In this document: positions 1 through 64,000 of the stretch, one piece after another | How the letters are laid out: every line of letters begins with the position of its first letter | Numbering within the stretch: the first letter of the stretch is position 1 | From: Schmidtea nova | Lineage: Eukaryota | Direction: 5' to 3' | Assembly (NCBI GenBank): GCA_044892505.1 | Contig: CM097882.1 | Coordinates: 451,918,001 to 451,982,000, forward strand | DNA length: 64,000 nt | The notes under the pieces: model-generated | The model's database searches: none | Told to the model about the DNA's origin: nothing | Seen by the model: the letters and a program-made list of their open reading frames with translations, nothing else | Program-made: the position numbers and the translations under genes

Positions 1-199
1 ATTAAATAAAATTATACTACGAATTCATGTAAAGTTTCAAGTCAGTCGAATATATGAAAGCGAATCAAAATTTGATTATAAAATTGTATCCTAATAACTA
101 AAAAACAATTGAAGTTAAATAAAAATTTATAATAAAATATATTTTTAAAACAAATTATTTTTTATAATAAATATAATATGAAATAACAATAAAAATTAC

Positions 200-292
200 C
201 TGAATGTAAAATGTCTGAACAGGATTAGAATCAAGTAAATAAGTGAAATTTCCCAGAGATGTTCCAATTTTATCAGTTTCATTGGACAAAGC
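200..292 (-). CDS. SUN-domain exon (ALSNETDKIGTSLGNFTYLLDSNPVQTFYIQ)
   Basis: Phase-0 AG/GT-bounded 93-nt exon that continues the SUN domain (LG-FTY-----Q-F motif). Confidence 0.85.
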
Positions 293-1780
293 CTTAATTC
301 ATAAAAAAATTATCAAAAAAGTTGAAAGACAAAATATTAAAATCCATTCATTTTCAGTGCATTTATTTCTAATATCGTAACGGTCCGGTCTGATCCTGGT
401 TACGCCAAAGCAACCATAGTAATATTATTTTAAATTCTTCCACACTTGTTCTTGCCAAGGTTACAGTGGAAATTCTTTTGACTTTTCAACATAATAAAGC
501 GTGAATATTCATTTGATAAAATGTTTGGTTGTACATATTTTTGGTTCAACATATAAGGCAGTTCTTTCCTCCAATAAACATGTTCGCTTGGTATGTAAAT
601 TACGGCATTAGAAAAATAAAATCTTCATTAAGTAACAAAAGAAATGATGGTTTGTGTTTTACGGCAATGTACGCATCTAATTGGCTACATTTTATTTGAT
701 TTAGGAAGCATTTCGATAAAATTTTAGTTTATATTTTAATTATACTCATGCATAATATTGTGTTTATATTAAGTCTGTCAAGTAAATGATAAAAGCCAAG
801 AAAAATACTACTATATACCGTACTGACTATAACGTAGGACTATGTGCAGTTCCACGCTGCAGCATTTGTTATACACTAAAACAGCTTTTGATAAATATGT
901 CAGTGCTTATCCATATCTTTTTAACAAAAGAGCAAGTATTATTGTTCCATTATATTATCAAATAATCTTCTAAAATATTGAAAGAAACAGTGTCAATTTT
1001 AGAAATGTTTTCAGAAAAATTGTTATATATACTATATGGTTACTCTCCAATATTTTCAAAGAGCCAATGATAGAGAAAAATCAGAGTTGCTTATCCTTTT
1101 ATCTTCATCATTGACCAGCAACTTTCATTTATTTTTCTTCATCTGTACAAGACTATAGATCAAATGTTTTAACTGTTTTTGATAACATAATTGAATGTGT
1201 TCTTGAACACTAGAAAACTTTTCCAAATTTTTCTTTAAATGAAAATTTATCGATTTTTAGTTTTGTTTATTAAATAACTAACAAAACTAAATAAATAACA
1301 CAACACAACAAATAATTATAAAGATAAATTGTCACATATATGTCCCGGTCCCAGTTCAATAACGTCGGAAATAAAAAATACCTGTAAATGGGATATGCTG
1401 AGAATAGTATGTTTATATGCTATCTAACGGTATTCCTCTTTGTAGGCGCGTCTGTTGGTTTGTTGATGTTTAGTTGTGTAGTTTAGGCTGTGAAGGACAG
1501 CAGTAAATAGTAATAAATTATTGTTTTACGTGCAAATAATATAATTTGCAAGATAGAAATAAGTTTATAATTAGTGAAAATTTGGTTAGCTGAAACCTGT
1601 TCATTTGATAAAGCTTAGGGAGTTCTACGTATTAAAAATGTTGGATTTTTTTGCTTTTTAATAATTATATTAAGTGCTAATTCGAAATAGAATGACTAAA
1701 AAACTGCTACTGTTTTTGATTCTTAAGGTTCGTTTATTACGTTTGGGTATTATTTTGTGGGAAAAACAATAGTGACTTAC

Positions 1781-1854
<74 letters not shown>

Positions 1855-4800
1855 GGTCTCGTTAAAAAGTATATATTAAAGACACATAATAATGTTAATG
1901 GTTTCGATACCAGGGCTTTTCAAATGGGATCATGGGCCGAAAAATGGGAAAATTCAATCCAAAAAACCGAATAATAAATTTGTATTTTTTTGGACAATTT
2001 TCGATATTTAAATATACAAAGTATTTGTCAAATTTATGAATAAAAGAACAAATCAAACTAAAATTCCTTTATCAACATATTTTATTTAATGACATTCAAA
2101 AAACGAAATATTTCGTACAGTGCTGCTTCAAAAAAAGATTTTTTTTAAATACATGAATAATGATTTGAAAAAGATCTTAGAAAAAAATAAGTCATTTTGA
2201 AGTAACTGGAAAGAGCACTGGTAATTTAAACAATATATTTATTGCTCTTCAACAATCCTACTTTCACACATTGAGGCTGATATTGTATTCTTACCTAATG
2301 ATCTCTCCTTTAGAAAAATAAAATCTTCATTAAGTAAAAAAACCAATGATAGTTCGTTTTTTTTACTTTGGGAGAAAATAGGATTAAATTTTAATTACAT
2401 GAGTTTTTATATAATAATTCAAAATTAATATTTTTAATGAAAAACGGCACTCATAAGATATATTTCGTTAGACTCCCTGTCATTTTCAGGTAAATTCCAT
2501 AAAAATAACATTTTTTATTTAGCTTTTAGATAAAATAATAAAAGACATTGCATTACTGTTTCGTGTGAATATGAAAACGAAAGGTCTTAACGATAAATAC
2601 TGCATTCAAAACAATTCAGAAGATATCAGCATAAGTGGCTCGATTGCAGAGCCACTGATAACAGATTGCCTTGGCCAAGAGTCTTACGTGTAGATAATTA
2701 GTGCACACTTGTACCTCATTCAAGTTTTATACCAGACTAACACAAGATGGTTTGAAGCTTCAAGAAGAAATTGTAATAAGTAGTTTTATATGTGCAGAGT
2801 GAGATGTTGGGCTGTGTGTACCAAACTATTTTAAAGTGTTTCATAGTCAAAGAAATATCTAAATAATAAAATATAATCAAAAGTTATAACTTCGAAATTA
2901 TATTTTTCTTAAAAAATACGCCTTAAATAATTTTCCAATCCCGGGAAATTAAAATCACAATTTGGCAATCATTTTGCGGAGAAATCATTCAAGTCAGTAA
3001 TGAAAATTGCACAATTATTACTCGAGATGTCACAAAATAACTAACAAAATCACTTGTCTACTTTACTTTTGATATTTTTTCGATTTTAATTATTTTAAAT
3101 TTTTCAAACAATAAATCAAAAAATTTCTTTTAATTCAGCAGAAAAATTATTTTTTTGTTCTATTGTGTTAAAGATTGAATAGATTTACAAAAAAAGTAAA
3201 TTTGAATGAAACTTACTTTAATCTCAAAATTTTGAATAGCTGAATCTATAGATCCACTTGGTGAAATAGATTTAGGAATGTGATCAATGGATACTGAGGC
3301 GACCTGGATTTGTGCTGATAATTGTACAACAACTGCCCCTCTGCTACCCCTCATAGGCCAGCATTCTCCTGGGTAAAAGCTAGGCTGGATTATGGTTCTT
3401 AATAGAAGCAACAAACAATAATATCAATAGGAAAAAATGAATTATGAAACCTAGGAGAATTAGTTAATCTCATTAATGGAATGCCGAAAATTGTAATTGT
3501 TGATGCCCGATCAGTGTATGTTTCCGTACATCTTGTCGTTGCAATTGTTCCACCAGCCGATTCTAATGCAAAATCTGGCATGCCTATTTGATCGGCAGCA
3601 AACAAATTTAACGCATCCTTTACCAATTGTCGAACTTGGTGCACACGCACGCACATCATGGAGCTTCTTGAGCAAGAATTCGACAAACCCCGATTGCATG
3701 ACTTTTCACTGTGTCTTAGGTAAAGATTGGATGCTGAAATGAACTGATTTAAATATTGAACTAACATTTTAATGTTAATTGTGCTTTAATTAAATATATT
3801 GCTGTTCAATATTTAATGACGATCTATGAGTAACAATTTATGAATTAAGAAGAAAAAATCCAAATCTGTCTATGTCAATAAAATTAGAAGTCAACTAAAG
3901 TAAAAAGTTAATAGAAAGATATTGCAGATTCAACGTGAATGCGTTATCAGGTAGGGAACAACGTTACTCGCGTGGCTAACGGCAAATAATACATATAATT
4001 ACAGCGAAGAAAACCTATCGGAAATTTCTAAATATCATAGCGATTATATTCATGGATTATCTCGAACAACAAACACTGATAACCATAAATACCATTGGTA
4101 TATACACAAGATGTGTAGACGATATATTTATCACGACAAATAGCAAAATGGAAGCAGAAGAAATATTTCGTATTTTCAATGCGGCATACAATGACATAAA
4201 ATTTGAGATTGAATACCCGAAAGAAAACGGATCCCTCGAACTATTGGATCTGAGAATAAAATCAACTCAGACACACCAGCATATGGGTTCTACAGAAAAT
4301 CAGCCCGCAAAGAAATATTTATGCACCAAAGATTAGCACTTCCTCATCTGCAGAAGGTAAACGTCATTAGAAATGAGAGACAAATGATAGCTAATCGATG
4401 CACAAAGGAAGAGGACAATTCAGCACAACAAACAATATTTACTGATGTCCTGCATCGTAATTGATACCATAATATTAACGAGATTAACAAAATAAAATTC
4501 AACCAAAGAAAGTAGAAAGACCTACAAAATGAAAAACAATATTTCTACCTTCGAATTCCTTTTATCAATGACCGAATAAATTTCATGATCATCAAAGAAC
4601 TTAATCTCACTGGTCTTCCGATTAGTTTGGCACATAGATCTTAGACATTGAGGCAAGCCCTGGCTAACAACACGAGAAAGGAAAATACATGTAAGATGGA
4701 AAATTGCCAAACACCAAAGAAAATATGCTTTCGCAAGAACATTGTCTATAGTATCATGTGTAATAAATGCGAAGAAATTTACATCGGAAGCACCCTTCGG

Positions 4801-7800
4801 ACTTTGCATCAGAGAATTAAAGAACATCTTGATCCTGGTGAAAAGTCATCTGTATATAGACATCTTCACCAATGTCAGACAGAAAATAAGGAAAAATTAA
4901 TATCAGTGAGAATATTGACAAACGAAAACGACGAAAAAAAATCTGAGACTTAAAGAAGCTATTATCATTAGAGACAAACACCAAAAATTAACTCTAAAGA
5001 GGAAGTTAGCGAAATCACAACTTACTATCTTGTTAAAAACATGTTGTTCTACAAAGAAGAAAGTAAAAAAAGGAAGAGGAAGAAGAAAAAAGGTGGAAGA
5101 AGAGATAGTATAGAGAATTTATATGCATTTCAAAAAGATATAAATAAATTTTTTTAAAAATTCAAAATGGTTGGAAATTTGAAATGTAAAATACAAACAA
5201 TAAAATTAAAAATTTTTAATTTTAAAAAAGGATAAAATTATTTATTCTAAAAAGAAATTAAAATATTTTAAAAATTTTATAATTTATAATTTTTAATTTT
5301 TAACAAAAAACAATTAAAAATTATAAATTTATATTAATCAGATTAACATCCAATGAAAAGGAAAATAATTCACGAGAAAGAAACAGCAGAATGAATGAAG
5401 ATACCACTTATTTGCCGAATTAGAGATTGACGAGGATTATTTTATAATCGAAAATTTTCTCACTTAATAAAATTATTTTTGCAGCAAAGGCTTATTTTGT
5501 TACTTATTTATTAATTTATTATATATTCTGTTTACAGCTTCATTGAAATATTATGAAAATATTGTTTGGGGTTGCACAAAAATGTACAAATAAAAATGCC
5601 AAATTCAAAGGCAAAGGCAAAGCATATAAAACTTAAAAATTTTGCAAGGGGAAAATAGGTTTAAAAAGTAGCAAATAAAAAGTTAAAGATTAATTTAATA
5701 ATTAAAATTTGTTTGGTGTTTCCAGGTAAAGGTATTTCAAAAACAAAAATTAATTAACTATCTAATTAATTATGCAAAGAAATCAACGATAATTCCCTGT
5801 ATAAAGCGATATTGCCAATTGAAACTGGCACAGTTGTAGTCTGACAAATTGAGGTTCAGTTGCATAATTAAAATCTTTTTAAAGTTTGATAACCAATTTT
5901 GATCAATAATTACAGTTCTCAGAAACCACTGCTGGCAGTATCAGTAGTCGAGTAAATCCGATTTATTTTAAGGATTAAACATATACAAAACACTATAAAA
6001 GAAAAGGCCAAAATAAAACAAGAGCCAGAGAAAAAATGGCAAGTCAAGAAATCCAACAAAATGAGAATTATATAAGGCAGCAAAAAGTAAAATGAGAATT
6101 TGAACAAAATTATAAATAAATTTAAATAATAATTGCCAATATTACTTCAATTAAACCTAACAACCAAAAGAAATTTTGATATAGTCATACAATTATTAAT
6201 ATGAAAATGATTGATTTTAAAAATTTATTAGTATTTATATAATAAACACGTTGCCTTGGATTTAATACAATACATAATTTAATAAATAAAAACTTAGTTA
6301 TTTTCGAAATTTTTAATTATATTTTCTAGTTTTTAAACACTGAAAAAAAATAATTTTTTTAAATTTCATACAATAGTAAACTACCTTTATTTTGTTCAAC
6401 TTTCATGTCTATAGACTTCATTAAATTATTCACATGATCTGTGAGATTCTGCCACAAGTTTGTATTGATTTCATCTTTTACATCCAATTTGAGATTTTCG
6501 AAATGAGAGTGCACTAATTTGTCTACAAAATCCTTATCCGATAATTTCGATTGATTTTCGTTTATGTTCATCTCTAACATTGACATTTGTTCATTAAATT
6601 TTGTAATAACTTTTAGTTGAGATTCTGACAACTGGTTCATTTTTTCGCTGACCTCGTACATAATTTCTTAATATTATAAAAAAATTTAGAAATTCATTGG
6701 TTATAAAAATATAAATAAACAAGAAACTTATAAGATAAAATGTCTTATTTATTAAATAAGCACAAAATTCAAGTTGGATTAAAGAATTGAAATAAAATCC
6801 ACATTCATTAAAAACGTAAACAGAAAATAAAATGGGAATACCTTTCTTTAAATTTACCAACTGTATTTCCATTCTTTCATTAAAATGCGTATTTGTTTCT
6901 GTTTTGTTATCAAGTTCAGTGACTGCGCTTTTAACACCGCTTAGGTCTATCCTGAACTCCTCTATCAGGAGTTCCAGTCTTTTCATTGATTCAGAATTTG
7001 ATAACGAACTCTCTTTAAAGGTTCTTATCTAGTTTATATAGGAATAAGAAATTAATAAACATTTATAGAAATAAGAAATATTATTAATATTTGTAAAATG
7101 TAAAATATTTCGCTGTGTTTACGGAAATCACTTTCATAGTAATCTTGATATCATCATGGCATTGTTTTACAACTACAAAATCGACTATAGTAAAAAATAT
7201 GGAATGCAGAGATTTTAGTTCTCTAGTTTTAGTAAGAAAATATAATTTTAAAAATTAAGCCTTCATCAGTTTTATACGTCTGGAATCTTGGATGTGCTCA
7301 ATTATTGGCTAGTGAAGGTCAAAGCACTGTGAGGTTATGTATATCCATTTAGAATAGGGTTATAAAGTATCAATGTGGATATCATTTTAGATTTGATTCT
7401 GTCAATTTATCAGGGAAGTATTTATTTATTATTTTTTTCTTTTGCATTTAATAAGCATATCCTGTTAATTTTTTCGAGCCAACATAGTAAAGTAACAAAA
7501 TAAATCTGTAAAAATATTAATAAATAATTTCAAATTTATGTTTGATTTGCAAAATTTCTGAGATAAAACTAAAAGAAGCTCGACATAAAATATCGTACAT
7601 GAGTCTTGAAGGAATCAAATGTAACAATAACTATAAGTCCGAATGTAAAATAAATTTATGTTTTTCATTAATCTTTCATTAATAATAGGTGTGCAGAATG
7701 TGTGAAATTAAAAAATATATTATATCATATACAGTAATCCCTCGATCTGTGTGCTAGTTACGTACTGAAACAACAGCGTGCAAACCGAAACCGCGCACTG

Positions 7801-10800
7801 TGAACCCACTATATTTTATGTGTATATTGTACGAAAAAAGAGAATAGGGTTATAAAGTATCAATGTGGATATCATTTTAGATTTGATTCTGTCAATTTAT
7901 CAGGGAAGTATTTATTTATTATTTTTTTCTTTTGCATTTAATAAGCATATCCTGTTAATTTTTTCGAGCCAACATAGTAAAGTAACAAAATAAATCTGTA
8001 AAAATATTAATAAATAATTTCAAATTTATGTTTGATTTGCAAAATTTCTGAGATAAAACTAAAAGAAGCTCGACATAAAATATCGTACATGAGTCTTGAA
8101 GGAATCAAATGTAACAATAACTATAAGTCCGAATGTAAAATAAATTTATGTTTTTCATTAATCTTTCATTAATAATAGGTGTGCAGAATGTGTGAAATTA
8201 AAAAATATATTATATCATATACAGTAATCCCTCGATCTGTGTGCTAGTTACGTACTGAAACAACAGCGTGCAAACCGAAACCGCGCACTGTGAACCCACT
8301 ATATTTTATGTGTATATTGTACGAAAAAAGAGAAATAAATAAGCACAATGCGAAATTTTAGTGGTAAAAACAAAATCGCACAGTTCAAGAGATTACAGTT
8401 CAAGAGANNNNNNNNNNNNNNNNNNNNNNNNNNNNNNNNNNNNNNNNNNNNNNNNNNNNNNNNNNNNNNNNNNNNNNNNNNNNNNNNNNNNNNNNNNNNN
8501 NNNNNNNNNNNNNNNNNNNNNNNNNNNNNNNNNNNNNNNNNNNNNNNNNNNNNNNNNNNNNNNNNNNNNNNNNNNNNNNNNNNNNNNNNNNNNNNNNNNN
8601 NNNNNNNNNNNNNNNNNNNNNNNNNNNNNNNNNNNNNNNNNNNNNNNNNNNNNNNNNNNNNNNNNNNNNNNNNNNNNNNNNNNNNNNNNNNNNNNNNNNN
8701 NNNNNNNNNNNNNNNNNNNNNNNNNNNNNNNNNNNNNNNNNNNNNNNTGCTTTTGATCATAACTAAAAATAAAATATAAAAACGTGATTTCATCAATAAA
8801 ATATTTAAACGATATTGAAAAGAAAGTATTTTATTTAATCAAATTAACTTACCAGATCCTCTAAAGTCTGTATATGGTTAATCAACTTTTGTTTTGACAT
8901 ATATAGTTCAGTATATTTTAAATTAAGATCATTTATTTGGTTTTCGGTTAAATTTTCTACGGTATTTCCAGTTTTTGATTGAGCTAATTTCAAATTTCCC
9001 AATTCTCCTTTCAAGTTTAATATCTGGCTTTCCATGTCCCTATAAATTGTCAAATATTAAAATATTTCTTATAAAATTATAAACTATATAGGTAATTTTG
9101 CTATAAGCTAAAGTCACCAATGCCATAAAAGTATGATGTTTAAAATAATATTTATATCTAACAACTTTAATGTAGTTCACTATGGCTGTAGCAATTGGTC
9201 CGTCTGTTTATTTAGGAAAGTCCGCATTTGCTAACATCTTTTTGGTGCGTTTAGAAGTCATTATATTGAGACTCATATATTTATTGTAGATGAGAGACGT
9301 CGAAATAATATGAATATTGATGGCAGTTGTAGTGAAGAAGTGATTCGTCAAAATCAACACGGAATAAAAGTGTACAACAACAAATGTGTACAGTGATAAT
9401 TAATGATATTTATTTATAGATTTTAAATATGAAATAATTTTTGAAATTTGAAGTAACACAATTGCAATCCATCTGATGCATTCGCGTGAAATGAAAATGG
9501 AAAATATTAACGCAGCAAATAAAGTTTAGAATCTTAGTCAATGTATAATAGGATGTCCCAGAAAAAATTTTGTTGTTGAATATTTTAAGTGTCATCAGTC
9601 CAAAAGTTTCTCTGAGGCTCGCCAATATCACTGAAAAAATCAGATTTTTGGAATAAATTTAGAAGTTCCCCAAAGCTTATGAAGAAACAAAAACTCATAC
9701 GGCATTATATCGTGGATCGCATTAACTTATGATTCTTCCAAATGCCATTACAAAGTTACATCCTTCACAGTTTCTTTCGGACAACTTGGATCGATGATGA
9801 TTTTTTGACAGACCAATTGAACTGTGTCCATCGACAAAGTTATACATGGATGTTCTAGTTTACATCAATGACTGTGCAGAGAGAGAGAGAGAGAGAGAGA
9901 GAGATGTTGCTCTGATTCATACATTCAATGTCTCAAGGAATGATGAAGAGCAGAGATAATACATACTTCAAGTTGTGGAGAAATACAAAACAGACTATCT
10001 TTAGCATATTTAGAAATGTTCAAACTGACTTGGATCAAACACTTGCTTACAAATGTCTGTAAACTGTAATAAAATGCTTGTAATAAAATACGAATTAATG
10101 CTTTTAAATAATGAACATGGCATTTGTTGAAATATAGTATTTTGACTTAAGTCAACAAATGTTTTTTTTTCTTGTGTATTTTGTAAGAAGTTGATCCTTA
10201 TCCCATATGATCCTAAGAGCACAATAGTGCATTTTAGAAACTAGAATTAAAGGACTATTTATTAGTTGCAAAATTTTAAAAACATACACATATGACATAA
10301 GTAACTGCAGAAAAGTAATTTTTCGTAAATATTTTGGTCCTCGTAACTAAAGTTTTGACCCCTTTGGGTGACTTCGGAAGTTTATTTAAATAATTTGTTA
10401 TATTTTATTTAATAGTTTGATTTATAAAAACTTTATGGATGGTGAGACATGAAATTTTTGGAAAAGTTATATAGCAAAAAAGGAGGCAAATTTTTTCCCA
10501 ATGTACCACCAAACTTTGGCAACTGAGACTTGTCCCATTTGTCGTAGGAAGCTTGCTTCAAATTAGTACCTTCGGCGGTCATTCGGTCACCACGTCAGTA
10601 TAGAAATAAATCATGTGGCTATCCCTGGCGCCACGTAAAAATTTCTAATGGTCCTCCACATCCAAATGTTTGCGGCGAACTGAATTAGAATACTTATAAC
10701 TTTTTAGTTAAATAGGAAAAATACAACAATTCCTCTAGTTACAAGGTACTTGAGTTATACTGTTAATTTTGCGACAATTCAGAGTTTCTACTTATACAGA

Positions 10801-12311
10801 AACAATTAACTGGGTAACTCGAAGGTTACTTATAGTTGTCTTTAGATTTTACTAGTAAATATTATTTTATTACTGGATGTAAAGATAACCATGAAACACT
10901 ATTTTGACATTTTTTGGCTTAATATTTTGATAATGAGTGTATTTATTACACACTAGGACGGAAGCCCGTAAAAACTGACGGATGAGAATATAAACAACTT
11001 AGGTAATTTTAATATGCAATAACTTTTATCTAAAAATAATTCGATTTTTATAAGCATTTCAAACACCTTTTAATTAAAAAAAAGTTTTTAATTAATCTAC
11101 TGATTAATTTTAAGTAATAGATTTGAATAAATTACGTGTTTTTATTTTTTATATAAAAATACAGTAATAAAAGTAATTACAGTAATTACAGCAGTGGTTC
11201 TCAAACTTTTTGAAGTCGGGGAACACTAAACTCTGATACATTTTTAGGCGGAACATCTACAATACAAAAACTTTAAAACAGGGGGCACGGGTAGTAAACC
11301 TTTTTAAAATCAAAAGAGCAATAAAAAATTAGAATAATATTAGCAAAAACACTCCATTATGTTTGTATTAATACAAAGCCGAATGCTACGTATAAATTTT
11401 ATATTGAATTGATTTTTATTTGCGAACAACTTTTAATTGAATTGTACATTTGATTTTTTCGCGGAACACTTGAAAGTGATCGCCGGAACACCAGTGTTCC
11501 GAGGAACACGCTTTGAGAACCACTGAATTACAGTATTAAACTTACAAAAATGATAATTGTTTATTAAAATTATTTACGCTTATCATTATTATAAATGTGC
11601 TGGAAATGAAATTATAAAGCAAGTTCAAAAACCTGAGTGCGGAAATTATACTCTCAATATTAAATTAATATTTCTTACTTTTGCATTTCTGAAATTTTCA
11701 TTGCTACTGATTGATGTGAACTTGATTCGATTTGCAAATCAGATTCCAACCGGTTCAGTTTTTCGTCATAATTAGCCATTTTCTGATCTTGTTTTGTCAT
11801 TATATTTCTAAAAGTTTCCAGAATCCCTTCTAAGTTGGAAAGATTGCCTAAAAAAGAATTCAGTATTGATTATTTGATAAATATTTTTGATATTAAACAA
11901 CCAAAATCACGAGATTATTTACAAGTTTCGGATACACAAAATGAAAGCCGAATGTCATTGTACAATTTATTTACATTTAATTCGCATTAATTGTATATAA
12001 ATTTACATTCGAAACCTTTAACTCAATCAAGATTTCAAATTACATGAGCAAATTGGTATCATCTGAAGATCAAAGTGCAATCTGGTCAGCCTTAGATATT
12101 AAGGAGTGTCAAATACTATGATAACATTTGTAAATGTTAGTATAAAACAAAATAATATTGATAATATAAGTGATATAATGCAATGACTTTAAAAGATCAT
12201 TTATTTTCATTTTTAGACAATAGATCGAATTTTTTATTTTCTCCTTATACAGCACAAATTTTGATCAATTATCTAAAAAATAAAAAAGCAAAAAAAAGTT
12301 AGAATTCTGAC

Positions 12312-12360
<49 letters not shown>

Positions 12361-15300
12361 ACTTTCACATTTTCGTTGACATTTTTCATAGAATCAGTTT
12401 TTAAAATATTAGTCAATGTGCTGACAAAAAAAAAATAAACCGACTATGCCTCTAAAGAAAGAATAGGACATTGCCTATCCCTCATATGCCTATGTGATGA
12501 GTTGTTAAGCAGCCTTGTCGAAGTCTATATAAATCTCATATGAAATAATACAAAATAGTAGTAATATGAAATTCACAACGACAACTGATAATGCTGCCAT
12601 TCAATTCAATAGCAAAAACAGCAACTCAATCAAACACAAAACATATTAATTCAGACCCCTGTTAAAATAACTATATTATCTCAAATCGTAACGGATGACA
12701 TTTGAACAATTATTCATTCTCTTCGCTAAATTATCAAATCAGTTAAGCAATAAAAAACTTTAAATAAATATTTTTTATATTACTTTTATAAAAAATTATT
12801 TTTGTTAAATTATTTTTTTTTCTTTGAAAAATTTAATTTCTAAATGATTTTGATTTGCTGAGGTTTTATTAAATGGGACTAGTGTAAATATTGCTTTTTG
12901 TGTAAATTATGAATGAATTATAATTTAAAATTTTAATGTCGGTTTTTGAAACCAACTATCCTGTTAACTGGGTCTGATTATTTACTTTCTAAATCTTCAA
13001 AAAATTGAATTATAAAAGAATTATACAACTTTATAGATGTTTTAGAATAAACTTAATGATTGATTTTTGCTAGTAGAAAATGCTTTGGTGAAAATTTGTG
13101 CTAAAAATCATATGATTCGACCTCAGAAATTGGAATGCTATTGATTTTTATTGCAGCACGTAGAACAGTTGGGGAATTTGGCGGCGGTTTCCAGAATATC
13201 GCGGAAGGACGACTCGCACGATATTAAACAGTTAACTGCGTTTGACGTGTATACACGTTAATTCAAAACTCTATCTCAGTGCGTTCGGCGTGTATACACG
13301 CCATGCAAAATAAAAAATTACCCTTTACTACAAATACCCAAATTTCCGTAAAAAGTAATAAAGTAATAAGGTGACACATATAAAAATTAGTTGAAATAAT
13401 TTATTATTACTAAATTTTACACTCTAGATGAGTGATATAGAAAGCGATGATGGCGAAGTTTTACACATTAGAAAGCGAAGAAATGTGTTGAGCATATCTT
13501 CTGATGAAAGCAAGAGTATTGATAACAGTGCAAGTGAATTTGAAGACGATTTTTGTAGTGACAATTAATCAGAGGAAGATGAAAATAAAAGTTTTGGATG
13601 GGTTACTCAGAATGATTTTAGAGCACCATTCGATTTTTTAGGAAATCCTGGTCAACAATTTGATGTGCCTCACACACCAAAAAGCAAATTTCTATTTTAT
13701 CTTGATAAATATTTAAAAAATGAATTTCTGTGTATAATTGTGGAACAAATAAATGTCATCGTTTTTTTTATTTTTACTTTAAAATTTATAATAAAACCAT
13801 TCGCCTTGCATTTGTTGTGTATACCCGTCACTGCTTAATTTTAAATACGCACTGTGTGAAGGTTTTTTTTTAAATAAAGTGCGCTGTTAACTAAAAAGTA
13901 ATAGGAAGAAAGCACCAACACGTAGGACCAATTAAGGTGAATTGGTAAATTGTTACTTTCTATAGTTGATAATGTCTATGAAAATAAAATGAATTGTTGG
14001 GAATCATCATTAAACTCGCACTTAGCTTCAAAATTTCCATTATATTTGGGATCTAGGAAAGGACGCTAAGTTAATGGACGATAAAAAAATAAAAATAAGT
14101 TTGAAAATTCTTGTTCTTTTACATAACTTTGGAAAGTAATACTGCTTTTAAAGAAATATATATATTATAAATTCAACTAAATAATACTTGTATGTTTTAA
14201 AGATTCTGTTGTGTTAAAATTATCGCTATTTGGCATAATCATTCGTGCTGGTAAAGAAAACAGGCAAAACGCAAACCGGCGAATTTGTTCCCAATTATTT
14301 TTGCAGCAATTATTGTTCTCCATGCAATCGTTTCCGACAAATCGATAGAAATGCTTTGATAAATCCTTGTCAAAATCGAATGAGTATTTGGTCTCCGTGG
14401 TCTGGTTGGTGCGGTCACCAAGAAATAAGTGCAACAAACCTATCACGATGACGGCAAGAAAAAGCAGCCATAAAATACTGCAAAGAATATCGAATAAAGA
14501 ATATCTGTTACGATTATTCAAATTTAATCGACGTCTAATTGTTGTGCCAAATAATCTAAAAAATAAATATAAATTAAATATAAAATAAATTACTTAAGGA
14601 TTTATTTGATATTATCACTCATTTTTTTATTATTATAAGGGACCTTTCATTTAAAAGAGTTAATTTTTGAATTTAATTTTATTATCTGTTATATTTTAAT
14701 AACAAATAATTTGGTCAGAAGAAATCATAAACAATTAATTGACATAAAATAAAACTTTAATAAAGTTATAATAAATATTTAATAATTACAATTACAATTT
14801 ACATTTTTTTTATTTACATTTAATCTATTTTTCTGCTATTCCAGAAATTTTAATTTGATTACATAAAGTCTAGATTAAAATTATTTTTATAGTACACGAA
14901 ATATTGACAGTATTTTGTGTATAATTCATTTAATGCGTTTAATTTTGATCTATAGTCATTATGTAAACAAATTATATTTCCTGAAATAATTTATACTATA
15001 AAATAAAAAATGAATGTGTCAATTTGTCTGTCACAAGAATTTCTCCCAAATGATGAGCAGTGGCGACGCGACATTTACACGTGTTATTCTTGCTGTCATT
15101 TATAGAGATCAACTGCTATATTCAACTTTTAACATGATTATTAATTGGTAGATCACATTATGTGAATGCTACCTAAGGTACGGTCTACGGTGATATTTTC
15201 ATTAATACTTCAAACTTTCAATATTATTAATAACTGATTAATTGATGGATTATATTTTATGGGTGACCCTTAATGTAAGGTCGATGTTGATGTTTTGTAC

Positions 15301-18300
15301 TTTCAACATTAACTATTGCCAAAATAACGCCATAATTAATATGAATTATAATTAGCTAAACTAGAAACATAAAATGTTATTTATCAAATTTTCTCCTATC
15401 GTGCTTTCTCTCATTTGTTTCAATTGTCGCTTTGGAAATATCTAGGTTTTTTTTCAAAAAAAAAATTGAACATATTTTGAATGTATTATTTTTATCAATT
15501 AGTTTTCCAAATGTGAAAGTCGAATAAAAAATTACCACAATATTATGTTATTCAAATTGGCCAAATAATCTATGAAAAATTAAATGCATCTTTTAATGCA
15601 TACAAACAAAACTATTGGGTGAAACTAGATATCAATTTTAAAGCTTATAAATATTAATCTTAAATTTAATACACAAATTGTATAGCATTGTTAATAAACA
15701 AGAAAATGAAATCATACAACTTTTCATGGTACGTCTAGTCGAAATGACTTTAGTTACAGAGGCTCATATTTTCATTTAAAATGGCTACTTGGTACATGAA
15801 GATCAATGCGACCCAACTCGATATACGTAGAATATATTTGCTTTTAAGTTGTTTATCATCCACAAAATGTTTTATTCAGAGCATTTTTAAAAGATTGAAA
15901 AACACATTTTTGCAGCCCTTGATTGTACATAGAATAATTCAATCAATTCCTTATTGCAAATGGAAAATGGTAAAAAGATGTTACTTATAATTTATAAAGA
16001 AATCTATTAAATTGACACTTATAGTCAGGAATACCGATATGCCGAGTTATTTTAGGGGTTTGTGAAATCGTGTGGTCTTTATCATTGGCAAAACACACTT
16101 AAAGCATAAAAGGGCAATGTATGGAATTCATCGTCAAAATGCAATAAGTTCAAACAAAAACAGTTGGGCACAAAAATGTATACTGGAAAATACGGCGATG
16201 AGCTGGAATTACTGTCACAATTTAACAGATTTTTGATGATCCAGGCACAACTAAGGCACTAGTGTCACAACCCATCAATGATATGTTTATGATGCGAATA
16301 ATCATTACAAGATTTTTCAACAAATTCATCAAATCTCTAAATTTCACCTATTAAATCCAAATTTTATCATAACTTTTATTTTTAATCAACATGACATTTT
16401 TATTTCTATTTTTCTGAAAATCGACTTTTCTCTATGGAATAATGCATAGTTTACTTATCTTAGCCAAAGGTTCTTGAAAGACAGTTATTTATTTTTTGAA
16501 AATGTAATATTTCAAAAATGCATTTGTCTTTAGTAATTCTTTTTAATCTTCGACTCAAGAAATATATTTGAATTTCAAAAAGAAAATTTTGGTTTATTTT
16601 TAATGATAAATTTTTAGCATTTTTCTCTATTAAACCAGAAATTATAAGTAGAGCCGTCTCAAACCTTNNNNNNNNNNNNNNNNNNNNNNNNNNNNNNNNN
16701 NNNNNNNNNNNNNNNNNNNNNNNNNNNNNNNNNNNNNNNNNNNNNNNNNNNNNNNNNNNNNNNNNNNNNNNNNNNNNNNNNNNNNNNNNNNNNNNNNNNN
16801 NNNNNNNNNNNNNNNNNNNNNNNNNNNNNNNNNNNNNNNNNNNNNNNNNNNNNNNNNNNNAAAATTATTTTCTGAACAGTGTAATTTGGATTTTCAACAT
16901 TGTATTGGAGATAAATCTTTATCCAACGAAGAAGCTAGATGTAAAGCTAAAGATTTAGTCAACACATATTCATCAGATTTGTAAGAATAATTTGTAGATG
17001 AGTTTATAATGTTTTCTTCAATGTATAAAGATAAGAAATCTGTAGCAGATTTAATAAAATCACAAATTACAGACAAATTACAGACAATTTTTTCAAATGT
17101 AAATATTGCATTTCGAATTTATCTCTCTATTATAGGAGCAAATGCAGAAGGAGAACGATCATTTTCCAAATTGAAGCATATAAAAAATTATATTCGTTCA
17201 ACTATGAATTGAGATCACCTCTCATCATTGGCTGTTCTTTGCATTGAGAGTAATCTTACTCGTGATATGAATTTTGACGACATTATTGAAGATTTTGCCA
17301 AAGAAAAATGGCGAAAATAAATTATTATTTAAAATTTTTCAGTTCCGTTTTTATATTTGAAATTATTTATTTTCGTTTTTTTTATATTTGAACTTATTTA
17401 ATTTTTTTTTAACTAAAATTATTTTGTTTTTCTTTGTATATATATGTATGTATTTTATTTTTTCTTCGTAGGCCCCCTTAAAGTTCGTAGGCCATAGGCA
17501 TGGTGCCTATGGTGCCTATTGGATAAGGCGGCTTTGATTATAAGCCTAATCGCACTCTTAGGATGTTTAACAACGATCTATTAATTTAGCTTCTATTGTT
17601 TACTTTACAGTTATATTAATAAATTTCGTAAATGATATATTTATTAGCAATAACCCATTTAAATAACAACACCAGTTTTATAGGACTTGAAGTTAGCGTT
17701 TGCATAGTGTAATTTTTTATAAAATAAAAAAGATTAACAAATTACTGTTGTTTTTTTGGTTAATTAATCTAATGTTACATTTTATTTTTATTTTATCAAT
17801 ATCTACAAAGTAGATTTTCTTGTTTATTTTTTGTATAGCACAAAAATTTTCAGGCAAAGCCTTTTTCCCTGCCAAAACTTGTCGTACTTTATAAAATGAA
17901 AACAACATTTTTATATTTAGTCTTTACATAAAAAATGAAAGTATATTTCAATTCTTTTTAAAATCGAATTTATTTATAGAATTTATCTGTCGCCTCGGAC
18001 CTCTGGTAAGACATATAGATAAGACATTTATCTAGTTCAGTAATTTCAAGCGTTAGCATTATGTTAAACGCGCGCGACTGACGTGTGTTACTACTCACTA
18101 CAAAGACTTCCTTCACATCAATCAATTGATATTATCACTTTTTATGAATAAATAACGGATGTCACTTGTGCCAAACGCCAGTAAAGAATGAGTAAAAATT
18201 TGCGTAATTAATATAGTAATAAAATTACATTTTCATTTCTGATATTTACAACAACAAAAATTTATTAATTATAACCTTCTTTTAGTGTAGACTTTGATTT

Positions 18301-20948
18301 TTTTAAACTTTAATTACTCAATAATTACAAATGTACTTTAAATTTGATAAAAATGCAGATCCGAATTTAGAAATAATTATATAACAAAAACAATTATTAA
18401 ATTTGAATATGTTGAATTGTAATCAATATCTTATCAACAAAATTGATAGAATATTCTAGAATCAATATTACTCATTAACTAATTCTTTTTTACTTGTTTT
18501 AAGAACAATCAATCTTTCCGGATTGGCAACACACAATGCACGAATGCACACAATCGCAATCACAATCACAGGCAACGCACACATTAATGCATACACACAC
18601 GACCGAATAAATCAATAACAGAGATTTGAAGAAATAATTGATAAACAAACATTACCTGTCAGATGAATAAGCAAATGCAACAACAGATTGTCTAACCATA
18701 ACGATCGGTATATAAAAGGGCATCGTTAGCAAGCGCATGACATTAGTGTGATCTAAAATGAAAAAAAAATTTAATTAATTGAAAATAATTGATATTTTGT
18801 TCATAGAACTATTTCAAATAATCAAAAACTTAAAAATATTTTTATTTATTTAAATTCAATTAAAAATTATAATAAATAATTTACTGTCAAAATATTAATT
18901 CGAAAATTGAATAATTTTGAGAATTAAAATAATAAATGACATAATTAAGCAGTTGTGCTCACAATTTATACGATGAACCACTCACATGCAGCTTGTCTGA
19001 TATGACGCATCGAATGCCTAACAACAGTTGTTGTCATGCCGGCAATCCATTCTATCAGCAGACTGATCATTGCTAATGGACTGCAGAAAATATTATCCAA
19101 TTTCCTATTAGATTTCCACAGATCAGATCTATGAGATTTTCTCGTTTGCCATTTCGACAATTTAGATCTTTGATTGAGATTCGATTGTTGACATGAGTCG
19201 ATATCGTATTGTTCGTCGCCAGAAATAGCGCCCGATAATTCTTCATTCGCTTCATCCGATTCGTCATTCGGTAAACCTAAACCAGTTAAATTCCGAAAAT
19301 AAATTTAGATTTGTGTTTTCTTTTTGTATTTACCAAACATGTTTCTCTGGAACCATTGGGTTTTGGTTTTGTCTCTGTGTTGCATGACCGGCCTAAATAT
19401 AATTCATCAACAGTTGAGATCGGGAGAAAGTGATGAAAATTTGATTGCAAACCTAATTGAATTGGCATTATTAGATCCGAAATTGCCCAGCGCGTGGTCT
19501 GAATCAATGTTATCGGAGCCCATTCCTTCATCGCCTGACAAATCATATTTGCCAATATTTGTTCGCTTCGACTTATCGTTCACAATCTCCTCGGGCCCGG
19601 AATTGTTAGTATTGGTATTCAAACTACCAAATTTATAAATATCGTGTTCATCAATTTCTCGAACAAATGGGATTGTAGACGCACTGTGCACTTGCGATGT
19701 GGCATACGTACGAGAACGCAAAACTCTCTCGCTGTCTCCAGAATGGTTTCTAGTTATTTTTGGTTTGAAATTATTTCCCATTGTTTTTCAAACTTACTTT
19801 CTACGATTTGGAGTGCTCGACTGACTAATGGTCGCCTTGATACTTGAAGATCTCCTCATCGTTTCTTTGTCATTGGTTTGATTGTCATATTCAAATAATT
19901 CCGTATCTTTATGATTATAATTAAACAATCATCAATAAATCAATTATTTATGAATTATTTAAATTCAATTACTAAGGATGTTAACATTTTCATAAGTAAT
20001 GAGTAAATCTCGAGAATAAAAACAACAAAAATGTGCAATTATACTGTTTTCGGGAGTTCTATTTTCAATTTGTTAAACGTTTGCCGTATTTGTCCGCTAG
20101 AATTATCAAAATTAGAAATCATTAACAATTCATTTTCATGAATTCACCTTTTATCATATCTTTCAGGCAAAAGTTCAAAAATATTTTTTAAAGTTTACAA
20201 AAAAGATTAAAGATTTTGATGAAAAAAAGCGATTTAATAGATGTATTATTTGAAAAAATGGCAAAGTTGATGTAAACTATTAGACGGTATCGATAAAAAA
20301 ATTGCATAACTATGCGCTCTGGCACCCCGCAATTACCCTGTCCAACCCTCAGCCCTGCCTAAAATCTTAAACTTCTTTAAATCATTGAGATTTCTATGGA
20401 CCCATTTTTTTATTTTTTTTTTGAAAATGACGCGGTTTTATTTCAATATATCAATCTCTATATACGCTTCCTATTTGCCTTTTCTAATTTATTTCTTATT
20501 TCAATGACTTTTTAAAATATGTGAAAAAAGAAATCAAAGATTACTGCAATGTTTATTTCGATCTGTAAAAAGATCCTGATCACACCAATGCGGAATTCTT
20601 TTTAATTGAATTATCACTTTTTACTGTTTTTCTTCCTTTCGTTCAACTCTCATTTAAAAAAACATTGCGGTGAAGGCAAACCATTTTTAATTATATTATA
20701 AGCTTTCTCATTTGATAGTATGACTTTTGCATTAGATAGTGCTAATGTTTTATTTATTAGTATTAGTACCCATCAACCGTCACAAGGGATTTTCTCATAT
20801 CTCGGATTTCCTTCGGGAAACCCTCTCGGCCTAGATTTTTAATAATGCACAAATCAGAAGGCCATACCTATTTTGTGAATAAATACATAGATCTATAACG
20901 TAAAAAATAAATATAAACCAATATCGTAAAATAGAAAAGTTGACCTAA

Positions 20949-21027
<79 letters not shown>

Positions 21028-23535
21028 GTAAAAAAAATAAATATAAACCAATATCGTAAAATAGGTTTAACTTTTGTTTTTTTCTTTTTCGTGATGATTA
21101 ATACGTTGACATCTATACTTTCTAAGAGTCCCCTTTCAACTTTATAATATTTTATATGCATTTATATTTTCAATTGACATTTTTTCTAGTTTTTTTCTGT
21201 CTGAGATATGTTTATTTTAAAATCTACAACTCAATTAATTAATTATTGAGCCTCCTATGTTTCCTTTAATTCCTGTTAAATTTACAATATAGCATTTACT
21301 AACTTTTCTGTTTAACAACTATCGTTAAAATTAGTATATCCTATGTATAGTCCGAGAAAACAAATTTCTTTAAATGTGACTCGGGGTTATGAAAAGGTTT
21401 AAATAACGAGCTTTTAGGCCCCCATCATTTTCTTTGCTATCTATGGCGCGCTAACTTATGTGGTCATGACCAGTAATTACTTTACTGTTTCGTGTAACCT
21501 TTTAAAGATTTGCGCATTATGTTGGAAAACGGATTAAAACTTGTAACACCAACAGTCTACTTTTGGAGTTCTAACCTTAGTCAATAAATCAGCATTCACA
21601 CTGATTAATAATGAACGAACGAAACCCAATTGTAAGTAGTCATTTTACACCTCAACATCTTCAGTAAGTGATTTTTGACCATTAAAATAATTTTAATTCA
21701 TGATTTGTATTGAAAAATGTTTTTTTTCCAATAATGATTTGCATAAGTATTTTTGTGATATTATTCTAATGGGAAACTAGTTTCGGGTTTGTTTTGTCTA
21801 TAGACCATAACATGTAAAAATAAACTCGGTCACGTATAGACGAATGATAAACTAATCAAATAGACATGAACATAAATAAAATTTTAATAGAGTTCTGATT
21901 GCAAAGGCTGCAATAAAATGACATCAAAAGTAGCATGGATCGTTTTTCTGGGAATAGGAAAAGGGATTATGGAATAAAAAATAATTAAGTTAAACTGTAC
22001 TCAAGAAATGGAAATAAATTCCGTTAAAATTCCAATAAGCTTCAACGTTCGAAAAGAATAAGTTGCGAATGAGATTCCAAAGATAAATTTATCAGATTTT
22101 TGAAAAAAACACCAAGAAAGGATTGCTACAGTTTTATTCAACTGTGTCCATTTAACATACGCTTTATTGATTTTGTTTCTACTGTTGATTTTTGGTTACG
22201 TTTAGCAGACAAATTCGAGTTTAAACACGATCGCATAACTCAATATCGGTTTCAAAAGTTTTCTAATATAGACCTGATGACGAAAGGAGGGGGTTGATTG
22301 TCACGGACATTCACTGGCGATTGATGTCAAGTAAATAAAAGCCATTTTAAAAAAGAGATCAATTCAAAACAATTCCAGAGATTGCAGAAATAAAATGTTA
22401 ATCTTTCATGAATATTTTTACATATTCACCAGAACTGCCACGTTTACATATGACATCAGTCAAGGATTACCAAATCTCCATAGCGACATCTTACTGTATA
22501 TTAAACAAACAGTTGTAGATTAATTGAATGAAATAAACTACCCAACTATACATCGTCCAGCTTACTCTTCATTCAACTGTCAACTTTTCACATTTGAGTA
22601 AATATTTAAAAACATTCACACTTTTATGGAATTTATTTTTCAAATTTATTCTTTTTAGCAGCAAAGGTTCATAACCCTTTCTAAAAAATTATTTGGTCGC
22701 TCATTACTGGCAATATTAATATATTTGTTAGATATTTCCATTGGAACTCTGATTTTCGGAACTGCTATTTTTAAGTGTTTATTTCCCTTGAAAAAAGGCA
22801 GTGTAGAAAATTCATGTTCCAATGAAAAATAATTTGATTGATTGTCTTAAAAATGAAAATAACTGAAATAATAAAAGATCAAAGATGACTAAAATTAAAT
22901 GCATTAATGATAAATTTACCTTTATAAATTTTAAGAATAATTAAAAAATTCAATTAATAATTGTGAATTTTCGACAAAAATTATTTTGCAAATATTTACA
23001 CAAATTTACCGATGTTAATTTCTAATGTCAATTATTCTAAAATAGTAAAATGTCGTTTCTAATTAAAATGATAACAAAACTAATTTTAACCAATTTCATT
23101 TCATCTGATAAATTTTGAAAATAAAAAATTAAATTAAATTATTAAAAATTATTTATTTATACACAATTTCGATTTAATAAATTTTTAAATTGCTATTTTA
23201 TTAAGAAAATTTGAATATTTTTTTTATTTTGCAAACTGAAATAATGATTTAAATTAAATAATTACAAGTTAAGCTTACCTAATATGGTTTTACGTATACT
23301 ATCTCTCATAAGGTGAGGCTCGTTAACATTTGGTTTCTCTGGCTTTAATCTATAGCTACCACTTCAAAAATATTGACTAATAAAAAATAATTTGTGCTAA
23401 TTTACCTATCTGCATACGTGTAATTTGTTCGTTTTTTACTAAATAAAGTAAATTATAAATATAAATTCACAAAACTTACTTATGAAAATAATCAACGTAA
23501 TTTTCATTATCTGTATAATCGTTCCTCCAAAACAT
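200..23535 (-). CDS. SUN-domain inner nuclear membrane protein (SUN1/2-like), multi-exon; last exon(s) lie left of the window
   Basis: Hand-spliced GT-AG exons with consistent phases: 23535-23480, 23349-23279, 19906-19798, 19749-19453, 19392-19334, 19276-18986, 18752-18656, 14555-14188, 14052-14022 (tentative), 11807-11679, 9039-8853, 7028-6842, 6666-6385, 3733-3451, 3397-3217, 292-200 (907 codons so far). Domain order is nucleoplasmic S/D-rich N-terminus, TM helix, coiled coils, SUN domain. Confidence 0.85.
1783..1852. repeat. (AT)n microsatellite
   Basis: About 35 perfect AT units. Confidence 0.95.
3217..3733 (-). CDS. SUN-domain exons (3733-3451 and 3397-3217, 53-bp intron)
   Basis: Spliced translation ALNLFAADQIGMPDFALESAGGTIATTRCTETY..IFGIPLM..SPRTIIQPSFYPGECWPMRGSRG..IDHIPKSISPSGSIDSA matches the SUN1/2 motifs DFALES-GG, SPR--IQP---PG-CW and HIPK--SP-G---SA. 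Confidence 0.95.
3940..5030 (+). mobile_element. Degenerate, 5'-truncated Penelope-like retroelement (RT C-terminus + GIY-YIG endonuclease) in a SUN intron
   Basis: AIIFMDYLE, YTRCVDDIF (YVDD mutated), GSLELLDL thumb, NIVYSIMCNKCEEIYIGSTLRTLHQRIKEH; stops and frameshifts present. Confidence 0.85.
7351..8330. repeat. Exact 490-bp tandem duplication (7351-7840 / 7841-8330) next to an N-gap
   Basis: Identical sequence at a 490-bp offset; contig edge at 8408. Confidence 0.85.
8222..8398. mobile_element. Tigger/pogo-like MITE
   Basis: Starts TA|CAGTAATCCCTCGA and ends in an imperfect inverted copy (CAGTTCAAGAGATTACAG); a partial copy is in the duplicated unit. Confidence 0.4.
8408..8747. other. 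Assembly gap (N)
   Basis: Run of N. Confidence 1.
9740..10005 (+). pseudogene. Degenerate transposase C-terminus (hAT-related, ND-AERGV-L type)
   Basis: LYMDVLVYINDCAER-(GA)n-VALIHTFNVSRNDEEQR*YILQVVEKYK; in-frame stops; the (GA)n tract at about 9878-9904 expanded inside the AER codons. Confidence 0.55.
11192..11525. mobile_element. hAT (Charlie-type) MITE, 334 bp
   Basis: Perfect 14-bp TIR CAGTGGTTCTCAAA/TTTGAGAACCACTG and 8-bp TSD AATTACAG on both sides. Confidence 0.92.
12315..12356. repeat. (AT)n microsatellite
   Basis: About 21 units. Confidence 0.9.
13236..13886 (+). mobile_element. Internally deleted piggyBac-like element
   Basis: TTAA on both sides; GACGTGTATACACG palindromic subterminal motifs; degenerate acidic N-terminus followed by PFDFLGNPG..FLFYLDKYLKNEFLCIIVEQIN, typical of the PGBD transposase N-terminus. 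Confidence 0.55.
14188..14555 (-). CDS. Transmembrane exon of the SUN gene
   Basis: ILCSILWLLFLAVIVIGLLHLFL hydrophobic helix; acceptor TTTTTTAG at 14556; phase fits the exon at 18752-18656. Confidence 0.75.
16649..17536 (+). mobile_element. hAT transposon (ZMYM1-like transposase C-terminus); most of the interior is hidden by the gap 16668-16860
   Basis: 8-bp TSD ATTATAAG at 16641-16648 and 17537-17544; imperfect TIR TAGAGCCGTC / GGCGGCTTTG; dimerisation motif IFSNVNIAFRIYLSIIGANAEGERSFSKLKHIKNYIRSTM with stops. Confidence 0.9.
16668..16860. other. Assembly gap (N)
   Basis: Run of N. Confidence 1.
20949..21024. repeat. (TAT)n microsatellite flanked by a ~38-bp direct repeat
   Basis: About 25 TAT units; AACGTAAAAAATAAATATAAACCAATATCGTAAAATAG occurs on both sides. 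Confidence 0.9.
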
Positions 23536-25288
23536 TGTGGAATTAAAAATATATATATATTTAAATTATAAATTTTATAAAAAAAAATTAATAGTCTAAA
23601 TTAATTGAAATTTTATCAGTTACAATATTTAAACAACGAAATGTAAAAGGGTTTTCAGTTTATAAAAATTATAAGATATGTTATGTAGCATATCAAAATG
23701 AAAATAAAATTTAGTTTTTCAAATTAAAATCTATCTCAAAGACAATTATAATAACAAAATTTTTTTTTTATTTCTTTCTTAATGATAAATGTGTCGCCAA
23801 TTTCAAATGTTATATTTCCTGTTCTTTTGAAATTGTAATTTTTTTATCATTTTTGAAAATTTTCACTTTGTAAGGTATTAGTTTTCTATCCTCTTCTACA
23901 CAGTTTTCAGCTTTATTCCATTTATAACGAATCATTTTTCCAAATACTATTTATAATGGATAAACCTTGTAGAGTCTTGTACAATGATATTAATCATAAA
24001 TTCAATCTCAGACATAAACTCAGTCAAGTACTTTTGTCTGTTGTCTTTTACAGAAATCTACAATGCATCTTTAGTTGTGCAAAATTGTCTCTCTATTTGT
24101 CCGCTTTTTAAATGATAAGGGCTTAAAAGCTGAATTTTGATTTAATTTGTCATATTTTTTTAAAAATTAAGATATAAAATCTTTATTTCTCTCAGAAAAT
24201 AATAATGTTTGGCAAAAAACAAAAATGGTAAATTAATTTGTTTAAAAATGGTGTGAAAATCCTAAAATCTGAACACGCGCAAGAAGTTGATATAACATTT
24301 TAAATAGACGCCCAATAAATCCTTTAAAATATCTTACAAATAGTACATAATTAAAAGGAAAACAATTATAATATTAAAGATAAACAAAATTTTGCAAGAA
24401 GTAAGCACGAAATGTACATAGAAAATAACACGAATATTCCTAGACAACTAAGAGCAAAAGAGACAGCAAGAAAAATAAAATATTTATCATAGAAAAATAT
24501 AGAATTTAATTTGGAAAAACATATAAAAATATTTATAATTGTTAGGCAAAGACTGAAATTTGTTTAAATAAAGTGATAATACAGCATGTAGAAAGCGAGC
24601 AAGAAGTAAACTAAAAATCCTAACCTGAGAAACTCCTCATATGGACAAGTATGATATGAAACGAGCTCAGGTGAGTAGGCGCAACTTAGATAGAAAAAAA
24701 TGGGTCAGAAAGCTAGAAGAACCCTAGTTGACTAATGATCTACCTAAGAGACTAATGACGGTACAACATGATTGCTGGACCATCATTAGAACTTAAAAGA
24801 AAAAGATTATACTTTCTAAATTATAATAATGTAATTGAATAAATAGAAAAAAATGAATTTGTGAATGATCGATTTTGTTACTGAGTCAGTGTGACAAGTA
24901 CTATGAATCAAAAAGGAAATAGGATCTGTGCAAATTTCAGTTTAGTTTAATTTATGAGTTCAAAAATAATAATAAAATTCAAATTTAAAATAATATCAAA
25001 TATTTAATGTAATTCAATTTAATATTGTGTTGTTAAGCTTTATTATTATCTGTTACTGTTATTGTGAAGGCTTGGATTATTCCCCCTTTTTTGCTAATTT
25101 TTATTATTTAATTATAATTATTAAAATTCAAATTAAAAATTTGAATATAAAGCTTACTATAGTAATTAACTATAGTAAGCTGAAAAAAATTTTTAAAAAA
25201 TCAATATTAAAAATTAAACAACAATTTATCTATTAAAAGTTATTACAATTTATTACAATTCCAAACATATTTATTACAATTCCAAACG

Positions 25289-25425
25289 TTCAAATATTTC
25301 AAGCCAGTCGAATATTCCAAGTCGAATATTTCAAGTCGAATATTTCAAGCCGAATATTTCAAGTCGAATATTTCAAGCCGAATATTTCAAGTCGAATATT
25401 TCAAGCCAGTCGAATATTTCAAAAT
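25289..25425. repeat. 14-bp tandem repeat (TCGAATATTTCAAG), about 9 copies
   Basis: Visible directly, immediately left of the giant element insertion site. Confidence 0.9.
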
Positions 25426-25805
25426 CAGTCGAATCAAATTTATTATCATGTTGGATCCACCATTTGGTCCACATTTAACATAAAAAATAATAATAAGAAG
25501 AAATAAATAGGAACAAATTAAATGAATATAATTACGAGAAATATCAGTAAAAAACGAATTAAAATGTAATAAAGACTATTAATTTAATATCAAAATTAGA
25601 AGAAAAGTAAATGGAAAATGTAAAAGTGTTAAAGAAAAATGATAGTTAATTATATTTAAATAATAAGAAAGCGAAATAAATAAGTAAAAAAAAGAAGAAG
25701 AATTAATAAAAATTCGGTAAATTAAAACAAGAAAATGAAAATCATATTTGTTAATAAAATTGATTTTATTTTTACTAGAATTGTATTGATGACCATCAGA
25801 TTGAT

Positions 25806-25850
25806 GCTGATTGGTCAATGAACTGATCTGGTCAGTATAAATACTGATCC
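25806..25850 (+). promoter_or_regulatory. LTR promoter: ATTGG (CCAAT box) + TATAAATA at 25836 (copy at 48039)
   Basis: CTGATTGGTCAAT...CAGTATAAATA(C)TGATCCA is conserved with the diverged solo LTR (57381-57426) while the surrounding sequence is not. Confidence 0.7.
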
Positions 25851-26029
25851 AGATTCAGATAATTTCAAGGTAGTTTATGTTACATTTTTTAACGTAAAGT
25901 TATATGCTCTTTTGAATCAAATTTTGCTATTGGAGGTATGCTTATTATTTTTGTTATATATATTTGTGAATTTTGTCATTGCCATTAGCTAAATAAAACT
26001 TCTTTTAAAAATATCTTATTTTTATTAAG

Positions 26030-26382
26030 CTTCTTCCACTGTGTAATCAGTGGAAGGAGATAAAGGTATTCATAGGATTTATCATAATTAAATTAAGCTT
26101 CTTCCACTGTGCAATCAGTGGAAGGAGACGACTCTATTTATATATTTATTTATCCTTTATTGAGCTTCTTCCATCGTGTAATCGGTGGAAGGAGGCAACA
26201 TTGTGTATGATATTAACAATTAGGTTGAAGAATATTTTTATAAACAATTTTTGGGTCGAGCTTCTTCCCCTGTGAAATCAGTGGAAGGAGGCGAATATAT
26301 ATATTATTTATATACAGTAGATACAGTAGAAATTACGTATGATTTAAGGGGCTCCGATCACCGTGCAATCGGTGAAATGGAG
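26030..26382 (+). other. Array of five ~12-bp-stem hairpins with TG(T/C/A)AAT hexaloop (copy at 48233-48585)
   Basis: CTTCTTCCACTG-TGYAAT-CAGTGGAAGGAG at 26030, 26098, 26165, 26261 and a variant at 26352, separated by unique AT-rich spacers. Confidence 0.85.
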
Positions 26383-26853
26383 GCATACTGTGCCGAGTAG
26401 AATGACTGCTCCGTACAGTTGGGCCGTCCGACCGGTGTATAGCGCCGTGAAGAGGGTAGGAATTTTTATTTTAACCATGATTTCTAACCTTATTTTTCAC
26501 TGGATAGTATAACCAGTTGAAGTTTTATTTTATAACCGATTTGATTTTATGAGTTTATAGTTGAGTAGAGTTTGATTTTAGTTTGAGACAGATATAGCTG
26601 CGATCTTATTAACCTGGTTTTACCTTGAGATTCACAGAGTGTTAACGTATATTTTTCGATTGTCACATCTGGGGTTTGTGGGCATAGAGCGGCAGATACA
26701 CGGTTAAGAATTTGTACAAAATACATTTTTTAAATATAACCATTTCAAAAATCGATAATTCAATAGCGTAGTGATCTACTACGCAAGTAACATAACAGCA
26801 ATAGGTTATAGGATCAAACATTCCACATAAATAATTAAATATAATTGCTTATC

Positions 26854-26989
26854 CTGAACCCTGTACATAGGGCAGTAGATCTTAGTTTATTTAACTAATT
26901 TTGTAACCTGATTGCTGTATATAGCACAGGCGTGAATAAATAAAATGTATTAAGAAATAAATGTATCTGATCGCTGTACATAGCGACAG
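26854..26989 (+). other. Array of three bulged hairpins with GTAYAT hexaloop (copy at 49057-49192)
   Basis: CTG-AA-CCCT-GTACAT-AGGG-CAG; CCTG-AT-TGCT-GTATAT-AGCA-CAGG; CTG-A-TCGCT-GTACAT-AGCGA-CAG. Confidence 0.8.
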
Positions 26990-27117
26990 TGTTGAAAGTG
27001 TAATAGGTAAATCATTTTCTTTTCCTGAATTAGCAATTAATAACTGTCAAAAGTATGAGAATCGTTCGAATCAAGACTACCAATTTCATGTTAATAAACC
27101 ATCTTGAATTTTAGAGA

Positions 27118-27711
27118 ATGTCAGCCAACACAGCAACTAATCAAGCCGAATTGGATAAAGCATGGAGGATAATTCGCAGCCTGGAAAAAGAAATGTTACG
27201 GAAATCTGAAAAATTAAAAGAAGCCGATGGCATAATCTCAAACCTGAAGAAAAGCTGGTTCAGTCCAGAGCAGATGAAAACACAAATTATAAAAAATCAA
27301 CGCTCACAGCGAGCAAACGAGGAGATCAAAATGGAATTGGACGCGACGAACATGGAACTAAAGAAATGTCTAAAATCTGTAACGGCGTCGTATTTAACTC
27401 AAGAGCTCAGCCAGCTCATTCGACCAATCACTTATCAGCATTGGGCTGACGAGAAAGCAGGATGCACAAAAGGAACGAACACCGAGGAACCATCTCAGGT
27501 TCGCGCAATAACAATAGCAGCAAGTACACCAAAGAACACGACAAATCCAGAAGGTAAAAGGAAGAAGAAGAGCAAGATGGGAGCGCGCCAGCGTCGCTGG
27601 AAGAAACAAGTTCTTCAGCAATTGGCACCGCAATCAAAAGAAATTCCCGAAATTGATCTAACTATGAACTTTGCAATATCGGATGAAGACATTACCAAAT
27701 ACTTTGAATAG
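27118..27711 (+). CDS. LTR-encoded 197-aa coiled-coil protein with an Arg/Lys-rich motif
   Basis: Intact ORF, identical in both LTRs, with a clear homologue at 59131-59727 (shared KSWF-P--MK, EL-KCL-SVTASY, IRPITYQ-W); basic motif KRKKKSKMGARQRRWKK. Confidence 0.85.
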   Translation: MSANTATNQAELDKAWRIIRSLEKEMLRKSEKLKEADGIISNLKKSWFSPEQMKTQIIKNQRSQRANEEIKMELDATNMELKKCLKSVTASYLTQELSQLIRPITYQHWADEKAGCTKGTNTEEPSQVRAITIAASTPKNTTNPEGKRKKKSKMGARQRRWKKQVLQQLAPQSKEIPEIDLTMNFAISDEDITKYFE

Positions 27712-28311
27712 GAATTCTGTGATTTAGTTATTTTCGCGTATTAAATAATTTTTGTTTTGTATTTATTTTATCGTAAAGTATATGAAATAGAGTGATTTAT
27801 TAAAAATTTAAAATAATTTAAAGGAAAATATAAATTAAATTAACTATACATTAGAATTAACAATAAGATTAACATAAATCTAATAAACAATAGAAACATT
27901 AAAGAGATAATATATTGTAATTGACTAAAGATTATTTGTTGATATTGTAAAGAAGGGGGCTGAAAGAAAAGTTGAAAGTTGAAATATATTGTAAAGAAAA
28001 GGGGGCTAAAGAAACATTGAAATGAAAGATAATGGATGCGGATAGATTAAAGTAAAAGCGTAAGTCCTTCTATCGGCAGCGAGACGAACCCGTGAACATA
28101 AATGGGGAGTAGTTTTAGCAATAGAGCTCACCTGCCCATCATTGTTCAAACACCTTGCACATTTCCAACTCGATTATTACAGGGAAATGATCGAGGGTGC
28201 TCGTGTGATATGTAAGCATTTTATGTGAGGTTTTGGATGGAGGAATCCCTAGAGCGTTTAGTTTAATTTTCTAATTTTGTTTTAACCCAATCCAGACCGA
28301 CAACATAAATT

Positions 28312-28329
28312 TGGAGGCTCAGCCGGGAT
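28312..28329 (+). promoter_or_regulatory. Primer-binding site TGGAGGCTCAGCCGGGAT (most similar to a tRNA-Pro 3' end)
   Basis: Starts TGG 6 nt after the LTR; resembles the animal tRNA-Pro PBS pattern TGGGGGCTCRWCCGGGAT. The tRNA identity is an inference. Confidence 0.75.
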
Positions 28330-28705
28330 GAAAATGGTTTTGTGCGAAAAATTGAATCCAATAATAACAAGGAGTTTTAAAGTGCCCCTCAGCCGAAAAC
28401 TTAATTGATTTTTGTGTTAAAAGTGAAAACAATATCTACAAAGAATCTTGAAAACCAATGATTTAATAAATATAACAACAGACGACTAATAATTGATATT
28501 AAAAATGAAATAAATAAACATAAATAAATATGTCGGGACGACAATTTGATGAAGCAGGGAGAGGTTTAACATCAGAAAACGAAATGTACCACTACTTTTG
28601 ACCAACACAAATCGAACAAATAGGGAAACAAGATATTGAAATTTTTATTTTTGATTGAATAATTAATAAAACAGCAAACATATTAACAATATAAATTATT
28701 TAGCA

Positions 28706-29167
28706 ATGAACGACAAATTAAAAGAAATAGAAGAATTCTTAAACACGGAAAACAAAACATACGATGAACTATGCGAGAAAATAAGTCGAATAAGAGAATC
28801 CAGATTCAAAGAACCCATGACACAAACTGAAGAGACAACAGAGCTGATAAAAATAATGGAAAGAGTAGACAAAATAGATATAACAACTAGATACAAGTGG
28901 TACCGAACGAGAGTAGAAAATGCTGAGTTAAATATAAAATGCAGACAGTTAGAACAACAATTAACTCCAACATACCACAAGTGGACAATACAAGGAACTG
29001 AGACAGCCAAGAAATTTAAACTCTGTTACATATGTCGAGAAAGAGAGAATAAAATCATGTTTTTACCATGTGGACATTTCCGGTTTTGTGGAATCTGTGC
29101 AGCCAATTGCGACAAATGCCCGATGTGCAATCTCGAAATAGACGAAAGAATTATTGTGTATTTATAA
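28706..29167 (+). CDS. C-terminal RING (IAP/XIAP-type C3HC4) protein, no BIR domain
   Basis: CYICRERENKIMFLPCGHFRFCGICAANCDKCPMCNLEIDERIIVYL at the extreme C-terminus, preceded by coiled coil. Confidence 0.85.
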   Translation: MNDKLKEIEEFLNTENKTYDELCEKISRIRESRFKEPMTQTEETTELIKIMERVDKIDITTRYKWYRTRVENAELNIKCRQLEQQLTPTYHKWTIQGTETAKKFKLCYICRERENKIMFLPCGHFRFCGICAANCDKCPMCNLEIDERIIVYL

Positions 29168-29214
29168 TAAATAAATGATGAATTTAGTAATATTATTCGT
29201 AATAAATAAAATAT

Positions 29215-29400
29215 GAGAAAGGATAATGAGAATTAATATGATAATTCATAATGAGAATTAATATGAGAATTCGTAATAAGAATTAATAGGATAATTCATA
29301 ATGAGAATTAATATGAGAATTCGTAATAAGAATTAATATGAGAATTCATAATGAGAATTAATATGATAATTGATAATGAGAATTAATAATGAGAATTTAA
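29215..29400. repeat. Degenerate GAGAATTAATATGA(G/T)AATTC tandem repeat
   Basis: Seen directly; several imperfect units. Confidence 0.7.
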
Positions 29401-29871
29401 AATGAGAGTTGATAAAGGCAATGACAGAAATCATGATAGCAATTGATATTTATAAATAATTTTTGAGCTGCTCACGAGTAGTCCGTTAAGCACCCATTGG
29501 GAGGAACCAACTGATCAACTTACCCGAGATATATAGAAAGGGGCCCATCGCGGAAATTGGAAAGCTTTTGTGATGTGACTGATCACCACATCTTGCATTA
29601 GTAGACCAATGCGATCTTTTTGTATGTTTTGGTTGGGGTGAAAGGTAGGGACAATCTAATGAGGTTTAAGTGCATGCAGAAAATACAAATAAAAAAGAGA
29701 GAATAGAACACTGATCAGTGAAAGTCGAAAGAACATTAAGTAAATAAGTAGAATGAAAGTTAATGTGATAACTCTCATAACAATAGAGATAATTCAGCTG
29801 AATGATAACTAGCGAAGTGGATAATTGCGGTTAACCGGTTAAAGAGATTAGTTAAATACCTTGTATAAAAA

Positions 29872-30577
29872 GGGCAAATAAGCCATATTAGTTACTCTGA
29901 AAGAAGGGTCAAGGGCAAATAAGCCATATTAGTTACTCTGAAAGAAGGGTCAAGGGCAAATAAGCCATATTAGTTACTCTGAAAGAAGGGTCAAGGGCAA
30001 ATAAGCCAGATTAGTTACTCTGAAAGAAGGGTCAAGGGCAAATAAGCCATATTAGTTACTCTGAAAGAAGGGTCAAGGGCAAATAAGCCATATTAGTTAC
30101 TCTGAAAGAAGGGTCAAGGGCAAATAAGCCATATTAGTTACTCTGAAAGAAGGGTCAAGGGCAAATAAGCCATATTAGTTACTCTGAAAGAAGGGTCAAG
30201 GGCAAATAAGCCATATTAGTTACTCTGAAAGAAGGGTCAAGGGCAAATAAGCCATATTAGTTACTCTGAAAGAAGGGTCAAGGGCAAATAAGCCATATTA
30301 GTTACTCTGAAAGAAGGGTCAAGGGCAAATAAGCCATATTAGTTACTCTGAAAGAAGGGTCAAAGGCAAATAAGCCATATTAGTTACTCTGAAAGAAGGG
30401 TCAAGGGCAAATAAGCCATATTAATTACTCTGAAAGAAGGGTCAAGGGCAAATAAGCCATATTAGTTACTCTGAAAGAAGGGTCAAGGGCCAACAAGCCG
30501 TATTAGTTAATTACTCTGAAAGAAGGGTCAAGGGCCAACGAGCCATATTAGTTAATTACTCTGAAAGAAGGGTCAAC
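29872..30577. repeat. 41-bp tandem array (GGGCAAATAAGCCATATTAGTTACTCTGAAAGAAGGGTCAA), 15 near-perfect + 2 variant copies
   Basis: Exact 41-bp period from 29872 to 30487. Confidence 0.95.
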
Positions 30578-30579
30578 GG

Positions 30580-30800
30580 CAACATAAGAATTTGAACCTA
30601 TGATTGCAATAGTGATAGCAACACAAGGAATGTGAACCTGTGATTGCGATTGTGGATAGCAACACAAGGAATGTGAACCTGTGATTGCGATTATGGATAG
30701 CAACATAAGGAATATGAACCTATAGTTGTAATTGTTGAAATTTAGTAAATTTAGCAACCTAAGGAATTTGAACCCAGGTTTGCAATTGTGTGAAATTAAA
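30580..30800. repeat. Second degenerate array with 41-bp period (AAGGAATGTGAACCTGTGATTGCGATTGTGGATAGCAACAC)
   Basis: AAGGAAT recurs at 30625, 30666 and 30707. Confidence 0.75.
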
Positions 30801-31419
30801 TGACAACGAAAGGAATATGAACCTAGAGTTGAAGTCGTCGACGAAGTGAGAATAGTGAGCATTAGAGTTTGAGTAATACGAGTAAAGATGATTAAGTAAA
30901 CTAGAGATACAGTATGCATACAAGTAGAAATAAGAATAGGAGAAATTAGAGTTGACTAGAAATAGTGAGAATAATGAGTAATGATGATACCATGAATAGT
31001 GATAAAATGATAATTGAGTCAGGAGAACTCAAGGGAATTAAAGCGTTTGAGCGACAAATTAAATTGGGAGATTGAGGGAAAAGTAATGAATTTATTTGAT
31101 AACGATAGATAATTATTACGACCATATAGATAATTGTTACCAGTGAATAGATAATTTAAATAGACTTAAATAAAGGGGAAACCGGGAATGGGGAAACAAT
31201 GGAAACCCAATAATGAGGAATAAAAGCGCAACGATAACAATGATGTATCGTTGAAGTGACTTTTTAATTTAGATATACGGAACAGAACAAGTCAAAACAA
31301 CCAACCAATCAATCAGAATACGATAACAGAGAAACAGAAAAATTGATAAATTAAAGAAAAGTAAACCGAGATCAAGAGCAGTTAAAAATCAAGAAGTTAA
31401 TAATTCACAAAGAAATAAA

Positions 31420-34400
31420 TTGAGATCAAGAGCAGTTAGTGCTACAATCGAAAAAGTTGATAATTCACAGAGAAATAAATCGAAACAAAGAGCAACCAGT
31501 GCTACAAAGAAAACAAATCCTAAAGGAAGTAAATCAAGAAGAGTAATAGTAGAAAAGTCAAAAATCGAAAACAGTAAATTAACAAAAACTAACGAAAGTG
31601 AAACAGAAGAAAGTTCAAGTGAAACCTACGATAATTATAATAATACGGAAGCATCAGATAACGAGTCAATAAACACAGAAGAAGTAGAAGCAGAAATTGA
31701 TAATAATTCAAACGAAACGAATAACGAGCATACTAGTGAAACAAGAGGAAACGAGAGTAAAACGACACAAGACAGCGGAATTGAAATGAACGAGCATAAA
31801 GAAGAAATCAAAGATAAATTTACTGGAGAACCATTCAATGGAGATGCCAGCAAGTTGGAAACGTTTTTAAAAGAATTTGGTATATTTGTAGAAGTATGTA
31901 AATGGAAACCAGAAACGATAAGGAGCAGAATTCAGTTATATTTAAAAGACAGTGCGTTAGACTTATATTTAGAAGCTAAAAATTCAGATGATCAACTTGA
32001 TAGTTGGGAAAAGATAAAGAATTTTTTCCAGCAAACGTTTGGAATAAATAAAGTATTAAATGAAGCATTTACAGAATTTTCAATGAGGAAACAAAAAGTT
32101 AATGAATCAAATGCAGTATATGCAAGTGAATTAAAGAAATTGGCTAAATTAGCATTTAATCAAAATAGTCCAATGAGTTCAGAATTAATGGCAGCAATTT
32201 TTGTGGGGGGATTGAGAAGACCCGATATAAGAGCACAAGTTGGATGCCAAGGTTGTAAAACAATAGATGAAGCGTTGGAAATCGCTAACAGATTTGAATT
32301 ACATATGATCGGAAGTGAAGGAAGAATTTACCTAGCAATGGATACGACACAAAATGAACAAGCAATGAAGATAAACAATCATATCCCGAATTCACAACAA
32401 TTAAACCGACCACCACCTCAAAGGAGAAATGAGGGAAACAAAGTACAAAATTTCGGAAACCAAAATAATTATAATACGCAAGGACAGACAAAGCAATGTC
32501 AAACCTGTGGAAAGTTAGGACATTGGCAACAAGAATGTTTCGTGAACTTAAATTGTAAAACGTGTGGAAGAAAAGGACATTCGGAAAATAGATGTTACCA
32601 AAGATCATGTTATAACTGTGGACAACCAGGTCATATGGCAAAGAATTGCCAACAACAAAACAACCAGCTAAGGAATTGGTCGAACAACGGAAATCGACAA
32701 AATTATGCGAATCAACAGAATAACGGAAACCGTCAGAGTTATGGAAATCAACAGAGTAATTATAACCAGAATAAAAGTACCACCAAAGAAATACATTTAT
32801 TACAAGAAGTTCAGAGATTGACAGAGTTAATAAATAATACACCGAGAGGAAATCAACAAACGAATCAACAACAAATGAATATGATGAGAAAAGTAGAAAG
32901 TGAAAACGAACGACTAAATCGAGAAAGTCAAGCACGACATGCTCAAGAATGGGCAAGAATACAAAGAGAAGACGAACAGAAACGACAAGAAAGAGAACGA
33001 CAACCATTGAGAATTAATATGATGAGAGCAACGAATCAAACAAGAGATAACAAAGAAGATATTGAACCAGAAACAAACCGGATAAACCCAAATCCGGAAG
33101 ATGAAGAAAACCAAAAAGAAATAGTACAAGAAAACGAAGAAGTTATTAAACAAAAAAGGATGTTGGTAGTCATGCCAAACGATCATGTATTTCGATTTGA
33201 ATATGATGAAAAAGAGGAAGTAGGAGTATTAATTAATAAAGTAAACAAGACGATTCCGGGAATGACGAAACTACCCCGAGAAGCAATTTTACAGACAGAA
33301 GACGAAGCAGCAATAAAATTGAAACCAACCGACATATGGAAAGATTTAGGAGTACCAATGAATAAAATGAAAGTCACAGTTATCCAGGAAATAGAAGAAA
33401 ATAACGATGAAGAGAAATCAAAACCAGTAACAAAAGTCAAAAGTAGAGCATTGAAGATATTTGAAGAGAGAATCAAACAGAGAAAAGCAATGGAGATAGA
33501 AAAACGAAGAGGCCAAATAGAAGAATCAGGAACCAATGACAAAAAGGAAGGAATACCACAAAAAAATGTACCAGATAAAGTAGAACAGACAGCACTCATT
33601 AATATGTTAAGAAACTTAACTAGAGAATTTTCAGATGTAGAAAGTGACAGTGATGTCAGTAGTTTAGCAGGAGATATGCTAAAAGAACCAGAAAATGAAG
33701 ACAACAAGATAGAAGTAGCGAAGACGCCAGAAAATATACAAATAAAAGAAGATGAAATTCAGAAACTATTAGATAATGCGTTAGAAGTGATTTATAACGA
33801 AGAATTTATTGATAAGAAGCGATATCGAAAATTTATAAGAGCAGTATTCCGAACGAACTATAAAGAACGGTTACAAAGTCGTGAATTAGAGATATTATCA
33901 GGATACGTCGTCAAACTATTAGAAGAACCACTCCACGAATACATAATTTTAATAGAAATAAACGAATGTTCACCAAGAATTTGGATCAAATCTCCATGCA
34001 CGAATGAAATTTATCGATGGGTAGAAGACAGATTGGGAAGTTCGTATAAAAACAAATTTATATATTCAGGAAACGAACTTGTAAGACGAGCAACGCATTT
34101 GGTAGAAACAGGCATATGGCCAGGAGAGATAAAAACATTATCAATATGCGACAATAAGAAAGAGGAGAATTTACAAGAAATTGCAAAGGAAGCAAATATG
34201 TGTTTTGAGATGAGAATTAAACCTCAGTTAGTAGAAAGGAAAGAAAGAATTCTTAGAGAAAATTTAAATTCACTAATAGAACAAATTATTCAACAAATCG
34301 ACAAGAATAGAGAAGAATTAACAAAAACTGAATATGAGAAATTAAAACAATGCATCGAAAATATACGAGATACCAGCCATACGAGACATTCGTCATACAA

Positions 34401-37400
34401 GACTTGGAAAGTGATCGCGAAAATGGGAAAAGCGATGTTTAAACGAGGAGAAATAGGAGATTTGAAAATCAAAGTGAAATTACCAAACGAGGACACAAAA
34501 GAAATTGAAGTAATCGCGGATTGCACAATAGAAGAATTAGTTGATGTTATCAATGAGACTTTATTACAACGGGAAAAAGAAGACGAATTAGAAGACGATA
34601 TCATCATGAAATATAATGAACACGTGCTAGGAGATCATGATGAGAGACGATTATATAAAATTGGCATATGGGATAATTACCAAACAATTCATGTTATCAG
34701 AATGGATGATACACCAAGAGAAACACCAAAAGATGAAAAAAGGAGACAAGAACGTCGAAGAGAAGAGATGCACAAACTAAGACAAATAATAGAAATTTAT
34801 CGAAGATGGCAGATACAGCCAGAATGGGAAAATGTTTTAGGAGAATTAAACTTCAACGAACGCCGATTAATACCAGTAGAGAAACACTGGGAGGTTAAAG
34901 AGAAATGCTGGAAAGCAAAAGGAGGTATATATGAAGAGGAATTTAGACCAGAAATGGAAGACAAATATGAACCAGAAATTAGAAGAGTTTGTATGGTGAC
35001 AAGAAAAGTCATGCCAACAGATTTAGATGGACCAGAAACCGCAGCAATATGGTTAGAAACGCAAAAACGAAAAGCTGACGAACTTATTGAATTACTAAAA
35101 GGAAACGTACAAGGAAAAAGGCGAACGATCAAAGGATTAGCCGAATTCTTTGTAGCAGGCGGCGAAGATATAATCAGTTTAAGAAAAGTAGCCAAGGTAG
35201 TAACAGAATATAAACGAGTTAACGAGTGGTGCCCAGAACAATTAGACAATGTAATCAAGAAATGGAGAAACCAAGAAAACTCCCAAGAACCACCGCAGAA
35301 AATACATTTAAGGATAATATATCCAGATCGAGAAAAAGAAGAACTTTGGGTAAGATTAACCGAAAAGATTCGAGATGTTAAAAAGAGATTAAAATATGAA
35401 CCACCATTTCATCTACAACATCAAGGACGATCACTAGAAAACGATATGGAAATTTGGATAACGCCAGCACAGTTAGAACTGGCAAATACGTTAACAGTAG
35501 ACGCAATAGCAGGTCAACCATTAAAACTTAAAGAGAAAAGAATAAAAGAAAGTGGAGATACTCAGAATCTAAGGAAGACGATGCAGATAAAACCAGGAAC
35601 AAGCGCAAGGCAGTACGAAACAACATCAATTAAAATCCAAGAAAGAACTCGACCACAACCATACGATACAGAAGAAATCTTAACAGACAGTGATGACATG
35701 CTAGAAGAATTAGCAAAATTGACAAAAGAAAAAGGCAATAATATTTTCGAAAGAGTACAAGAGTTACCTACAACATCACAAGCAATCAATACCCAAGATG
35801 AAGTTGAGCAAGAAATAGAGATAGAAGAAGTGAACGAAATCTCTGAAGAAGAAGCAAGAGGAGCAAATACAGAAAAGGAACGATTAACACAAGAAATGGA
35901 AAAATGGTGGGAACAGAGAAATAATGAACCAAGAGATGTTACAGAGGAAACTGGACGAGAAACCAGATTGATTGAAGCAGGTACAACAATGGATAGACGA
36001 CCTAGAGGTAGACCAAAGACTGATCCAGCCAACATAATCAACAAAACTAAAGAGGAAAGGAGACAAGAGAAATGGGAATTATGTTTAAAGAAACTCAACA
36101 AAATAGCAGAAGCAAAAGACCAGGAAATAACGCAAAAATGTCAAGGTGAAGGATGGATATCAAAAACACTAATGGAAATATTGGCGATAATTGATCCAGA
36201 ATTGAAAAAATGGTGGAGAATAAACGAAATAAGCGACAAGGCTAAAGCATTACATAGCGCAATCGCACCAATCTTACCCGAACTGATAAAAGAGAAGACA
36301 AAATCAAGCCATTTAGATTGGCAAGGGACCACAACGTTGATAAAGAGGTTAACTGAAGATGCAGAAAACGATAATAAATATGTGATAGCAATTGCGTATA
36401 CAATTTATAACTTATTAACATTGAGTAGAGGTAATCCAAAATCTATGGCAATAGAGAAACATATCAAAAATACGGCAGGCATCATAGCAAAAGAAATAGA
36501 ACCATACGTCATCAGTAAAGGAGGATGGGAAACATTTGTTAAAACGAATCAAAGAAACAGTCAAGCAAAGAATATGAAAAAGAAATTTGAAGAAATTTTA
36601 GGAGAATTAGAAAAAGAAAAGTCAGGAACAGGAGGTGGAAAACCTTCACTAAACCTGAATTCAATCATAATGATGATATTAATATGGCTAATTAGCGTTG
36701 AAGGAGCAACGGCGTTCGAAGTATTTGATTGCGACCAGATGGCATTAGGAGAAAAATATTCATTAAGAGGAACCGAACAATGCAAAGATGCAACTCCAAC
36801 AGAGCTAAAAGTACTACATAGTAAACAAATATATCACGTATATCAGGAAGCCGACTTAATAAAGACAACAGTTAATGAATGTAAAATATATAAAACAAGA
36901 TTTGCTTTTTATTGTGGACATCGCCACTACTCTGCAATCGTAATGCCAGGAACGGAAAGGGAAGCGATAATGTTACAAGGAGAAGATTGCAATAAATTGT
37001 TCAAACATGGAGAAGTCGAAACAAGAGATCGAATAAAGATAAGAGGAAAAGCTGGAGTAATACTACAACAAACATATTATGTAGCAGGAGCTATCACAGG
37101 AGGAGAAGGTTACTGTCAAGGAGCAACATATCCAATATTTGGAGTACCAGCAACTAACCTGGTAGTAATCGACACATACACGGTAGAATTAAAAGCGTAT
37201 GAAGCATATTTTGACCCAGCTACAGGAGAAATGAAGACGTTATCAATGTGCAAAATTGAAGCCAGTACTTGTCAAACCGGTATGTCAACTTTAACATACA
37301 GAGCAAAAGCAAATGAATGCCAATTACAATTATTAAAGGAAGCGGAGTTCGACGAGGTACAAGGAAAAATCTTTCAGGAAGAATATGATGATGAAGTAGC

Positions 37401-40400
37401 AAGAGGAAAACGTCTACAGGAGACAGTAAAAGGAGAGAAACCGTTCACAACTAAAGTACAAGAAAAAGAGGTGAGGATGAGGGAGACGCCAACAGTATTG
37501 GTTACATCAAACGCAAATATAGGAATGAGGTTTGTAAAAGGAAAACCGACATTAAAATGTGGTGTTTCTATGTTAGAAACGAATTACCCAGGTATTTATG
37601 TATCAAGACAAGCAGCACCAAATGCAAAACCCAAGGTAGATACTACAGACATCAAATTACACGTATATTTAAATAACAAATTGGATTTTTTATTTCACAA
37701 AGGCCAAGCATCAATGGAGAAAATATACTACGATCTCATTAACAGCGACTGTATATTGAACAGAGAAATATTAAAGACGAAATTAGCAGTAGCAATTACA
37801 AACCCGGATAGTGCTATGCCATTATTACCACTTAACGAAGGTCATTTTGGAAGAGTAGTTGGAGAAGTTATGTACGTATATATATGTCGAAAGACACAGG
37901 CAAACGTAGCAACAACGACCAGAATACGACAAGGACAATGTACCAATGAATTGGAAATTGAATATAAAGGGAAAATAAGATATGTACAACCAGTGACAAG
38001 GATCATTAATCCGGTCAGTTTTGAACCAAACCCTTTCAATTGCAGTAACGCATACGGACCACTATATCAGAAACCAGACGGAAATTGGGTCATGTTTCCG
38101 TCAAAATCAGAAGTACAACCACCTAGAGAATTTGAATTGATGCAACTTTCAAAAGGACGAAAATTTTCCAATATAGATGTAAATAATGGAGGAATTTACA
38201 GTGCAAAAGATCTCGAAGCAGCACGACAAAATATATTATTTCCAGCTAGGAGAGAAGCAGTATTATCTAGCATCGTAACGATAACAGGAGGAACAAGTTA
38301 TCAAGGAGGACCAAATTATGAATTATTACTGTCACCAGCACACTTTAGGAAAGCAACAGAAAATATGATGAAAGCAATGTGGGGACGATTTTTAATTTTC
38401 GGACAAATGATGGCCGGAATACTAGGTGTAATTTTAATCATACAAATAATACGAGTGATAATCACACAAATGCTAGCATGCTTTGATATTTATAAAAGAG
38501 AAAAGAAAGTTAATTGGAAATTAATAGCAGGATTTTTACCATTTTTAGCAAAAACGATGGTGTTACATGGTCACTCCAAAGATATTCACAGAATAAAACG
38601 ATTATTAAAAATACTGGCAAAAATGAAAGGAACGGATGAAGACGTGGGAAGAAAATTCAAAAAGATAATGACAGATGAACAAGCGAGACTACAATTAAAA
38701 AGAGAAAGAAAAGGATTATGGGAAAGAATAAGAGGAGATAAAACTCAAGATGATTCCAGTGATGACGATGATAACAATGACGACTGCGAAGGAGGGCAAA
38801 GGTACAGAAACCAAGCACCGCAATATAGCGACAAGAATCCAGCAGAAGCATGGAAATGTCACGCACCTCCACCAACAATGTACCAAGAACCATTACAGGT
38901 ATCAGGACACAGAGCAATGCAAATGATGCCAATGACAACTTTATATCCAATTATACCAGAAGATTATAAACTTAGACGATGTAGAAGTATGGATCCGCAA
39001 GACGATTCACTCACAATTGCAGTCATGACATCAAATATAGGACCAGTATTAACTACAACTATAGAAATAAATGGAAAAGAAATAGAAGCGATGATAGATA
39101 CAGGAGCAAATATTTCGGCGATAGATATCAAATGGATACCGCAAGAACAGAGACAAGAAATCGAAAGAACAAATGTTCATGTAATCGCATGTAGCAAAGA
39201 GATAGTTGAAGTTGCAGGAAGATGGTGGATAAAAATACGACACCAAAATATAGAAATCGAAACGTATGTAGCAGTAATACCAGCTTTAAGCGTACCATGT
39301 ATAATCGGAACAGATTTAATGCCAACACTATTTAAAGAAATAATCATCGATCTTGGAACAATGAGATTAAAGGACAGAACAGGGAAAATATGTGCTATGG
39401 AAGCAAAAGTAATAAACTCGAAACAAATAATGATACCGGAAGAAAGAATCATGACGAGATCACAAACAGTCAGAATAAATATGCTCAGAGCAGAGGAAAT
39501 TAACACAACTAGTCAAGTAGAAAGTGAGAAAATCGATGTTGACAAAGAAATCGTACGAAAAGCCAAAGAAATAAACGAAAGATGGGAAATCAGACAAGAA
39601 AAAGACGTATTATGGGATATACGACAAATAATTAGTGATTACGCACGAGGATGCCCAACCAAACCAATCATAATAGAATTACTAAAGAAAATACCAGAGA
39701 TACTCGTATTACAAGATACAGGAAGTGCAACTGCACTACACAATGCCATAAGTTGGGGTAAAACGGAAAAAGTAAAAGAATTTTTGAAAATAGCAAAAGA
39801 AACGAATCAAAATCTAGACATTGTAAATCGAGAATTAGAAACGCCAATGATGACAGCAACACTAAGCTTAGCAGATAAAGAAATAGTAGATATGCTGATC
39901 AACGCAGAATTCAACTGGACAGCTCGTGATAGAAGAGGAAACACAGTTTTAAACCATGCAATAATGAGTGAAAATCAAATGATACTAAAACATATAACAA
40001 CCAACCTCACATGGGAAATCGATGAATTAATCAAAGGAGAAATTATGAAGGAAGCGATTCGGAAAGGAAACACTAAAACCATATGGAAACTAATACAATG
40101 GAAATGGCCGAATAATAAAACATGGGTATTAGATATAAACAAAGAATTTAGCGAAGGACAGAACGCGCTATTGAGATACTTATTAGAGTTTACGTGCGAT
40201 CAGAGAACAATGTTAGCACTAATAAATAGAGGAAAAATAAATATTAGTAAAAACGAAGAGGAATATAAACTAGAAGTCGAAAAGAAAGCGTTATTCAGGA
40301 AAATTTGGATATGGTGTCAAAAACAACTACGCAAAGACATAAGCTACAAAAATCTAAATGATTTCCAAGAAAAGTATAAAACGATAATAAAGGAATACAA

Positions 40401-40656
40401 GAAGCTAGTGGAGATATTAAACGATCCAGAAAAATTTAATCAAGCAATAAATCAGAAAGAAGAAGAAAGTAAAAGGATACTCACACCATTGTTCAACGCG
40501 AAGCTAGATTACCAAGAAAGATTAGATGCAATACACAAAAAAGCAAAGGAACTATTACCAGAATTCAAAAATACTAAATACGCCTTGGAAATACTTGGCG
40601 CGATAGTAGAAAAGTACACGCGTACGCGAAAGGAATATATAATGGAAACGACATAA
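31420..40656 (+). CDS. 3078-aa polyprotein: Gag - 3x CCHC - ubiquitin-like domains - AT-hook - Bcl-2-like - signal/TM - chuvirus-type fusion glycoprotein - TM - retropepsin - ankyrin repeats; true start uncertain
   Basis: Gag FNGDASKLETFLKEF..QLYLKDSALD; CQTCGKLGHWQQEC, CKTCGRKGHSENRC, CYNCGQPGHMAKNC; RRPRGRPK; EPYVISKGGWETFV; VEGATA|FEVFDC; FGQMMAGILGVILII; AMIDTGANISAI..IIGTDLM; TALHNAISWG, RGNTVLNHAI. The frame is open from 31327, but the first ATG is about 120 codons in. Confidence 0.92.
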   Translation: MRSRAVSATIEKVDNSQRNKSKQRATSATKKTNPKGSKSRRVIVEKSKIENSKLTKTNESETEESSSETYDNYNNTEASDNESINTEEVEAEIDNNSNETNNEHTSETRGNESKTTQDSGIEMNEHKEEIKDKFTGEPFNGDASKLETFLKEFGIFVEVCKWKPETIRSRIQLYLKDSALDLYLEAKNSDDQLDSWEKIKNFFQQTFGINKVLNEAFTEFSMRKQKVNESNAVYASELKKLAKLAFNQNSPMSSELMAAIFVGGLRRPDIRAQVGCQGCKTIDEALEIANRFELHMIGSEGRIYLAMDTTQNEQAMKINNHIPNSQQLNRPPPQRRNEGNKVQNFGNQNNYNTQGQTKQCQTCGKLGHWQQECFVNLNCKTCGRKGHSENRCYQRSCYNCGQPGHMAKNCQQQNNQLRNWSNNGNRQNYANQQNNGNRQSYGNQQSNYNQNKSTTKEIHLLQEVQRLTELINNTPRGNQQTNQQQMNMMRKVESENERLNRESQARHAQEWARIQREDEQKRQERERQPLRINMMRATNQTRDNKEDIEPETNRINPNPEDEENQKEIVQENEEVIKQKRMLVVMPNDHVFRFEYDEKEEVGVLINKVNKTIPGMTKLPREAILQTEDEAAIKLKPTDIWKDLGVPMNKMKVTVIQEIEENNDEEKSKPVTKVKSRALKIFEERIKQRKAMEIEKRRGQIEESGTNDKKEGIPQKNVPDKVEQTALINMLRNLTREFSDVESDSDVSSLAGDMLKEPENEDNKIEVAKTPENIQIKEDEIQKLLDNALEVIYNEEFIDKKRYRKFIRAVFRTNYKERLQSRELEILSGYVVKLLEEPLHEYIILIEINECSPRIWIKSPCTNEIYRWVEDRLGSSYKNKFIYSGNELVRRATHLVETGIWPGEIKTLSICDNKKEENLQEIAKEANMCFEMRIKPQLVERKERILRENLNSLIEQIIQQIDKNREELTKTEYEKLKQCIENIRDTSHTRHSSYKTWKVIAKMGKAMFKRGEIGDLKIKVKLPNEDTKEIEVIADCTIEELVDVINETLLQREKEDELEDDIIMKYNEHVLGDHDERRLYKIGIWDNYQTIHVIRMDDTPRETPKDEKRRQERRREEMHKLRQIIEIYRRWQIQPEWENVLGELNFNERRLIPVEKHWEVKEKCWKAKGGIYEEEFRPEMEDKYEPEIRRVCMVTRKVMPTDLDGPETAAIWLETQKRKADELIELLKGNVQGKRRTIKGLAEFFVAGGEDIISLRKVAKVVTEYKRVNEWCPEQLDNVIKKWRNQENSQEPPQKIHLRIIYPDREKEELWVRLTEKIRDVKKRLKYEPPFHLQHQGRSLENDMEIWITPAQLELANTLTVDAIAGQPLKLKEKRIKESGDTQNLRKTMQIKPGTSARQYETTSIKIQERTRPQPYDTEEILTDSDDMLEELAKLTKEKGNNIFERVQELPTTSQAINTQDEVEQEIEIEEVNEISEEEARGANTEKERLTQEMEKWWEQRNNEPRDVTEETGRETRLIEAGTTMDRRPRGRPKTDPANIINKTKEERRQEKWELCLKKLNKIAEAKDQEITQKCQGEGWISKTLMEILAIIDPELKKWWRINEISDKAKALHSAIAPILPELIKEKTKSSHLDWQGTTTLIKRLTEDAENDNKYVIAIAYTIYNLLTLSRGNPKSMAIEKHIKNTAGIIAKEIEPYVISKGGWETFVKTNQRNSQAKNMKKKFEEILGELEKEKSGTGGGKPSLNLNSIIMMILIWLISVEGATAFEVFDCDQMALGEKYSLRGTEQCKDATPTELKVLHSKQIYHVYQEADLIKTTVNECKIYKTRFAFYCGHRHYSAIVMPGTEREAIMLQGEDCNKLFKHGEVETRDRIKIRGKAGVILQQTYYVAGAITGGEGYCQGATYPIFGVPATNLVVIDTYTVELKAYEAYFDPATGEMKTLSMCKIEASTCQTGMSTLTYRAKANECQLQLLKEAEFDEVQGKIFQEEYDDEVARGKRLQETVKGEKPFTTKVQEKEVRMRETPTVLVTSNANIGMRFVKGKPTLKCGVSMLETNYPGIYVSRQAAPNAKPKVDTTDIKLHVYLNNKLDFLFHKGQASMEKIYYDLINSDCILNREILKTKLAVAITNPDSAMPLLPLNEGHFGRVVGEVMYVYICRKTQANVATTTRIRQGQCTNELEIEYKGKIRYVQPVTRIINPVSFEPNPFNCSNAYGPLYQKPDGNWVMFPSKSEVQPPREFELMQLSKGRKFSNIDVNNGGIYSAKDLEAARQNILFPARREAVLSSIVTITGGTSYQGGPNYELLLSPAHFRKATENMMKAMWGRFLIFGQMMAGILGVILIIQIIRVIITQMLACFDIYKREKKVNWKLIAGFLPFLAKTMVLHGHSKDIHRIKRLLKILAKMKGTDEDVGRKFKKIMTDEQARLQLKRERKGLWERIRGDKTQDDSSDDDDNNDDCEGGQRYRNQAPQYSDKNPAEAWKCHAPPPTMYQEPLQVSGHRAMQMMPMTTLYPIIPEDYKLRRCRSMDPQDDSLTIAVMTSNIGPVLTTTIEINGKEIEAMIDTGANISAIDIKWIPQEQRQEIERTNVHVIACSKEIVEVAGRWWIKIRHQNIEIETYVAVIPALSVPCIIGTDLMPTLFKEIIIDLGTMRLKDRTGKICAMEAKVINSKQIMIPEERIMTRSQTVRINMLRAEEINTTSQVESEKIDVDKEIVRKAKEINERWEIRQEKDVLWDIRQIISDYARGCPTKPIIIELLKKIPEILVLQDTGSATALHNAISWGKTEKVKEFLKIAKETNQNLDIVNRELETPMMTATLSLADKEIVDMLINAEFNWTARDRRGNTVLNHAIMSENQMILKHITTNLTWEIDELIKGEIMKEAIRKGNTKTIWKLIQWKWPNNKTWVLDINKEFSEGQNALLRYLLEFTCDQRTMLALINRGKINISKNEEEYKLEVEKKALFRKIWIWCQKQLRKDISYKNLNDFQEKYKTIIKEYKKLVEILNDPEKFNQAINQKEEESKRILTPLFNAKLDYQERLDAIHKKAKELLPEFKNTKYALEILGAIVEKYTRTRKEYIMETT

Positions 40657-40673
40657 TAATTATAAAAAGAGAA

Positions 40674-43600
40674 ATGCCAGTTGCGTTTTTATTAACAAAA
40701 GAAAGAATAATGCCGATTCATAGAGCATTGAGAGCAGGAAAAGACAGTAAAGTAATCGAAATCGCAAGATTAATGCATCAATGTGGATGTGATATGAATA
40801 TGATAGATGAAAAAGGAGACACCCTCATGGTATACGCAGCAAGAGCAAAAACAAAAATCAAAGTATTAGAAGAGTTATATAAAGCAGGCGCAGGATTAAT
40901 CGGAAAAACTGTCAAAGACAACTCAATATTAGACGTGACATTATTAGGTCCAAACTGGGAAATGTTGAATTTCATTAAAACGATAACAAACCAAGAAGAG
41001 ATAGATTATTTAACAGAAACCGTAAAAGGACCAAGCGTATTGACAATGATGCAAAACATCAAATTGACAGAAGAAGTATTAAACTGGAAAATACCAAATA
41101 CAAATAAACCAGCATTTAAAGTTAACAAGTTTATGGAGAAAAATCGAAATTGGTGTATCCAAAGCGCACTAATAACTTATATATGGCCCGAAATTGTAGA
41201 AATTTTTATGAGAAGAGAAGACCTGAGATTTACAAACAAGCCTAAAGAAACGGAAAAGGTAGTTAAATGGAAAGAATTGATGAAAACACACCTTCAAAGA
41301 TGGATAAAAGCCAAGAAAGAAATTATACAGTATCAGTTAGACAACAAAAAGATACCCGAAGATATAGAATTCCAAGAATTCGAAGCAAGTAATTTAACAT
41401 CACTATATTATGCAAAACTAATAGAAACAAGTAATGTCGAGGACGACATTTTTAACGAGCCAGGGAGAGATAATAATACTGACAATGACGATGACGATGA
41501 AGAAAACAAGGACGACGAGAGAAATAATGACGACGAAAGAAATAAAGACGATGATGATGATCACGGAAACCCAGATAACCACGAACAAACCAACAAAGAA
41601 GACGAGAATCAAGAGAGAAATACAAAGAACCACGAATCCAAAGAACAAAGAGAAGACAACCCTAAAAACAATCATGAAAAGAAAGGAACAAGTTACAGAA
41701 GGAATCCATTATTCAGACCAGAAGTATTAATGTTCGCACTAATCATAACATTTATGGGACAATGTGAAGCAACGGAACAAGAGATATCAGTAGAAATGGA
41801 AATACCAATACAAAAAGCATCAACGCAAATAATGAATTCAAAGGATATTGAACAAGTATGTTGGGTAAAAGAGAATGAAATTCTCGGAGATAACAACCTA
41901 TTACGATGTATAATACCAAACCCCGAGCGAAAAACCATAATAGTAGACGAAATGGATATGGAGACATGGTACAGAATATGTACTATCAGAAAACCCAAGG
42001 ACGAAAAATCACACAAAATAGTTACATGCCAAGTATACAAGACACCCAAAGTTCGATACGAGTTCGCCAATGGAATAGACCTTCCAGGACCATTTTATTT
42101 TAAAATAACAAGAGAACCAGCATCAAGAAAAGTCTTACAACCACCAAGAACCAAGATAACAACACCAAGTATAAGGAATACAACGGATAAACCAGAAGCA
42201 AACGGAAGAAATACAACGGTTAAACCAGAACCAAAAAGACGAACGAAACAAACCACAAGAGTAATCTATAACTCCAAGTTGTTATGTATAGCACTTATTA
42301 TGACAATACTGAAGCGATTGGAAGAAGGGATAGAAATGGATACAATGACATTAATAGACATGGAAGAGACACGAATGACAAATCAAAAATGTTGGTTTAG
42401 AAACGATGAAAAATTAGAATTAAAGGAATCAAGAGAAATTCGAAAATTGGAAGCGAGTAAAACGAACAAAGTAATCAAGATAATAAAGATAAAAACAGAC
42501 AGAATTCATAAACTATGTTTATTGGAAAAAGAGAGAAACAAGAAAGGAATAACCAATTGTAAAACATCCCAAGCAGGGAAAATAATAACGTTTGCAAGAA
42601 AGATGGGGAAAAGAAACAAACAAAATTTCCAGAAATTAACCATAACGTTAGAAATGACGGGAATAGAACAAAACGTAAAAGGAGTATGCTGGAGAAAATA
42701 CGAGAAAGAAGCGAACAAACACAAATCAGCACAATGTCAAACAGTTGTTAGAGGAACAACTGCAGTGCAAATAAAAAGCTTAGAAAGAAATCAAACGTAT
42801 GAAATATGCCTAGTAAAAGAAAATGATCAAATAACGAAAGAAGATTTAGAATGCAGAATATACAAAGCACCGAACAGAGTAAAAACCATTAAAGCAATAC
42901 GAAAGAATAAAAGACAACAAAAACCGAAGCATACCACTACCGAAAGTCAAACAGAACCAGAGAGAAAAACCTCAGCAACACTTATACTTTGGAAATTGGA
43001 TGACAAAACAGTAGAAATATGTTGGTCAATGATCAAGAAATACGAAGAAAGACAACCACAACAATGCGAAAAGATGAATAAAGAAGAGGAGATCAGAATT
43101 CAGAACCTACAATTGGACAAACAATACGAAATATGCGCAATAGAGAAGACAGATAAATTCGGAAACCAGCAAGAAAAATGTGGAAACTACTATACACCGA
43201 CAAATACAACGATCAAAGGAAGAATCAAGAAACTAACTTTCGGAGAACTCAATCAAACAACGAAACAAATGGAAAACGAGGAAGCAATAATAGATTCTTA
43301 TGCCAAATGGAAACCAGAAAAAGTAATCCATGAAGTCAAAAGGAAACAACAAGAACGACAACAATTGGAACTCAAATTAAAAGGACAATATGGACCAATG
43401 ATTAATCAAAGCAAATTCACCCAAATCAATATTAACAAACAAGGAAGAGAACTAATTGGAGTAGGAATATTGGCAGTATGCGTACCAATAATAATAATAT
43501 TATCAATAATATGGTTATGGGACATAATAAAAAAGAAACCAACCAGACAATGGCCAGATATAAAGATCATGAATTGTAAAATCAAAATACCTGAAGAAGT

Positions 43601-43697
43601 GAAGAAAGAATTCCAAAGAAGAACCAAAGGCAAAGAATTTTGGAAGCAAATAGAAGACGAGGAGCGACACGATGAAAAAGCAGTGATGATAGTATAG
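40674..43697 (+). CDS. 1007-aa protein: ankyrin repeats - acidic D/N/E linker - hydrophobic signal/TM - four FN3-like Cys/Trp repeats - C-terminal TM
   Basis: MPIHRALRAG, KGDTLMVYAARA (ankyrin); four repeats CW..C..(I)xxLxxxxxYxIC..C; TM LIGVGILAVCVPIIIILSIIWLW followed by KKK. Confidence 0.8.
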   Translation: MPVAFLLTKERIMPIHRALRAGKDSKVIEIARLMHQCGCDMNMIDEKGDTLMVYAARAKTKIKVLEELYKAGAGLIGKTVKDNSILDVTLLGPNWEMLNFIKTITNQEEIDYLTETVKGPSVLTMMQNIKLTEEVLNWKIPNTNKPAFKVNKFMEKNRNWCIQSALITYIWPEIVEIFMRREDLRFTNKPKETEKVVKWKELMKTHLQRWIKAKKEIIQYQLDNKKIPEDIEFQEFEASNLTSLYYAKLIETSNVEDDIFNEPGRDNNTDNDDDDEENKDDERNNDDERNKDDDDDHGNPDNHEQTNKEDENQERNTKNHESKEQREDNPKNNHEKKGTSYRRNPLFRPEVLMFALIITFMGQCEATEQEISVEMEIPIQKASTQIMNSKDIEQVCWVKENEILGDNNLLRCIIPNPERKTIIVDEMDMETWYRICTIRKPKDEKSHKIVTCQVYKTPKVRYEFANGIDLPGPFYFKITREPASRKVLQPPRTKITTPSIRNTTDKPEANGRNTTVKPEPKRRTKQTTRVIYNSKLLCIALIMTILKRLEEGIEMDTMTLIDMEETRMTNQKCWFRNDEKLELKESREIRKLEASKTNKVIKIIKIKTDRIHKLCLLEKERNKKGITNCKTSQAGKIITFARKMGKRNKQNFQKLTITLEMTGIEQNVKGVCWRKYEKEANKHKSAQCQTVVRGTTAVQIKSLERNQTYEICLVKENDQITKEDLECRIYKAPNRVKTIKAIRKNKRQQKPKHTTTESQTEPERKTSATLILWKLDDKTVEICWSMIKKYEERQPQQCEKMNKEEEIRIQNLQLDKQYEICAIEKTDKFGNQQEKCGNYYTPTNTTIKGRIKKLTFGELNQTTKQMENEEAIIDSYAKWKPEKVIHEVKRKQQERQQLELKLKGQYGPMINQSKFTQININKQGRELIGVGILAVCVPIIIILSIIWLWDIIKKKPTRQWPDIKIMNCKIKIPEEVKKEFQRRTKGKEFWKQIEDEERHDEKAVMIV

Positions 43698-43852
43698 AGG
43701 GTGGGATATGACTGTAAATAATATTGTAAATTACAAAGCATTACCGTATATAGTATGGGTATTAGTATTATAGAGTATATAAAAAGAGAAAAGAGAAAAA
43801 TAATAATGTATTTTAGAAAACGAATGTACGAGAAGAAACAACCGAAACGACT

Positions 43853-44155
43853 ATGATTATGCGATGGAAAGCACAATGTGAAACGTTAGTTCGATCAATC
43901 AATGCACTACAGAATCAATTGGTAGAGAAGCAAAATATATTAGCAGATTGCTACAACAATATCTTTGAACAATTACATAAAATAGAAGAGCAACAGAGAA
44001 TAATAACAGAACTGACAAGAGAGAATCAGAGATTGAGACAAACAGCGGAAATGAATCAACTATCAAGAAGAGATGAATCAGAAGGTCAATGGCTAGATTG
44101 GGTAATAAATGGATTAGAGAATGGTATGGAACCAGATTCAACGAGCGAACCATAG
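43853..44155 (+). CDS. 100-aa coiled-coil protein with acidic tail, unknown function
   Basis: Sense-strand ORF with the same A-rich codon style as its neighbours; heptad pattern. Confidence 0.55.
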   Translation: MIMRWKAQCETLVRSINALQNQLVEKQNILADCYNNIFEQLHKIEEQQRIITELTRENQRLRQTAEMNQLSRRDESEGQWLDWVINGLENGMEPDSTSEP

Positions 44156-44251
44156 TCAAATTGTAGCGGAAAATTGTATATATGTAAAAATAAAACTCTA
44201 GAAAAATCAAAAACAAAGAACAAATCAATGTGTGTATATATTATTGTAGAA

Positions 44252-45607
44252 ATGGATAAAGAGGAACGAGCAGTCGAGATTTTGAGAGCAGCAAACAGAA
44301 ATTGGAACAAGAGATTTGTATGTGGATATTGTAATAATTTATTACGGAAACCAAAGCAAACCGCCTGTGGATGTAGATTATGCACCAGATGTGTACAAAT
44401 GTTAGAACTAAAGAAAATAACAGAATGTCCAGAATGTAAAGAAGGACAAATAGTATTAGACGAAACAAGACCAGATAGAGCAACTCAGAGAGAAATCATG
44501 AGCATATTAATTGAATGTATAAATCCACCGTGCATATGGCAAGGACAAATCAGCGAAATTGAAAATCATATAGAAAATTGTGAAGAAAAGAGAAGCGAAT
44601 GTGAAAAGTGTAAAGAAACGATAATTTTAAAAGACAAAGAGAAACACAGAGGTGAATGCAAAGAGGAAGAAATCGCATGTGAATATTGCGAAATTCGAGA
44701 AACAAGGAGAAAATTTGAAGAGGAGCACATCAATATAAAAGAAGAGAGAATATGCGAACAGTATGTAGGAGTGTGCCCAAACAAATGTGAAATTACCGAA
44801 GAAGTGAAATTACGAGAACATTGGGAAAAGTGTACAGAAATACCAAGAGAATGTCCTTACAACAGATATGGATGCAAGGAAAAGAAGTCTCAACAAAATA
44901 TGAAACAACATTTAGAAACAGAAGCAATCAATCATATTGAAATGACAGACAGAACAATTCAGAAATTAGAAAAAGAAGTGGAATCTCATAAAATAATGAT
45001 GAACCTATTATTAGAAACGAGAGAACAGTTTGAATTAACCCGAAGAAAGATGGAAAAGAAAATAATAGCCATCAAGGAATTAGCAAAAGGAATGAAAGTG
45101 CAATATAACAAGTTAATACAAGAAATTGATGAGAAAAAAGATTTACCAATAGCACCTTATGTGTGGAAAATAACGGATTTCCGAAATAAATTGGAAGATG
45201 CACGAAGCTTCAAGAAAACTGCGGTAATAAGCCCACCATTTTACTTATGGAAAAACGGGGCTAAAGTGAGATTGAAAGTATACCCAAACGGAGATGGGAC
45301 AAGTATTGGAAAACACGTATCGATATTTTTTGCGTTTTGCAAAGGAGAATATGACGATTTAATCGATTGGCCGATAGGAGTAGGAGTAATGATAAAAATC
45401 AGGGGTTTAAACGAGACCATAGAAAAGAGATTCACGACAGAAAAAGGAGCAGTTACGAGTAACAGACCAACAGAAGAATGTGGATTAGCAAGTGGAGAAC
45501 CACACTTTGTATTACAAAGCAAGATATGGGGATTATTGTATGAGGACACCTTATACATAGAAATGGAAAGGAACGAGAAGGCAGATAGAAAAGGATGGTT
45601 GGCGTAG
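44252..45607 (+). CDS. TRAF-family protein (RING, TRAF zinc fingers, coiled coil, MATH/TRAF-C), intronless
   Basis: CGYCNNLLRKPKQTACGCRLCTRC..CPEC; C-N--C-W-G-----E-H---C; PYVWKITDF..ISPPFY....AKVRLKVYPNGDG...GKHVSIFF..KGEYDDLIDWP. The likely ATG is 44252 (alternative 44228; the frame is open from 44174). Confidence 0.95.
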   Translation: MDKEERAVEILRAANRNWNKRFVCGYCNNLLRKPKQTACGCRLCTRCVQMLELKKITECPECKEGQIVLDETRPDRATQREIMSILIECINPPCIWQGQISEIENHIENCEEKRSECEKCKETIILKDKEKHRGECKEEEIACEYCEIRETRRKFEEEHINIKEERICEQYVGVCPNKCEITEEVKLREHWEKCTEIPRECPYNRYGCKEKKSQQNMKQHLETEAINHIEMTDRTIQKLEKEVESHKIMMNLLLETREQFELTRRKMEKKIIAIKELAKGMKVQYNKLIQEIDEKKDLPIAPYVWKITDFRNKLEDARSFKKTAVISPPFYLWKNGAKVRLKVYPNGDGTSIGKHVSIFFAFCKGEYDDLIDWPIGVGVMIKIRGLNETIEKRFTTEKGAVTSNRPTEECGLASGEPHFVLQSKIWGLLYEDTLYIEMERNEKADRKGWLA

Positions 45608-45712
45608 CAAGAGAAAATGATCGTGTAAATAAACTGTACAAAACAATATAAAATGATAAATAAACAAAAATAATAAAAGTAGTTTGATTGAAAATATTTG
45701 TAATTATAGAAA

Positions 45713-46714
45713 ATGGGAAACGTCGAAATCAGTTTACAAGAAGTGACCGCACATCAAGATGAAGTTATTTGTGAGCATTTAGAACAAATTGAAAGTTGGA
45801 TCCACGCATATTACCACAAATAAAAAGAAGTAGAAAGACAAGCCGAACAAATAACAGAAGCCAAAAGATTAAAGCGATTAAGTCAAGATAAAATAGACGA
45901 ATTATATGAATTATTGGAGAAACAAAAAGAATATTATAAAAAGATGATGAAAGAACGACGAGAAGAAAGAGAGCGAGAACGAACAGAAATGGAACGGAAA
46001 ATGTACTCCATTACCGAGCAAGCAAGATATTGGAAAAAAGAAGCGAAAGAATCTTATACGAAAGCAAGAGAAATAATCGAAAGAACGGCGTACAGCGATG
46101 ATTGGAAATTATTCGAAGAAATCGATAAATTAAAAGAGGAATTAGAACAGAAAACCTATCAGGAAATATCGAGCAAAAAATGGAATAAAAAGAGACAACA
46201 ATTCATCAGAGAGCAAGCAGGAAAAATTAAACAACTTATGCACCAGATTGAAAGGTCGGAAAGAGAATTATATTTCAGTAAACAACAATCAGATGCAAAC
46301 CTCAGAGCAGGGATGCAGAAAGAGGAAGATATGAAGCGCGATATTAATGGTTATCAAGGAGTAATCACTCAAAAGAAGATAGAATTAAAGAAAACTAAAG
46401 AAAGATTAGAAGAAGCAAAACAAAGCTATGAAGAAAATTTATTAAAATTAGAGGAAGCAAAACAAAGCTATGAGGAAAATTTATTAAATTTAACCAAAGA
46501 AAATGAAGAGTTGAAACAAAAACTGATACAAAAATTAACACCACCAAAAGAGACAGATATCACCAAAGCAGTAATAAAAATGATGGAAGAGGAAGAGAAA
46601 AACAAAAAAAATAACAGAATTAGAAAAACAGATCGAAGCGTTAACAGAACAATCAAATTATTTAGAATATCTGTTAGACGAAGAAATTCAATTGTCACAC
46701 TTCTATCGAGATGA
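45713..46714 (+). CDS. Coiled-coil protein; the ATG at 45713 is in frame, but a single TAA at 45821-45823 interrupts it
   Basis: MGNVEISL..YYHK*KEVERQAE.. continues in frame into the 266-aa track ORF, which has an internal duplicated heptad block EEAKQSYEENLL. Confidence 0.6.
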
Positions 46715-46891
46715 AGTAACAATGTGGAGAAACACGATAGTGTGGTTACCACTCCCTACGAATCAAGTGGAACCTCAAGATGAAGGTTTTCACGAACCCA
46801 ACGAGTCGTTAGTTTAAAAAGAAGCGAAAATTGGTTGTAAATATCTGTAAAATAACCATGTCAAACTGTATTGACAAATTTGTAAAGTGAA

Positions 46892-47455
46892 ATGAAGAAG
46901 CTCGCAATACTGATAATCCTAAACGTAATCGAAATCACCCAACAAAGAGAAGACCGTCAGTTATCAAAAGAAAACCTACAAGTCTTACCCGATAAAATCT
47001 ATAAAGAAATAGATAATCTATTAAAAGAAACAGTCAGAGAAATCTCTCAAATTCAATTGTCAACAGCACCTAACCCAGTATCAACGCAACAAACCCTGTG
47101 CAAAATCAATAACAAATTAGAGAAGATTCGAAAAACCCTAAAAGAAAGGAAAGAAACTATAAAGAATTTACATCGAGCAGAAATTCAATACCAAGAGAGA
47201 TGGATCGTTGCAATCATAATCGTGTTAACAATTAGTACAACAACCTGCGCAATTACCATTCTCATCGCAGTATATAGAATAAAGATCCTAAAACAAAAAC
47301 AATCAATCATCAATCAAACAACAGCATATGATGACAATGCCCGAAGACAAATGAGAAATCAGCTCAACAGAATACGAACCCAATACGAGTTACCAGCAAT
47401 TCCACAGAACCAGTCCAATCCAGTGCGAGTTATGAACTATTTGTATAAACCATAA
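46892..47455 (+). CDS. 187-aa type I membrane protein (signal peptide, helical ectodomain, TM, Tyr-containing tail)
   Basis: MKKLAILIILNVIEIT signal; TM WIVAIIIVLTISTTTCAITILIAVY followed by RIK. Confidence 0.7.
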   Translation: MKKLAILIILNVIEITQQREDRQLSKENLQVLPDKIYKEIDNLLKETVREISQIQLSTAPNPVSTQQTLCKINNKLEKIRKTLKERKETIKNLHRAEIQYQERWIVAIIIVLTISTTTCAITILIAVYRIKILKQKQSIINQTTAYDDNARRQMRNQLNRIRTQYELPAIPQNQSNPVRVMNYLYKP

Positions 47456-47648
47456 ATACTTGACAAAATATTTGATTAACAATTATCTGAATTTTCTTTA
47501 TATTTTCTTTGTGATTACGTATAGAATAGACTCACCTTATGTGAAGCTGTATACATATGTACCAAGCGTAAAAATTTTTTATGAATGTTGAGTATAAGTA
47601 ATAGTGTATAATTAATTGCGGGACGCAATTTTAGGGGTCCCCGAGTGA

Positions 47649-50508
47649 TGTTGGATCCACCATTTGGTCCACATTTAACATAAAAAATAATAATAATAAT
47701 AAGAAATAAATAGGAACAAATTAAATGAATATAATTACGAGAAATATCAGTAAAAAACGAATTAAAATGTAATAAAGACTATTAATTTAATATCAAAATT
47801 AGAAGAAAAGTAAATGGAAAATGTAAAAGTGTTAAAGAAAAATGATAGTTAATTATATTTAAATAATAAGAAAGCGAAATAAATAAGTAAAAAAAAGAAG
47901 AAGAATTAATAAAAATTCGGTAAATTAAAACAAGAAAATGAAAATCATATTTGTTAATAAAATTGATTTTATTTTTACTAGAATTGTATTGATGACCATC
48001 AGATTGATGCTGATTGGTCAATGAACTGATCTGGTCAGTATAAATACTGATCCAGATTCAGATAATTTCAAGGTAGTTTATGTTACATTTTTTAACGTAA
48101 AGTTATATGCTCTTTTGAATCAAATTTTGCTATTGGAGGTATGCTTATTATTTTTGTTATATATATTTGTGAATTTTGTCATTGCCATTAGCTAAATAAA
48201 ACTTCTTTTAAAAATATCTTATTTTTATTAAGCTTCTTCCACTGTGTAATCAGTGGAAGGAGATAAAGGTATTCATAGGATTTATCATAATTAAATTAAG
48301 CTTCTTCCACTGTGCAATCAGTGGAAGGAGACGACTCTATTTATATATTTATTTATCCTTTATTGAGCTTCTTCCATCGTGTAATCGGTGGAAGGAGGCA
48401 ACATTGTGTATGATATTAACAATTAGGTTGAAGAATATTTTTATAAACAATTTTTGGGTCGAGCTTCTTCCCCTGTGAAATCAGTGGAAGGAGGCGAATA
48501 TATATATTATTTATATACAGTAGATACAGTAGAAATTACGTATGATTTAAGGGGCTCCGATCACCGTGCAATCGGTGAAATGGAGGCATACTGTGCCGAG
48601 TAGAATGACTGCTCCGTACAGTTGGGCCGTCCGACCGGTGTATAGCGCCGTGAAGAGGGTAGGAATTTTTATTTTAACCATGATTTCTAACCTTATTTTT
48701 CACTGGATAGTATAACCAGTTGAAGTTTTATTTTATAACCGATTTGATTTTATGAGTTTATAGTTGAGTAGAGTTTGATTTTAGTTTGAGACAGATATAG
48801 CTGCGATCTTATTAACCTGGTTTTACCTTGAGATTCACAGAGTGTTAACGTATATTTTTCGATTGTCACATCTGGGGTTTGTGGGCATAGAGCGGCAGAT
48901 ACACGGTTAAGAATTTGTACAAAATACATTTTTTAAATATAACCATTTCAAAAATCGATAATTCAATAGCGTAGTGATCTACTACGCAAGTAACATAACA
49001 GCAATAGGTTATAGGATCAAACATTCCACATAAATAATTAAATATAATTGCTTATCCTGAACCCTGTACATAGGGCAGTAGATCTTAGTTTATTTAACTA
49101 ATTTTGTAACCTGATTGCTGTATATAGCACAGGCGTGAATAAATAAAATGTATTAAGAAATAAATGTATCTGATCGCTGTACATAGCGACAGTGTTGAAA
49201 GTGTAATAGGTAAATCATTTTCTTTTCCTGAATTAGCAATTAATAACTGTCAAAAGTATGAGAATCGTTCGAATCAAGACTACCAATTTCATGTTAATAA
49301 ACCATCTTGAATTTTAGAGAATGTCAGCCAACACAGCAACTAATCAAGCCGAATTGGATAAAGCATGGAGGATAATTCGCAGCCTGGAAAAAGAAATGTT
49401 ACGGAAATCTGAAAAATTAAAAGAAGCCGATGGCATAATCTCAAACCTGAAGAAAAGCTGGTTCAGTCCAGAGCAGATGAAAACACAAATTATAAAAAAT
49501 CAACGCTCACAGCGAGCAAACGAGGAGATCAAAATGGAATTGGACGCGACGAACATGGAACTAAAGAAATGTCTAAAATCTGTAACGGCGTCGTATTTAA
49601 CTCAAGAGCTCAGCCAGCTCATTCGACCAATCACTTATCAGCATTGGGCTGACGAGAAAGCAGGATGCACAAAAGGAACGAACACCGAGGAACCATCTCA
49701 GGTTCGCGCAATAACAATAGCAGCAAGTACACCAAAGAACACGACAAATCCAGAAGGTAAAAGGAAGAAGAAGAGCAAGATGGGAGCGCGCCAGCGTCGC
49801 TGGAAGAAACAAGTTCTTCAGCAATTGGCACCGCAATCAAAAGAAATTCCCGAAATTGATCTAACTATGAACTTTGCAATATCGGATGAAGACATTACCA
49901 AATACTTTGAATAGGAATTCTGTGATTTAGTTATTTTCGCGTATTAAATAATTTTTGTTTTGTATTTATTTTATCGTAAAGTATATGAAATAGAGTGATT
50001 TATTAAAAATTTAAAATAATTTAAAGGAAAATATAAATTAAATTAACTATACATTAGAATTAACAATAAGATTAACATAAATCTAATAAACAATAGAAAC
50101 ATTAAAGAGATAATATATTGTAATTGACTAAAGATTATTTGTTGATATTGTAAAGAAGGGGGCTGAAAGAAAAGTTGAAAGTTGAAATATATTGTAAAGA
50201 AAAGGGGGCTAAAGAAACATTGAAATGAAAGATAATGGATGCGGATAGATTAAAGTAAAAGCGTAAGTCCTTCTATCGGCAGCGAGACGAACCCGTGAAC
50301 ATAAATGGGGAGTAGTTTTAGCAATAGAGCTCACCTGCCCATCATTGTTCAAACACCTTGCACATTTCCAACTCGATTATTACAGGGAAATGATCGAGGG
50401 TGCTCGTGTGATATGTAAGCATTTTATGTGAGGTTTTGGATGGAGGAATCCCTAGAGCGTTTAGTTTAATTTTCTAATTTTGTTTTAACCCAATCCAGAC
50501 CGACAACA
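47649..50508 (+). repeat. 3' LTR (2860 bp)
   Basis: Same sequence at offset 22200/22203; the encoded proteins are identical. Confidence 0.95.
49321..49914 (+). CDS. 3' LTR copy of the 197-aa LTR protein
   Basis: Identical translation to 27118-27711. Confidence 0.85.
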   Translation: MSANTATNQAELDKAWRIIRSLEKEMLRKSEKLKEADGIISNLKKSWFSPEQMKTQIIKNQRSQRANEEIKMELDATNMELKKCLKSVTASYLTQELSQLIRPITYQHWADEKAGCTKGTNTEEPSQVRAITIAASTPKNTTNPEGKRKKKSKMGARQRRWKKQVLQQLAPQSKEIPEIDLTMNFAISDEDITKYFE

Positions 50509-50512
50509 ATCA

Positions 50513-51560
50513 TATCAAAACTATAATCCAGTCACTTATTTGAGAAACTTCAATTTTCAAACAAAGAGAATAAATTAGATATTAAAATCCGAATTAAAGA
50601 TAATACTACAGAAAGCGACAGAGAATCTTGGCAAGAAAATCTTGGCTAATCTTGGCAAATCTTGGTAAATTTCTTGGAAAATCTTGGCAAAGCCAAATCC
50701 AATTACAATTTATAAGGAACTTTTCGTGGTTTTAGCTTTTTGTTTATTAACATAATAAAAGTTTCATTATAATTTTTTGTTTATATATTTTTATTCAAGT
50801 CTTTGTATACACTACATAAGCAAGCACCCCAATTGTCCTCACAATAAGTTTTGGGAGACTCTTTTGGCCTTTTACCAATTTCTATCCATAAACTGTATTC
50901 AACGAACCGCATCAACAAAATAAACATTCACTACTGATATTCACTATCTAACCCTTCATAAAACATAATTATTGGTGTCAGAAGTCAACACAACACACAC
51001 AAATCGTCGTTTTTTTCAAACGTTAACGTCTTTAGCATACCTACTATAGAGGTATAATGATTAACGTCACTTTTAGCTGAACACAGTAGGCTATATCCTT
51101 TATATACACTCATTTTTTTTACATCAACAAGCAACACATAATTAAAAGCAATGAAAACCAACCAACAAAACCAAACAAATATTACCCAAACACCCAACAA
51201 CAACATTGAAAACACCCATACTCAAGAAAACATCAACTATTATTACAACCCCGAAAACACACACACCATAAACTCTGTAATTAACCCGAAACCTAACCTA
51301 CCAAACTACTTTACCAATGAAAATGGCACTCCACAAAAATGACTGGAATTTGCCAAACTAACACTAACCCTTTCAGGAATAAAATCCACAAAAACCCTGT
51401 GCTCCAACATCATAACCGCACTCCCCACTAACAAATTAAATGAGATTGCAGATCAAATAAAAGAAATATCGAAAGACGATAACCCGTTAGACAAACTCTG
51501 CAACATATTAACAAATAAAAACAAAGTCAACAGGAGACAAATCACAAACATATAATAACA
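50513..51560 (+). mobile_element. Older Ty3/gypsy element: LTR 3' part + PBS (tRNA-Leu type, 50973) + degenerate gag N-terminus
   Basis: ...CATAAAACA-TAATTAT-TGGTGTCAGAAGT; then LPNYFTNENGTPQK*LEFAKLTLTLSGIKSTK..IITALP..IADQI..DNPLDKLCNILT. Confidence 0.6.
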
Positions 51561-51633
51561 ATAATAATAATAATTATTATTATTATCAATAATTCTCATA
51601 ATGATGACTATAGATCAAAATTTTTTTTTAAAC

Positions 51634-51675
51634 AATACCACAATATTTCGGCACAGCCTTTATCAAGTGTGTATT
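51634..51675 (-). ncRNA. Inverted copy of the pLTR hammerhead ribozyme
   Basis: Reverse complement of 54501-54542. Confidence 0.65.
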
Positions 51676-53400
51676 TCAATCGTTATATTAACTTAATCCT
51701 AAATAGTAACCTTAATTATTTTTTTATATTTTAAAATGATTTTATTGGATGAAAAAATTTATTTTAATTTTTTTGTGCGAATTGAATGTTGATGGACGTT
51801 TGTATTTTTTATGTAAAAAGTCTCGGAAGCTAATCTTTGTAATGAATTTTTTAATCCCTCTTGTAGGATCTGGCATTTTGTTTCTTCTATAGATGGAGTT
51901 GTTTTATGTACTTTCTCCCAGTGTTCGTAATAGTTACTGGTTTTGTTTTTAGTGTGTTCATTAAGTCGGGTGCGAAAAGTTCTATGTGTTTCTCCTATGT
52001 AAGTAGCATCACATTTTTGACAAGAAAGTTAATATACTATATTTTTGGAAAAGCAAAAGCATCGGGTTGTGGAATGCAACTGTATGAGCCCTTACCTAGT
52101 AATATGACTATGTTACCTAAAGACCACAAAAGTCCTTTAAAAGGCAGACCTCTTGTATCCGTTGTTGACACTCCTTCCACAACACTTTCTAAAGTTCTTT
52201 CAGAAATCCTAAAAACACTTTTGCCTTTGGTTCCTTGTCATCTTAAAAACACAACTGAATTCGTCTCCGAAATTACAAATACGTCTCTTCCGTTAAACGC
52301 AGGACAACAGTACTTCTAGGGATCTCTTGATGTTTTCAATCTTTACGGATCTATTCCTCTTCACGGAGAGAATAATATTTTCGATATCGCAGCTTCTTTC
52401 TTTGAAACTCATAAAGCCAATACTGACCTCACAGACTTAACTAAACACAACTTTATAGAACTTCTAAAATTAGCAATAAATTCAGATACTGTCATAATTA
52501 AAGAAAAACCATTCAAACAAATTCATGGATTAGCCATTGGTAATAACCTTTCTCCCATCTTAGCCATCTTCTACATGAAAAAATTTATTTTAATTTTTTT
52601 GTGCGAATTGAATGTTGATGGACGTTTGTATTTTTTATGTAAAAAGTCTCGGAAGCTAATCTTTGTAATGAATTTTTTAATCCCTCTTGTAGGATCTGGC
52701 ATTTTGTTTCTTCTATAGATGGAGTTGTTTTATGTACTTTCTCCCAGTGTTCGTAATAGTTACTGGTTTTGTTTTTAGTGTGTTCATTAAGTCGGGTGCG
52801 AAAAGTTCTATGTGTTTCTCCTATGTAAGTAGCATCACATTTTTGACAAGAAAGTTAATATACTATATTTTTGGAAAAGCAAAAGCATCGGGTTGTGGAA
52901 TGCAACTGTATGAGCCCTTACCTAGTAATATGACTATGTTACCTAAAGACCACAAAAGTCCTTTAAAAGGCAGACCTCTTGTATCCGTTGTTGACACTCC
53001 TTCCACAACACTTTCTAAAGTTCTTTCAGAAATCCTAAAAACACTTTTGCCTTTGGTTCCTTGTCATCTTAAAAACACAACTGAATTCGTCTCCGAAATT
53101 ACAAATACGTCTCTTCCGTTAAACGCAGGACAACAGTACTTCTAGGGATCTCTTGATGTTTTCAATCTTTACGGATCTATTCCTCTTCACGGAGAGAATA
53201 ATATTTTCGATATCGCAGCTTCTTTCTTTGAAACTCATAAAGCCAATACTGACCTCACAGACTTAACTAAACACAACTTTATAGAACTTCTAAAATTAGC
53301 AATAAATTCAGATACTGTCATAATTAAAGAAAAACCATTCAAACAAATTCATGGATTAGCCATTGGTAATAACCTTTCTCCCATCTTAGCCATCTTCTAC

Positions 53401-54417
53401 ATGAACTTTATAGAATCTAAGATCATATCTTTTTTTGGGGACAAAATACTTTTCTGGAAACGATACATCGACGACATCTTCATAGTCTCCACAATCCCTC
53501 TCAATCAAATCCTATCACACACAAATTCTAATAAGACCAACATACAATTCACTTTTGAAACACCGAACACAGAAGGTAAAATACCGTTTTTAGATACCAT
53601 GGTAAGTTTCACAAAAGGCCAAGATACACTAAATGCAAACACCGAGCAATATTCTAAAAGTTTACATAGCGGTCATATCCTCCCATGGAAAAGCCACGTT
53701 CCACTTCAACGCAAAATCGCATTACTAATAGGAGAAAGAAAAAGAGCCATAAGAAACTGTTCAGACGCAAACAAAATACAAGAAACATTAGAAAACTTCA
53801 AAATACGATTCCTTCAAAATGGATACCCTGAAGAATTTGTAAAGAAATATTTCCTTAACGAACCATACCACAATAAATGCAACAATAGGAAACGCCAGAA
53901 ACACAATAACAATAACAAACACACAACATATCTAAGATTACCTTTCCTAAATGACATTACAGCCAACAAAATCACCAACATTTTTAATCAAACAGATTTG
54001 CCTATCCACATCCGTTCAACGTTCATAACCTCCGCACCGTTAAAATCACAACTCCGAAAGCCACCAATTTCCAACATCTCCAAACATAAATGTCTTTGCC
54101 ATTCCACAACCCAATGCTTTTGCTTTTCCAAAAATATAGTATATAAACTTTCTTGTCAAAAATGTGACGCTACTTACATAGGAGAAACACATAGAACTTT
54201 TCACACCCGACTTAATGAACACACTAAAAACAAAACCAGTAACTCTTACGAACACTGGGAGAAAGTACATAAAACAACTCCATCTATAGAAGAAACAAAA
54301 TGCCAGATTCTACAAGAGGGATTCAAAAATTCATTACAAAGATTAGCTTCCGAGACTTTTTACATAAAAAATACAAACGTCCATCAACATTCAATTCGCA
54401 CAAAAAAATTAAAATAA
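53401..54417 (+). CDS. C-terminal part of the Penelope RT + GIY-YIG ORF (upstream part broken by a stop)
   Basis: YIDDIF, GKIPFLDT, YIGETHRTFHTRLNEH. Confidence 0.85.
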   Translation: MNFIESKIISFFGDKILFWKRYIDDIFIVSTIPLNQILSHTNSNKTNIQFTFETPNTEGKIPFLDTMVSFTKGQDTLNANTEQYSKSLHSGHILPWKSHVPLQRKIALLIGERKRAIRNCSDANKIQETLENFKIRFLQNGYPEEFVKKYFLNEPYHNKCNNRKRQKHNNNNKHTTYLRLPFLNDITANKITNIFNQTDLPIHIRSTFITSAPLKSQLRKPPISNISKHKCLCHSTTQCFCFSKNIVYKLSCQKCDATYIGETHRTFHTRLNEHTKNKTSNSYEHWEKVHKTTPSIEETKCQILQEGFKNSLQRLASETFYIKNTNVHQHSIRTKKLK

Positions 54418-54500
54418 ATTTTTTCATCCAATAAAATCATTTTAAAATATAAAAAAATAATTAAGGTTACTATTTAGGATTAAGTTAATATAACGATTGA

Positions 54501-54542
54501 AATACACACTTGATAAAGGCTGTGCCGAAATATTGTGGTATT
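54501..54542 (+). ncRNA. Minimal type I hammerhead ribozyme in the Penelope pLTR (U3-A8 variant)
   Basis: AATACACAC-TTGATAA-A-GGC-TGT-GCC-GAA-ATAT-T-GTGGTATT: core UUGAUAA/GAAA, 3-bp stem II, palindromic stem III, and stem I AATAC.CAC/GTG.GTATT. Confidence 0.7.
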
Positions 54543-54575
54543 GTTTAAAAAAATAATTTTTGATCTATAGTCATC

Positions 54576-54710
54576 NNNNNNNNNNNNNNNNNNNNNNNNN
54601 NNNNNNNNNNNNNNNNNNNNNNNNNNNNNNNNNNNNNNNNNNNNNNNNNNNNNNNNNNNNNNNNNNNNNNNNNNNNNNNNNNNNNNNNNNNNNNNNNNNN
54701 NNNNNNNNNT
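54576..54710. other. Assembly gap (N)
   Basis: Run of N. Confidence 1.
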
Positions 54711-54959
54711 ATCTCTAGCATTGCCGACCAAAGGACTGACTAATATTAATTATCATTTTAGGAAATGTAGCAGTAATAATATAGGTATCTCTGATTTAAA
54801 TTATTTTAAAAGGTTTAAGTAATTATTGGGAATGAGTAACTTGTGAGGCATTGTTGATTAGATATTTTAATCCAAAAATTCTTTGGTAGCTTCTATATTT
54901 CCTGAAGCAATTTCATCTTTAATTTTAACATTATGAATTTTATGTCATTCCAAAAATAC

Positions 54960-55120
54960 GTTACACGACATTTAAACACGCAGACACTTTAACACGCGGA
55001 TACTTAAACAAACGGCATATAAACATGCGACATTTAAATATACGACATTTAAAGACATGGACATATAATCACAGCTACAGATTAACACGCGACACTTAAA
55101 CGCACGAACATTTAATCCAA
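54960..55120. repeat. Degenerate ~15-bp repeats (ACGCGACATTTAAAC-like), possibly DNA-transposon subterminal repeats
   Basis: About 10 imperfect units seen; the family assignment is tentative. Confidence 0.45.
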
Positions 55121-55303
55121 GTACGAGCGGGAGAAGGATATTCACTAGCGGCACCACCGCCTAAACATAAACGCTGAAAGCCAACCAAGGGGTTCCGAAC
55201 TCACCACAAGAGGTGTCAAGATGCCTATGTGTTGGGACAGATCAGAAAATATCTGCTGAAGTGATTGATATTTTCATCTTGTGAAATGAACTTGAATAAC
55301 GTC

Positions 55304-56018
55304 TGTTGGGGTTAATATAAAAATCACAAAAGTAAAATAAATAAAAGTGCAAAAATTAATTAAAATTTATCAAAAATTTAAAATTAATATTCAGTGGGGG
55401 AAATGGGTATGGTTGAATGCCAAATCAAAAGACGAACCCAAAAATAATAATAGAAATTTAGTAAGGGGTCCCCAGAGAAAGTTATTTAATAAAAACAAAC
55501 TAATTAAAATTAATTAATCGCTCAATGGGAAGTCCGAGACAATGGGAAGCCCGAGGCAATGGGAAACCCGAGCGATGAGGAAAGCCTGAGCGCAAAGAGA
55601 CCCGAGAGATCAAAGTCGGGGCAATTAGGAAAAATTCATCCGAAGATAATTAAAATAATTGGTTAGCAAAACAATTAAACCCGAGATTGGTTAACTTTTA
55701 GGTATCGATAAAACCTAATTGCTATTTGCGAGAACTATAATAGGCAGCGCAAAACAGAGGATGGGGCCGACGAGTTGATAGTTAAAAAAGGAGAATATTA
55801 AAAAGTTTCGAAAACAAATAAAGAAAGATACTGAAGAAATCAAACAGACAAAGTGAGAAAGTATCCTTTTAACTAAAGAGTCAAATGCGAATCCAACAGA
55901 AAGCGTAAATTGACCAAAAGTGTGTATAACAAAATTTGTAATTTGTGTTGATCGTGAATAAAAAGATTGTTCTTTGTTGGGTTCATTGATTTCGATAATT
56001 AAAGAGCACGAGGTGTCA
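55304..56018 (+). mobile_element. Possible old solo LTR
   Basis: TG...CA ends, near-TSD CGTC/GGTC, ATGGGAAGYCCGAG repeats, AATAAA about 60 nt before the end. Confidence 0.3.
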
Positions 56019-56506
56019 GGTCAGTAAACCGATCTTAACAGAATAATAACCCAACACGTCTTTTTTTGTGATGTCTGTACTAACATTTATCTTTATTGGG
56101 TGTAAATGTTATAATTTATTGTAGTAATTATAATTCTACGTATAAATTGAGTTATCTTTATTATCCTCTATTACAGTAGTAATAATTATCTGTATCTATA
56201 TTAATATGACGTTAACTCCTGGTATAGATAGACTGTTAAGATTTCAAGGAGGACGTCGATATCAATTTTTCTTAAATATTTTTTTTAAAAATTTTTTTAA
56301 ATATAATACAAGTCAGAGATATAATGTCGAGTATGGAACAAAATGGGAAAATAACCTTTTATCAGTAGCCCTTGAACCCACCGTGACATTCGGTCAATCA
56401 TAGTTTCAAATTTTCGACGCTCACTGTTTGCGAATGTACACCCATTTTTTGCATTACCAACGTTACAATGTAGTGGAAATCTAGATGGTTGATTGATATT
56501 TTTATG

Positions 56507-56851
56507 TGTTGAGTTGTTGATGTGAACGTCAAGGTCATATTGACGGTCAACAACCCACCAGTACTTAAACCAACGTTTTACTAAGTTAAATCACCCATAA
56601 AATCTTCACTTTAGAAAATTTTCATAGTTGATATCGACTATTGAAAAATAAATCCGAGCATACAATATATTGATCTCAGAAACGCATTCAAACACACACA
56701 TGCACACATGTATACATAATAAAGAAATATATTGTGAAGTTGTAATATTGATCCAGTTAATTGTAATTGTCTTATTGAATAAAATATTTTAACTAGTGTT
56801 ATCTTATTTATTTATATAAGATACCAAGTTGAGATTCTGGGAGCCTCAACA
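56507..56851 (+). mobile_element. Short solo LTR (345 bp)
   Basis: 7-bp inverted ends TGTTGAG/CTCAACA, near-TSD TATG/TGTG, AATAAA at about 56778. Confidence 0.5.
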
Positions 56852-58138
56852 TGTGTATTAATTAATTTTTTATGTGTTTTTGTTATTAAATTTGTTTTTT
56901 TTTGGTGTTTCCTGTTGATAATTTAAATTCACTTCGATCCGCTACGATTAAACAAGACTTGATTAGGTTTAGTTTTTGCCCAATAATGCTATTCAAAATA
57001 TATTTTTTGGAAAATGAAGGGGGTAGATGTTAGTGTTGGGCCCGCCAAATCACCTAAAATCACAATAAAAGAACGAAAGCATGAAACAATAAGGAAATAA
57101 TAAACATAAAAATAACAATAAAAACAAATTAAAAATAAGAATAAAATGACAAATAATATTTGATAAGTTTCCAGCAAAAGGAAATTTTGAAAATAAGCCG
57201 GTAAACAACAGCAAAGGGGGGCCTGAAATAAAAAAAGATAGAATTAAATAAACTAATAGTACAAATAATTAATTAATTACTCGAAAAATCAGGACCACCC
57301 AGCGAGAAACCGGAAAAGGAAACAAAATAATATTTAGGTTTAAATAAAATAACAAAAATACTTTGATGGACGGTCTGATCCTGATTGGTCAATCCAACCA
57401 GACGGATCAGTATAAATACCGATCCAAAAACCACAACTTAACTTTTTCACTAAAACTTAACTGTTAGATAAAATCTTTACAAAACGCACTTTGTACTAGA
57501 ACTATTACCAGAAACGATTTTCGAGGAACAGTCTTAATTTTCAAATCCGAAGAAACATTCAAGTACGGAACGTAACATTTTAATTTTGTTTTATTATTGT
57601 ATATTGATGTTAATGTACCCATGATTTTTCATCCATTATAATTTTACGAAACTTTTATTTTTCTTCTATCTTAATTTAACCATGCATATAGTTATACTTC
57701 CTAGGCTGCTCACGCGGCGAGGGAGTCCGAGTCGTCGTTGTGGGGCCTCACGGTCTCACATGGTGGTTCAACCTTTTTAGTATTCATTTTAGATTTAGAA
57801 TTTTATTTGATAATATGACTGAATTTTGATCTAATCCAGACAATTTACTAATGATAATTAAATTATTTAATTCTGGGTTGCACAGAGGATGAGTGTCGAG
57901 GGCTAAATAGTGAAAATGCGGAGAGCAGCTTGATAATGGGGAACACCCAAGGGGAGGGTGTACTCAGCATCATAACGCGTAGTAAAATGAGCCGAAACTG
58001 AACCTCCAGCATGGAGAACAGTGACAAACAAAAAGAATTAATTCAAATAATTTCGATAGAATGGAAAATTTCAATCATGATTAAAGTCCGATTTCATTCG
58101 GAACTAGCACCTCACATACATAGTCACAAGATCGATAA

Positions 58139-58355
58139 ATTCCGATCGCATTAGAATGCGACGGAAAATCCAAATCAAATCAAGAGAATCTAAAAATAGA
58201 CCGATCGTCGTACATGGCGCGGATCACCTAATTTATCTTCCGATCGCTGTATATAGCGCGGAGAATTTTTGAATAAATTTTAGGCTTCCTGAATGCTGTA
58301 CATAGCACAGGACTAATTATGAATTCCTTATTTCCGACCGTGGTAGATCACGGCG
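58139..58355 (+). other. Five bulged hairpins, four with GTAnAT loop, in the solo LTR
   Basis: CCG-AT-CGTC-GTACAT-GGCG-CGG (58201), TCCG-AT-CGCT-GTATAT-AGCG-CGGA (58239), TCCTG-AA-TGCT-GTACAT-AGCA-CAGGA (58287), CCGTG-GTAGAT-CACGG (58338), TCCG-A-TCGCA-TTAGAA-TGCGA-CGGA (about 58141). Confidence 0.8.
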
Positions 58356-58475
58356 AGACAAATAAATATAATCATATTTTAGACCAATTTTTGTTGTTTT
58401 ACGTGGTATCAGTAAATCATCCTACAAATTTTCCTCCGATAAACTCTATGTTTTATATTCGATAACCTAATACAG

Positions 58476-58955
58476 ATGTCGACAGCTGAGATTATGGACA
58501 AATTGACCCAAATGCGGAATTTGGAACAAGGAAGTGCAGAGAATGGAACGGTCTCTCAACTCAAGGAGCTACCTGCACCGATATTGCGGACCCTCAACGC
58601 TCAAATGTACAAGTGGAGACACGGGTTCGGTCGAAAATGCCCGTTTTCCATATGGGCTGGAGGAAGCGATCAGGTACTCTACCGGGGAGGACCGAATTGG
58701 CCAATTTCCCAAAGGCCTTACTCGAACAAATTTGGACAAATAATCGTGGTGATAAAGGACGCAGAAGGACGATCGAGTCGAATAATTTATTGGGGACATA
58801 TCCCTCGCCGAGAGTTATGCCAATTGGGACTACAAGCGTTTCTACCGCGGAAACCGTTTGGCAAGGAATGTCAGAAGGGACAACCCCCATTTTCTTGGGC
58901 TCGACTGCGGCGGATGCTGATCAACAACGAACTACACTGCCTATTTCGGCGATAA
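58476..58955 (+). CDS. 159-aa ORF of unknown function inside the solo LTR
   Basis: GC-elevated intact ORF with ATG directly after CAG; no motif recognised; no counterpart in the 2.86-kb LTR. Confidence 0.45.
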   Translation: MSTAEIMDKLTQMRNLEQGSAENGTVSQLKELPAPILRTLNAQMYKWRHGFGRKCPFSIWAGGSDQVLYRGGPNWPISQRPYSNKFGQIIVVIKDAEGRSSRIIYWGHIPRRELCQLGLQAFLPRKPFGKECQKGQPPFSWARLRRMLINNELHCLFRR

Positions 58956-59130
58956 AATTTTATAACAATGATAATTATAAATAAAAATCTTATTGTTTCT
59001 CAATGGTCTTGGTTTTGAATTTCTGAATTATTAAATCTATCATGTTCTCGATTAAAAAATCATTTACTCATATTGAAATTTTAAGCATTTTTTAAAGCGA
59101 CAAAGGCAATTATTTTAAATCAATTATAGA

Positions 59131-59727
59131 ATGAATACCGATCTGGCACAAAGAGAGTTGGAAAAGATGTGGCGAATCCGGAGAGCCCAGGACAAGGAAT
59201 TGGGTCTCCTCAAAGCACAATTATCCAAAGCCGAGGCGCAAGTCACCTATTTGCGCAAAAGCTGGTTCGCTCCGGCCCGGATGAAGGAGCAAATCAGTAA
59301 AACCGAACGTGCCCAGCAAACCGCAGCCGATTATAAACTGGAATGGGAAGCTACCAAAATAGAGCTTCGGAAATGCCTCCATTCAGTGACTGCCTCTTAT
59401 ATCGAAAGGGAGTTACGAGATCAAATCCGACCGATCACATACCAAGAATGGACGGCGGAAAAGAAAAGCGTCAACTCGATTGGCACGGACGTCGACGATC
59501 TCTTGGAAGACCGAAACAAGCCAGTTCCAGCAATAAATCCATCCACTTCAACTGCAAATGCGCACCAGAAACGCAAGCGCATCGGGCAGAAACGGCGAAG
59601 GCAAAGAAAACTATTCGCGCAACGATTGCAGAATCAAGTAGACGGCCTGCACAAAATGACAGAAGAGGAATTATTAGCAGAAATATTTCCCCCAGCCGGA
59701 GTTTTCACCGAATTAATTAAAGATTAA
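59131..59727 (+). CDS. 198-aa LTR-encoded coiled-coil/Arg-rich protein (homologue of 27118-27711)
   Basis: Aligns without gaps over the first ~110 aa; basic motif QKRKRIGQKRRRQRK. Confidence 0.85.
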   Translation: MNTDLAQRELEKMWRIRRAQDKELGLLKAQLSKAEAQVTYLRKSWFAPARMKEQISKTERAQQTAADYKLEWEATKIELRKCLHSVTASYIERELRDQIRPITYQEWTAEKKSVNSIGTDVDDLLEDRNKPVPAINPSTSTANAHQKRKRIGQKRRRQRKLFAQRLQNQVDGLHKMTEEELLAEIFPPAGVFTELIKD

Positions 59728-60197
59728 ATAAATTCTCGTATTATCGTCAAATTTTTGTTGTTTACCTAAATTAGTTTAGTTAATGGAATAAATAATAATA
59801 TACCTGTGATATAAAAAATATAACTTTACAATACAAAACACCTAAGACAGGCAAATAAATAATTAAAGGAGCACTCGGATAACAAACTTCATGCAGAATA
59901 AGTGATGTTAAAGACAAATTTTCTGAAAGTTTATTGTGGAGTACCTAAGTAGATGATTAAAGCGTAAGTCCTTCTAACGGCAGCAATGAACCCGTAAACA
60001 TAAATGGGGAGTAGTACTAGCGATAGTGCTCACCTGCCCATCATTGTTTAACCACCCTGCGCATCACCAACTTGATTATATAGGGAAATAATCAAGGGCG
60101 CTTGAGTGTATAATTGCAATTTTATGTATGATCATGGATGAGGGATCCCTAGCCATTGTTAGAGCATTTTTCATCTAACCCCTCCATGAACCCAGCA

Positions 60198-60560
60198 TTA
60201 GATAGCATAGAGCGATGTTCCAAGTTGATAAATTATGTGGACCTTAGGAAGTTAAAGAAATTATGCGCGTAAAACCTTATATCGTCAACAGGAACCCGAA
60301 AGATAGAATACAGTGAGTAGTTGTGACAAAAAAGCTCACCTTCTCATTGAATTCTCATCCACCGTGTATATCATCAACATAGATTTTTAAGAAGTAATCA
60401 TGGGTACACGAGTGAGGAGAATTAGCGCTTTCATGAAAGTGGATGGGCTATGGTAACCCGTGACAATATTTTTTACAACCCATTCACCAACAACAGTCTT
60501 AACCTGCAGAATATAAAGAATTTCTGGAGAAAAGTGAATTTCATGACATCTAGCACGTTA
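60198..60560 (-). pseudogene. Degenerate unidentified ORF interrupted by the solo LTR
   Basis: DYFLKIYVDDIHGG*EFNEKV..YSIFRVPVDDIRFYAHNFFNFLRST*FINLEHRSMLS|NIYPLHFP reads through the TTAG TSD into 57029-57000. Confidence 0.4.
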
Positions 60561-60860
60561 GAGTTTTTTTATTGTTGGTAGCTCTATGCTAGAGAAAAAC
60601 CTTACATTAATTAGTAAAGAGAAAATTATAAAAATTAATTAAATCAATTTTAAAAATCGTGAAATAAATTAGATATTTTTAAATAATTAGCATATAACGC
60701 AGTCTACTTTTAACCCAAAAGATTTCAAATATTAAAAAAATGTTTTTGCAACACTTGTTTTAAAATCAATATTAAATCAAACATAAATATGTAATTAATT
60801 ATACAATTTTAATTTACAAATATCATTTAATATTTCGAATTAAAGCTATTTAATAACAAA

Positions 60861-62522
60861 ATGCAATTTAGTTGTATTTGTAATTATGAACATTGTGTTG
60901 AAAAAAAATGTAACACTTATTTTGGTTGCTTTAAATTAATCTCATTGTACGGCAATGATACCGGTAAATTGTATTTGAATTGCCTAAAGCAACCAATTCA
61001 TAATTCATACATTTGTCAAAATTCTACCAAAACTCAAGTAAAATGTTGTGATTTTAATCTCTGTAATAAAAACTCTACATTCAATAAATATATTAAAGCA
61101 ACACAGACTTCAAATTTTGATGAAAATGATTATTATTCTCTTTCAATAAAATTTGTTATTCCATTTTGTGTTGCTGCAATGATACTTTTAGTGATTTGTT
61201 TGATTATGTTCAATAAATATCACCACAATTTATCACGATATCTTAAATTGTATTCAAATTTTACTATTCGTAACAATAATAATAATAATAATTACTCTCG
61301 TCAATTGTCCGAGAATCAAGCGGAATATAAACCCTATGTCGATGATTGTGAACGAAGTCTATCAAATTCTAACAATAATCACAGTAGATTTGTGGAGAAT
61401 TATTCTGGGTTGTTACCATTAAATGAAGAAGAAGCTCGATATAATCGTCAGTCATCAGTGCATTGTGATTCGTGCACAAGTGGCAGTGGATCAGGAATGC
61501 CTTTCCTCGTCCAACGGACAATTGCTCGACAAGTTCAGCTGATAAATGGCATCGGTAAAGGCCGTTTTGGTGAGGTATGGAAAGGAGCTTATTATGGTGA
61601 AATGGTAGCAGTAAAGATATTTTCCAGCCGTGATGAAACGAGTTGGGCACGTGAAACTCACATTTACAATACATATTTATTGCGTCATCCGAATATTCTC
61701 GGTTATTATGCATCAGATATGGTATCAAGATTCGGGTGTACACAACTGTGGTTGATTACTCACTATCATGCGTTGGGGTCGCTTTATGATTATCTGCATT
61801 CTACTGTGATTTCTTTCAACGAGTGTGTGAATCTGTTGCACAGTACAGCCGCTGGATTGTCACATCTACACACTGAAATCATTTCCGGTCCTCAAGGAAA
61901 GCCATCAATTGCCCATCGGGATTTAAAATCGAAAAATATTCTCATTATCAAACCTGGCGAAGCCTGTATTGCCGATTTGGGGTTGTCAGTTCTTCAGTCG
62001 TCTACAAATTGTCTTTGTCCGTCACCTGTAAATAGCAAACATAAAATCGGTACTCGACGTTATATGGCGCCGGAAATTCTCGTCGATTGTTTGTGTCCTG
62101 ACAGTGATTTTGCAATAGAAAACTGCTTAGCCGATCCGACATCACCCAGTATTGTTGCTGGCACTCAACACGATGCGTGTCCGATTCGATTTGAGCATTT
62201 CATTTCCGCAGATATCTATGCGTTTGCACTCGTAATGTGGGAAGTTGTAACGCGCACCTTTCTCTCAGGACAGAAAAATATTACGGAGTACAAAGTGCCA
62301 TATCAAGATATAGTGCCACTTGATCCAAGCACTGCTGAAATGCGACAATTGGTATGCGTGGACAAATTCCGGCCCGAATTGCCGGATTCTCAATCCGGTT
62401 TTGTGTTGGAATTAAATGCGATGATTCGTGAAAGTTGGTCGGAAAAATCTCAAACTCGACCGAGTGCTTTGCGTTTAAAGAAAAATCTGAAATCTCTTCT
62501 ATCAACTGAAAATCTGTGTTAA
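60861..62522 (+). CDS. ACVR1: TGF-beta/BMP type I receptor kinase, ALK1/ALK2 (ACVR1/Saxophone) class; signal peptide missing from this ORF
   Basis: Cys box CCDFNLCN, TM FVIPFCVAAMILLVICLIMF, GS box TSGSGSGMPFLVQRTIARQ, GKGRFGEVW, L45 loop ASDMVSRFGCTQLW (ALK1/2-like), HRDLKSKNIL, GTRRYMAPE. Confidence 0.9.
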   Translation: MQFSCICNYEHCVEKKCNTYFGCFKLISLYGNDTGKLYLNCLKQPIHNSYICQNSTKTQVKCCDFNLCNKNSTFNKYIKATQTSNFDENDYYSLSIKFVIPFCVAAMILLVICLIMFNKYHHNLSRYLKLYSNFTIRNNNNNNNYSRQLSENQAEYKPYVDDCERSLSNSNNNHSRFVENYSGLLPLNEEEARYNRQSSVHCDSCTSGSGSGMPFLVQRTIARQVQLINGIGKGRFGEVWKGAYYGEMVAVKIFSSRDETSWARETHIYNTYLLRHPNILGYYASDMVSRFGCTQLWLITHYHALGSLYDYLHSTVISFNECVNLLHSTAAGLSHLHTEIISGPQGKPSIAHRDLKSKNILIIKPGEACIADLGLSVLQSSTNCLCPSPVNSKHKIGTRRYMAPEILVDCLCPDSDFAIENCLADPTSPSIVAGTQHDACPIRFEHFISADIYAFALVMWEVVTRTFLSGQKNITEYKVPYQDIVPLDPSTAEMRQLVCVDKFRPELPDSQSGFVLELNAMIRESWSEKSQTRPSALRLKKNLKSLLSTENLC

Positions 62523-62778
62523 TCTTTTTTATCTATTTGTATCTCATGTCTCTTTCAGAACTTTTAGATCTGACATCAATGTTTATTGATTTTCTGTTTG
62601 ATGTACATTTCAATTGAAATATATTTTTTATTGATGGATTTTTGCTTTAAAACAAAGTTGATTTTAATTAAAAAAATATATTATTTTTATACGTTTTAAA
62701 GTGCACTTTTTCGTATTTTTTCAAAATCATTTATTGATCAATTATTACTTTTGTCAACCCTTACATATATGATGCTAA

Positions 62779-63070
62779 TCTAATATATATAAAAGGCAAT
62801 GTTTATATGTTCTCTATAGAAATCCAAACCCCTGGACTGATCTCGATGAAATTTGGCATGATAGTAGTCCTCGAGGGAAGAAGGTTCTTAGCTGGGTTTC
62901 GACCCCATACTCCAACCCCCAGGGTCAGGGGTCCAGGGTGGCTCAGCAGCATCAACCGTGCTATTTGGTGAAAACTTTATAAAATAAAAGTTGTTGAGCA
63001 CACCTGTTTTAGTGGTTATGGATCACTTTTAAGGACCCTTAACGTGGATCCGGAAGGACCTGGGGCCCAT
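62779..63070 (+). mobile_element. Non-autonomous Helitron-like 5' end
   Basis: A|TCTAATATATATAAAA start followed by the CTGATCTCGATGAAATTTGGCATG motif common in such elements. Confidence 0.45.
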
Positions 63071-63094
63071 GTACTTCTAAGCTGTTTTCAACTT

Positions 63095-64000
63095 AAAAGA
63101 AAGATAATTTTAGAGAAAAATCGAGAGCGATGTTAAACAATGTTAAACAAAAACTGGACATGCTCATAGCCAAATTTGAATCAGATGAAGAAACAGACAA
63201 CCAAATGATGACGGGGCAAAAGTTGAGGGAAGATGAATCAGAATCAGATAAAGTTTCAAGCAATAAAGTTAAAGCTGACATGCTAAGTGAAAGGAGTACT
63301 GTATTTATTGTCAAGATCAGAAAATTAGTTACAAAACCAGACGTAAATTCTTAGAAATTAACAGAATTATTAACAAAGCTAACTAAAATACCTTTGAGTC
63401 TGACAAAAATTAAAACCGTTATTAAACTTGTGCAGAATGTTATGAAGCAAGCGTGGATAAGCGAGATATATTCAAAAACCTTATGAGAGTATTTGGCCAA
63501 TCTCTACGGAAAAATAAATGGTTAGACCCTATATTTATCCTAATGAATGCATTAGAAGGTACAAAAATCCAACTATAAAATCAAAGCATACGAGAGGATA
63601 CATGAGTTGAAAAGAGAGGTGATGCACAAGTGTGAAGGTTGGGCAGTGGAATTTAGATTTATGGGTCGAGTGTTGAAGACGACGAATCTTTGGTAGATTG
63701 TGGACTAATTTCTGGTGTTGAAAATGAGATGCAAGTAACGAGTATGATTATCAATAAAAAAACTGTGAGAAATGATTTTGATGGAACCAACGGGGATGGA
63801 TGGGGAGTTGAATTAATGGAAGCGTTGGTTAAAGAAAATGCAAGTGATATTAATGATAAATTAAATAATATTTTGAATTTTTGACTTAAATTGGAAGACA
63901 AATTAAAAATTCTAGATTGTGTTAGGCCATATGTGAAGTCTGAAAACGAATATAGTAAAACAATAAAAAGTCTAATTCGAAAATTTGGAGAAGAATTCAG
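63095..64000 (+). pseudogene. Degenerate unidentified coding sequence
   Basis: Long, mostly single-frame protein-like stretch with multiple stops; no motif recognised. Confidence 0.3.

Follow-up and report, generated by a model that had tools for sequence, protein, structure and literature searches.

How can a retroelement without a polymerase gene multiply in a genome? The question is raised by a 64,000-nucleotide stretch of Schmidtea nova DNA (hereafter the window; CM097882.1, positions 451,918,001 to 451,982,000), in which an earlier note had described a recently integrated, enveloped LTR element that carries cell-death cargo and borrows reverse transcriptase (RT) and integrase from a helper family. 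Its near-identical LTRs, ATCA target-site duplication (TSD) and primer-binding site (PBS) were all confirmed:

25445..25448, no strand: left TSD (4 bp, ATCA)
25449..28305, + strand: 5' LTR, 2,857 bp, TG...CA
27118..27711, + strand: 197-aa ORF within the LTR, no family assigned
28312..28329, + strand: PBS for tRNA-Pro(TGG), one private mismatch
47619..47648, + strand: 30-nt tract abutting the 3' LTR, at the polypurine-tract position
47649..50508, + strand: 3' LTR, 2,860 bp
50509..50512, no strand: right TSD (ATCA)

The LTRs of this 25.06 kb copy show two differences, a single substitution and an indel of 3 nt within a run of AAT, and the insertion proved to be recent, as had been proposed. The PBS complements the 3' end of host tRNA-Pro(TGG) genes with a single mismatch that is present in the window copy only. 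The 30-nt tract shows almost no variation in the element's own family (family A) and in its sister family B. Among family copies the LTR ORF has a dN/dS of 0.12; its counterpart in the LTR of family B is ~40% identical. Between the LTRs the following features were found:

28706..29167, + strand: 153-aa accessory ORF with a C3HC4 RING (IAP-type RING)
29210..30721, no strand: leader tandem arrays (25-bp x7.9, 41-bp x17.3, second 41-bp x3.5)
31786..40656, + strand: ORF1, 2,956 aa, prematurely ended in the window copy
36190..36600, + strand: Bcl-2-like helical region, weak BH2-like match
36703..38655, + strand: Env, Monjiviricetes-type fusion glycoprotein (Pfam E 7e-71)
39058..39327, + strand: retroviral aspartyl protease (Pfam)
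39613..39990, + strand: ankyrin repeats, located behind the integrase in Pol-bearing copies
40600..40620, + strand: private frameshift (near 40,610) that splits the polyprotein into ORF1 and ORF2
40674..43697, + strand: ORF2, 1,007 aa, which other copies have as the C-terminal portion of their polyprotein
43853..44155, + strand: 100-aa coiled-coil accessory ORF
44228..45607, + strand: complete 459-aa TRAF (RING, zf-TRAF zinc fingers, MATH; Pfam)
45713..46714, + strand: coiled-coil accessory gene, 354-368 aa long elsewhere in the family
46892..47455, + strand: 187-aa ORF with a hydrophobic N-terminal stretch and a single transmembrane segment

ORF1 encodes, in this order, Gag (a weak Pfam match, E 3e-4), CCHC knuckles, a long helical/ubiquitin-like middle, the Bcl-2-like region, Env with a hydrophobic segment on either side (aa 1626 and aa 2201), the protease and ankyrin repeats. 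ORF2 continues with an ankyrin remnant, an acidic stretch, four Cys-containing FN3-like repeats and a transmembrane segment. The frameshift site reads through in all 11 other family copies that span it and in 5/5 sister-family copies; in the family, ORF1 and ORF2 are a single predicted polyprotein that is split only in the window copy. The coiled-coil accessory gene is likewise interrupted, by a private stop at 45,821, whereas 11/12 other copies are open. The claim of intactness thus needs correcting, as the window copy is not fully intact.

As for the cargo, RING, TRAF and ankyrin were recovered by Pfam, while the Bcl-2-like and FN3-like assignments are weak matches. The Bcl-2-like region gave a BH2-like match alone (E 0.1, phmmer against PDB) and no structural match for its single-sequence fold, a low-confidence model; one relative matches Pfam Bcl-2 at E 0.0015. 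More generally, the Bcl-2-like and ubiquitin/SUMO-like domains ahead of Env match weakly here and score higher in the relatives P0003 and P0005. P0003 itself appears to be Pol-less. The FN3-like repeats reached a Foldseek E of ~0.008 on a pLDDT-37 model and a profile E of 0.34 to contactin-4. A BIR domain was absent by Pfam from every scanned ORF of the window copy, RING alone being found.

The reported absence of RT, RNase H and integrase from the window was corroborated by Pfam and by tblastn with three Pol-bearing relatives and the family's own 986-aa Pol (no match at E<=1); no divergent RT or integrase was detected. Two further features mark deletions seen in the family:

39420..39446, + strand: junction at which 3,021 nt spanning the entire RT-RNase H-integrase region are deleted in frame, in an imperfect direct repeat
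33575..38948, + strand: block (middle, Bcl-2-like, Env) that is missing in Env-less sister copies

Pol was lost via three distinct in-frame deletions (3,021, 3,039 and 2,973 nt) and the Env block via two (5,385 and 5,388 nt), all five lengths being divisible by three. A one-off deletion or mis-assembly, whose probability we consider negligible, is refuted by at least 42 exact matches of the window copy's Pol junction in the genome, by 12/12 further copies that are co-linear with it at distinct sites, and by short-read contigs that contain the joints of all three Pol deletions, from runs possibly of the same source as the assembly. The Pol loss is therefore real and common to many copies. Since whole modules were removed in frame each time, the deleted forms could also derive from spliced transcripts of the full-length element that were reverse-transcribed. 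We regard this as very unlikely: GT-AG ends are absent at every in-frame junction, the deletions end in short direct repeats, and the same module was removed with several different breakpoints.

To describe the family we used the 82 top matches to one 180-aa region (81-100% aa identity), so that all form counts are lower bounds. Among these matches listed, 50 copies carry Env but not Pol, 13 neither, 10 Pol but not Env, and 5 are full-length (~28 kb), while 4 are partial or could not be assigned; altogether 64/82 are without Pol and 23/82 without the Env block. Two genome types are thus present that each lack a function encoded by the other; the complementary Env-less, Pol-bearing form had been missed in the first reading. 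Pol-bearing and Pol-less copies are ~97% identical. Pol carriers have complete Pfam RT, RNase H and integrase domains with a YIDD motif, and across 14 of them the Pol regions are 97.5-99.5% identical and stop-free in 13.

Every form carries young LTR pairs and TSDs. LTR-LTR divergence is 0-0.43% in Pol-less copies (n=12; exact TSDs in 10/12), 0-0.14% in full-length copies (n=4; 3/4), 0.04-0.39% in 6/7 Env-less copies (5/7) and 0-0.28% in double-deleted copies (n=7; 6/7). At least five young full-length copies remain, i.e. the full type is not lost, and at least 13 copies lacking Env as well as Pol have also spread, which shows that Env is dispensable in cis. LTR ends, PBS and 3' tract are common to all forms. 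The Pol-less form, which lacks an essential enzyme, keeps these cis signals and has multiplied at distinct sites, is accordingly a non-autonomous morph, and the Pol-bearing form, which shares the signals and recombines with it, is its autonomous partner. The need for Pol in trans was hence rightly proposed, and the anticipated further copies with distinct TSDs and Pol-bearing relatives exist; the helper, however, probably lies within the same family at ~97% identity rather than in another one.

Recombination between the forms is evident from the combinations of junctions. Copies with Pol junction 1 keep Env or carry Env junction 1 or Env junction 2; those with Pol junction 2 either keep Env or carry Env junction 2; and each Env junction was also seen with intact Pol. 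The forms thus recombine across a ~480-nt interval, implying that they were packaged together. They also intermix in trees of Gag, protease and ankyrin, all separate from family B. An old, separate Pol-less lineage derived from family B, which we had considered, was overturned by the Pol-bearing copies of the same family. For this reason the purifying selection found on all coding parts among family copies, measured as family-wide dN/dS, describes the recombining pool and not the Pol-less lineage by itself.

We therefore looked at Env variants that are Pol-less-specific, i.e. found in none of 5 full copies but in at least two of 19 Pol-less ones. In this comparison, which rests on those 5 full-length copies, 15 nonsynonymous and 33 synonymous variants gave a dN/dS of 0.12, and none of the variants of the 19 Pol-less copies was a shared Env stop. 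The 23 frameshifts found are private; none is shared outside the deletion junctions and the window copy's own break. As the forms recombine, the low dN/dS may partly derive from full-length donors, even lost ones. The suggestion that the element supplies particles and an envelope is supported indirectly to this extent, through apparent selection on Env.

These sequence comparisons identify the window element as a recent, Pol-less member of a Burro-type giant gypsy family, in which copies carry in-frame deletions of Pol, of the Env block, of both or of neither. It was probably copied and inserted by RT and integrase that Pol-bearing copies of the same family supplied in the same particle. Each RNA would be translated into one Gag-led polyprotein that is cut up by the protease. 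The deletions may have originated by template switching at short repeats, and Pol-less RNA would be copied in mixed particles. Selection could keep the frame open if packaging is more efficient for RNAs that encode their own Gag (and Env), which has been proposed for IAP I-delta-1. Because Env is absent in 10 of the 15 Pol carriers of known Env state and Pol in 50 of the 55 Env carriers among the matches listed, the Env-less and Pol-less forms likely provide most of both functions.

Whether the two forms depend on each other is a separate matter. Tentatively, the family may be an incipient bipartite retrovirus, in which a Gag-Env-PR-Pol genome was split repeatedly and in frame into Env- and Pol-carrying genomes that share particles and need each other for cell-to-cell spread, with full and empty forms being regenerated by recombination across the protease gene. 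A somewhat stronger candidate, though still short of an even chance, is that Pol-less copies are pure cheats on the few full-length copies, that the Env-less form is self-sufficient within the cell, that neither deleted form relies on the other, and that Env is conserved via recombination and a readable polyprotein. The spread of double-deleted copies without Env agrees with this, as does the larger number of defective than competent morphs in cattle ERVK (PMC10924933). Repulsion between the Env and Pol deletions (odds ratio 0.13) would likewise be expected if they arose separately in full-length genomes; its Fisher p of 0.001 is no proof, since the copies are related and their origin alone predicts repulsion. 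Pure cheating accounts less well for the depletion of Env missense variants, not stops alone, among Pol-less-specific variants, and for the 50 Env-bearing Pol-less copies against 13 double-deleted ones that are 5.4 kb shorter (among the matches listed).

Alternatively, a distinct Pol-less family might borrow RT and integrase from the sister families B or C. Both are abundant, carry Pol and have PBS, LTR ends and 3' tract in common with family A; the ~29.9 kb family B shares the PBS, the TGTTGG...CA ends, the 4-bp TSD and all but one base of the tract. Nevertheless this origin is improbable and largely refuted as the main route, given the Pol-bearing copies 97% identical to the window element that recombine with it, a synonymous A-B divergence of ~1 to 2.6, and the lack of any A-B mosaic in the three trees (Gag, protease, ankyrin). 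Pol from B or C could still contribute besides the same-family supply favoured here. The top RT matches, three loci of 150 listed, were rejected as parents, being distant Env+Pol families (~30-34% identical). In family C, integrase and RNase H were present in 20/20 loci examined (of ~68 listed at 59-65%) and Env together with Pol in 18/20, one other locus being 5'-truncated and one read on the wrong strand. None of these 20 loci was a Pol-less copy, and the Env/Pol split is therefore not general.

The proposed link to the planarian giant gypsy-like Burro/GYPSM1 elements held up by comparison with their published description (PMC6431247, section 7). Burro elements encode one giant polyprotein with Env, similar to mononegavirus fusion proteins, in frame between Gag and protease, and carry PR-RT-RH-IN. 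The window element has in common with them this Env position and type, CCHC knuckles, ankyrin and MATH/TRAF cargo, tandem repeats and accessory ORFs, and perhaps, given its weak match, the Bcl-2-like cargo; the family RT is 55% identical to that of the Burro-like relative P0005. The layout and the cargo are thus published Burro architecture, shared by Pol-bearing copies, and not the special anti-apoptotic or immune satellite toolkit that had been envisaged. In contrast to Burro, quoted at >30 kb, the family's elements stay below that length even with Pol, the window copy lacks the RT-RH-IN part of the PR-RT-RH-IN set, its TRAF is a separate downstream gene and BIR was not found; since the family's full-length copies have PR-RT-RH-IN in the polyprotein, the window copy is a derivative. 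Pol-less or Env-less morphs go unmentioned in section 7 of the description. LARD-type elements, as mentioned in PMC6431247, are also large, non-autonomous and conserved, but their coding region is replaced and they rarely exceed 10 kb, whereas here ~4,000 codons are kept under selection.

That defective ERV copies can be complemented in one direction is already known, with bovine ERVK[2-1-LTR] D mobilised by C, IAP I-delta-1 by IAP, ETn by MusD and recKoRV by KoRV, according to PMC10924933. As there, the defective majority would be mobilised by a minority of competent copies from its own clade, and four-gamete evidence indicates co-packaging and recombination. However, bovine D is without functional genes, while here two deleted forms each hold, in a long open conserved polyprotein, the part missing in the other. 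The family shows all four genotypes ([1 1], [1 0], [0 1] and [0 0]) of the cheat model of multipartite virus evolution (PMC10159356), and the full type is the rarest. That model treats infecting viruses ('retrovir' and 'retrotranspos' are absent from its text); unlike in it, the full type persists here, recombination occurs between the forms, and the Env-less form may manage without an intracellular partner. Among the publications listed by our searches there was neither an Env/Pol split with mutual complementation nor a Burro element without Pol, although Grohme 2018 or its supplement may describe deleted Burro forms.

With Pol mostly on Env-less and Env mostly on Pol-less genomes, the family provides a natural test bed for the origin of multipartite genomes, in which four genotypes can be dated and counted within one assembly. 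The split suggests an escape route for a one-ORF Gag-Env-Pol element from a fixed 1:1:1 protein ratio, and the conserved Env of Pol-less copies is relevant to whether planarian Burro elements make enveloped particles.

The window contains the element and a solo LTR of a related, Pol-bearing family (family B):

25,449-50,508, element with two LTRs, TG...CA ends and ATCA on both sides
57034-60197, solo LTR of family B, 3.16 kb, TG...CA ends, TTAG target site duplication (TSD), two ORFs inside

The near-identical LTRs, ATCA TSD and primer binding site (PBS) described in the earlier note were all recovered: a single substitution and a 3-nt indel are all that distinguish the LTRs (2,857 and 2,860 bp), and the PBS is complementary to the 3' end of host tRNA-Pro(TGG) genes. 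Using Pfam we found Gag, CCHC knuckles, a Monjiviricetes-type fusion glycoprotein, protease and ankyrins in ORF1, a RING ORF upstream of it and a full TRAF downstream. For the proposed Bcl-2 and FN3 cargo only weak matches were obtained. Gag, protease and Env, previously called intact, retain their domains, but one polyprotein is broken into ORF1 and ORF2 by a frameshift near 40,610. This lesion is private to the copy, as are a stop at 45,821 in the coiled-coil gene and a PBS mismatch. The reported lack of RT, RNase H and integrase held: neither Pol from three Pol-bearing relatives nor the family's own Pol gave a match in the window at E ≤ 1. A cell-death/TNF cargo is no novelty: the published Burro layout of planarians already places an in-frame Env after Gag and before protease, and its cargo comprises Bcl-2-like, ubiquitin-like, ankyrin and MATH/TRAF domains (PMC6431247). 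This layout makes a planarian host likely.

Several further features accompany the element. The tract before the 3' LTR (47619-47648) is not a plain purine run; it holds GGGAC...GTCCC, a possible hairpin, and is nearly invariant across all family A (the element's own family) and B copies examined. An (I/M)N(M)(M/L)R motif recurs at module borders (ORF1 aa 364, 410, 605 and 2564) and may mark protease cleavage sites; the copy before the ankyrins is retained by all three Pol deletions. The interval 43700-47460 holds four 3' accessory ORFs that lie close together, separated by short spacers rich in AT. The pieces at 51603-54575, with an 831-bp direct repeat plus inverted copy, had no Pfam family match; by their protein pattern they are probably GIY-YIG/Penelope-like retroelement pieces. 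An ORF of 553 aa without introns (60861-62522; GS motif, kinase) lies 0.7 kb behind the solo LTR and encodes a TGF-beta type I receptor kinase. The primer tRNA-Pro(TGG) has 899 pattern matches genome-wide, and its genes form a long tandem array of a 308-bp unit at locus L149 (G000 C1, about 459.6 Mb).

Pol-bearing relatives sharing the PBS, which the earlier note had suggested seeking, exist: the solo LTR led to family B as the first of them, followed by Pol carriers within family A. Family B elements are about 30 kb long, ~77% identical, contain Pol and have the same PBS and 3' tract. The comparison showed that a single clean deletion, in frame and lying between protease and ankyrins, accounts for the missing Pol. 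The LTRs of the two families are mostly unalignable, except for a ~200-bp block near their 3' end (28055-28252 in A, 59959-60152 in B; about 81% identical), a candidate shared cis signal. Cys-containing FN3-like repeats number seven in family B (L067) versus four in family A (41763-43235). One family B copy (L052-L054) has a large deletion joining RT-RNase H to the 3' cassette and a non-LTR element in ORF1. The distant relative's protein P0003 (34% identity; order Gag-Bcl-2-Env-protease-ankyrin) has a protease-ankyrin gap of only about 300 aa and is possibly an independent Pol-less form.

Twelve further full copies, chosen among the top matches of an LTR-PBS search and a junction search, were all Pol-less, co-linear and at distinct sites (12/12), with interiors 96-97% identical and LTR-LTR divergence of 0-0.43%. 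The junction pattern had 42 exact matches. When the region behind the junction served as a protein query, at least 150 matches were returned, of which at least 82 had 81-100% identity; some listed matches have reading frames of 5,115-5,147 aa and 3,330 aa. Forms were assigned by junction searches (50), by fetching loci (32) and by an Env-junction pattern search. Among the 82 matches listed, at least 50 were Env+/Pol- (window copy included), with Env judged from the 3' end of its block in 40 and viewed over most of the block in 13 besides the window. The refuting case named in the earlier note, Pol in all other copies, does not apply. At least 13 were Env-/Pol-, at least 10 Env-/Pol+ and at least 5 full-length; 4 were partial or unassigned. 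By frame length the polyprotein was unbroken in 15/50, 5/13, 6/10 and 2/5, respectively. The carriers have a Pol that Pfam shows to be complete; across 14 copies it is 97.5-99.5% identical, with a dN/dS of 0.02 on shared variants.

Pol deletions were of three kinds (3,021, 3,039 and 2,973 nt); the 2,973-nt kind occurs in three older copies of 89-94% identity. All three joints were present in short-read contigs, from runs that may have the same origin as the assembly. For the Env block (33,575-38,948, Bcl-2-like part included) there are two deletions, of 5,385 and 5,388 nt; the second may derive from the first by modification, yet its match to the right-hand parent is exact. All five deletions are in frame and end in short direct repeats, and none of their junctions has GT-AG ends. 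Private indels mostly break the frame (23/26), so the deletions shared by several copies represent a selected subset.

Full, Env-less and double-deleted (Env-/Pol-) copies each had TSDs of their own, and their LTR pairs diverged by 0-0.39% (18 of 20 could be scored), except for one Env-less copy with a 1.09% pair and mismatched flanks. Since LTRs differ between copies (only 84-92% identity to the window copy), a double-deleted copy whose LTRs and TSDs match entered its site in that form and was not made between two loci. Trees of Gag, protease and ankyrin, based on short regions with many weak nodes, show the forms intermingled and separate from family B. One Pol junction was found in three settings, with Env present and with either Env junction type; both Env junction types are also found alongside Pol. 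This four-gamete pattern, spanning roughly 480 nt, is what template switching between co-packaged RNAs would give; the argument has been applied to cattle ERVK (PMC10924933).

Every coding part had a dN/dS of 0.05-0.27 (13 Pol-less copies, reflecting a recombining pool). For Env variants that Pol-less copies share but that none of the five full copies has, the value was 0.12 (15 N, 33 S), with no shared stop among them; for variants of Pol-less copies only, in the 3' half of Env, it was 0.07 (3 N, 11 S). The two Env values support, rather than prove, that a working Env is made from Pol-less loci; lost full-length donors could contribute to the signal.

Env+/Pol- and Env-/Pol+ copies could together constitute a two-part genome, a reading we hold tentatively and consider rather unlikely. 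The two deleted forms would match the [1 0] and [0 1] types of a cheat model (PMC10159356). The deletions repel each other: full, Env+/Pol-, Env-/Pol+ and double-deleted copies were observed 5/50/10/13 times versus 10.6/44.4/4.4/18.6 expected (82 listed matches, 4 left out). This repulsion follows from the origin of the deletions, which weighs against taking it as proof of two parts. Full copies moreover persist, double-deleted copies spread, Env-less copies may move within a cell alone, and family C, another Pol-bearing sister, had no Env/Pol split in the 20 loci examined. One-way complementation among ERV morphs is already known; in the literature listings searched, no LTR family was described as having complementary morphs, one Env-less and one Pol-less, and no Pol-less Burro was reported.

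Family A thus comprises four in-frame forms that are young, recombining and conserved. The deletions would arise by template switching, and Pol-less RNA would be copied in mixed particles with Pol from carriers of the same family. RNA encoding its own Gag-led polyprotein would be packaged better, which would keep the frame open. More speculatively, Env-less carriers may need the Env of Pol-less copies for passage between cells.

Follow-up and report, generated by a model that had tools for sequence, protein, structure and literature searches.

A possible Rev-like switch in the LTRs of a giant planarian retroelement: a small gene with structured RNA in its intron

Does an invertebrate long terminal repeat (LTR) encode both a regulatory protein and the RNA that this protein reads? 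The question is raised by positions 26854–27711 of the window, the whole 64,000-nucleotide (nt) stretch of Schmidtea nova DNA analysed here, in which the first-pass annotation proposed a Tat/Rev/Rex-like system made of bulged RNA hairpins and an adjacent arginine-rich protein. What stands of that proposal is the RNA structure, + strand transcription and a selected protein with a basic helix; the Tat/TAR half falls, as the hairpin array lies about 1 kb from the promoter and in an intron. The Rev/Rex half gains support from a spliced mRNA and from structures confined to the intron.

Host element and its LTRs

The region 26854–27711 sits within the 5′ LTR of a 25-kb clade-A element, whose two LTRs are 99.86% identical in alignment and whose outer ends are both bordered by the same 4 bases (Table 1). 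This is a Burro-type giant LTR element, with a gag–env–protease polyprotein, ankyrin, TRAF and RING cargo and long LTRs. Pfam assigns the fusion glycoprotein of the polyprotein to the Monjiviricetes type and identifies RING and TRAF ORFs flanking the polyprotein ORF. The giant gypsy-like Burro/GYPSM1 elements of planarians have in common with it a polyprotein with gag and, in frame ahead of the protease, a mononegavirus-like env, as well as ankyrin repeats, TRAF and RING cargo and multi-kb LTRs (PMC6431247, in part); the window's copy differs from them in lacking reverse transcriptase (RT), RNase H and integrase. Pfam finds none of the three in the polyprotein of this copy, and finds them at the corresponding place in both of the two longer relatives examined. 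The RT–RNase H–integrase segment is cleanly missing from 31786–40656, and env, protease and ankyrin remain in frame. Equal 22.2-kb spacing in many clade-A LTR pairs suggests an amplified non-autonomous subfamily. The Burro section of PMC6431247 makes no mention of an LTR gene, intron or hairpins, and our literature search found no description of them for Burro, although Grohme 2018 and Lee 2026 (Dev Cell) may contain one.

Relatives of the protein encoded in the LTR, of which each of three genome searches returned at least 150 scored, fall into clades A, B and C and a distant clade D. The terminal LTR block is 81% identical between clades A and B, and clade D has a homologous block without the donor word. 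These 250 nt are highly conserved, offer several possible stems and have no match in Rfam; they could be a priming domain, a packaging domain or a second donor.

Several further features of the window and of related copies were recorded. Tandem arrays of 25-nt and 41-nt units lie between the RING ORF and gag, at 29185–29413 and 29706–30661. Within 31260–31790, an open frame of 153 codons that lacks an ATG lies upstream of gag and in frame with it, and an acceptor-like TTTTTAATTTAG stands near 31270; gag may start from a spliced exon. At 51603–54575, 460-nt inverted repeats flank a 338-amino-acid (aa) ORF, whose C-terminal stretch we take to be GIY-YIG-like, together with an 826-nt duplication; we read the whole as a Penelope-like fragment. 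An intron-less ORF for a host-type TGF-beta type I receptor kinase (60861–62522) follows the solo LTR by 660 nt. Several solo LTRs elsewhere (L217, L277 and L278 ends) are inserted in (TA)n, (TG)n or (TTA)n microsatellites.

Table 1 Features of the window, with positions counted from its first nucleotide
Feature	Position	Strand	Details
5′ LTR, clade A, Burro-type element	25449..28305	+	TG...CA ends; 4-bp target duplication
CCAAT box and TATA box, predicted promoter	25809..25843	+	joint pattern: 1,390 genome matches, control 0
Intron 1 of LTR gene	25936..27114	+	GT donor 25936; AG acceptor 27113–27114
Type I block	26030..26460	+	repeated 12-bp hairpins, UGNAAU loop; two further stems
Bulged hairpin 1, type II	26854..26875	+	loop GUACAU
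Bulged hairpin 2, type II	26908..26929	+	loop GUAUAU; absent from 280-nt equilibrium fold
Bulged hairpin 3, type II	26967..26989	+	2x1 internal loop; loop GUACAU
197-aa ORF	27118..27711	+	two long helices, IRPxTYxxW, disordered linker, basic helix, acidic tail
Basic motif, residues 147–164	27556..27609	+	G155, R159 and R160 kept in at least 90% of 23 proteins
Terminal LTR block	28055..28305	+	starts with consensus donor-like GTAAGT in clades A–C
Primer-binding-site-like 18-mer	28312..28329	+	from sequence; starts TGG
Polyprotein ORF	31786..40656	+	gag, zinc knuckles, fusion glycoprotein, protease, ankyrin (Pfam)
3′ LTR	47649..50508	+	hairpins at 49057, 49111 and 49170; ORF 49321–49914
Solo LTR, clade B	57034..60197	+	TG...CA ends, 4-bp duplication; hairpins at 58201, 58240 and 58289; 159-aa ORF; 198-aa homologue 59131–59727

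The LTR gene and its structured intron

We infer a transcription start near 25865. Of 23 clade-A LTRs, 20 keep a splice donor 83–125 nt downstream of the TATA box, and clades B and D have counterparts; a donor guessed at 25870 was rejected as not conserved. At the other end of the intron, YAG stands 1–4 nt before the ATG in 22 of 22 clade-A and 23 of 25 clade-B copies; in clade D it immediately precedes the aligned start in 25 of 30. A genome search for TATA boxes close to the ORF start uncovered two LTRs, L277 and L278, that precisely lack intron 1: exon 1 runs straight into the acceptor, and the two edges of the gap coincide with the predicted AG/GT and AG sites. They belong to different subfamilies and have intact 5′ parts and terminal blocks, with all hairpins gone. 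These copies indicate that the RNA is spliced, that the hairpins are carried on + strand RNA and that they are removed from the mRNA of the ORF. On the simplest reading the copies arose by reverse transcription of spliced RNA; they leave the start site unmapped, as splicing of the 3′ LTR portion would give the same result. Genome searches found no intron-less copies in clades B and D. A joint at the predicted intron was not seen among the joints listed for four contig sets of unknown kind, which is uninformative either way.

AATAAA occurs at the ORF stop in 28 of 35 clade-B and 8 of 25 clade-A loci, and an LTR-only mRNA with poly(A) after the ORF is plausible from this arrangement. The element also contains numerous additional ORFs, several of them closely preceded by an AG, and so must handle both spliced and unspliced RNA. 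A CATGA-like word recurs 40–60 nt behind the donor in clades A, B and D (L122, L136, L260 and others); it stands amid diverged U-rich sequence and is weak in the window's own copy.

Intron 1 contains two sets of predicted RNA structures. The first, which we call type I, is a donor-proximal block with two or three stems about 100–200 nt behind the donor in every clade (A–D), and its first hairpin in the window folds at −19.6 kcal/mol (z −6.4). Paired cells number 797 of 837 in clade A, 424 of 439 in clade B and 354 of 360 in clade D, with 7 of 31, 3 of 22 and 1 of 30 pairs double-sided, respectively, in structures derived from the same alignments on which pairing was counted; clade C was judged by eye. 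The block differs in sequence between clades, as does the basic motif of the protein, a pattern that co-evolution could produce but that does not demonstrate it, as kin share both. We regard the block as a candidate reading target that appears as good as the second set.

The second set, type II, is the array that was originally annotated. Its bulged repeats are indeed present in both LTR families, with 9 exact matches on the + strand of the window, none on the − strand and none in 200 shuffles of the window, and all the stem sequences quoted earlier were found. A sequence frame without any pairing rule has 4,147 matches in the genome against 47 for a reversed control; among the 100 matches listed, 92 are LTR-type, 86 of these being fully paired, and 8 are unrelated. 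A conserved ORF motif matches the genome 1,140 times (control 0), and from the 100 of these matches that were listed we hand-picked 60 loci for diversity. The frame is present in 51 of the 60, giving 120 hairpins, in which 471 of 480 upper-stem cells pair (459 Watson–Crick and 12 G–U, the others being 4 A–C and 5 of other kinds). Loop and bulge are both kept, the loop more broadly than the GUAYAU claimed, which fits 87 of 120 hairpins against 113 for GUANAU, and the bulge as AU in 104 and AA in 14, with AC, outside the claimed A(A/T), in 2; the search frame fixed the outer stem, the first bulge base and the loop, so that their constancy is partly built in. One additional 3′ base occurs in 37 of the 120.

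Covariation across LTR copies, which had been named as a test of the proposal, was assessed on 25 of the 41 distinct variants, all of 22 nt, the 16 with the extra base being excluded. Pairing among these 25 reaches 96%, compared with 84.5% in shuffled alignments and 14–50% in slid controls, five of seven pairs vary on both sides, bearing out the compensated stem changes first described, and covariation is 0.436 compared with 0.219 in the shuffled alignments, none of 500 of which reaches the observed value; these statistics ignore phylogeny, and related copies share stem changes, so the independent events are few. Single type II hairpins are modestly stable (z 0.06 to −1.94), and in the predicted fold one more G–U pair forms, reducing the loop to 4 nt. 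Each LTR has 1–4 hairpins by the frame used, spaced mostly 38–67 nt apart, which fits what a multi-site platform would need. Rfam returned one chance match only (E 0.17). Two candidates were rejected. The repeat in L190 and L208, suspected of being a fifth hairpin family, is an unrelated coding sequence whose match to the frame is due to chance and which does not pair; a kissing-loop dimer signal was discarded because the fourth loop base is free.

Judging from these alignments, we take the type II hairpins to be real, covarying RNA structure. New here is their predicted placement, about 1 kb behind the TATA box and between a conserved donor and an acceptor just before the ORF. They do lie downstream of the TATA box, as first described, but 820–1,179 nt away (22 of 23 clade-A LTRs measured).

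The LTR protein and its relation to the hairpins

The clade-A protein is 35% identical to the 198-aa clade-B homologue. Values of pN/pS are 0.16/0.71 in clade A, 0.22/0.76 in clade B and 0.13/0.70 in clade D, for chosen intact copies and with pS near saturation. The basic motif has a pN of 0.034, 0.10 and 0.07 in the same clades, against 0.29, 0.52 and 0.27 for the linker. By these measures the 197-aa ORF is under purifying selection, its predicted basic helix especially. The motif reported in the first-pass annotation exists, but "arginine-rich" does not describe the window's protein, which has 7 Lys and 4 Arg; the second family (clade B) has 6 Arg and 4 Lys, and in an alignment of 23 proteins at 20–85% identity the motif is Lys-rich in clade A and Arg-rich in clades B and D. 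A motif richer in Lys than Arg, as in the window, could be a plain nuclear localisation signal.

The predicted structure (pTM 0.30) has helices at 3–47 and 50–100, a disordered linker and a helix at 153–173. No homologue was found in a word search of 5.8 billion proteins, among 1.84 billion representatives or among PDB sequences, and this pTM 0.30 model as query has no fold match among viral folds at E ≤ 0.001. Pfam REV scores one of the 23 members, in a clade-D basic region, at 20.1 bits against a cut-off of 22, and two of the 23 have comparably weak bZIP basic-region scores; such sub-threshold scores likely reflect composition. Inspection by eye revealed no clear leucine-rich export signal, the acidic hydrophobic tail having no consensus common to the clades.

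Residues 118–123 (27469–27486), just after the helices, read KGTNTE in clade A and MGVQTE in clade D, presumably resembling the binding motif of dynein light chain LC8. The 159-aa second ORF of the clade-B LTR (58476–58955) is conserved across copies, has its own acceptor directly before the ATG and has no match in Pfam; clade D has an unrelated-looking ORF at its place. An apparent tandem paralogue in L184 and L211 was rejected, as it is a clade-C LTR just behind the clade-D ORF, read as a nested insertion.

Are the protein and the hairpins a dedicated pair? In clade D, promoter, donor, acceptor, ORF and terminal block are all present, and 13 of 20 clade-D loci have their own structured block in the same intron; the GUANAU hairpin occurs at none of the 20 in the 4.5 kb upstream examined. 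Clades A and B have identical hairpins and differ in half of the basic motif. Both the clade-D protein without the hairpin and the common hairpins of A and B with differing motifs count against a dedicated pair. ORF-less LTRs are rare (6 loci plus L217), which counts against a freely trans-acting factor; no amplified ORF-less family was found, and L217 and L285 share a junction, so that an ORF-less lineage moved at least once. Specific binding of the GUANAU array by the LTR protein seems rather unlikely on this comparison, and Gag or a host protein as reader are live alternatives. The structure is real and the gene is real; the protein is a candidate partner.

Readings of the unit

We propose, with a probability of roughly 45%, that the product of the LTR gene is a Rev-like regulator, which would act on unspliced RNA by way of the intron's RNA structures. 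The proposal starts from the layout, the covariation, the selection on the protein and the exact intron loss in two genomic copies. A fully spliced LTR-only mRNA would be made first and exported normally. Its protein would enter the nucleus through the basic helix, oligomerise through the long helices and bind structures present only in intron-retaining RNA; once bound, it might block splicing, promote read-through of the poly(A) signal that follows the ORF, or export genomic RNA. A fuller version is more tentative: a Rev/RRE-type switch inside an invertebrate LTR, in which a new protein family from the LTR's spliced mRNA would bind the GUANAU array or the block and license unspliced genomic RNA, with solo LTRs as stand-alone regulator genes.

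HIV Rev/RRE, HTLV Rex/RexRE and MMTV Rem/RmRE likewise combine a small basic regulator from a spliced mRNA with a structured cis element, which for Rex and Rem lies in or overlaps the LTR (PMC12789967, in part). In the LTR gene, two precise intron-less copies and conserved splice sites point to a spliced mRNA, and predicted covarying structures lie between donor and acceptor, on intron-retaining RNA. Unlike Rev, Rex and Rem, to which it has no sequence homology above the cut-off, the LTR protein has no clear export signal, and the candidate hairpins stand as small separate units where those systems have a single branched element. An invertebrate Rev-like protein is already known: CERV, of the C. 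elegans gypsy element Cer1, is a novel protein from a spliced mRNA and is needed for export of unspliced RNA (PMC10309623, in part). With three domains and a Cys loop, CERV is large and lacks any recognised RNA-binding motif, and the available part of that text (PMC10309623) never uses the term "response element"; the gene described here, by contrast, is small, lies inside the LTR, encodes a basic helix and neighbours candidate RNA elements. MMTV sag and HIV nef are also protein-coding ORFs inside LTRs, but lie in U3 (PMC12789967, in part), whereas the ORF here follows the LTR's conserved promoter and has its own first exon, so that a solo LTR would be a complete gene.

The Rev-like reading is favoured because the shortest spliced transcript would encode a small, selected protein with a basic helix, as such a switch needs, and because CERV shows that gypsy elements do this (PMC10309623, in part). 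Counting against it are the modest stability of the hairpins, with hairpin 2 unformed in context, the Lys-richer motif, the missing export signal, a REV score in only 1 of 23 members, and intron-less copies that number only two, with none in clades B and D. Structures confined to an intron that the regulator's mRNA loses follow Rev/RRE logic, and equally the logic of a packaging signal.

Retroviral packaging signals are stem-loops behind the first donor that mark unspliced RNA; Gag binds them, and encapsidation depends on them. The hairpins may be such a signal for the zinc knuckles of Gag, marking only unspliced RNA, with a separate nuclear role for the LTR protein. Their position behind the first donor suits packaging as it suits Rev, Gag has CCHC knuckles (Pfam), and protein and array are uncoupled in clade D; intron-less LTRs number two, both singletons, compared with 652 matches for an ORF-start motif that overlaps, and the ORF-less junction, by contrast, is found at two loci (L217, L285). 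However, the primer site lies far downstream of the array, both LTRs carry the array, its loops are not self-complementary at the variable base and so would form no kissing dimer, and it shows no link to Gag. We consider packaging an unlikely function.

A host RNA-binding protein, such as Pumilio (element UGUANAUA) or, as for a constitutive transport element, an export factor, might read the loops here, with the basic motif as no more than a localisation signal. The Pumilio motif UGUANAUA (as defined in PMC7617650, in part) extends across the loop and closing pair in 105 of 120 hairpins, with a free base at the matching place, and identical hairpins in clades with different basic motifs suit a host reader. 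Against Pumilio, the closing U–A has become C–G or G–C in 9 of 148 hairpins (8 clade-B loci), which keeps the stem and destroys the 8-mer; the stems are under selection, unneeded by a single-strand reader; and the site is intronic. A host reader is improbable on this balance.

TAR lies at the very 5′ end of the RNA, and Tat has a Cys-rich activation domain. The hairpins, in tandem copies in a transcribed part of the LTR and near a basic protein, share the topology of TAR (stem, 5′ bulge, 4-bp stem, hexaloop), but TAR is in the R region (PMC12789967, in part), whereas they lie about 1 kb in and within an intron, which excludes TAR-like action at the promoter, and the protein alignment has no Cys cluster or Cys-rich domain, so that a Tat-like elongation activator is highly improbable. 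Similarly improbable is a role of the repeats as duplex DNA targets of a dimeric factor, which might be the LTR protein itself acting as a DNA-binding activator: the repeats are quasi-palindromic and 2 of 23 members have weak bZIP-basic scores, but the asymmetric bulge, the free stem sequence with kept pairing and the excess of G–U over A–C (12 versus 4) point to a folded single strand, and the helices precede the basic region rather than come after it.

Export of intron-containing RNA by gypsy-type elements with many spliced genes has been shown for CERV, for which the available part of the text reports no RNA element (PMC10309623). In S. nova, a single 1.9-kb unit brings together a candidate protein with two RNA structures that are short and well delimited, and animals of this kind are tractable by RNAi, which makes the question directly testable. 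Burro elements are reported to affect planarian stem cells (PMC13465017, in part, citing Lee 2026). With Gag as the reader, the hairpins would instead constitute a packaging signal of Burro elements; if the Rev-like switch is true, it would represent an independent origin of complex-retrovirus regulation.

Follow-up and report, generated by a model that had tools for sequence, protein, structure and literature searches.

Long terminal repeats (LTRs) are generally taken as non-coding, and the locus analysed here raises the question of why intact, conserved open reading frames (ORFs) lie inside them. The window, that is, the whole 64,000-nucleotide (nt) stretch of Schmidtea nova DNA under study, holds such ORFs in two diverged LTR families; we call the gene ORF-X. 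An earlier note, made from the letters alone, had read them as a regulatory gene that is kept by purifying selection and that every solo LTR can still express. We find that ORF-X is a gene located in LTRs of at least four families, is under purifying selection and has been lost in one pol-containing lineage.

A gene under purifying selection inside LTRs

In family A, the gene occurs in both LTRs of a 25-kb element (25449-50508), which is bounded by the 4-bp target duplication ATCA and whose LTRs are identical apart from one substitution and a 3-nt indel. The family B copy lies in a solo LTR. The main parts of both are the following.

25449..28305, forward strand: 5' LTR of the family A, Burro-like element, 2857 nt, TG..CA
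27118..27711, forward strand: ORF-X of family A, an intact 197-aa ORF starting at LTR +1670
28312..28329, forward strand: primer-binding-site-like motif, presumably tRNA-Pro-like; 625 exact genome matches, control 0
28706..29167, forward strand: RING-finger accessory ORF, 153 aa (PF13920, E 1e-11)
31786..40656, forward strand: Gag - fusion glycoprotein - protease - ankyrin polyprotein (domain scan)
44228..45607, forward strand: TRAF-like accessory ORF with RING, zf-TRAF and MATH (domain scan)
47634-47648: purine-rich tract-like motif, abutting the 3' LTR on its upstream side
47649..50508, forward strand: 3' LTR of family A, 2860 nt, carrying ORF-X
49321-49914: second ORF-X copy, in the 3' LTR, identical to the copy at 27118-27711
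57034..60198, forward strand: family B solo LTR of 3165 nt, flanked by TTAG
58476..58955, forward strand: ORF-U, a second LTR gene, 159 aa; found in B, B2, C and D, missing from A
59131..59727, forward strand: ORF-X of family B, intact, 198 aa, inside the solo LTR

By its layout, the window element is a Burro-like gypsy. The portion of the Burro/GYPSM1 description that we draw on gives a ~5000-aa polyprotein with a fusion glycoprotein between Gag and protease, RT, RNase H (RH), integrase (IN) and ankyrin, together with separate RING and TRAF ORFs and multi-kb LTRs (PMC6431247). The polyprotein order, the RING and MATH/TRAF ORFs and the multi-kb LTRs are all matched here, and the complete polyprotein is present in a sibling copy (RVP, RVT_1, RNase H, integrase, Ank and fusion glycoprotein in ~4990 aa, open frames summed by coordinates). 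The window copy differs in that its polyprotein lacks RT, RNase H and integrase in the domain scan; of the proteins that were scanned, none matched a BIR domain. The same portion of the description names no LTR-internal gene (PMC6431247). Because the ~3-kb RT-RH-IN gap (window ~39445) recurs in 8/8 other ~22-kb copies checked, the window element belongs to a pol-less lineage, the copies of which retain Gag, fusion glycoprotein, protease and cargo; the window's Gag has zinc knuckles (domain scan). At 29870-30588, in the spacer that separates the RING ORF from Gag, ~17 units of 41 nt are arrayed in tandem, and a 25-nt array lies at 29185-29413.

Both ORFs proved intact, at 197 and 198 aa, and their products share 42% identity over 171 aa (BLASTP, E 1e-38). 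The reported gap-free alignment was reproduced between residues 4-117 and 2-115, with 54/114 positions identical, a value matched by 0/10,000 shuffles, and DNA identity of the two genes by codon position is 63/68/35%. The flanking LTR DNA, described as largely unalignable, is so overall, except for two well-aligned stretches, a 199-nt 3' segment (81%) and a 51-nt promoter segment (80%); besides these, short weak pieces align between the A and B LTRs outside the ORF.

Homologs occur at 19-90% identity to the window protein. We delimited families A, A3, B, B2, C and D, whose members measure 187-198 aa and share 20 invariant columns, including W47, F48, P50, G155, R159 and R160; further, more distant relatives exist in broken form. 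Genome protein searches, in which the best 150 of 8689-9830 candidates were scored, found stops in 8/150 (A) and 21/150 (B) of these copies, a biased sample, and the D-family protein retrieved close D copies only. Sampling by the primer-site motif is independent of protein sequence: of the first 30 of its 625 matches along the genome, 20 are preceded by an ORF-X homolog and 10 are not. A 12-nt motif of the LTR 3' RNA has 5658 genome matches (control, 8). ORF-X is 19-22% identical between A and D; for RT, the identity between families is 93-94%.

The proposed purifying selection was borne out by dN/dS, which is ~0.1-0.15 in three families rather than near 1, also with copies picked by non-coding DNA; all values are pairwise, transition-weighted Nei-Gojobori estimates on non-independent pairs and are thus descriptive. 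Across divergence bins, family A gave 0.09-0.17 (52 distinct of 70 copies) and family B 0.11-0.33 (29 of 30 copies), and family D gave 0.13 (19 distinct of 24 copies). Within family A, dS reaches ~1 at dN below 0.1. When 30 copies, two of them the window's own, were chosen by a non-coding segment, 23/30 were intact and dN/dS was 0.14 on 25 distinct sequences; in that sample, the four out-of-register frames gave 1.6-2.6, the in-register reverse frame gave 0.27, and variable columns by codon position numbered 42/34/124. By region (A, B and D), dN/dS is ~0.10 in the coiled coil, 0.34-0.43 in the linker, 0.04-0.06 in the basic motif and 0.01-0.19 in the tail, placing the Arg/Lys motif among the most constrained parts of ORF-X. 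Nine pol-less elements gave 0.15, a value to which LTR exchange may contribute, because their internal DNA is 96-99% like the sibling, yet dS of the LTR gene is 0.3.

After insertion, the picture changes. In 38 sister-LTR pairs, we counted 16 non-synonymous and 10 synonymous changes, which fit neutral decay (neutrality, P=0.11; dN/dS of 0.14 rejected, P=0.002). The claim that every solo LTR can express the protein was overstated: of the first 30 LTR-motif matches in genome order, 18 have an ORF-X homolog, 7 intact and 11 broken (one further match re-read a neighbour's gene and was dropped; the 5' end was unlocated for 12). It holds in a weaker form: of five solos confirmed through their target duplication, four retain Y-box, TATA and an intact ORF, and many young solo LTRs could express ORF-X. 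Taken together, the neutral sister-LTR changes and the broken copies indicate that selection works on replicating lineages and that integrated loci decay.

Three D-derived copies with 1.57-kb LTRs have lost both LTR genes and kept RING, Gag and pol domains, with open frames of 1999, 1850 and 930 aa; ~410 unrelated nt stand in place of the two genes. In seven further elements (7/30 of the first primer-site matches), the ~5.5 kb that follow the primer site contain no ORF >120 aa; the sequence that these elements share is mainly the primer site and the final ~270 nt of the LTR. Since gene-less, pol-containing elements have spread, ORF-X is unnecessary in cis. Its companion ORF-U (158-211 aa, upstream of ORF-X) has conserved C-x-F, G-x3-W and LG motifs and a dN/dS of 0.23 in B (29 copies), and is lost in family A.

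Putative promoter and splicing route, and a conserved RNA

The sequence around ORF-X offers a possible route of expression and a candidate RNA partner, the relevant features being as follows.

25807..25843, forward strand: Y-box (CTGATTGG) and TATA-like box in a palindrome, the putative LTR promoter
26012..26390, forward strand: a hairpin repeated four times plus a fifth, related hairpin, restricted to family A; z -4.9 and -3.7
26850..26998, forward strand: three bulged hairpins with tips UGUAHAUA, clustered in A, A3, B and B2
27109..27114, forward strand: TTTTAG acceptor-like site, putative 3' splice site, 3 nt ahead of the ATG
28058..28252, forward strand: conserved structured RNA, ~195 nt, common to all families and gene-less elements
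59962..60152, forward strand: family B copy of the structured RNA

A Y-box/TATA pair stands at LTR +375 to +400 in 13/13 LTRs (A, A3, B, B2, C, D and short D), upstream of ORF-X, and no other Y-box/TATA is conserved. The TATA-like box is surrounded by an inverted repeat (25827-25853, 57402-57426) that is found in all families and whose flanks co-vary. The distance from the conserved TATA to ORF-X is 1.25-1.9 kb, which puts the gene well into the putative transcript, and the position of the Y-box/TATA points to R/U5 as its probable location.

Between TATA and ORF-X there are 13-43 ATGs, and a YAG ends 1-5 nt before the chosen ORF-X ATG in 10/10 copies, as compared with 87/579 other LTR ATGs; this count is partly post hoc, as 6/10 copies have an in-frame ATG further upstream and the shared-start ATG was chosen. 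Because the YAG adjoins the ATG and so many ATGs precede it, the arrangement suggests that ORF-X is expressed by splicing. ORF-U likewise has a YAG 0-7 nt ahead of its ATG in 7/8 copies, and internal YAGs precede RING, TRAF (at the second Met) and two further ORFs; Gag has none and the last ORF has AAG. In an intact sibling, the 3' accessory ORFs are 73-122 nt apart, and each spacer contains UGUAHAUA 15-19 nt past the stop. The window itself shows an operon-like row of accessory ORFs at 43697-46892, with UGUAHAUA soon after the stops and AG before most next ATGs. ORF spacing and YAGs together would fit either alternative cis-splicing or operon-like spliced-leader trans-splicing, a process described, in the portions of the sources used, for S. 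mediterranea (PMC12582326) and for the Cer1 mRNA (PMC3315495). Upstream of ORF-X, the families have no splice donor in common. A conserved poly(A) signal could not be placed, and four contig runs of unknown kind, an uninformative sample, had no GT-AG joint among the listed joints (15 of 33).

The most widely shared RNA feature is the 195-nt segment near the LTR 3' end, which is 97-98% conserved among 22 A copies, the ORF there being 85-91% conserved. In 15 sequences, from which its structure was also read, 20/38 named pairs change on both sides; this occurred in 0/500 shuffles, and slid controls gave 2-4. We regard the segment as a candidate packaging, export or 3'-end signal; a search of Rfam gave nothing credible for it. 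A proposed 3' pseudoknot was set aside as unproven, being only 62% paired, with alignment shifts in the loop. The segment starts with a donor-like GTAAG in A, B and C, not in D.

The family A leader hairpins, 140-550 nt past TATA, have variants that keep G-U and none with A-C, which argues for plus-strand RNA. No leader element common to all families was found. The UGUAHAUA tips carry what we take to be a Pumilio-type motif; as a main ORF-X target, these hairpins were dropped, since no cluster occurs in C or D.

The ORF-X protein and readings of its function

Three parts of the protein can be told apart.

27124..27459, forward strand: predicted parallel coiled coil, aa 3-114, with an invariant W47-F48-x-P50 kink
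27553..27615, forward strand: Arg/Lys-rich motif, aa 146-166, around invariant G155, R159 and R160
27616..27708, forward strand: acidic-hydrophobic tail, a short predicted helix

AlphaFold, run with an input of 16 sequences, placed helices at 3-47, 50-100, 103-114 and 156-173 plus a short terminal one, with a low-confidence stretch at 118-148 (mean pLDDT 74.5; pTM low, 0.28 and 0.31). Modelling two copies of aa 1-120 yielded a parallel, in-register coiled coil with a score of 0.52 (best of three controls, 0.00), contact agreement of at least 91% and pLDDT of at least 81 across runs. The mark was reached by 17/29 eukaryotic solved pairs and 0/30 solved single chains, and coiled coils may pass this test through likeness to solved ones. 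ORF-X is therefore predicted to dimerise through aa 5-95, and its remainder to consist of a disordered linker and a basic helix. Both features pointed out in the earlier note recur in 16/16 aligned members: a basic patch with a net charge of +8 to +10 over 18 aa, and an acidic tail with a net charge of -1 to -6. A conserved nuclear export signal (NES) pattern was not found in the families: A and D match at different places, B, B2 and C not at all, and 46-84% of shuffled tails match. ORF-X has no Cys-rich or known DNA-binding domain. A bZIP assignment was rejected, as the coiled coil is N-terminal and the basic motif follows a 30-aa low-confidence linker, the reverse of the bZIP order; bZIP_1 gave one weak match (E 0.075) in 1/16 members.

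Relatives outside these elements did not emerge. Searches for ORF-X homologs were blank with the single protein and also with alignment queries at near and longer lengths, in libraries possibly poor in planarian repeat proteins, and a full HMMER scan of 1.84 billion representatives gave 0 matches at E<=0.001. Among PDB sequences, one scan found none at E<=1 and the other reached a best E of 0.67, for a designed peptide; Pfam matches stayed below cut-off, and searches of metagenome and viral contigs were blank. The ESM Atlas yielded no ORF-X hit at 0.9 and nothing usable for ORF-U, for which Pfam and PDB scans were blank. By structure, Foldseek of the ORF-X model against BFVD and PDB found none at E<=0.001, and VIA-align found generic coiled coils only (best Z 6.8, spanning aa 1-108).

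As to function, the anatomy of ORF-X makes the regulatory role proposed in the earlier note plausible. We tentatively lean towards the view that the product of this selected accessory gene, a predicted dimer, plays an RNA role like that of Rev, Rex or CERV. Transcription would start at the promoter at LTR +390, and a short mRNA would form by cis- or spliced-leader trans-splicing to the YAG ahead of the ORF-X ATG. Two arginine-rich helices of the coiled-coil dimer would then bind the element's own RNA, and the bound full-length genome RNA would escape splicing and leave the nucleus, as with Rev, Rex and CERV, with the protein acting in trans. Such a regulator would be needed because a 22-27-kb genome RNA must skip acceptor-like sites at the LTR genes and at most internal accessory ORFs. 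The 195-nt structured RNA is the best candidate target, because it is the sole sequence kept by all families and gene-less elements; hairpin arrays are poor universal targets because they are family-specific, one set bearing the presumed Pumilio-type motif. Acceptor skipping, a dimeric protein with a constrained Arg-rich helix, trans action and a universal RNA are what favours this role.

Against the Rev-like reading speaks the lack of a conserved NES pattern, while Rev, Rex and Rem, according to the part of the source used, all recruit CRM1 (PMC12789967). Moreover, the basic motif may do no more than direct the protein to the nucleus or nucleolus, the 195-nt RNA may instead serve in packaging or act like a CTE to which Gag or host proteins bind, and ORF-X could be dispensable in the short-LTR D lineage rather than supplied in trans. 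At best, ORF-X would work like Rev, by analogy with that family. The lack of a conserved NES pattern keeps activator, host-modulator and RNA-chaperone readings in play.

The activator reading, which we consider rather unlikely, casts ORF-X as a Tat-, Tax- or Tas-like trans-activator of LTR transcription: through its basic helices, the dimer would bind RNA of the leader or DNA of the promoter, and host co-activators would be recruited by the amphipathic, acidic tail. It would account for a tail that is constrained and not NES-like, for plus-strand hairpins downstream of TATA in family A and for a TATA inside a palindrome in all families, and the Gly-then-basic layout of ORF-X resembles the Tat motif. 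However, the leader hairpins are not common to the families, whereas the basic motif is; ORF-X has neither a Cys-rich nor a known DNA-binding domain, and its order of coiled coil and basic motif is opposite to that of bZIP.

Unlikely, in our estimate, is a host-modulating or anti-silencing protein, with the coiled coil as decoy or scaffold and the basic motif only for nuclear entry. ORF-X diverges far faster between families than RT and is dispensable in cis, both as would suit such a role; the element carries ubiquitin- and apoptosis-type cargo (RING, TRAF, ankyrin), in keeping with the portion of the Burro description used (PMC6431247), and Burro RNA is under PIWI control as far as the cited excerpt goes (PMC8532177). 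A plain localisation signal, however, need not be so constrained in three families, with an invariant Gly.

We see little likelihood in an RNA chaperone or packaging cofactor, similar in action to delta antigen or a second nucleocapsid, that would oligomerise, would coat or fold the very long genome RNA and would promote its dimerisation or strand transfer over a multi-kb LTR. The unusual length of leader and LTR would fit such a role, and in size, N-terminal coiled coil with Trp/Pro kink and basic motif ORF-X recalls delta antigen. The coiled coil of delta antigen is antiparallel, though, unlike the parallel ORF-X dimer model; in addition, zinc knuckles are already present in Gag, and pol-containing elements spread without the gene.

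Domestication, with solo-LTR copies retained by the host to serve its own needs, is very improbable: there are thousands of LTRs, most verified solos are intact, and a different Burro1 gene has been reported to benefit the host (PMC13465017, citing Lee et al. 2026), but sister-LTR changes look neutral and 11/18 sampled copies are broken. A non-functional frame maintained by recent amplification, for which many young copies with sister LTRs >99% identical might be quoted, has next to no probability and is excluded by dN/dS (dS ~1 against dN <0.1 in A), the frame-specific signal, regional constraint and the conservation of frame and motifs across families at ~20% identity.

Extending the Rev-like reading, one may picture the Burro LTR as a self-contained operon, in which one or two orphan genes resolved by the host's spliced-leader trans-splicing (a Rev-like switch and a partner) sit beside their response RNA, and solo LTRs, as a rule dead ends, serve as trans helpers to pol elements that dropped the genes and to RNA-only parasites; we hold this extension to be doubtful.

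Relation to known systems and neighbouring features

LTR-encoded genes (sag, nef) and a gypsy export protein (CERV) are already known, as the portions of the sources used attest (PMC12789967, PMC10309623). MMTV sag and the HIV nef overlap are also LTR-coded and hence present twice per provirus and left in solos (PMC12789967, in part). They lie in U3, upstream of the LTR promoter, whereas ORF-X lies downstream of TATA, usually behind a second gene. In the excerpts used, CERV of Cer1 (C. elegans) is a novel gypsy-type protein made from a spliced, partly SL1 trans-spliced mRNA (PMC10309623, PMC3315495), is predicted to multimerise and is needed for export of unspliced RNA that skips its own splice sites (PMC10309623). 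By that description, CERV has 517 aa, a start shared with Gag, a location in the internal region and a Cys loop; ORF-X, by contrast, is an LTR gene for a protein of ~195 aa with an Arg-rich motif, and the role of CERV is shown whereas that of ORF-X is predicted. With Rev, Rex, Rem and Rec, as outlined in part of one source, ORF-X shares small size and basic character (PMC12789967). Its modelled dimer would parallel their multimerisation, and the 195-nt RNA is a candidate counterpart of their structured RNA elements, of which RexRE likewise sits in the LTR (PMC12789967). An arginine-rich motif, as in those proteins, is present in 16/16 ORF-X members. ORF-X differs in having no conserved NES pattern, a long, predicted parallel coiled coil, a gene in the LTR and a gypsy lineage rather than Retroviridae.

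In the literature searched, we found no one- or two-gene orphan cassette downstream of a gypsy LTR promoter; Repbase or primary Burro papers may already annotate these ORFs. For gypsy elements, hardly any regulators of the kind seen in complex retroviruses are known; CERV is the case found. Here, selected orphan genes, usually two, lie past the LTR promoter in thousands of LTRs in the type of genome of a stem-cell model. They offer a way to approach how the RNA of a 22-27-kb retroelement evades its many splice sites, and whether proteins acting in trans come from solo LTRs; with the covarying 195-nt RNA, a candidate for the target or for a packaging signal is already at hand.

Two further features of the window lie outside the Burro-like element. 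An element with ~470-nt inverted ends and an internal 831-nt duplication (51603-54575) contains a 338-aa ORF (53401-54417), which we take to be Penelope-like; Pfam support for this ORF is absent. The family B solo LTR is followed 660 nt downstream, on the same strand, by an intronless 553-aa ORF (60861-62522) for a TGF-beta type I receptor-like kinase with a GS motif.

Follow-up and report, generated by a model that had tools for sequence, protein, structure and literature searches.

In the Burro elements of planarians, env is an in-frame segment that follows gag and precedes pol (PMC6431247), and a GAG-ENV-POL order with an HSV gB-type env is given, in the available passages of PMC13524379, for Ty3/gypsy errantiviruses of Nematoda, Bryozoa and Platyhelminthes. 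Burro / GYPSM1 elements are described as having a giant ORF with Gag and CCHC knuckles, a mononegavirus-like in-frame env and long LTRs, together with ubiquitin-like and BCL2-like motifs, ankyrins, and MATH/TRAF and RING cargo (PMC6431247), and all of these but the BCL2-like motif recur in the element reported here, the ubiquitin-like one as a weak match; for the BCL2-like motif there are matches below threshold. A further system of interest is ERVK[2-1-LTR] of cattle, whose C and D types are an autonomous/non-autonomous pair according to the available passages of PMC10924933, which also cite MusD/ETn, IAP and KoRV/RecKoRV.

Our locus lies in a stretch of 64,000 nucleotides from Schmidtea nova, which as a whole is called the window below. 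When set module by module against the description in PMC6431247 (Burro1-4 / GYPSM1 were compared by description only), it was found to have the N-terminal Gag with CCHC knuckles, the in-frame Env of mononegaviral type, the Ank, MATH and RING cargo, the giant size and the multi-kb LTRs of Burro. With the GAG-ENV-POL errantiviruses it shares, as far as the passages of PMC13524379 go, a chuvirus/gB-class Env between gag and pol and the Ty3/gypsy affiliation; that survey left out pairs of LTRs with a spacing above 14 kb, and its available passages are silent on Burro, in-frame fusion and deleted forms. Because of PMC6431247 and of what is available of PMC13524379, the headline fusion, which the first-pass annotation had set against the separate, spliced env ORF after pol of retroviruses and errantiviruses, is already in print and not unprecedented, and our locus is a further example of a published arrangement. 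Unlike Burro as described in PMC6431247, however, the window copy lacks the RT, RNase H and integrase of its own that an autonomous errantivirus has, and its TRAF module is a downstream accessory ORF.

Results

A single frame from Gag to ankyrin

On the + strand, a frame of 3,109 codons with no N extends from stop to stop between 31,327 and 40,656, and the open frame and the order of Pfam matches (Table 1) agree that Gag, Env, protease and ankyrin modules are fused without a stop, as had been claimed from the first look at this DNA. A length of 3,078 aa had been claimed for it; the frame is indeed stop-free to 40,656, that product begins at a TTG (position 31,420), and its end is specific to this copy. 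The first in-frame ATG, at 31,786, gives a product of 2,956 aa. The 153 codons ahead of it are open in 53 of 55 copies and equal in length in one sister family, and the true start of the frame may be non-AUG or lie further upstream. An acceptor-like site near 31,272 was seen in both families compared. At the other end, the stop at 40,656 is missing in 18 of 18 comparable copies (20 were taken, two truncated ones being left out as non-comparable), which read into a 1,007-aa ORF at 40,674; a frame of 4,108-4,140 codons is uninterrupted in 8 of the 20. A Pfam search of the window copy's ORFs found no RT, RNase H or integrase.

Table 1. Features of the element and its polyprotein frame, in window positions (residue numbers are those of the 3,078-aa frame)
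Feature	Position	Strand	Basis or remark
5' LTR (TG...CA), flanked 5' by target-site duplication ATCA	25449..28305	+	LTR comparison
Primer-binding site, complementary to tRNA-Pro(TGG) 3' end	28312..28329	+	One difference from other copies
Accessory ORF, 153 aa, RING finger at C-terminus	28706..29167	+	zf-C3HC4_3, E 1e-11
Tandem repeat array in leader, 41-nt unit	29870..30590	+	
153 open codons upstream of the Gag ATG, without ATG	31327..31785	+	Includes TTG 31,420
Gag: capsid-like domain and three CCHC-type knuckles	31786..32670	+	Pfam: Retrotrans_gag, residues 173-266, E 3e-4 (below cut-off); zf-CCHC, E 2e-9
Env module (middle region, helical segment, signal peptide, Env, TM, tail), removed in env-less copies	33560..38950	+	
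All-helical segment with BH2-like motif; Bcl-2-like weakly supported	36061..36600	+	Sequence and structure searches
Predicted internal signal peptide preceding Env	36658..36714	+	Hydropathy
Env ectodomain, ~556 aa, 14 Cys, one RGKR furin-like site	36715..38380	+	Pfam: Monjiviricetes_fusion (PF24664), E 6e-71
Env transmembrane helix	38407..38463	+	Hydropathy
Aspartic protease (DTG)	39058..39327	+	Pfam: RVP, residues 2547-2636, E 2e-8
Junction of in-frame deletion removing RT, RNase H, integrase (~3,021 nt)	39421..39437	+	Pol-bearing copies
Ankyrin repeats; normal place downstream of integrase	39736..39990	+	Pfam: Ank_2, residues 2773-2857, E 8e-9; pol-bearing copies
Copy-specific frame break (mutation or assembly error)	40600..40656	+	Copy comparison
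Polyprotein remainder in other copies: ankyrin, acidic linker, signal-peptide-like stretch, four Cys-patterned repeats, C-terminal TM	40674..43697	+	Pfam, hydropathy
Accessory TRAF-like ORF: RING, TRAF zinc finger, MATH	44228..45607	+	MATH_2, E 1e-20; zf-TRAF, E 4e-8
Two more accessory ORFs, 256 and 187 aa	45944..47455	+	No informative Pfam match
3' LTR, then target-site duplication ATCA	47649..50507	+	LTR comparison

The fusion is kept in other copies, a point that the first-pass annotation had wanted checked. The stretch from Gag to protease is open in 17 of 37 env-bearing copies and broken in the remaining 20 at scattered places, and Gag, Env, protease and RT likewise share one frame in two sister families of the same genome, which have 74% and ~41% protein identity to the window family. 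Of the database homologues returned, all 11 hold Gag-like, Env and protease segments in this order within one protein, with RT and integrase present in nine of them. Two or more protease-like domains in one polyprotein were noted in homologues P0002, P0004, P0006 and P0007. The possibility that P0002, which has Gag, Bcl-2, Env, two proteases and ankyrin but lacks RT, is a pol-less element of independent origin was dropped, since it is without DNA context and since in P0008 ankyrin precedes protease and RT.

Loss of pol and env

Copies that bear pol are 96-97% identical to the window outside this region and have ~3,021 nt extra at window position 39,430, which code for RT, RNase H and integrase and have the ankyrins next to them downstream; it is thus in these copies, and not in the window copy, that protease, RT, RNase H and integrase stand in gypsy order in a single frame. 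The order gag-env-pro-ankyrin is therefore not the native one, since in complete copies RT, RNase H and integrase lie between protease and ankyrin, and the ankyrins directly follow the protease in the window copy because pol was deleted. In each of the 21 copies in which it was measured, the env deletion comprises either 5,385 or 5,388 nt and keeps the frame, and the pol junctions keep the window's frame in 55 of 55 measured; this check was based on distance, a motif-based version having given 18/21 and 53/58 with the misses due to motif mismatches. Another pol deletion, distinct from the shared one, likewise keeps the frame. The shared env and pol deletions both map to short imperfect direct repeats, and GT-AG ends are absent from both.

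Exact junction matches numbered at least 49 for the pol-less against at least 12 for the pol-bearing state, and at least 23 for the env-less and 49 for the env-bearing state, with controls at 0 in each case. A DNA search with RT found at least 17 family copies; among the matches listed, 14 copies were at 97% identity or more and three at 91-94%, with a gap down to 87%. After markers had been matched up by their positions and ambiguous loci inspected in sequence, 77 of 82 candidates could be classified (five were left out) into at least 7 env+pol+, 45 env+pol-, 11 env-pol+ and 14 env-pol- copies, counts that are lower bounds as they derive from exact patterns and the best 40 matches. One of the env-pol- copies arose by a different deletion. 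Of 48 pol-less loci besides the window, 45 were covered in full tiles.

Age, recombination and selection

Both LTRs of the window copy (~2.86 kb) are 99.86% identical over 2,861 nt, and the element measures 25.06 kb, or ~28 kb with pol. Among 20 copies, an LTR pair was found in 17, with an identity of 99.79-100% in these, for some of them over part of the LTR, and 4-bp target duplications flank 7 of 8 testable copies, from which it follows that pol-less copies inserted recently and separately. Each of the three env-junction variants is present in both pol-bearing and pol-less copies (n=17), and a single deletion could be the ancestor of all three. The forms are interleaved on a gag tree built from 55 copies. 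Among the 37 env-bearing copies, four-gamete incompatibility increases with distance, being 0.50 below 100 bp and 0.71 above 4 kb, and recurrent mutation contributes to it, since the value is 0.50 already at short range. Such mosaic sequences may be read as the outcome of co-packaging and template switching, by analogy with what has been argued for bovine ERVK. For variants shared among 34 env+ pol-less copies, dN/dS ranges between 0.02 and 0.23 by region (Env ectodomain 0.08, Gag 0.08, protease 0.05). Because the copies recombine, these low values are not assignable to the pol-less form, and they may be inherited from complete copies.

Env, membrane topology and the helical segment

Signal peptides and TM helices were assigned by hydropathy and sequence pattern. 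Ahead of the Env N-terminus, the window and all 11 homologues have a hydrophobic, signal-peptide-like stretch with small residues, and one strong TM follows the ectodomain in the window frame. The TM region is the best-conserved part across families, with 97% and 86% identity in the two sister families. Given this one TM, the protease, which does lie after the Env TM and tail as first annotated, would be back on the cytosolic side, and processing of the polyprotein by signal peptidase and its own protease, in the flavi/alphavirus manner proposed by the first-pass annotation, is likely on these sequence grounds; on that proposal Gag and Env would be equimolar. A short recurring word (for example INML, ICAM or IAVM) occurs at 32,872; 33,010; 33,595; 34,984; 39,013; 39,385 and 39,472. 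Words of this type adjoin all the deletion ends and are candidate protease sites. Two or more hydrophobic segments follow integrase in 8 of 9 integrase-bearing homologues, the window's downstream ORF being likewise endowed, and the C-terminal part of the polyprotein is predicted to be a second type-I membrane protein. An FN3-like match in this part, with a score of 0.84, is to be taken as a lead only. A search of viral contigs found no relatives of Env.

The Bcl-2-like module proposed at first is a different matter, as what stands is a helical segment with a BH2-like motif, kept in five sequences, for which Bcl-xL tops the lists, while no threshold was reached in the window copy. The best sequence matches are to Bcl-xL at E 0.1-0.9, below threshold; the Pfam Bcl-2 match in homologue P0002 has an E value of 0.0015. 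Predicted models were poor, with a pLDDT of 43.5 from the single sequence and of 54.3 from a five-row alignment, and the best Foldseek matches were again to Bcl-xL, at E 0.07 or worse. A second structure aligner returned generic helical bundles and no Bcl-2 chain in its top 50, and a look-up in the Atlas gave nothing useful for this segment.

Other features of the window

Tandem tRNA-Pro(TGG) genes form an array with a 308-nt period from G000:C1:459,609,707 onward, with 1,111 pattern matches genome-wide, and the arrayed tRNA is likely the primer tRNA of the element. Ubiquitin-like cargo is represented in the element by a weak match (E 0.006-0.06). Each LTR contains a 197-aa ORF (27,118-27,711 and 49,321-49,914) and four spaced copies of a hairpin-like 63-nt repeat (26,012-26,305 and 48,215-48,508). 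A 198-aa ORF at 59,131-59,727 looks similar to the LTR ORF; next to it, at 59,959-60,152, is a stretch that matches the LTR at 82% and probably belongs to a related one. Another element occupies 51,603-54,575. It has an RT-like ORF (E 1e-5), a direct repeat of 831 nt and an inverted repeat of 480 nt, and may be Penelope-like, given a putative GIY-YIG-type motif. A single 553-aa ORF at 60,861-62,522 resembles a TGF-beta type I receptor kinase, with GS motif and kinase.

Discussion

Our results are best explained, with a probability that we put at about 80%, if the frame is the polyprotein gene of a giant Ty3/gypsy element of the Burro type that lost RT, RNase H and integrase in frame and borrows these enzymes, and it is likely that the window copy spread with enzymes taken from complete relatives. 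In such an element, translation of Gag and cargo would begin in the cytosol, the chain would enter the ER at the internal signal peptide, where a cut by signal peptidase would free Env, and past the Env TM it would be back in the cytosol, the element's own protease cutting elsewhere. Close to the C-terminus, another signal peptide with its TM would then yield the second type-I membrane protein. As for the deleted forms, the deletions may have arisen where short repeats let the template be switched; the RNAs of the various forms would be co-packaged and recombine, and only deletions that keep the frame would spread.

It could also be that the forms divide the labour, so that the Burro family has split into complementing and reassorting genomes with drop-out modules that replace the complete element. 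Env-only and pol-only forms would then complement each other, and pol-less copies would provide a surplus of Gag and Env unobtainable by frameshifting, as complete frames have no frameshift or stop between Gag and Pol. If this were true, it would be a step towards a bipartite retrovirus encoded in the host genome, the env-only form giving envelope and surplus capsid and the pol-only form the enzymes. Pol is in fact absent in 45 of 52 env-bearing copies and env in 11 of 18 pol-bearing ones (nominal Fisher p 0.008, a value inflated because the copies are non-independent), and the shared deletions all keep the frame and all leave the protease. However, at least 14 copies without env and pol have also spread, and the sister families are complete on both protease sides in 29/30 and 30/30 copies (59/60 in total; these were 30 of the 40 matches listed for each family, ranked by likeness to a complete copy and hence biased to its kin). 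As these families are nearly all complete, single-frame Burro elements spread without deleted helpers, and we regard a division of labour as unlikely. The deleted forms are more likely passengers, whose frame would be kept for translation acting in cis or for RNA stability, than a needed device for stoichiometry.

Splicing offers another account, in which the fusion exists in DNA only, spliced RNAs serve to express the modules, and reverse transcription of splice products has given the deleted forms. Other errantiviruses do splice env, and the acceptor-like site directly upstream of the frame in two families is what such an account would call for. Against this, both deletions map to imperfect direct repeats and, as they have no GT-AG ends, splicing was rejected as their source; donor-like motifs are few within the frame, two having been found, and the frame itself is conserved across families at 41% and 74% protein identity, which makes this account quite improbable. 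An assembly artefact joining unrelated repeats, although a sequencing error could explain the copy-specific break near 40.6 kb, is refuted for fusion and deletions alike and deserves next to no credence in view of the dozens of loci at which copies stand separately, the LTR pairs flanked by target duplications, the homologues known from other assemblies, and env-less joints in the contigs of two of three public runs (from a single study, possibly the one behind the assembly).

Returning to a Burro-type element with borrowed enzymes, its deleted forms resemble the ERVK[2-1-LTR] pair of cattle, as presented in the available passages of PMC10924933, in that defective copies outnumber complete ones, recombination is seen by four-gamete analysis and trans-complementation is supposed. 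In those passages the bovine D-type has no intact ORF, however, whereas the deleted Burro forms keep one open polyprotein from which whole modules are gone, and all four combinations of env and pol occur here. The Burro section of PMC6431247, moreover, says nothing of two traits of this family: in-frame pol-less and env-less forms dominate in it, and its polyprotein closes with a second predicted membrane protein. A search of titles, abstract openings and passages returned no paper on deleted Burro forms, although Grohme 2018, Lee 2026 and supplements may hold such descriptions. What is new here is a recombining family of four forms with in-frame env and pol drop-outs, a modest addition to a known architecture.

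These four in-frame forms show where one module ends and the next begins in a polyprotein of 5,000 aa, for which the literature examined gives no map of processing, and they indicate that an element can lose env and its cargo and still go on inserting. RNA and proteomic data could ask which form supplies the capsid, the envelope and the enzymes. Burro1, as cited in the available passages of PMC13465017, is reported to support planarian stem cells, and because of this reported role the release of Burro cargo would be of interest to the planarian stem-cell field.

Follow-up and report, generated by a model that had tools for sequence, protein, structure and literature searches.

A predicted class III envelope glycoprotein encoded in frame by a Burro-type Ty3/gypsy copy that lacks reverse transcriptase, RNase H and integrase

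At positions 36655–38570 of the window (the whole 64,000-nucleotide stretch of Schmidtea nova DNA that was analysed) lies a coding region that a preliminary description took for a chuvirus/mononegavirus-type fusion glycoprotein, captured independently as envelope by a gypsy-type element. This raises the questions of what the glycoprotein (Env) is, what carries it and what it does there. We have high confidence that it is the in-frame Env, of predicted class III (gB/chuvirus G) type, of a Burro-type Ty3/gypsy element, and that this copy, which is without reverse transcriptase (RT), RNase H (RH) and integrase (IN), probably depends on pol-bearing sister copies for its mobilisation.

Env within its carrier element

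The carrier is a 25-kb LTR retrotransposon of Burro type, in which Env is flanked, within one reading frame, by a BCL2-like domain upstream and the protease downstream. Features of the element are as follows.

25449–28305, +: 5' LTR (TG...CA), 2857 bp; one substitution and three gap columns against the 3' LTR
28312–28329, +: primer-binding site that pairs, save for one mismatch, with the 3' end of host tRNA-Pro(TGG)
28670–29167, +: accessory ORF with a C-terminal RING finger (PF13920, E 1e-11)
31327–40656, +: first piece of the polyprotein, 3109 aa stop to stop, with Gag, a long unassigned region, BCL2-like domain, Env, protease and ankyrin repeats (ORFs, Pfam)
31936–32655, +: Gag capsid-like domain (PF03732, E 3e-4, under cut-off) and CCHC knuckles (PF00098, E 2e-9)
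36130–36600, +: BCL2-like domain, weak match (Bcl-xL, E 0.12)
36661–36714, +: internal signal sequence of Env, from hydropathy and a motif kept across copies; predicted cut at ATA|F
36715–38400, +: Env ectodomain, predicted class III (gB/chuvirus G) fold, from PF24664, hydropathy, the predicted model and structure matches
38407–38463, +: Env transmembrane helix (Kyte-Doolittle 2.57; helix 541–581 of the model)
38509–38565, +: conserved, moderately hydrophobic segment of the Env tail, likely not membrane-spanning (Kyte-Doolittle 1.28)
39058–39327, +: aspartic protease (Pfam; DTG motif in 35/35 pol-less copies)
39414–39442, +: in-frame junction; pol-bearing sister copies have a further 3021 nt (1007 codons) here
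39736–39990, +: ankyrin repeats (PF12796, E 9e-9)
40578–43697, +: second piece of the polyprotein, 1039 aa; a frameshift near 40.6 kb divides it from the first piece
41700–43550, +: predicted second membrane protein, with a signal-like start, FN3-like beta-sandwich repeats and a transmembrane segment at 43455–43511 (low-confidence model, a lead only)
44156–45607, +: accessory TRAF-like ORF with RING, zf-TRAF and MATH (PF22486, E 1e-20)
47649–50508, +: 3' LTR, 2860 bp (LTR comparison)

A 4-bp target-site duplication, ATCA, lies immediately outside both LTRs and, because these differ by a single substitution, insertion of this pol-less copy must have been recent. Upstream of the 3' LTR no clear polypurine tract was seen. 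Three CCHC motifs can be read from the sequence of the Gag region, and PF00452 matches the place equivalent to the BCL2-like domain in two related families (E 0.003–0.006, under cut-off). Two sister copies that were compared read through the frameshift near 40.6 kb, and the 23-nt word of the window at this break occurs once in the genome. The model of the FN3 region has a pLDDT of 42, and structure-based matches to it serve as leads only. Env itself is an internal part of the polyprotein and not a separate env gene.

The gypsy-type carrier proposed earlier was confirmed in the sister copies, which show the order PR-RT-RH-IN together with Retrotrans_gag and gypsy-type RNase H and integrase profiles. 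None of the Pfam families that we take to mark Pao carriers was present in the window ORFs or in the sister copies. The element has the anatomy of Burro, that is, a giant LTR element with Gag-BCL2-Env-PR order and ankyrin and TRAF modules, the BCL2 match being weak; membership is assigned by this anatomy, not by alignment to Burro1–4. A planarian host is in keeping with the anatomy and with the AT richness of the genome.

Burro env in planarians, its layout and its mononegavirus-like character were published in 2019 (PMC6431247), in an account of the giant gypsy elements Burro and GYPSM1 that cites Grohme 2018 and Jurka 2007. Burro as described there shares with the window element kilobase LTRs, one giant polyprotein, CCHC Gag, a BCL2-like domain within that polyprotein, ankyrin repeats and TRAF/MATH; likewise, its env lies between BCL2 and protease and matches mononegavirus fusion glycoproteins. 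In the sister subfamily found here the most frequent ORF length is 5,140 aa, as reported for an ORF of Burro (PMC6431247). The two differ in that TRAF is a downstream ORF in the window element, and in that the top HHpred label given to Burro env in that account is gypsy Env, whereas Env here is predicted to be class III.

Identity and predicted fold of Env

Env matched the Pfam family Monjiviricetes_fusion (PF24664) at E 6e-71 (239.7 bits; cut-off 27), and a HMMER search of 1.84 billion proteins returned 903 relatives at E≤0.001, both well outside what chance would give. A word-indexed homolog search with Env gave zero matches because its relatives sit inside longer polyproteins, and Env as a sequence query against the PDB gave nothing meaningful (best E 0.24). 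The motifs quoted in the preliminary description all share one open frame, the 3109-aa ORF at 31327–40656. Both the signal it placed before FEVFDC (36661–36717, ending ATA|FEVFDC; Kyte-Doolittle 19-mer 1.97) and its transmembrane segment were borne out, and by hydropathy Env has the type I arrangement of signal, ectodomain and one transmembrane segment. The second hydrophobic stretch that it noted falls below the hydropathy usual for a membrane span. The ectodomain of about 560 aa does contain 14 Cys, as well as one N-glycosylation sequon; 14 is, however, the usual number for the family, which qualifies the label 'Cys-rich'. Twelve Cys positions are at least 90% conserved in a 120-row alignment.

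The furin-like site fared less well. The RGKR sequence stands exactly at 37402 and is kept in 40/40 near copies, but the same position reads RGKI in 12/12 copies of an 85%-identical sister subfamily. It sits in a variable insert (pLDDT about 70), where the RxK/RR motif is absent from the other relatives shown, and Env thus has no conserved R-x-K/R-R site of the kind expected of a furin-activated glycoprotein.

The predicted model of Env (pLDDT 89.7) combines a long, beta-stranded fusion domain with a central helix of 48 residues. Herpesvirus gB accounts for all of its best matches among solved structures (Foldseek E 9e-14; VIA Z 10.8, rmsd 6.1, 400 aligned), and the model lies far closer to post-fusion gB (rmsd about 6) than to the pre-fusion form (about 40); the closest predicted viral structures are chu-like G (E 2e-37). 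Absence of a viral fusion fold, which had been offered as grounds for abandoning the assignment, was therefore not what Foldseek and structure prediction returned. As regards an F-type (class I, baculovirus F-like) gypsy Env, the top structure matches listed are all class III and span the whole ectodomain, and no F-protein family in Pfam matched the window ORFs at E≤0.1. We conclude that Env is a chuvirus/mononegavirus-type glycoprotein with a predicted class III fold. It shares predicted fold and domain order with gB and chuvirus G at 10–14% and 16–25% identity, respectively; unlike theirs, its signal is internal, within a retroelement polyprotein.

The same glycoprotein family serves other LTR elements as an env-like gene. 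In Anakin, the mosquito BEL/Pao elements with a chuvirus glycoprotein (PMC7642597), both the carrier superfamily and the position of the gene differ from those seen here.

In an unrooted tree, P0030, a glycoprotein linked to DUF5641 (a domain presumably associated with Pao), falls among stand-alone G proteins, apart from the clade that contains this Env. Such a tree, from which donor and direction are unreadable, fits an origin separate from that of Pao-linked glycoproteins. To this extent the earlier proposal of independent capture stands; as a new capture it does not, this Env having been described already (PMC6431247). Platyhelminth GAG-ENV-POL errantiviruses of 'HSV/gB-type', six of them in S. 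mediterranea (Smed_errantivirus_1–6), have also been reported, and ancient origins argued for them (PMC13524379). Like Env here, theirs is gB-type and precedes pol, with a furin site 'not always conserved'; by eye, the domain I–II rows printed there share motifs with Env, Smed_5 being closest.

Loss of RT, RNase H and integrase

The preliminary description overlooked the absence of RT and integrase from this copy. The 1007 absent codons cover the segment that precedes RT as well as RT, RNase H and integrase themselves; a sister copy of 96% identity has PR-RT-RH-IN-Ank in the region lost here. Unlike Burro, then, the window copy and its lineage are without RT-RH-IN, and we class the copy as a non-autonomous derivative. 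The junction is widespread: 35 of the 41 near copies read carry it, five are unbroken and one is uninformative, while exact junction matches across the genome number 48 deleted and 18 unbroken. Four copies have lost a further 18 nt, and the frame is kept there as in the main deletion. Splicing was rejected as the source of the loss, the missing piece having no GT...AG ends. These ends do carry a short near-repeat in common, and the deletion is therefore consistent with a template switch.

The 3393–3401-aa env families, suspected of being pol-less, proved otherwise, with RT, RH and IN present in 3/3 read, and the start of pol is retained in 12/12 copies read of the 85% subfamily. The literature searched yielded no account of a Burro lineage without pol, nor of the FN3 module, although Grohme 2018, its supplements or Repbase may hold one. 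The survey of PMC13524379 took intact elements with POL, unlike the pol-less lineage described here, and the words 'non-autonomous' and 'polyprotein' are absent from its main text. Surveys that demand RT beside env overlook such lineages.

Selection, exchange and the role of Env

Copies were chosen by best env score (129 scored of 3048 candidates), and intact env is therefore favoured in the sample. Among 35 pol-less copies dN/dS was 0.08 in the half of env used as search query and 0.12 in the remaining half. Against the sister subfamily, Env gave 0.07 at dS 1.2–1.4 and the env-PR linker 0.15. For the transmembrane segment plus tail the ratio was 0.02. As judged by these substitution patterns, Env of pol-less copies is under purifying selection at the amino-acid level. 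The signal may nevertheless have been inherited from pol-bearing copies by recombination. Linkage within env falls with distance (0/500 permutations as low), and four-gamete incompatibility is high, at 49% even within 50 nt, which may in part reflect recurrent mutation. Env trees do not group pol-bearing copies apart from pol-less ones (5 changes; shuffled mean 4.7–4.8). By these measures, pol-less and pol-bearing copies are mosaics whose env has been shuffled by recombination.

Neither a chuvirus fragment that integrated on its own, as an endogenous viral element, nor a recent single capture explains this coding region. Its named stand-alone relatives are indeed chuvirus glycoproteins (P0025, P0032), but identity to chuvirus G is only 20–25%, Env shares its reading frame with Gag and protease, candidates number about 3,000–3,400 genome-wide, and the same position is occupied in families merely 35% identical and in polyproteins from other datasets; in-frame context and shared position refute this reading. 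A far more serious contender, though still short of likely, is that only pol-bearing copies need Env, the pol-less ones being young passengers whose env is conserved through exchange with helpers during co-packaging. Both types mix on env trees, the junction shows almost no linkage to sites in env (mean r2 0.02), and dS within pol-less copies is about that between types. Against this, pol-less copies outnumber helpers by exact junction matches, the frame survived both the main deletion and the 18-nt loss, and env variants that are common to pol-less copies and missing from five pol-bearing ones (of at least 18) still comprise 49 synonymous and 9 non-synonymous changes.

It is somewhat less probable that Env acts within the cell, either on particles that bud into ER or vesicles and fuse back or mainly in the membrane topology and processing of the polyprotein, with no spread between cells. 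Translation in a single frame makes Env one-to-one with Gag and protease by any route; Env has one sequon where stand-alone relatives typically have 2–5, and no report of an extracellular Burro particle was found in the literature searched. Yet the ectodomain is kept as a whole across families 35% identical, the two predicted loop tips and the set of Cys included, which exceeds the needs of an anchor, and class III fusion proteins known so far serve entry.

We favour a route in which the internal signal would thread the polyprotein into the ER and signal peptidase would cut at ATA|F, leaving the Gag...BCL2-like half anchored through the signal helix. Env would become a single-pass protein with the protease, and also Pol where the copy is complete, on its cytosolic tail; budding would in consequence take place at Env-bearing membranes, and the tail would carry the enzymes into the particles. 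Mixed particles that contain helper polyprotein would be where pol-less RNA is copied, and Env would merge the particle membrane with a target membrane, which we think most likely, if by no means certainly, to be that of another cell. A fuller scenario can be offered only tentatively: that the invertebrate host carries a retrovirus-like, helper-dependent lineage with a retained envelope. Through one precise in-frame loss of RT-RH-IN this lineage would have come to supply Gag, a class III fusogen, protease and a second, FN3-type surface protein in cis while taking Pol from helper polyprotein in mixed particles; it would move from cell to cell, and it would have come to exceed its helper by nearly three to one.

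As regards Env itself, what our data add to published work is confined to structural confirmation. More useful is the pol-less lineage, which tests in nature what a giant polyprotein must provide in cis: the enzymes could be lost, while Env, protease and frame were kept. Should selection on Env in this lineage hold under full sampling, it would support the idea, still open, of Burro elements as enveloped viruses that pass from cell to cell, here in animals whose stem cells act as germ line. Non-autonomous LTR elements and helper-dependent defective retroviruses that have lost pol and spread with a helper are known (for example TR-GAG and SFFV); unlike in these, Gag, Env, protease and downstream modules here all lie in one open frame.

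A predicted gB-like envelope domain in a Burro-type element

The envelope domain (env) occupies 36655–38570 on the forward strand, and every motif quoted for it in the preliminary description was found in the single frame of a 3109-aa stop-to-stop ORF (31327–40656). Its assignment as a chuvirus/mononegavirus-type glycoprotein was upheld by Pfam, in which it matches Monjiviricetes_fusion at 239.7 bits against a cut-off of 27; the same ORF also holds Gag, CCHC knuckles, an aspartic protease and ankyrin repeats around this domain, with a weakly matching BCL2-like domain immediately upstream of the env signal. Hydropathy analysis places a signal-like stretch at 36661–36717 and one clear transmembrane segment (TM) at 38407–38463, both as described, while the second hydrophobic stretch that had been claimed peaks at only 1.28 on the same scale. 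The RGKR sequence noted as a furin-like site is present at 37402, but it does not qualify as a conserved site of activation, because RGKI replaces it in 12/12 copies of an 85%-identical sister subfamily and because it lies in a variable insert.

A structure model of Env, built from a 108-sequence alignment, had a mean pLDDT of 89.7 and a pTM of 0.73. The viral fusion fold implied by the original assignment was recovered in structure searches, where every PDB match listed by Foldseek was a herpesvirus gB (best E 9e-14). VIA-align against post-fusion gB gave Z 10.8 and an rmsd of 6.1 across 400 residues, with vesiculovirus G and Dhori virus GP ranking lower (Z 6.4). In a library of predicted viral structures the top matches were chu-like glycoproteins (E 2e-37); because the model's alignment included chuvirus-like proteins, this result cannot count as evidence separate from the sequence match, whereas the gB match can. 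On this model, Env is a predicted class III fusogen.

The element is bounded by two LTRs:

25449–28305, forward strand, 5′ LTR
47649–50508, forward strand, 3′ LTR

Aligned to each other, they show one substitution and three gap columns; both have TG...CA ends, and a 4-bp target duplication flanks the pair. This copy inserted recently. The primer site pairs with host tRNA-Pro(TGG) with one mismatch, and among the accessory ORFs one codes for a RING finger and another for a TRAF-like protein. This anatomy is shared with planarian Burro, in which the region from BCL2 to protease is an env that matches mononegavirus fusion glycoproteins and lies in frame, with gag before it and pol after it (PMC6431247, section 7). 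PMC13524379 describes six S. mediterranea elements with a gB-type env in the order GAG-ENV-POL. The env finding is thus real and correctly assigned, and its core is already in print. An activin-type receptor gene in the window marks the host as an animal, and the element together with the AT-rich genome suggests a planarian.

Loss of pol and selection on env

Reverse transcriptase (RT), RNase H and integrase are absent from the window copy, and a 96%-identical sister carries all three in 3021 additional nucleotides downstream of the protease. Removing 1007 codons from 5147 yields the 4140-aa frames seen among scored copies. Of the 50 other near copies we retrieved 42, and 41 were read at the junction: 35 are deleted (four with a further in-frame 18-nt loss), five unbroken and one uninformative. 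Exact junction patterns across the genome gave lower bounds of at least 48 deleted versus at least 18 unbroken. No splice signals were found at the ends of the missing piece, which have a short near-repeat in common, so that one template switch followed by amplification fits the data. Such a pol-less, env-keeping lineage is undescribed in the literature searched, a search whose reach stopped short of Grohme 2018, its supplements and Repbase. The window copy also carries a frameshift near 40.6 kb, on the 3′ side of env and protease; the word at the break occurs once in the genome, so the change is either a mutation private to this copy or an error of assembly.

Env is open in 31/35 pol-less, 3/5 pol-bearing and 12/12 sister-subfamily copies, in a sample biased to good env. 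Selection is seen in the pol-less copies: pairwise dN/dS among them, from pairs that are not independent, was 0.12 in env outside the half used as search query and 0.08 inside it, 0.02 in TM and tail, and 0.07 in the protease. The synonymous excess is greater in shared variants than in singletons (108/30 versus 72/65, p 8e-6). Three env trees, short and weakly resolved, disperse pol-bearing copies among pol-less ones, and linkage decays as distance grows, with mosaicism between the two kinds of copy. Their recombination implies co-packaging, which helper-dependent copying also requires; it weakens the claim that env is selected in cis, because helpers could supply clean env anew; five of at least 18 helpers entered this test.

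Relatives and a proposed cycle

A first look at the genome yields 3048 candidates for this env; the 129 that were scored divide into 51 at 93–100% and 78 at 84–85% identity. Families 35% identical keep env in the same position, with pol complete in 3/3 read, and polyproteins in other datasets likewise place env ahead of protease and pol. In an unrooted tree (97/108 rows, each with at least 400 of the 582 columns occupied; two long polyproteins removed beforehand for size), a branch with SH-aLRT 98 separates the 19 rows that we labelled polyprotein env from the rest. This grouping is partly circular, because 5/19 received the label on the basis of similarity, with no domain check, and two more are env-only in Pfam. 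A DUF5641-linked glycoprotein groups among stand-alone G proteins. Of the independent capture that had been proposed, an origin separate from Anakin (PMC7642597) fits this tree, which yields neither donor nor direction. Two or three tandem protease-like domains follow env in P0001, P0002, P0003, P0005 and P0015, all env-bearing relatives found in other datasets. Protein P0006 is an env-PR-RT-RH-IN polyprotein deposited with a metagenome bin assigned to Flavobacteriaceae, where it most likely represents animal DNA.

Tail-anchored BCL-2 proteins keep a helix as membrane anchor. Signal peptidase may cut after the internal signal, and the segment from Gag to the BCL2-like domain would then retain the signal helix as a similar membrane anchor. 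A single membrane span in Env would leave protease and Pol on its cytosolic tail, to be carried into particles with it; the weak second stretch agrees with this topology, since a second span would place the enzymes in the lumen. Helper Pol could then reverse-transcribe and integrate pol-less RNAs inside mixed particles. Most likely Env fuses these with another cell, action by an intracellular route being the less probable alternative. In the passages of PMC8532177 considered here, BURRO1 RNA is recorded once piwi has been knocked down, in differentiated cells that include those of the intestine, and no particles are reported there.

At its end (41700–43550) the polyprotein is predicted to form a further surface protein that crosses the membrane once and carries about four FN3-like repeats (Atlas 0.84, Foldseek E 6e-6). 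Identity to the sister subfamily is about 50% here, and the model's low confidence (pLDDT 42) makes it a lead only. The protein may serve in attachment or act as a decoy receptor, and the module is undescribed in the same literature as searched above.

Further features of the window and genome

Each LTR contains a 198-aa open frame (27115–27711 and 49318–49914) and four spaced copies of a 63-nt repeat whose core is palindromic (26012–26305 and 48215–48508; repeat family D4). In the leader, 25-bp and 41-bp tandem arrays separate the RING ORF from gag (29185–29413 and 29706–30839). Before the 3′ LTR lie a coiled-coil-like accessory frame without a Pfam match (45824–46714) and a small frame that includes a TM (46886–47455). 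Elsewhere in the genome, L070 (G000:C1:459608206-459611227) is a tRNA-Pro(TGG) tandem array with a period of 308 bp. Genome-wide pattern matches numbered 900 for the tRNA and 1,900 for the primer site, the latter including tRNA genes because the patterns overlap.

Frames resembling RT occupy 51603–54575, together with an 826-bp segment duplicated in tandem and with inverted arms; at their C-terminus is a putative GIY-YIG endonuclease of the kind found in Penelope-like elements. A 202-aa frame resembling those of the LTRs (59119–59727) adjoins 82% LTR-like DNA (59959–60152), together probably the remnant of a related element. Beside it, at 60831–62522, is an intronless activin/BMP type I receptor-like gene, whose best PDB match is ACVR1 (E 1e-103).

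Follow-up and report, generated by a model that had tools for sequence, protein, structure and literature searches.

Element structure and gene content

The window, by which we mean the whole 64,000-nucleotide stretch that was analysed, contains a 25.06-kb LTR element with 2.86-kb LTRs (Table 1). The two LTRs are 99.86% identical over 2861 nt and ATCA lies at both flanks, so the insertion is recent. A copy with pol is about 3 kb longer, and by size the element falls with the Burro-type giants. It has many relatives in the same genome: all 150 scored matches, out of 1222 candidates, match it at 79-100%.

Table 1. Features of the LTR element, in window positions
Feature	Position	Strand	Basis
5' LTR (TG...CA), 4-bp target-site duplication ATCA just before	25449..28305	+	Comparison with 3' LTR
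Accessory ORF, C3HC4 RING finger	28670..29167	+	PF13920, E 1.1e-11
Polyprotein ORF, 3109 aa stop to stop, first Met at 31786	31327..40656	+	ORF list, Pfam
RGRP motif upstream of the domain, presumably AT-hook-like	35995..36018	+	Sequence
Extra N-terminal helix with LxxIA, outside the Bcl-2 superposition	36067..36114	+	Model helix 2-17; structural matches span model residues 24-164
Divergent Bcl-2-fold domain	36133..36546	+	Profiles, predicted fold, dN/dS
BH1 signature position, NDNK where NWGR expected	36367..36378	+	Alignments
BH2-like motif, 17-mer; GGW at 36520-36528	36493..36543	+	Sequence, in frame in 3109-aa ORF
Spacer, 39 residues: predicted helix (low-confidence model), then Gly/Ser-rich stretch	36544..36660	+	Model, sequence
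Predicted internal Env signal peptide: 13-residue hydrophobic core 36661-36699, A-T-A site ending 36714	36661..36714	+	Hydropathy, residue rules, profile start in relatives
Env, Monjiviricetes/chuvirus-type fusion glycoprotein; transmembrane helix about 38407-38463	36715..38463	+	PF24664, E 6e-71; hydropathy
Retropepsin	39058..39327	+	Pfam
Remainder of polyprotein past frameshift: ankyrin, second signal-like helix, repeats, transmembrane helix	40578..43697	+	ORF list, Pfam, hydropathy
Accessory TRAF ORF (RING, zinc fingers, MATH)	44156..45607	+	PF22486, E 1e-20
3' LTR, ATCA directly after	47649..50508	+	LTR comparison, flanks

The 3109-aa ORF encodes, in order, Gag, CCHC knuckles, a ubiquitin-like region, a Bcl-2-like domain, Env, a protease, and ankyrin repeats. 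Pfam matches cover Gag, the knuckles, the Monjiviricetes-type fusion glycoprotein, the retropepsin, and the ankyrin repeats. A frameshift near 40.6 kb separates the last part of the polyprotein from this ORF. Directly after the retropepsin, about 3 kb encoding RT-RNase H-integrase is absent in frame, with the junction near 39421-39437. This was located by comparison with a copy that is 96-97% identical to the window element and retains these domains (L061/L062). Frames of 4108-4118 aa occur in 13 of the 150 genome matches, which suggests an amplified subfamily that has Env and lacks pol. The RING ORF has no Pfam match to a BIR.

Up to four ubiquitin-like units, with helical blocks between them, can be made out by eye in 33100-35598. 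Pfam reports OTU1_UBXL alone for this stretch (E 0.11), and ubiquitin matches were obtained in the library proteins P0003 and P0004. Near the end of the polyprotein, 41721-43500 has a signal-like helix at 41721, a hydrophobic stretch at 42273, and a transmembrane helix at 43461; the repeats here look fibronectin-III-like by eye and have no Pfam match. Judged by these features, the region is likely a second membrane protein that closes the polyprotein, and a shorter counterpart occurs in F2 and F4.

A divergent Bcl-2 domain precedes Env

A first-pass annotation had placed a viral-style Bcl-2 domain at residues 1602-1796 of the 3109-aa ORF, on the strength of a motif that closely parallels the BH2 of Bcl-xL. 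The parallel stands: 8 of the 17 residues equal those of the BH2 in Bcl-xL chains of the PDB. Taken alone, this match has E 0.13 against the PDB, which is not significant. Other searches with the window copy were blank or weak. Pfam, PF00452 included, gave no match, a single-sequence search among longer proteins was blank, as was one that used alignment A2 against proteins close to it in length, and an Atlas feature search with the domain returned unrelated matches under 0.9, with low recognition.

Two non-circular profile tests recognize the domain. A profile of 10 cellular Bcl-2 sequences, run against the 583 ORFs of the window, finds it at E 2.8e-5 (next best ORF, 0.06). A profile-profile comparison of five rows of the window's family with the cellular Bcl-2 profile gives a probability of 94% and E 1.2e-7, while the reversed control gives 0.3% and E 0.22. 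The BH2 likeness is thus more than chance. Profiles built from element sequences only match Bcl-xL in the PDB over helices 4-8 (E 1.6e-7 and 3e-9), a test that is partly circular in that some rows had been found by Pfam. A PF00452 search of the genome places 33 of 150 scored matches above the cut-off. Among the 30 loci fetched, 16 are element frames just before the start of Env and 14 look cellular. Unlike the window copy, sister families pass the Pfam cut-off at the same place in the polyprotein. We conclude that the window domain is almost certainly a Bcl-2 homologue.

The first-pass annotation also held that the BH1 position lacks NWGR, and the aligned residues (within the in-frame peptide 36346-36396) bear this out. 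In canonical pro-survival Bcl-2s the BH3 pattern is L-x-x-h-G-D in helix 2. The window copy has INEISD at the expected spacing; four other subfamily representatives have S-E here, and the motif is not retained in other families. Neither a scan of eight loci nor a further search turned up a host BH3 with a G-D core. The LxxIA helix occurs upstream of the domain in four of the eight families; we considered it as a BH3 mimic and rejected it, as it is without G-D and is missing from the other four. The RGRP motif lies just upstream in two of the eight genome families (F2 is one) and in P0003 and P0004.

Predicted fold

An AlphaFold2 model was built from 22 rows without a recognizable cellular Bcl-2, and reached pLDDT 70 and pTM 0.65. 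In a wide structural search of 48,161 chains, the top 14 are all Bcl-2 family members and cover the whole domain; in another comparison, all 50 listed rows belong to the family. The first-pass expectation of a Bcl-2-like fold thus held when put to structure prediction. The best match is KSHV Bcl-2 (Z 8.7, rmsd 3.7, 119 aligned), and the best matches are pro-survival proteins (KsBcl-2, Bfl-1, Bcl-xL). Further viral Bcl-2s follow with EBV BHRF1 at Z 6.6, ASFV A179L at 6.6, and myxoma M11L at 5.7. Pro-death members score 7.2 (BAK), 6.9 (BOK), and 6.7 (BAX), and vaccinia A52 scores 5.6.

Among helical bundles a Z of 8.7 counts as middling; the weight of the assignment rests on the agreement of sequence and fold. 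Foldseek on the model gave nothing under E 0.001; the PDB rows it listed are all Bcl-2 family, and its viral library was led by viral Bcl-2s. A first model from 13 rows was poor (pLDDT 44), and Bcl-xL nonetheless ranked top with it, at E 0.3.

Conservation and loss of the BH1 signature

We compared 17 representatives, 11 from eight families of the window genome and six library proteins. They were picked once inspection had shown that each has a BH2-like motif as well as an Env start. The library search had given 15 matches, from which P0005 and P0012 were dropped as spurious; P0003, P0006, P0007, and P0008 are without an Env start and stand outside the 17. The layout of Bcl-2 before Env is common to the eight families and the six outside proteins.

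The W and G of BH1 are missing in all 17 representatives. A further copy, L041, has the W. Many cellular Bcl-2s of the window genome are also without the G, mostly with the W in place. The BH1 G is required for BH3 binding in Bcl-xL. Going by its residues at this position, the domain falls outside the canonical pro-survival Bcl-2/Bcl-xL type, and with W and G gone the BH3 groove is probably altered. BH2 is retained across deep lineages of the element domain.

The dN/dS of the Bcl-2 domain is 0.051-0.074, against 0.053-0.069 for Env and 0.14-0.17 for the upstream region; the values come from five related comparisons of pairs in which dS is close to saturation. Among 29 near copies of the domain, 21 distinct variants change an amino acid and 19 are silent. 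The ratios indicate purifying selection on the Bcl-2 domain as strong as that on Env. A tree was built from 19 element domains and 10 cellular ones. A single weakly supported branch (77/94) separates element from cellular domains, branches are long, and the topology would be compatible with one capture.

Families F3 and F4 (L083 vs L086) are 48% identical in the Bcl-2 domain and 89% identical in Env; this contrast may reflect either rapid change in Bcl-2 or an exchange of env.

The helix before Env

According to the first-pass annotation, the domain is followed directly by the only hydrophobic helix before the glycoprotein. The helix is the only one, in that its core is the sole 13-residue window before Env above hydropathy 2 (2.74, compared with 1.65 for the core helix of the domain). 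It does not follow directly, as the spacer lies between it and BH2. It has the features of a signal peptide: an n-region of net +1, the hydropathy of 2.74, and small residues at -3/-1 (A-T-A). The end that had been given to the Bcl-2 stretch, 36714, is the -1 residue of this predicted site.

These features are shared. None of the 17 representatives lacks the hydrophobic 13-residue core; in 16 the -3/-1 residues are small, in the same register, three residues before the [YF]DC of Env. PF24664 matches in relatives start on the helix, at profile positions 4-8; the listed best stretch of the window copy starts later. The helix is very probably the internal signal peptide of Env. It lies 22-57 residues from the BH2 Trp in the representatives and 45 in the window copy, compared with 17-20 in three cellular Bcl-2s. 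Because the glycoprotein profile starts on the helix and the distance from the BH2 Trp is long and variable, the helix appears to be Env's own signal peptide made internal by fusion, rather than a Bcl-2 tail. The proposal that the membrane tail of Bcl-2 doubles as the Env signal peptide therefore keeps its signal half, while the descent it assumed was likely the reverse.

The predicted Env ectodomain that follows (36715-38406) has 564 residues, one N-glycosylation sequon, and 14 cysteines.

With an internal signal sequence the N side stays cytosolic, and the product upstream of it would thus remain tethered once cleavage has occurred. On this topology the Bcl-2 part is likely to be held at the membrane at least briefly; whether the anchor is lasting and useful we judge an even question. 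On a crude additive hydrophobicity scale, the window helix scores 2.9 and three cellular tails score 1.6-2.7. On the same scale, 9 of the 17 helices score 2.9 or better and the other 8 score 3.1-7.6, which ranks them as poorer anchors than the three cellular tails. The window helix is thus near-cellular in hydrophobicity and internal, becoming C-terminal only after the predicted cleavage. The signal role is conserved and a lasting anchor may not be. No retropepsin site that would release the Bcl-2 domain from Gag was identified in the polyprotein.

A derivative family without Env and Pol

The genome also contains an env-less, pol-less family of about 985 aa with Gag, CCHC knuckles, a ubiquitin-like region, an eroding Bcl-2 domain, and the helix with its cleavage site. 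Here helix and site are joined, a few residues on, to the last transmembrane helix of the polyprotein. By hand count, 79 of 150 scored matches (733 candidates) span this junction, 17 of them with frames of 981-1001 aa. Loci of the family are L119-L138, L139:2077-5049, and L140:2415-5381; of 20 that were fetched, 15 are open through the junction. The GGW of BH2 is retained in 4 of 20, while the helix persists. The family probably goes back to one ancestral event, since the junction is shared. It fits a role for the helix without Env; the pattern of an eroded BH2 and a kept helix fits an anchor for Gag equally well. A dN/dS of 0.34 for the env-less Bcl-2 against F4, set beside 0.24 for a pair of autonomous families, did not establish relaxed selection.

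Contigs from four of four runs of one study contain, for the family to which the window element belongs, a joint with short sides that removes both Bcl-2 and Env; these contigs are of unrecorded kind and uninformative on transcripts or splicing.

Proposed role and alternatives

We propose that the element encodes a Bcl-2 homologue within a Gag-Env-Pol polyprotein, that the helix is the signal peptide of Env, and that after the cut an ER-tethered Bcl-2 damps host cell death. We favor this account with a confidence slightly short of even. Gag through Bcl-2 would be made in the cytosol. The helix would then insert with its N side cytosolic, Env would be threaded into the lumen, and the cut is predicted after A-T-A. 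The transmembrane helix of Env is predicted to bring the protease and Pol back to the cytosol. Cleavage would leave Gag through Bcl-2, or a piece released by the retropepsin, tail-anchored in the manner of the HCV core signal sequence. The tethered Bcl-2 may work with the RING and TRAF genes of the element, keeping the producing cell alive. The domain resembles viral Bcl-2s in its modeled fold and probably in purpose; we lean a little towards an anti-apoptotic function.

We count for this account the homology profiles, the fold, the low dN/dS, the register of the signal peptide, the anchor score of 2.9, and the env-less family, with the anchoring of HCV core and the reported Burro1 IAP as context. 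Counted against it are the middling Z, the blank Foldseek result under E 0.001, the loss of BH1 W and G, the 8 of 17 poor anchors, and the spacer of 22-57 residues. Also counted against it are the single-event origin of the env-less family with GGW in 4 of 20, the joint that deletes Bcl-2 with Env, and the brief anchor described for HCV core.

A first alternative, which we consider rather doubtful, is that the helix serves only as the Env signal peptide and is trimmed by signal peptide peptidase or cut by retropepsin, so that Bcl-2 is soluble or loosely attached and anchoring is incidental. The helix corresponds to the first positions of the glycoprotein profile, its core is about 13 residues, 8 of 17 helices score poorly as anchors, the spacer varies in length, and HCV core gives a precedent for release, as described in PMC13185624. 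Set against this, the env-less family retains helix and cleavage site without an Env to export, and 9 of 17 helices, at 2.9 or better, are at or near the cellular range.

It is unlikely that the Bcl-2 fold has been repurposed, either as a matrix-like tether that keeps Gag or nucleic acid at the membrane site of Env synthesis or as a poxvirus-type signaling adaptor, with the anchor serving assembly and not apoptosis. The loss of BH1 W and G in 17 of 17, the RGRP motif just upstream in some families, the fixed place between Gag and Env, the erosion of BH2 with a kept helix in the env-less family, and the Z of 5.6 for vaccinia A52 are consistent with such a change. The top structural matches are pro-survival proteins, however, and BH2 is kept across deep lineages. 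The missing G is likewise seen in many cellular Bcl-2s of the genome, and other cell-death genes sit on the same element.

We regard as improbable a pro-death or pore-forming member of the Bax/Bak/Bok kind that aids particle exit or ER membrane remodelling. BAK, BOK, and BAX score within about 2 Z of the top match, INEISD sits at the BH3 position of the window copy, and four families have the extra LxxIA helix upstream; yet in four other subfamily representatives an E takes the place of the acidic D of BH3, other families do not retain the acidic residue, and hundreds of open-frame copies suit a killer poorly. That the BH2 likeness is due to chance, or the domain a functionless relic carried in frame, would agree with the lack of a Pfam match in the window copy, the blank or weak single-sequence searches, and the unrelated Atlas matches, and is largely refuted by the two profile tests, the fold ranking, the sister families above the Pfam cut-off at the same place, and a dN/dS as low as that of Env.

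Returning to an ER-tethered Bcl-2, a wider and tentative scenario, which we rate as less than likely, is that a clade of enveloped retroelements captured Bcl-2 once and rebuilt its BH1 groove, with one helix that both exports Env and fixes the Gag-linked Bcl-2 on the ER. A parasite family without env and pol would have kept this module and spread to dozens of copies, and the anchored module would have a function in its own right, either in survival or as a matrix protein.

The result contributes a topology, open to testing, for an unusual arrangement of Gag, Env, and Pol in one polyprotein, in which a Bcl-2 copy is held by selection as firmly as Env yet has lost the usual signature of BH3 binding. 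If the domain protects cells, it would be a second anti-death arm, in hundreds of copies, beside the IAP reported for such elements in PMC13465017. Should it give no protection, particle assembly would be a novel use of this fold.

Comparison with known systems

PMC6431247, citing Grohme 2018 and Jurka 2007, describes Burro/GYPSM1 as giant LTR elements of gypsy-like type in planarians, with a BCL2-like motif and with env in frame between BCL2 and protease, and suggests that they meddle with apoptosis. Its section on these elements is silent on a signal peptide, on topology, on loss of BH1, and on env-less derivatives. The window element agrees with this description in its giant size, in a MATH-TRAF, and in a single polyprotein with Gag, CCHC, ubiquitin-like, BCL2-like, mononegavirus-type env, protease, and ankyrin parts. 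Many sister copies have 5140-aa frames, the length given for one Burro-like ORF1 (PMC6431247). Unlike Burro as described there, the window copy is without RT-RH-IN and has a frameshift, its TRAF is a downstream ORF, and its RING is without a BIR. Matched by this published layout, the window element is a Burro-type giant Ty3/gypsy element; the adjacency of BCL2 and env is already published for Burro, and the window case is mainly a confirmation of it. Two points are new here: all 17 representatives have lost W and G of BH1, and an env-less family retains Gag, Bcl-2, and helix. In our literature search, descriptions of the signal-peptide topology, of the loss of BH1, or of env-less derivatives did not turn up; Grohme 2018, Lee 2026, and their supplements may cover them.

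The domain resembles KSHV Bcl-2, EBV BHRF1, ASFV A179L, and myxoma M11L in predicted fold, low identity, and a kept BH2. Viral pro-survival Bcl-2s are free-standing genes with their own tails. The window domain is, in contrast, embedded in a polyprotein and has lost BH1 W and G. With cellular Bcl-xL, Bcl-2, and Bfl-1 it shares the profile match over helices 4-8 and the 8 of 17 BH2 identities; it differs from them in having no NWGR, in the 45 residues (vs 17-20) between BH2 Trp and helix, and in the cleavage site and Env that follow the helix.

In HCV core the C-terminal signal sequence serves as an anchor that signal peptide peptidase later cuts (PMC13185624); an anchor of this kind can thus be short-lived. 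Like the core protein in that account, the Bcl-2 part is a cytosolic N-terminal product for which a signal sequence ahead of an envelope protein in the polyprotein would be the anchor. The sequences are unrelated, and for the window element signal cleavage and anchor trimming are predictions. For the Burro1 IAP, protection of stem cells against apoptosis has been reported (PMC13465017). This B-IAP (Lee et al. 2026, via PMC13465017) is an anti-apoptotic gene on the same kind of element. According to the same source, B-IAP is a BIR-RING protein that acts on caspase-mediated apoptosis, whereas the window domain has a Bcl-2 fold.

Other features of the window and related elements

Each LTR contains four hairpin-like 63-nt repeats (26012-26305; 48215-48508) and a 198-aa ORF (27115-27711; 49318-49914) with a weak PC-Esterase match (E 0.007). 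The leader contains a near-perfect 41-nt tandem array (29706-30661). F2 and F4 have a second ORF of approximately 600 aa after the polyprotein (L068:4309-6228, L141:3961-5868) that is retained in the env-less family (L139:4952-6724); the L068 copy had no Pfam match. Downstream, in or near the F2 element, an ORF at L068:9257-9895 matches RNA_helicase PF00910 above the cut-off (E 4.6e-7), which is unusual in a retrotransposon. Outside the element, at window positions 51617-54559, inverted arms of 460 nt enclose an RT fragment (53146-54417), and there is a local duplication. An unbroken 563-aa frame at 60831-62522 encodes the GS motif and kinase of a TGF-beta type I receptor, and an LTR-like piece at about 59960-60150 adjoins it.

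Follow-up and report, generated by a model that had tools for sequence, protein, structure and literature searches.

A selected array of bulged RNA hairpins in the LTRs of Burro-like giant retroelements is a likely protein docking array on intron-containing RNA

The LTRs of Burro-like giant retroelements in Schmidtea nova contain an array of short bulged hairpins that is a real, selected and repeated RNA motif. The example described here consists of five stem-loops at 58140-58358 of the window, by which we mean the whole stretch of 64,000 nucleotides that was analysed (GenBank assembly GCA_044892505.1, contig CM097882.1, positions 451,918,001 to 451,982,000 of the forward strand). The direct observations comprise the hairpins, their covariation and strand, purifying selection, their confinement to LTRs and a conserved basic protein. 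When the readings that involve the basic protein, Pumilio, Gag or a host splicing factor are taken jointly, it is likely that the array serves as a protein docking array on intron-containing LTR RNA. The best of these readings, which is drawn by analogy and which we put forward tentatively, is that the hairpins are Rev/RRE-like docking sites on RNA that has not been spliced; the ligand would most likely be the basic, predicted coiled-coil protein of the same LTR.

The window contains two families of the retroelement, A and B. Giant gypsy-like LTR elements named Burro, or GYPSM1, are known from planarians (PMC6431247), and the 25-kb element of family A at 25449-50508, the two LTRs of which are 99.86% identical over 2,861 nt, shares with them a Gag with CCHC, the ankyrin and TRAF/MATH plus RING cargo, the 25-kb size and a mononegavirus-like, in-frame fusion (glyco)protein between Gag and protease. 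The part of that published description used here mentions neither LTR genes nor LTR hairpins. Pfam reports Gag/CCHC, a Monjiviricetes-type fusion protein, protease, ankyrin, RING and TRAF/MATH domains in the family A element and no reverse transcriptase, and the element fits among the Burro-like giant gypsy LTR elements. It has the TSD ATCA and is very young, and many copies of A have an LTR spacing of approximately 22 kb; family A is probably a successful non-autonomous family. Tandem arrays of 25-nt and 41-nt repeats lie at 29185-30840, between the RING gene and gag.

The five hairpins lie on the + strand in an LTR of family B (57034-60197) that is 3,164 nt long, begins with TG and ends with CA. 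The sequence TTAG occurs on both sides, at 57030-57033 and 60198-60201, and no PBS lies behind it, which bears out the original prediction that this is a solo LTR. The same LTR ends are found in a family-B two-LTR copy elsewhere in the genome (L091-L094), the translations of which, judged by eye, feature a YIDD-bearing RT-like frame and an integrase-like frame; the solo LTR appears to belong to an element type with RT and integrase. An intron-less TGF-beta type I receptor-like gene is located 660 nt behind the solo LTR on the same strand (60861-62522). Elsewhere in the window, the fragments at 51603-54575 comprise an 826-nt tandem duplication and an inverted copy, with an RT tail and GIY-YIG-like sequence recognised by eye (Penelope-like); Pfam found nothing in them at cutoff.

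Families A and B have in common the polypurine tract and primer site, 81% identity across approximately 200 nt at the LTR 3' end and an LTR protein that is 41% identical, which indicates that the families are homologous and that their arrays were inherited from a common ancestor. The array in family B had been described as an independent replicate, a view that this homology contradicts. Homologous arrays of three units are present on the + strand of the family A 5' LTR (26854-26989) and 3' LTR (49057-49192).

All five predicted hairpins, four with GTAnAT loops and one with a TTAGAA loop, were recovered. They had been expected to share one bulge geometry, which is the case for units 2-4 and fails for units 1 and 5. 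In units 2-4, a lower stem of 3 bp is followed by a 5' bulge of 2 nt, the first of which is A, and by an upper stem of 4 bp that carries a loop of 6 nt. Unit 2 (58201-58222) has a GTACAT loop, a C-G closing pair, one G-U pair and an incomplete Pumilio element; unit 3 (58240-58261) has a GTATAT loop, a T-A closing pair and a full UGUAnAUA; and unit 4 (58289-58310) has a GTACAT loop, again with a T-A closing pair and a full UGUAnAUA. Units 1 and 5 follow a second geometry, in which the bulge is a single A and the upper stem has 5 bp. Unit 1 (58140-58166) carries the TTAGAA loop, which varies among subfamilies, and unit 5 (58334-58356) has a GTAGAT loop, a G-C closing pair, a weak lower stem and an incomplete Pumilio element; its 3' arm extends 1-3 nt beyond the previously assigned end at 58355.

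Shuffled sequences of equal composition do not reach the hairpin frequency of the array, which answers a control suggested with the original prediction. A scan for the geometry that is blind to the loop passed four units in 58139-58355, and 5,000 dinucleotide shuffles of that segment gave a mean of 0.017 and a maximum of 1. For the whole solo LTR, the same four units passed on the + strand and none on the - strand (300 shuffles: mean 0.09, maximum 2). Scanning both strands of the whole window yielded seven matches, all on the + strand, all within LTR arrays and all with GTAYAT loops. Across 75 oriented loci (76 were supplied, and one that has no anchor motif was left out), 111 sense matches, 104 of them with GTAnAT loops, compare with 14 antisense matches with mixed loops. 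The folding energy of the whole array is only modestly low (z = -2.0, with 7 of 200 shuffles equally good), which suggests that the signal resides in the repeated geometry. A degenerate pattern in which the arms are free to vary independently, such that no pairing is imposed, has 3,566 matches in the genome as opposed to three for the reversed control. No hairpin units occur inside two full elements, in line with the confinement of the array to LTRs. Rfam gave no family match for the hairpins, as its four matches are at chance level (E 0.43-3.2) and all far below the gathering score, and a literature search at the level of titles and abstract starts found no description of this array.

The stems change in a manner that preserves pairing. 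In a census of 220 distinct contexts, which was drawn from the retrieved loci and is biased to the families searched, 1,096 of 1,100 variable stem cells pair, and column shuffles reach at most 917; for 38 distinct 22-mers, pairing is found in 186 of 190 stem cells, and shuffles reach at most 164. We based the pair counts on the census and did not use an alignment chosen for full pairing, which would be circular. Column shuffles ignore relatedness, and the fair count is therefore one of events: double-sided, compensatory changes are present at six of seven stem pairs and represent at least about seven events, with each stem type inherited along clades of the tree. The earlier assertion that covariation makes the structure credible is thus supported. 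Stem cells with T-G number 33 and those with C-A number 2, an excess that goes back to few events. Loop closure by G-U is likewise seen only on the + strand, and both features point to sense RNA.

Other parts of the units hardly change. A search that put no constraint on the bulge and fixed the loop only at GT and the final T yielded 249 fully paired units; in 247 of them the bulge starts with A, and in 243 the loop is GTAnAT. Every base occurs at loop position 4, with C 119, T 70, G 19 and A 12 in the 220 contexts. Of 37 relatives, 21 have the unit-1 anchor, and in these the identity to the window is 97% for units and 84% for spacers; choosing by the anchor biases unit 1. Synonymous sites of the neighbouring ORF, by comparison, reach a dS of 0.4-1.8. 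Three structural or processing roles were rejected from the unit sequences: a kissing-loop dimer, because loop position 4 takes any base and the common GTAGAT and GTAAAT loops are not self-complementary; a K-turn, because the units have no tandem G-A pairs; and a decoy branch point and acceptor, because CUGA..CAG changes to CCGA..CGG.

The LTR is ordered as CCAAT/TATA-like boxes, first donor-like site (D1), class II hairpin block, array, ORF-U, 198-aa ORF and second donor-like site, with promoter, splicing and poly(A) site inferred from sequence features. The predicted core promoter (57381-57419, + strand) combines an inverted CCAAT-like box with a TATA-like box at 57411, and the same motifs recur at the corresponding position in clades A, B and C. 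Each of the boxes lies within inverted repeats in A and B (25810-25865; 57380-57425), and the TATA hexamer might also act as a variant poly(A) signal in a hairpin loop. The donor-like motif at 57572-57577 is the predicted D1. Among loci with a TATA call, such a motif follows TATA at a distance of 70-215 nt in 19 of 20 B loci and 31 of 32 A loci, and of 70-300 nt in 12 of 13 C loci; the motifs were written after the sequences had been seen. Just behind D1 lies the class II block (57696-57769, + strand), which in B consists of two hairpins with -35 kcal/mol and is conserved within that clade. At the same position behind the donor-like site, A and C have different conserved hairpin blocks, which comprise 1-5 long TGYAAT-loop hairpins in A (26030-26400 and 48233-48600) and a branched block in C (L207, L253-L272). 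The class II block is a candidate for a packaging signal or for the true target of the basic protein.

Each LTR gene lies directly behind a YAG, which is a CAG with the predicted acceptor at 58474-58475 for ORF-U and a TAG with the predicted acceptor at 59128-59129 for the 198-aa ORF. Of 45 intact copies of the 198-aa ORF, 43 have a YAG no more than 6 nt from the start, as compared with 360 of 1,792 other ATGs (20%), and one precedes the start of the basic-protein ORF in 44 of 50 clade C loci. The first unit lies 670-1,435 nt behind the TATA-like box, the start site itself being predicted, and the last unit is a median of 137 nt ahead of the first acceptor-like site (89-515, n=52); the spacing has an SD of 62 nt from array to acceptor-like site versus 143 nt from TATA to first unit. 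A second predicted donor, GTAAGT at 59964-59969 on the + strand, opens a conserved LTR end of 230 nt, with the exact motif in 8 of the 14 loci listed from A and B. These last 230 nt (59955-60197; 28055-28305) are the most conserved part between A and B and have a stable fold, and an exact pattern for the LTR end has 1,457 matches in the genome. Searching for intron-less LTR copies with one A-type and one B-type exact pattern gave none, which is a weak negative. Two read runs had flat, DNA-like depth across unique flank and gene, which makes them uninformative on expression or splicing, and no GT-AG joint was among the joints listed. Whatever the R boundaries, the LTR is copied with the array segment intact, which suggests that the replicated RNA must retain this segment.

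Two proteins are encoded behind the array. As had been claimed, the array precedes the first LTR ORF, which starts at 58476 and is a conserved gene. This ORF-U (58476-58955, + strand; 159 aa), directly behind the CAG of the predicted acceptor, belongs to clade B and was not found in clade A; its homologs in B-clade loci are 39-80% identical, with dN of 0.10-0.27 versus dS of 1.1-2.8 in four pairs. It has no Pfam, Atlas or Foldseek match, the best Z of 4.2 being counted as no match. One LTR (L214) contains four identical tandem copies of ORF-U at 775-nt spacing, and a distant LTR clade locus (L207, 945-2274) holds a possible remote homolog (E 0.008 in a single comparison).

The second ORF (59131-59727, + strand), behind the TAG of its predicted acceptor, encodes the 198-aa basic protein and is under purifying selection, with dN/dS of about 0.05-0.14 in five pairs. 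The protein is predicted by AlphaFold (pTM 0.28) to have long, coiled-coil-like N-terminal helices, a variable disordered linker, a basic helix and an acidic-aromatic tail. An Arg/Lys-rich motif at residues 147-160 (59569-59610), which is recognised by conservation and falls in a region modelled as helical, has K147, R156, R157 and K160 invariant in 27 sequences, and dN is 0-0.07 over residues 144-164. A scan with one classical CRM1-type export pattern gave a match behind the basic motif in 10 of 27 proteins; all ten are of clade A, and the protein of the window is not among them. No homologs were found at E<=0.001 among 130 candidates, and the protein has no Pfam family at cutoff, where its coiled-coil matches are weak and fall below it, and no viral fold match. 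More distant LTR clades (L207:945-2274; L217:1177-1539) encode divergent versions of the basic protein.

Array and protein co-occur in clades A and B. Hairpin units are present in 65 of 75 loci found by the ORF, and the ORF lies downstream in 28 of 30 loci found by hairpins (19 of 21 arrays). Of 20 loci chosen by the LTR 3' end, 19 have the ORF and 11 have GTAnAT-type units by a strict scan, many others being truncated or interrupted. In clade C, the protein is 26-30% identical and the promoter-donor-acceptor layout and Arg-rich motif are kept. The array was found in none of 50 clade C loci, some of which are truncated or rearranged, and no clear substitute was seen there, as a different stem is patchily present in 11 of the 50 and a search for a repeated motif found none. 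The basic motif differs between A and B under the same hairpin, and the motifs of B and C look alike under a different hairpin, which indicates that motif and hairpin do not change together and that no co-evolution is seen.

These observations can be assembled into the Rev/RRE-like docking model that we prefer. The LTR promoter would produce an RNA whose first intron, from D1 to the YAG-ATG acceptors, holds the array, and splicing of that intron would generate the mRNA for the basic protein. This protein would recognise folded units by their bulged A and their GUAnAU loop and multimerise via its helices along 2-5 units, and the bound protein would hinder the nearby acceptor, such that intron-containing RNA is kept and exported. 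The element would need such RNA, since copying of its LTR requires that the intron is still in place. We count in favour of this model the readout of a folded state, in that the bulged A and GTAnAT loop are near-fixed while the stems change in pairs, the co-occurrence of array and protein in A and B, the placement of the array before the first acceptor-like site, its absence inside full elements and the lack of an intron-less LTR copy. We count against it the basic protein of clade C that has no array, the absence of motif-hairpin co-evolution, the export pattern in only 10 of 27 proteins and the full Pumilio element held by 150 of 169 units. The acidic-aromatic tail could equally be a transcription-activation domain, and the basic motif could be a plain nuclear localisation signal.

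Several known RNA-protein systems resemble the array in part. PP7/MS2 coat-protein operators and the iron-responsive element are short hairpins read through one bulged base and the loop, as the array units may be; their loop sequences and organisms differ from those of the array, which has no Rfam match. TAR, with a 5' bulge, a 4-bp upper stem and a 6-nt loop, is similar in geometry and sits at the very start of R; a TAR-type position at the transcript 5' end was rejected for the array, which is repeated and begins far behind the TATA-like box. The basic motif of the 198-aa protein resembles that of Tat. The 198-aa protein further differs from the Tat/TAR system (PMC12789967) in having no Cys-rich domain. 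Rev-like proteins and their response elements (Rev/RRE, Rex, Rem, Rej and Rec) are given only for lenti-, delta- and betaretroviruses in the portions of PMC5568270 and PMC3856414 drawn on here. The likeness to these systems lies in a small helical protein in which an Arg-rich motif is followed by a hydrophobic tail, the order of parts found in the 198-aa protein, in a spliced mRNA for that protein, which is predicted here, and in a structured RNA in or near the LTR on intron-containing RNA (PMC5568270). The array lies in the LTR between donor-like and acceptor-like sites, its intron status being predicted. The differences are that the 198-aa protein has no sequence or fold match to those proteins and no conserved classical NES was found in it, that one large structure there compares with 2-5 separate 22-nt hairpins here, and that the function, in which such a protein would bind its element and promote the export of unspliced RNA, is here a predicted one. 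By analogy, the array at best works like Rev/RRE, and we do not class it as a member.

The hairpins might instead hold host Pumilio elements partly closed, such that binding upon opening represses or localises intron-retaining RNA in the cytoplasm, perhaps in competition with a second ligand of the folded state; this is the main rival to the docking model we prefer, and we regard it as rather unlikely. Pumilio binds its element in an extended mode, its sites are usually in the 3' UTR, and NORAD contains arrays of such elements. The full element, UGUANAUA, is present in 150 of 169 units, including two of the five in the window array; 64 of 65 arrays have at least one and 55 have at least two, and the same leaders, 126 kb in total, contain just 19 elements that are not part of a unit. 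The free loop position coincides exactly with position 5 of the consensus, UGUAnAUA (PMC11602169, PMC13692250). Precedent is provided by the viral RNAs HSUR1/2, in which Pumilio binds an element in the 3' loop (PMC13692250); most units of the array bear UGUAnAUA at their apex, in several copies. The array differs by its directly paired flanks, invariant bulge and some conserved units that do not have the full element. Because the first and last bases of the element pair in the predicted fold, the fold would occlude it, and Pumilio alone does not account for the invariant bulge or stem length. Furthermore, 19 of 169 units, which are spread over 15 of 65 arrays and include units 2 and 5 of the window array, replace the first U and the last A of the element by C or G. 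These units nonetheless retain GTAnAT and the bulged A across subfamilies, which suggests that the hairpin is recognised in its folded form irrespective of any binding by Pumilio.

It is less probable still that the array is a packaging or dimerisation signal read by the Gag nucleocapsid of the element, with a location in the first intron that would restrict packaging to unspliced RNA. The element has a Gag with CCHC knuckles, a position behind the first donor-like site resembles the one that retroviral Psi occupies in the 5' leader (PMC12789967), and family A, which has no Pfam reverse transcriptase, keeps the array as it would a cis mobilisation signal. However, the base counts at loop position 4 show that this is no self-complementary kissing loop, Psi could just as well be the class II block that directly follows the donor, and clade C has no array. 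We give the same low weight to a splicing-control element that is read by a host nuclear protein and tunes the first LTR acceptor, in cis- or trans-splicing, with no element-encoded ligand. The fairly fixed distance to the first acceptor-like site is consistent with such control, as is the same hairpin beneath two different basic motifs, but other accessory ORFs inside elements have no such hairpins, and neither an Rfam match nor a candidate protein was identified. Transcription-factor sites acting as quasi-palindromic DNA, or neutral by-products of duplication, are highly improbable. LTRs are enhancer-rich and the units are imperfect inverted repeats, which speaks for them, but the paired double changes, the T-G excess over C-A and the conservation of units over spacers in relatives whose synonymous ORF sites reach a dS of about 1.5 all argue against them.

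Taken further, the Rev/RRE-like reading raises the possibility, on balance a doubtful one, that a gypsy-type flatworm retroelement evolved an early-to-late switch wholly inside its LTR and independently of retroviruses, in which spliced LTR mRNA yields an Arg-rich coiled-coil protein that coats the hairpins of its own intron, displaces host Pumilio and licenses the unspliced genome. If so, thousands of solo LTRs would supply or titrate the regulator in trans. To our knowledge, little has been established about how LTR retroelements outside Retroviridae retain and export unspliced RNA. The array offers a defined 22-nt RNA motif, at no fewer than 3,566 places in one genome, with two candidate ligands, the element-encoded basic protein and host Pumilio, either of which would be new for Burro elements.
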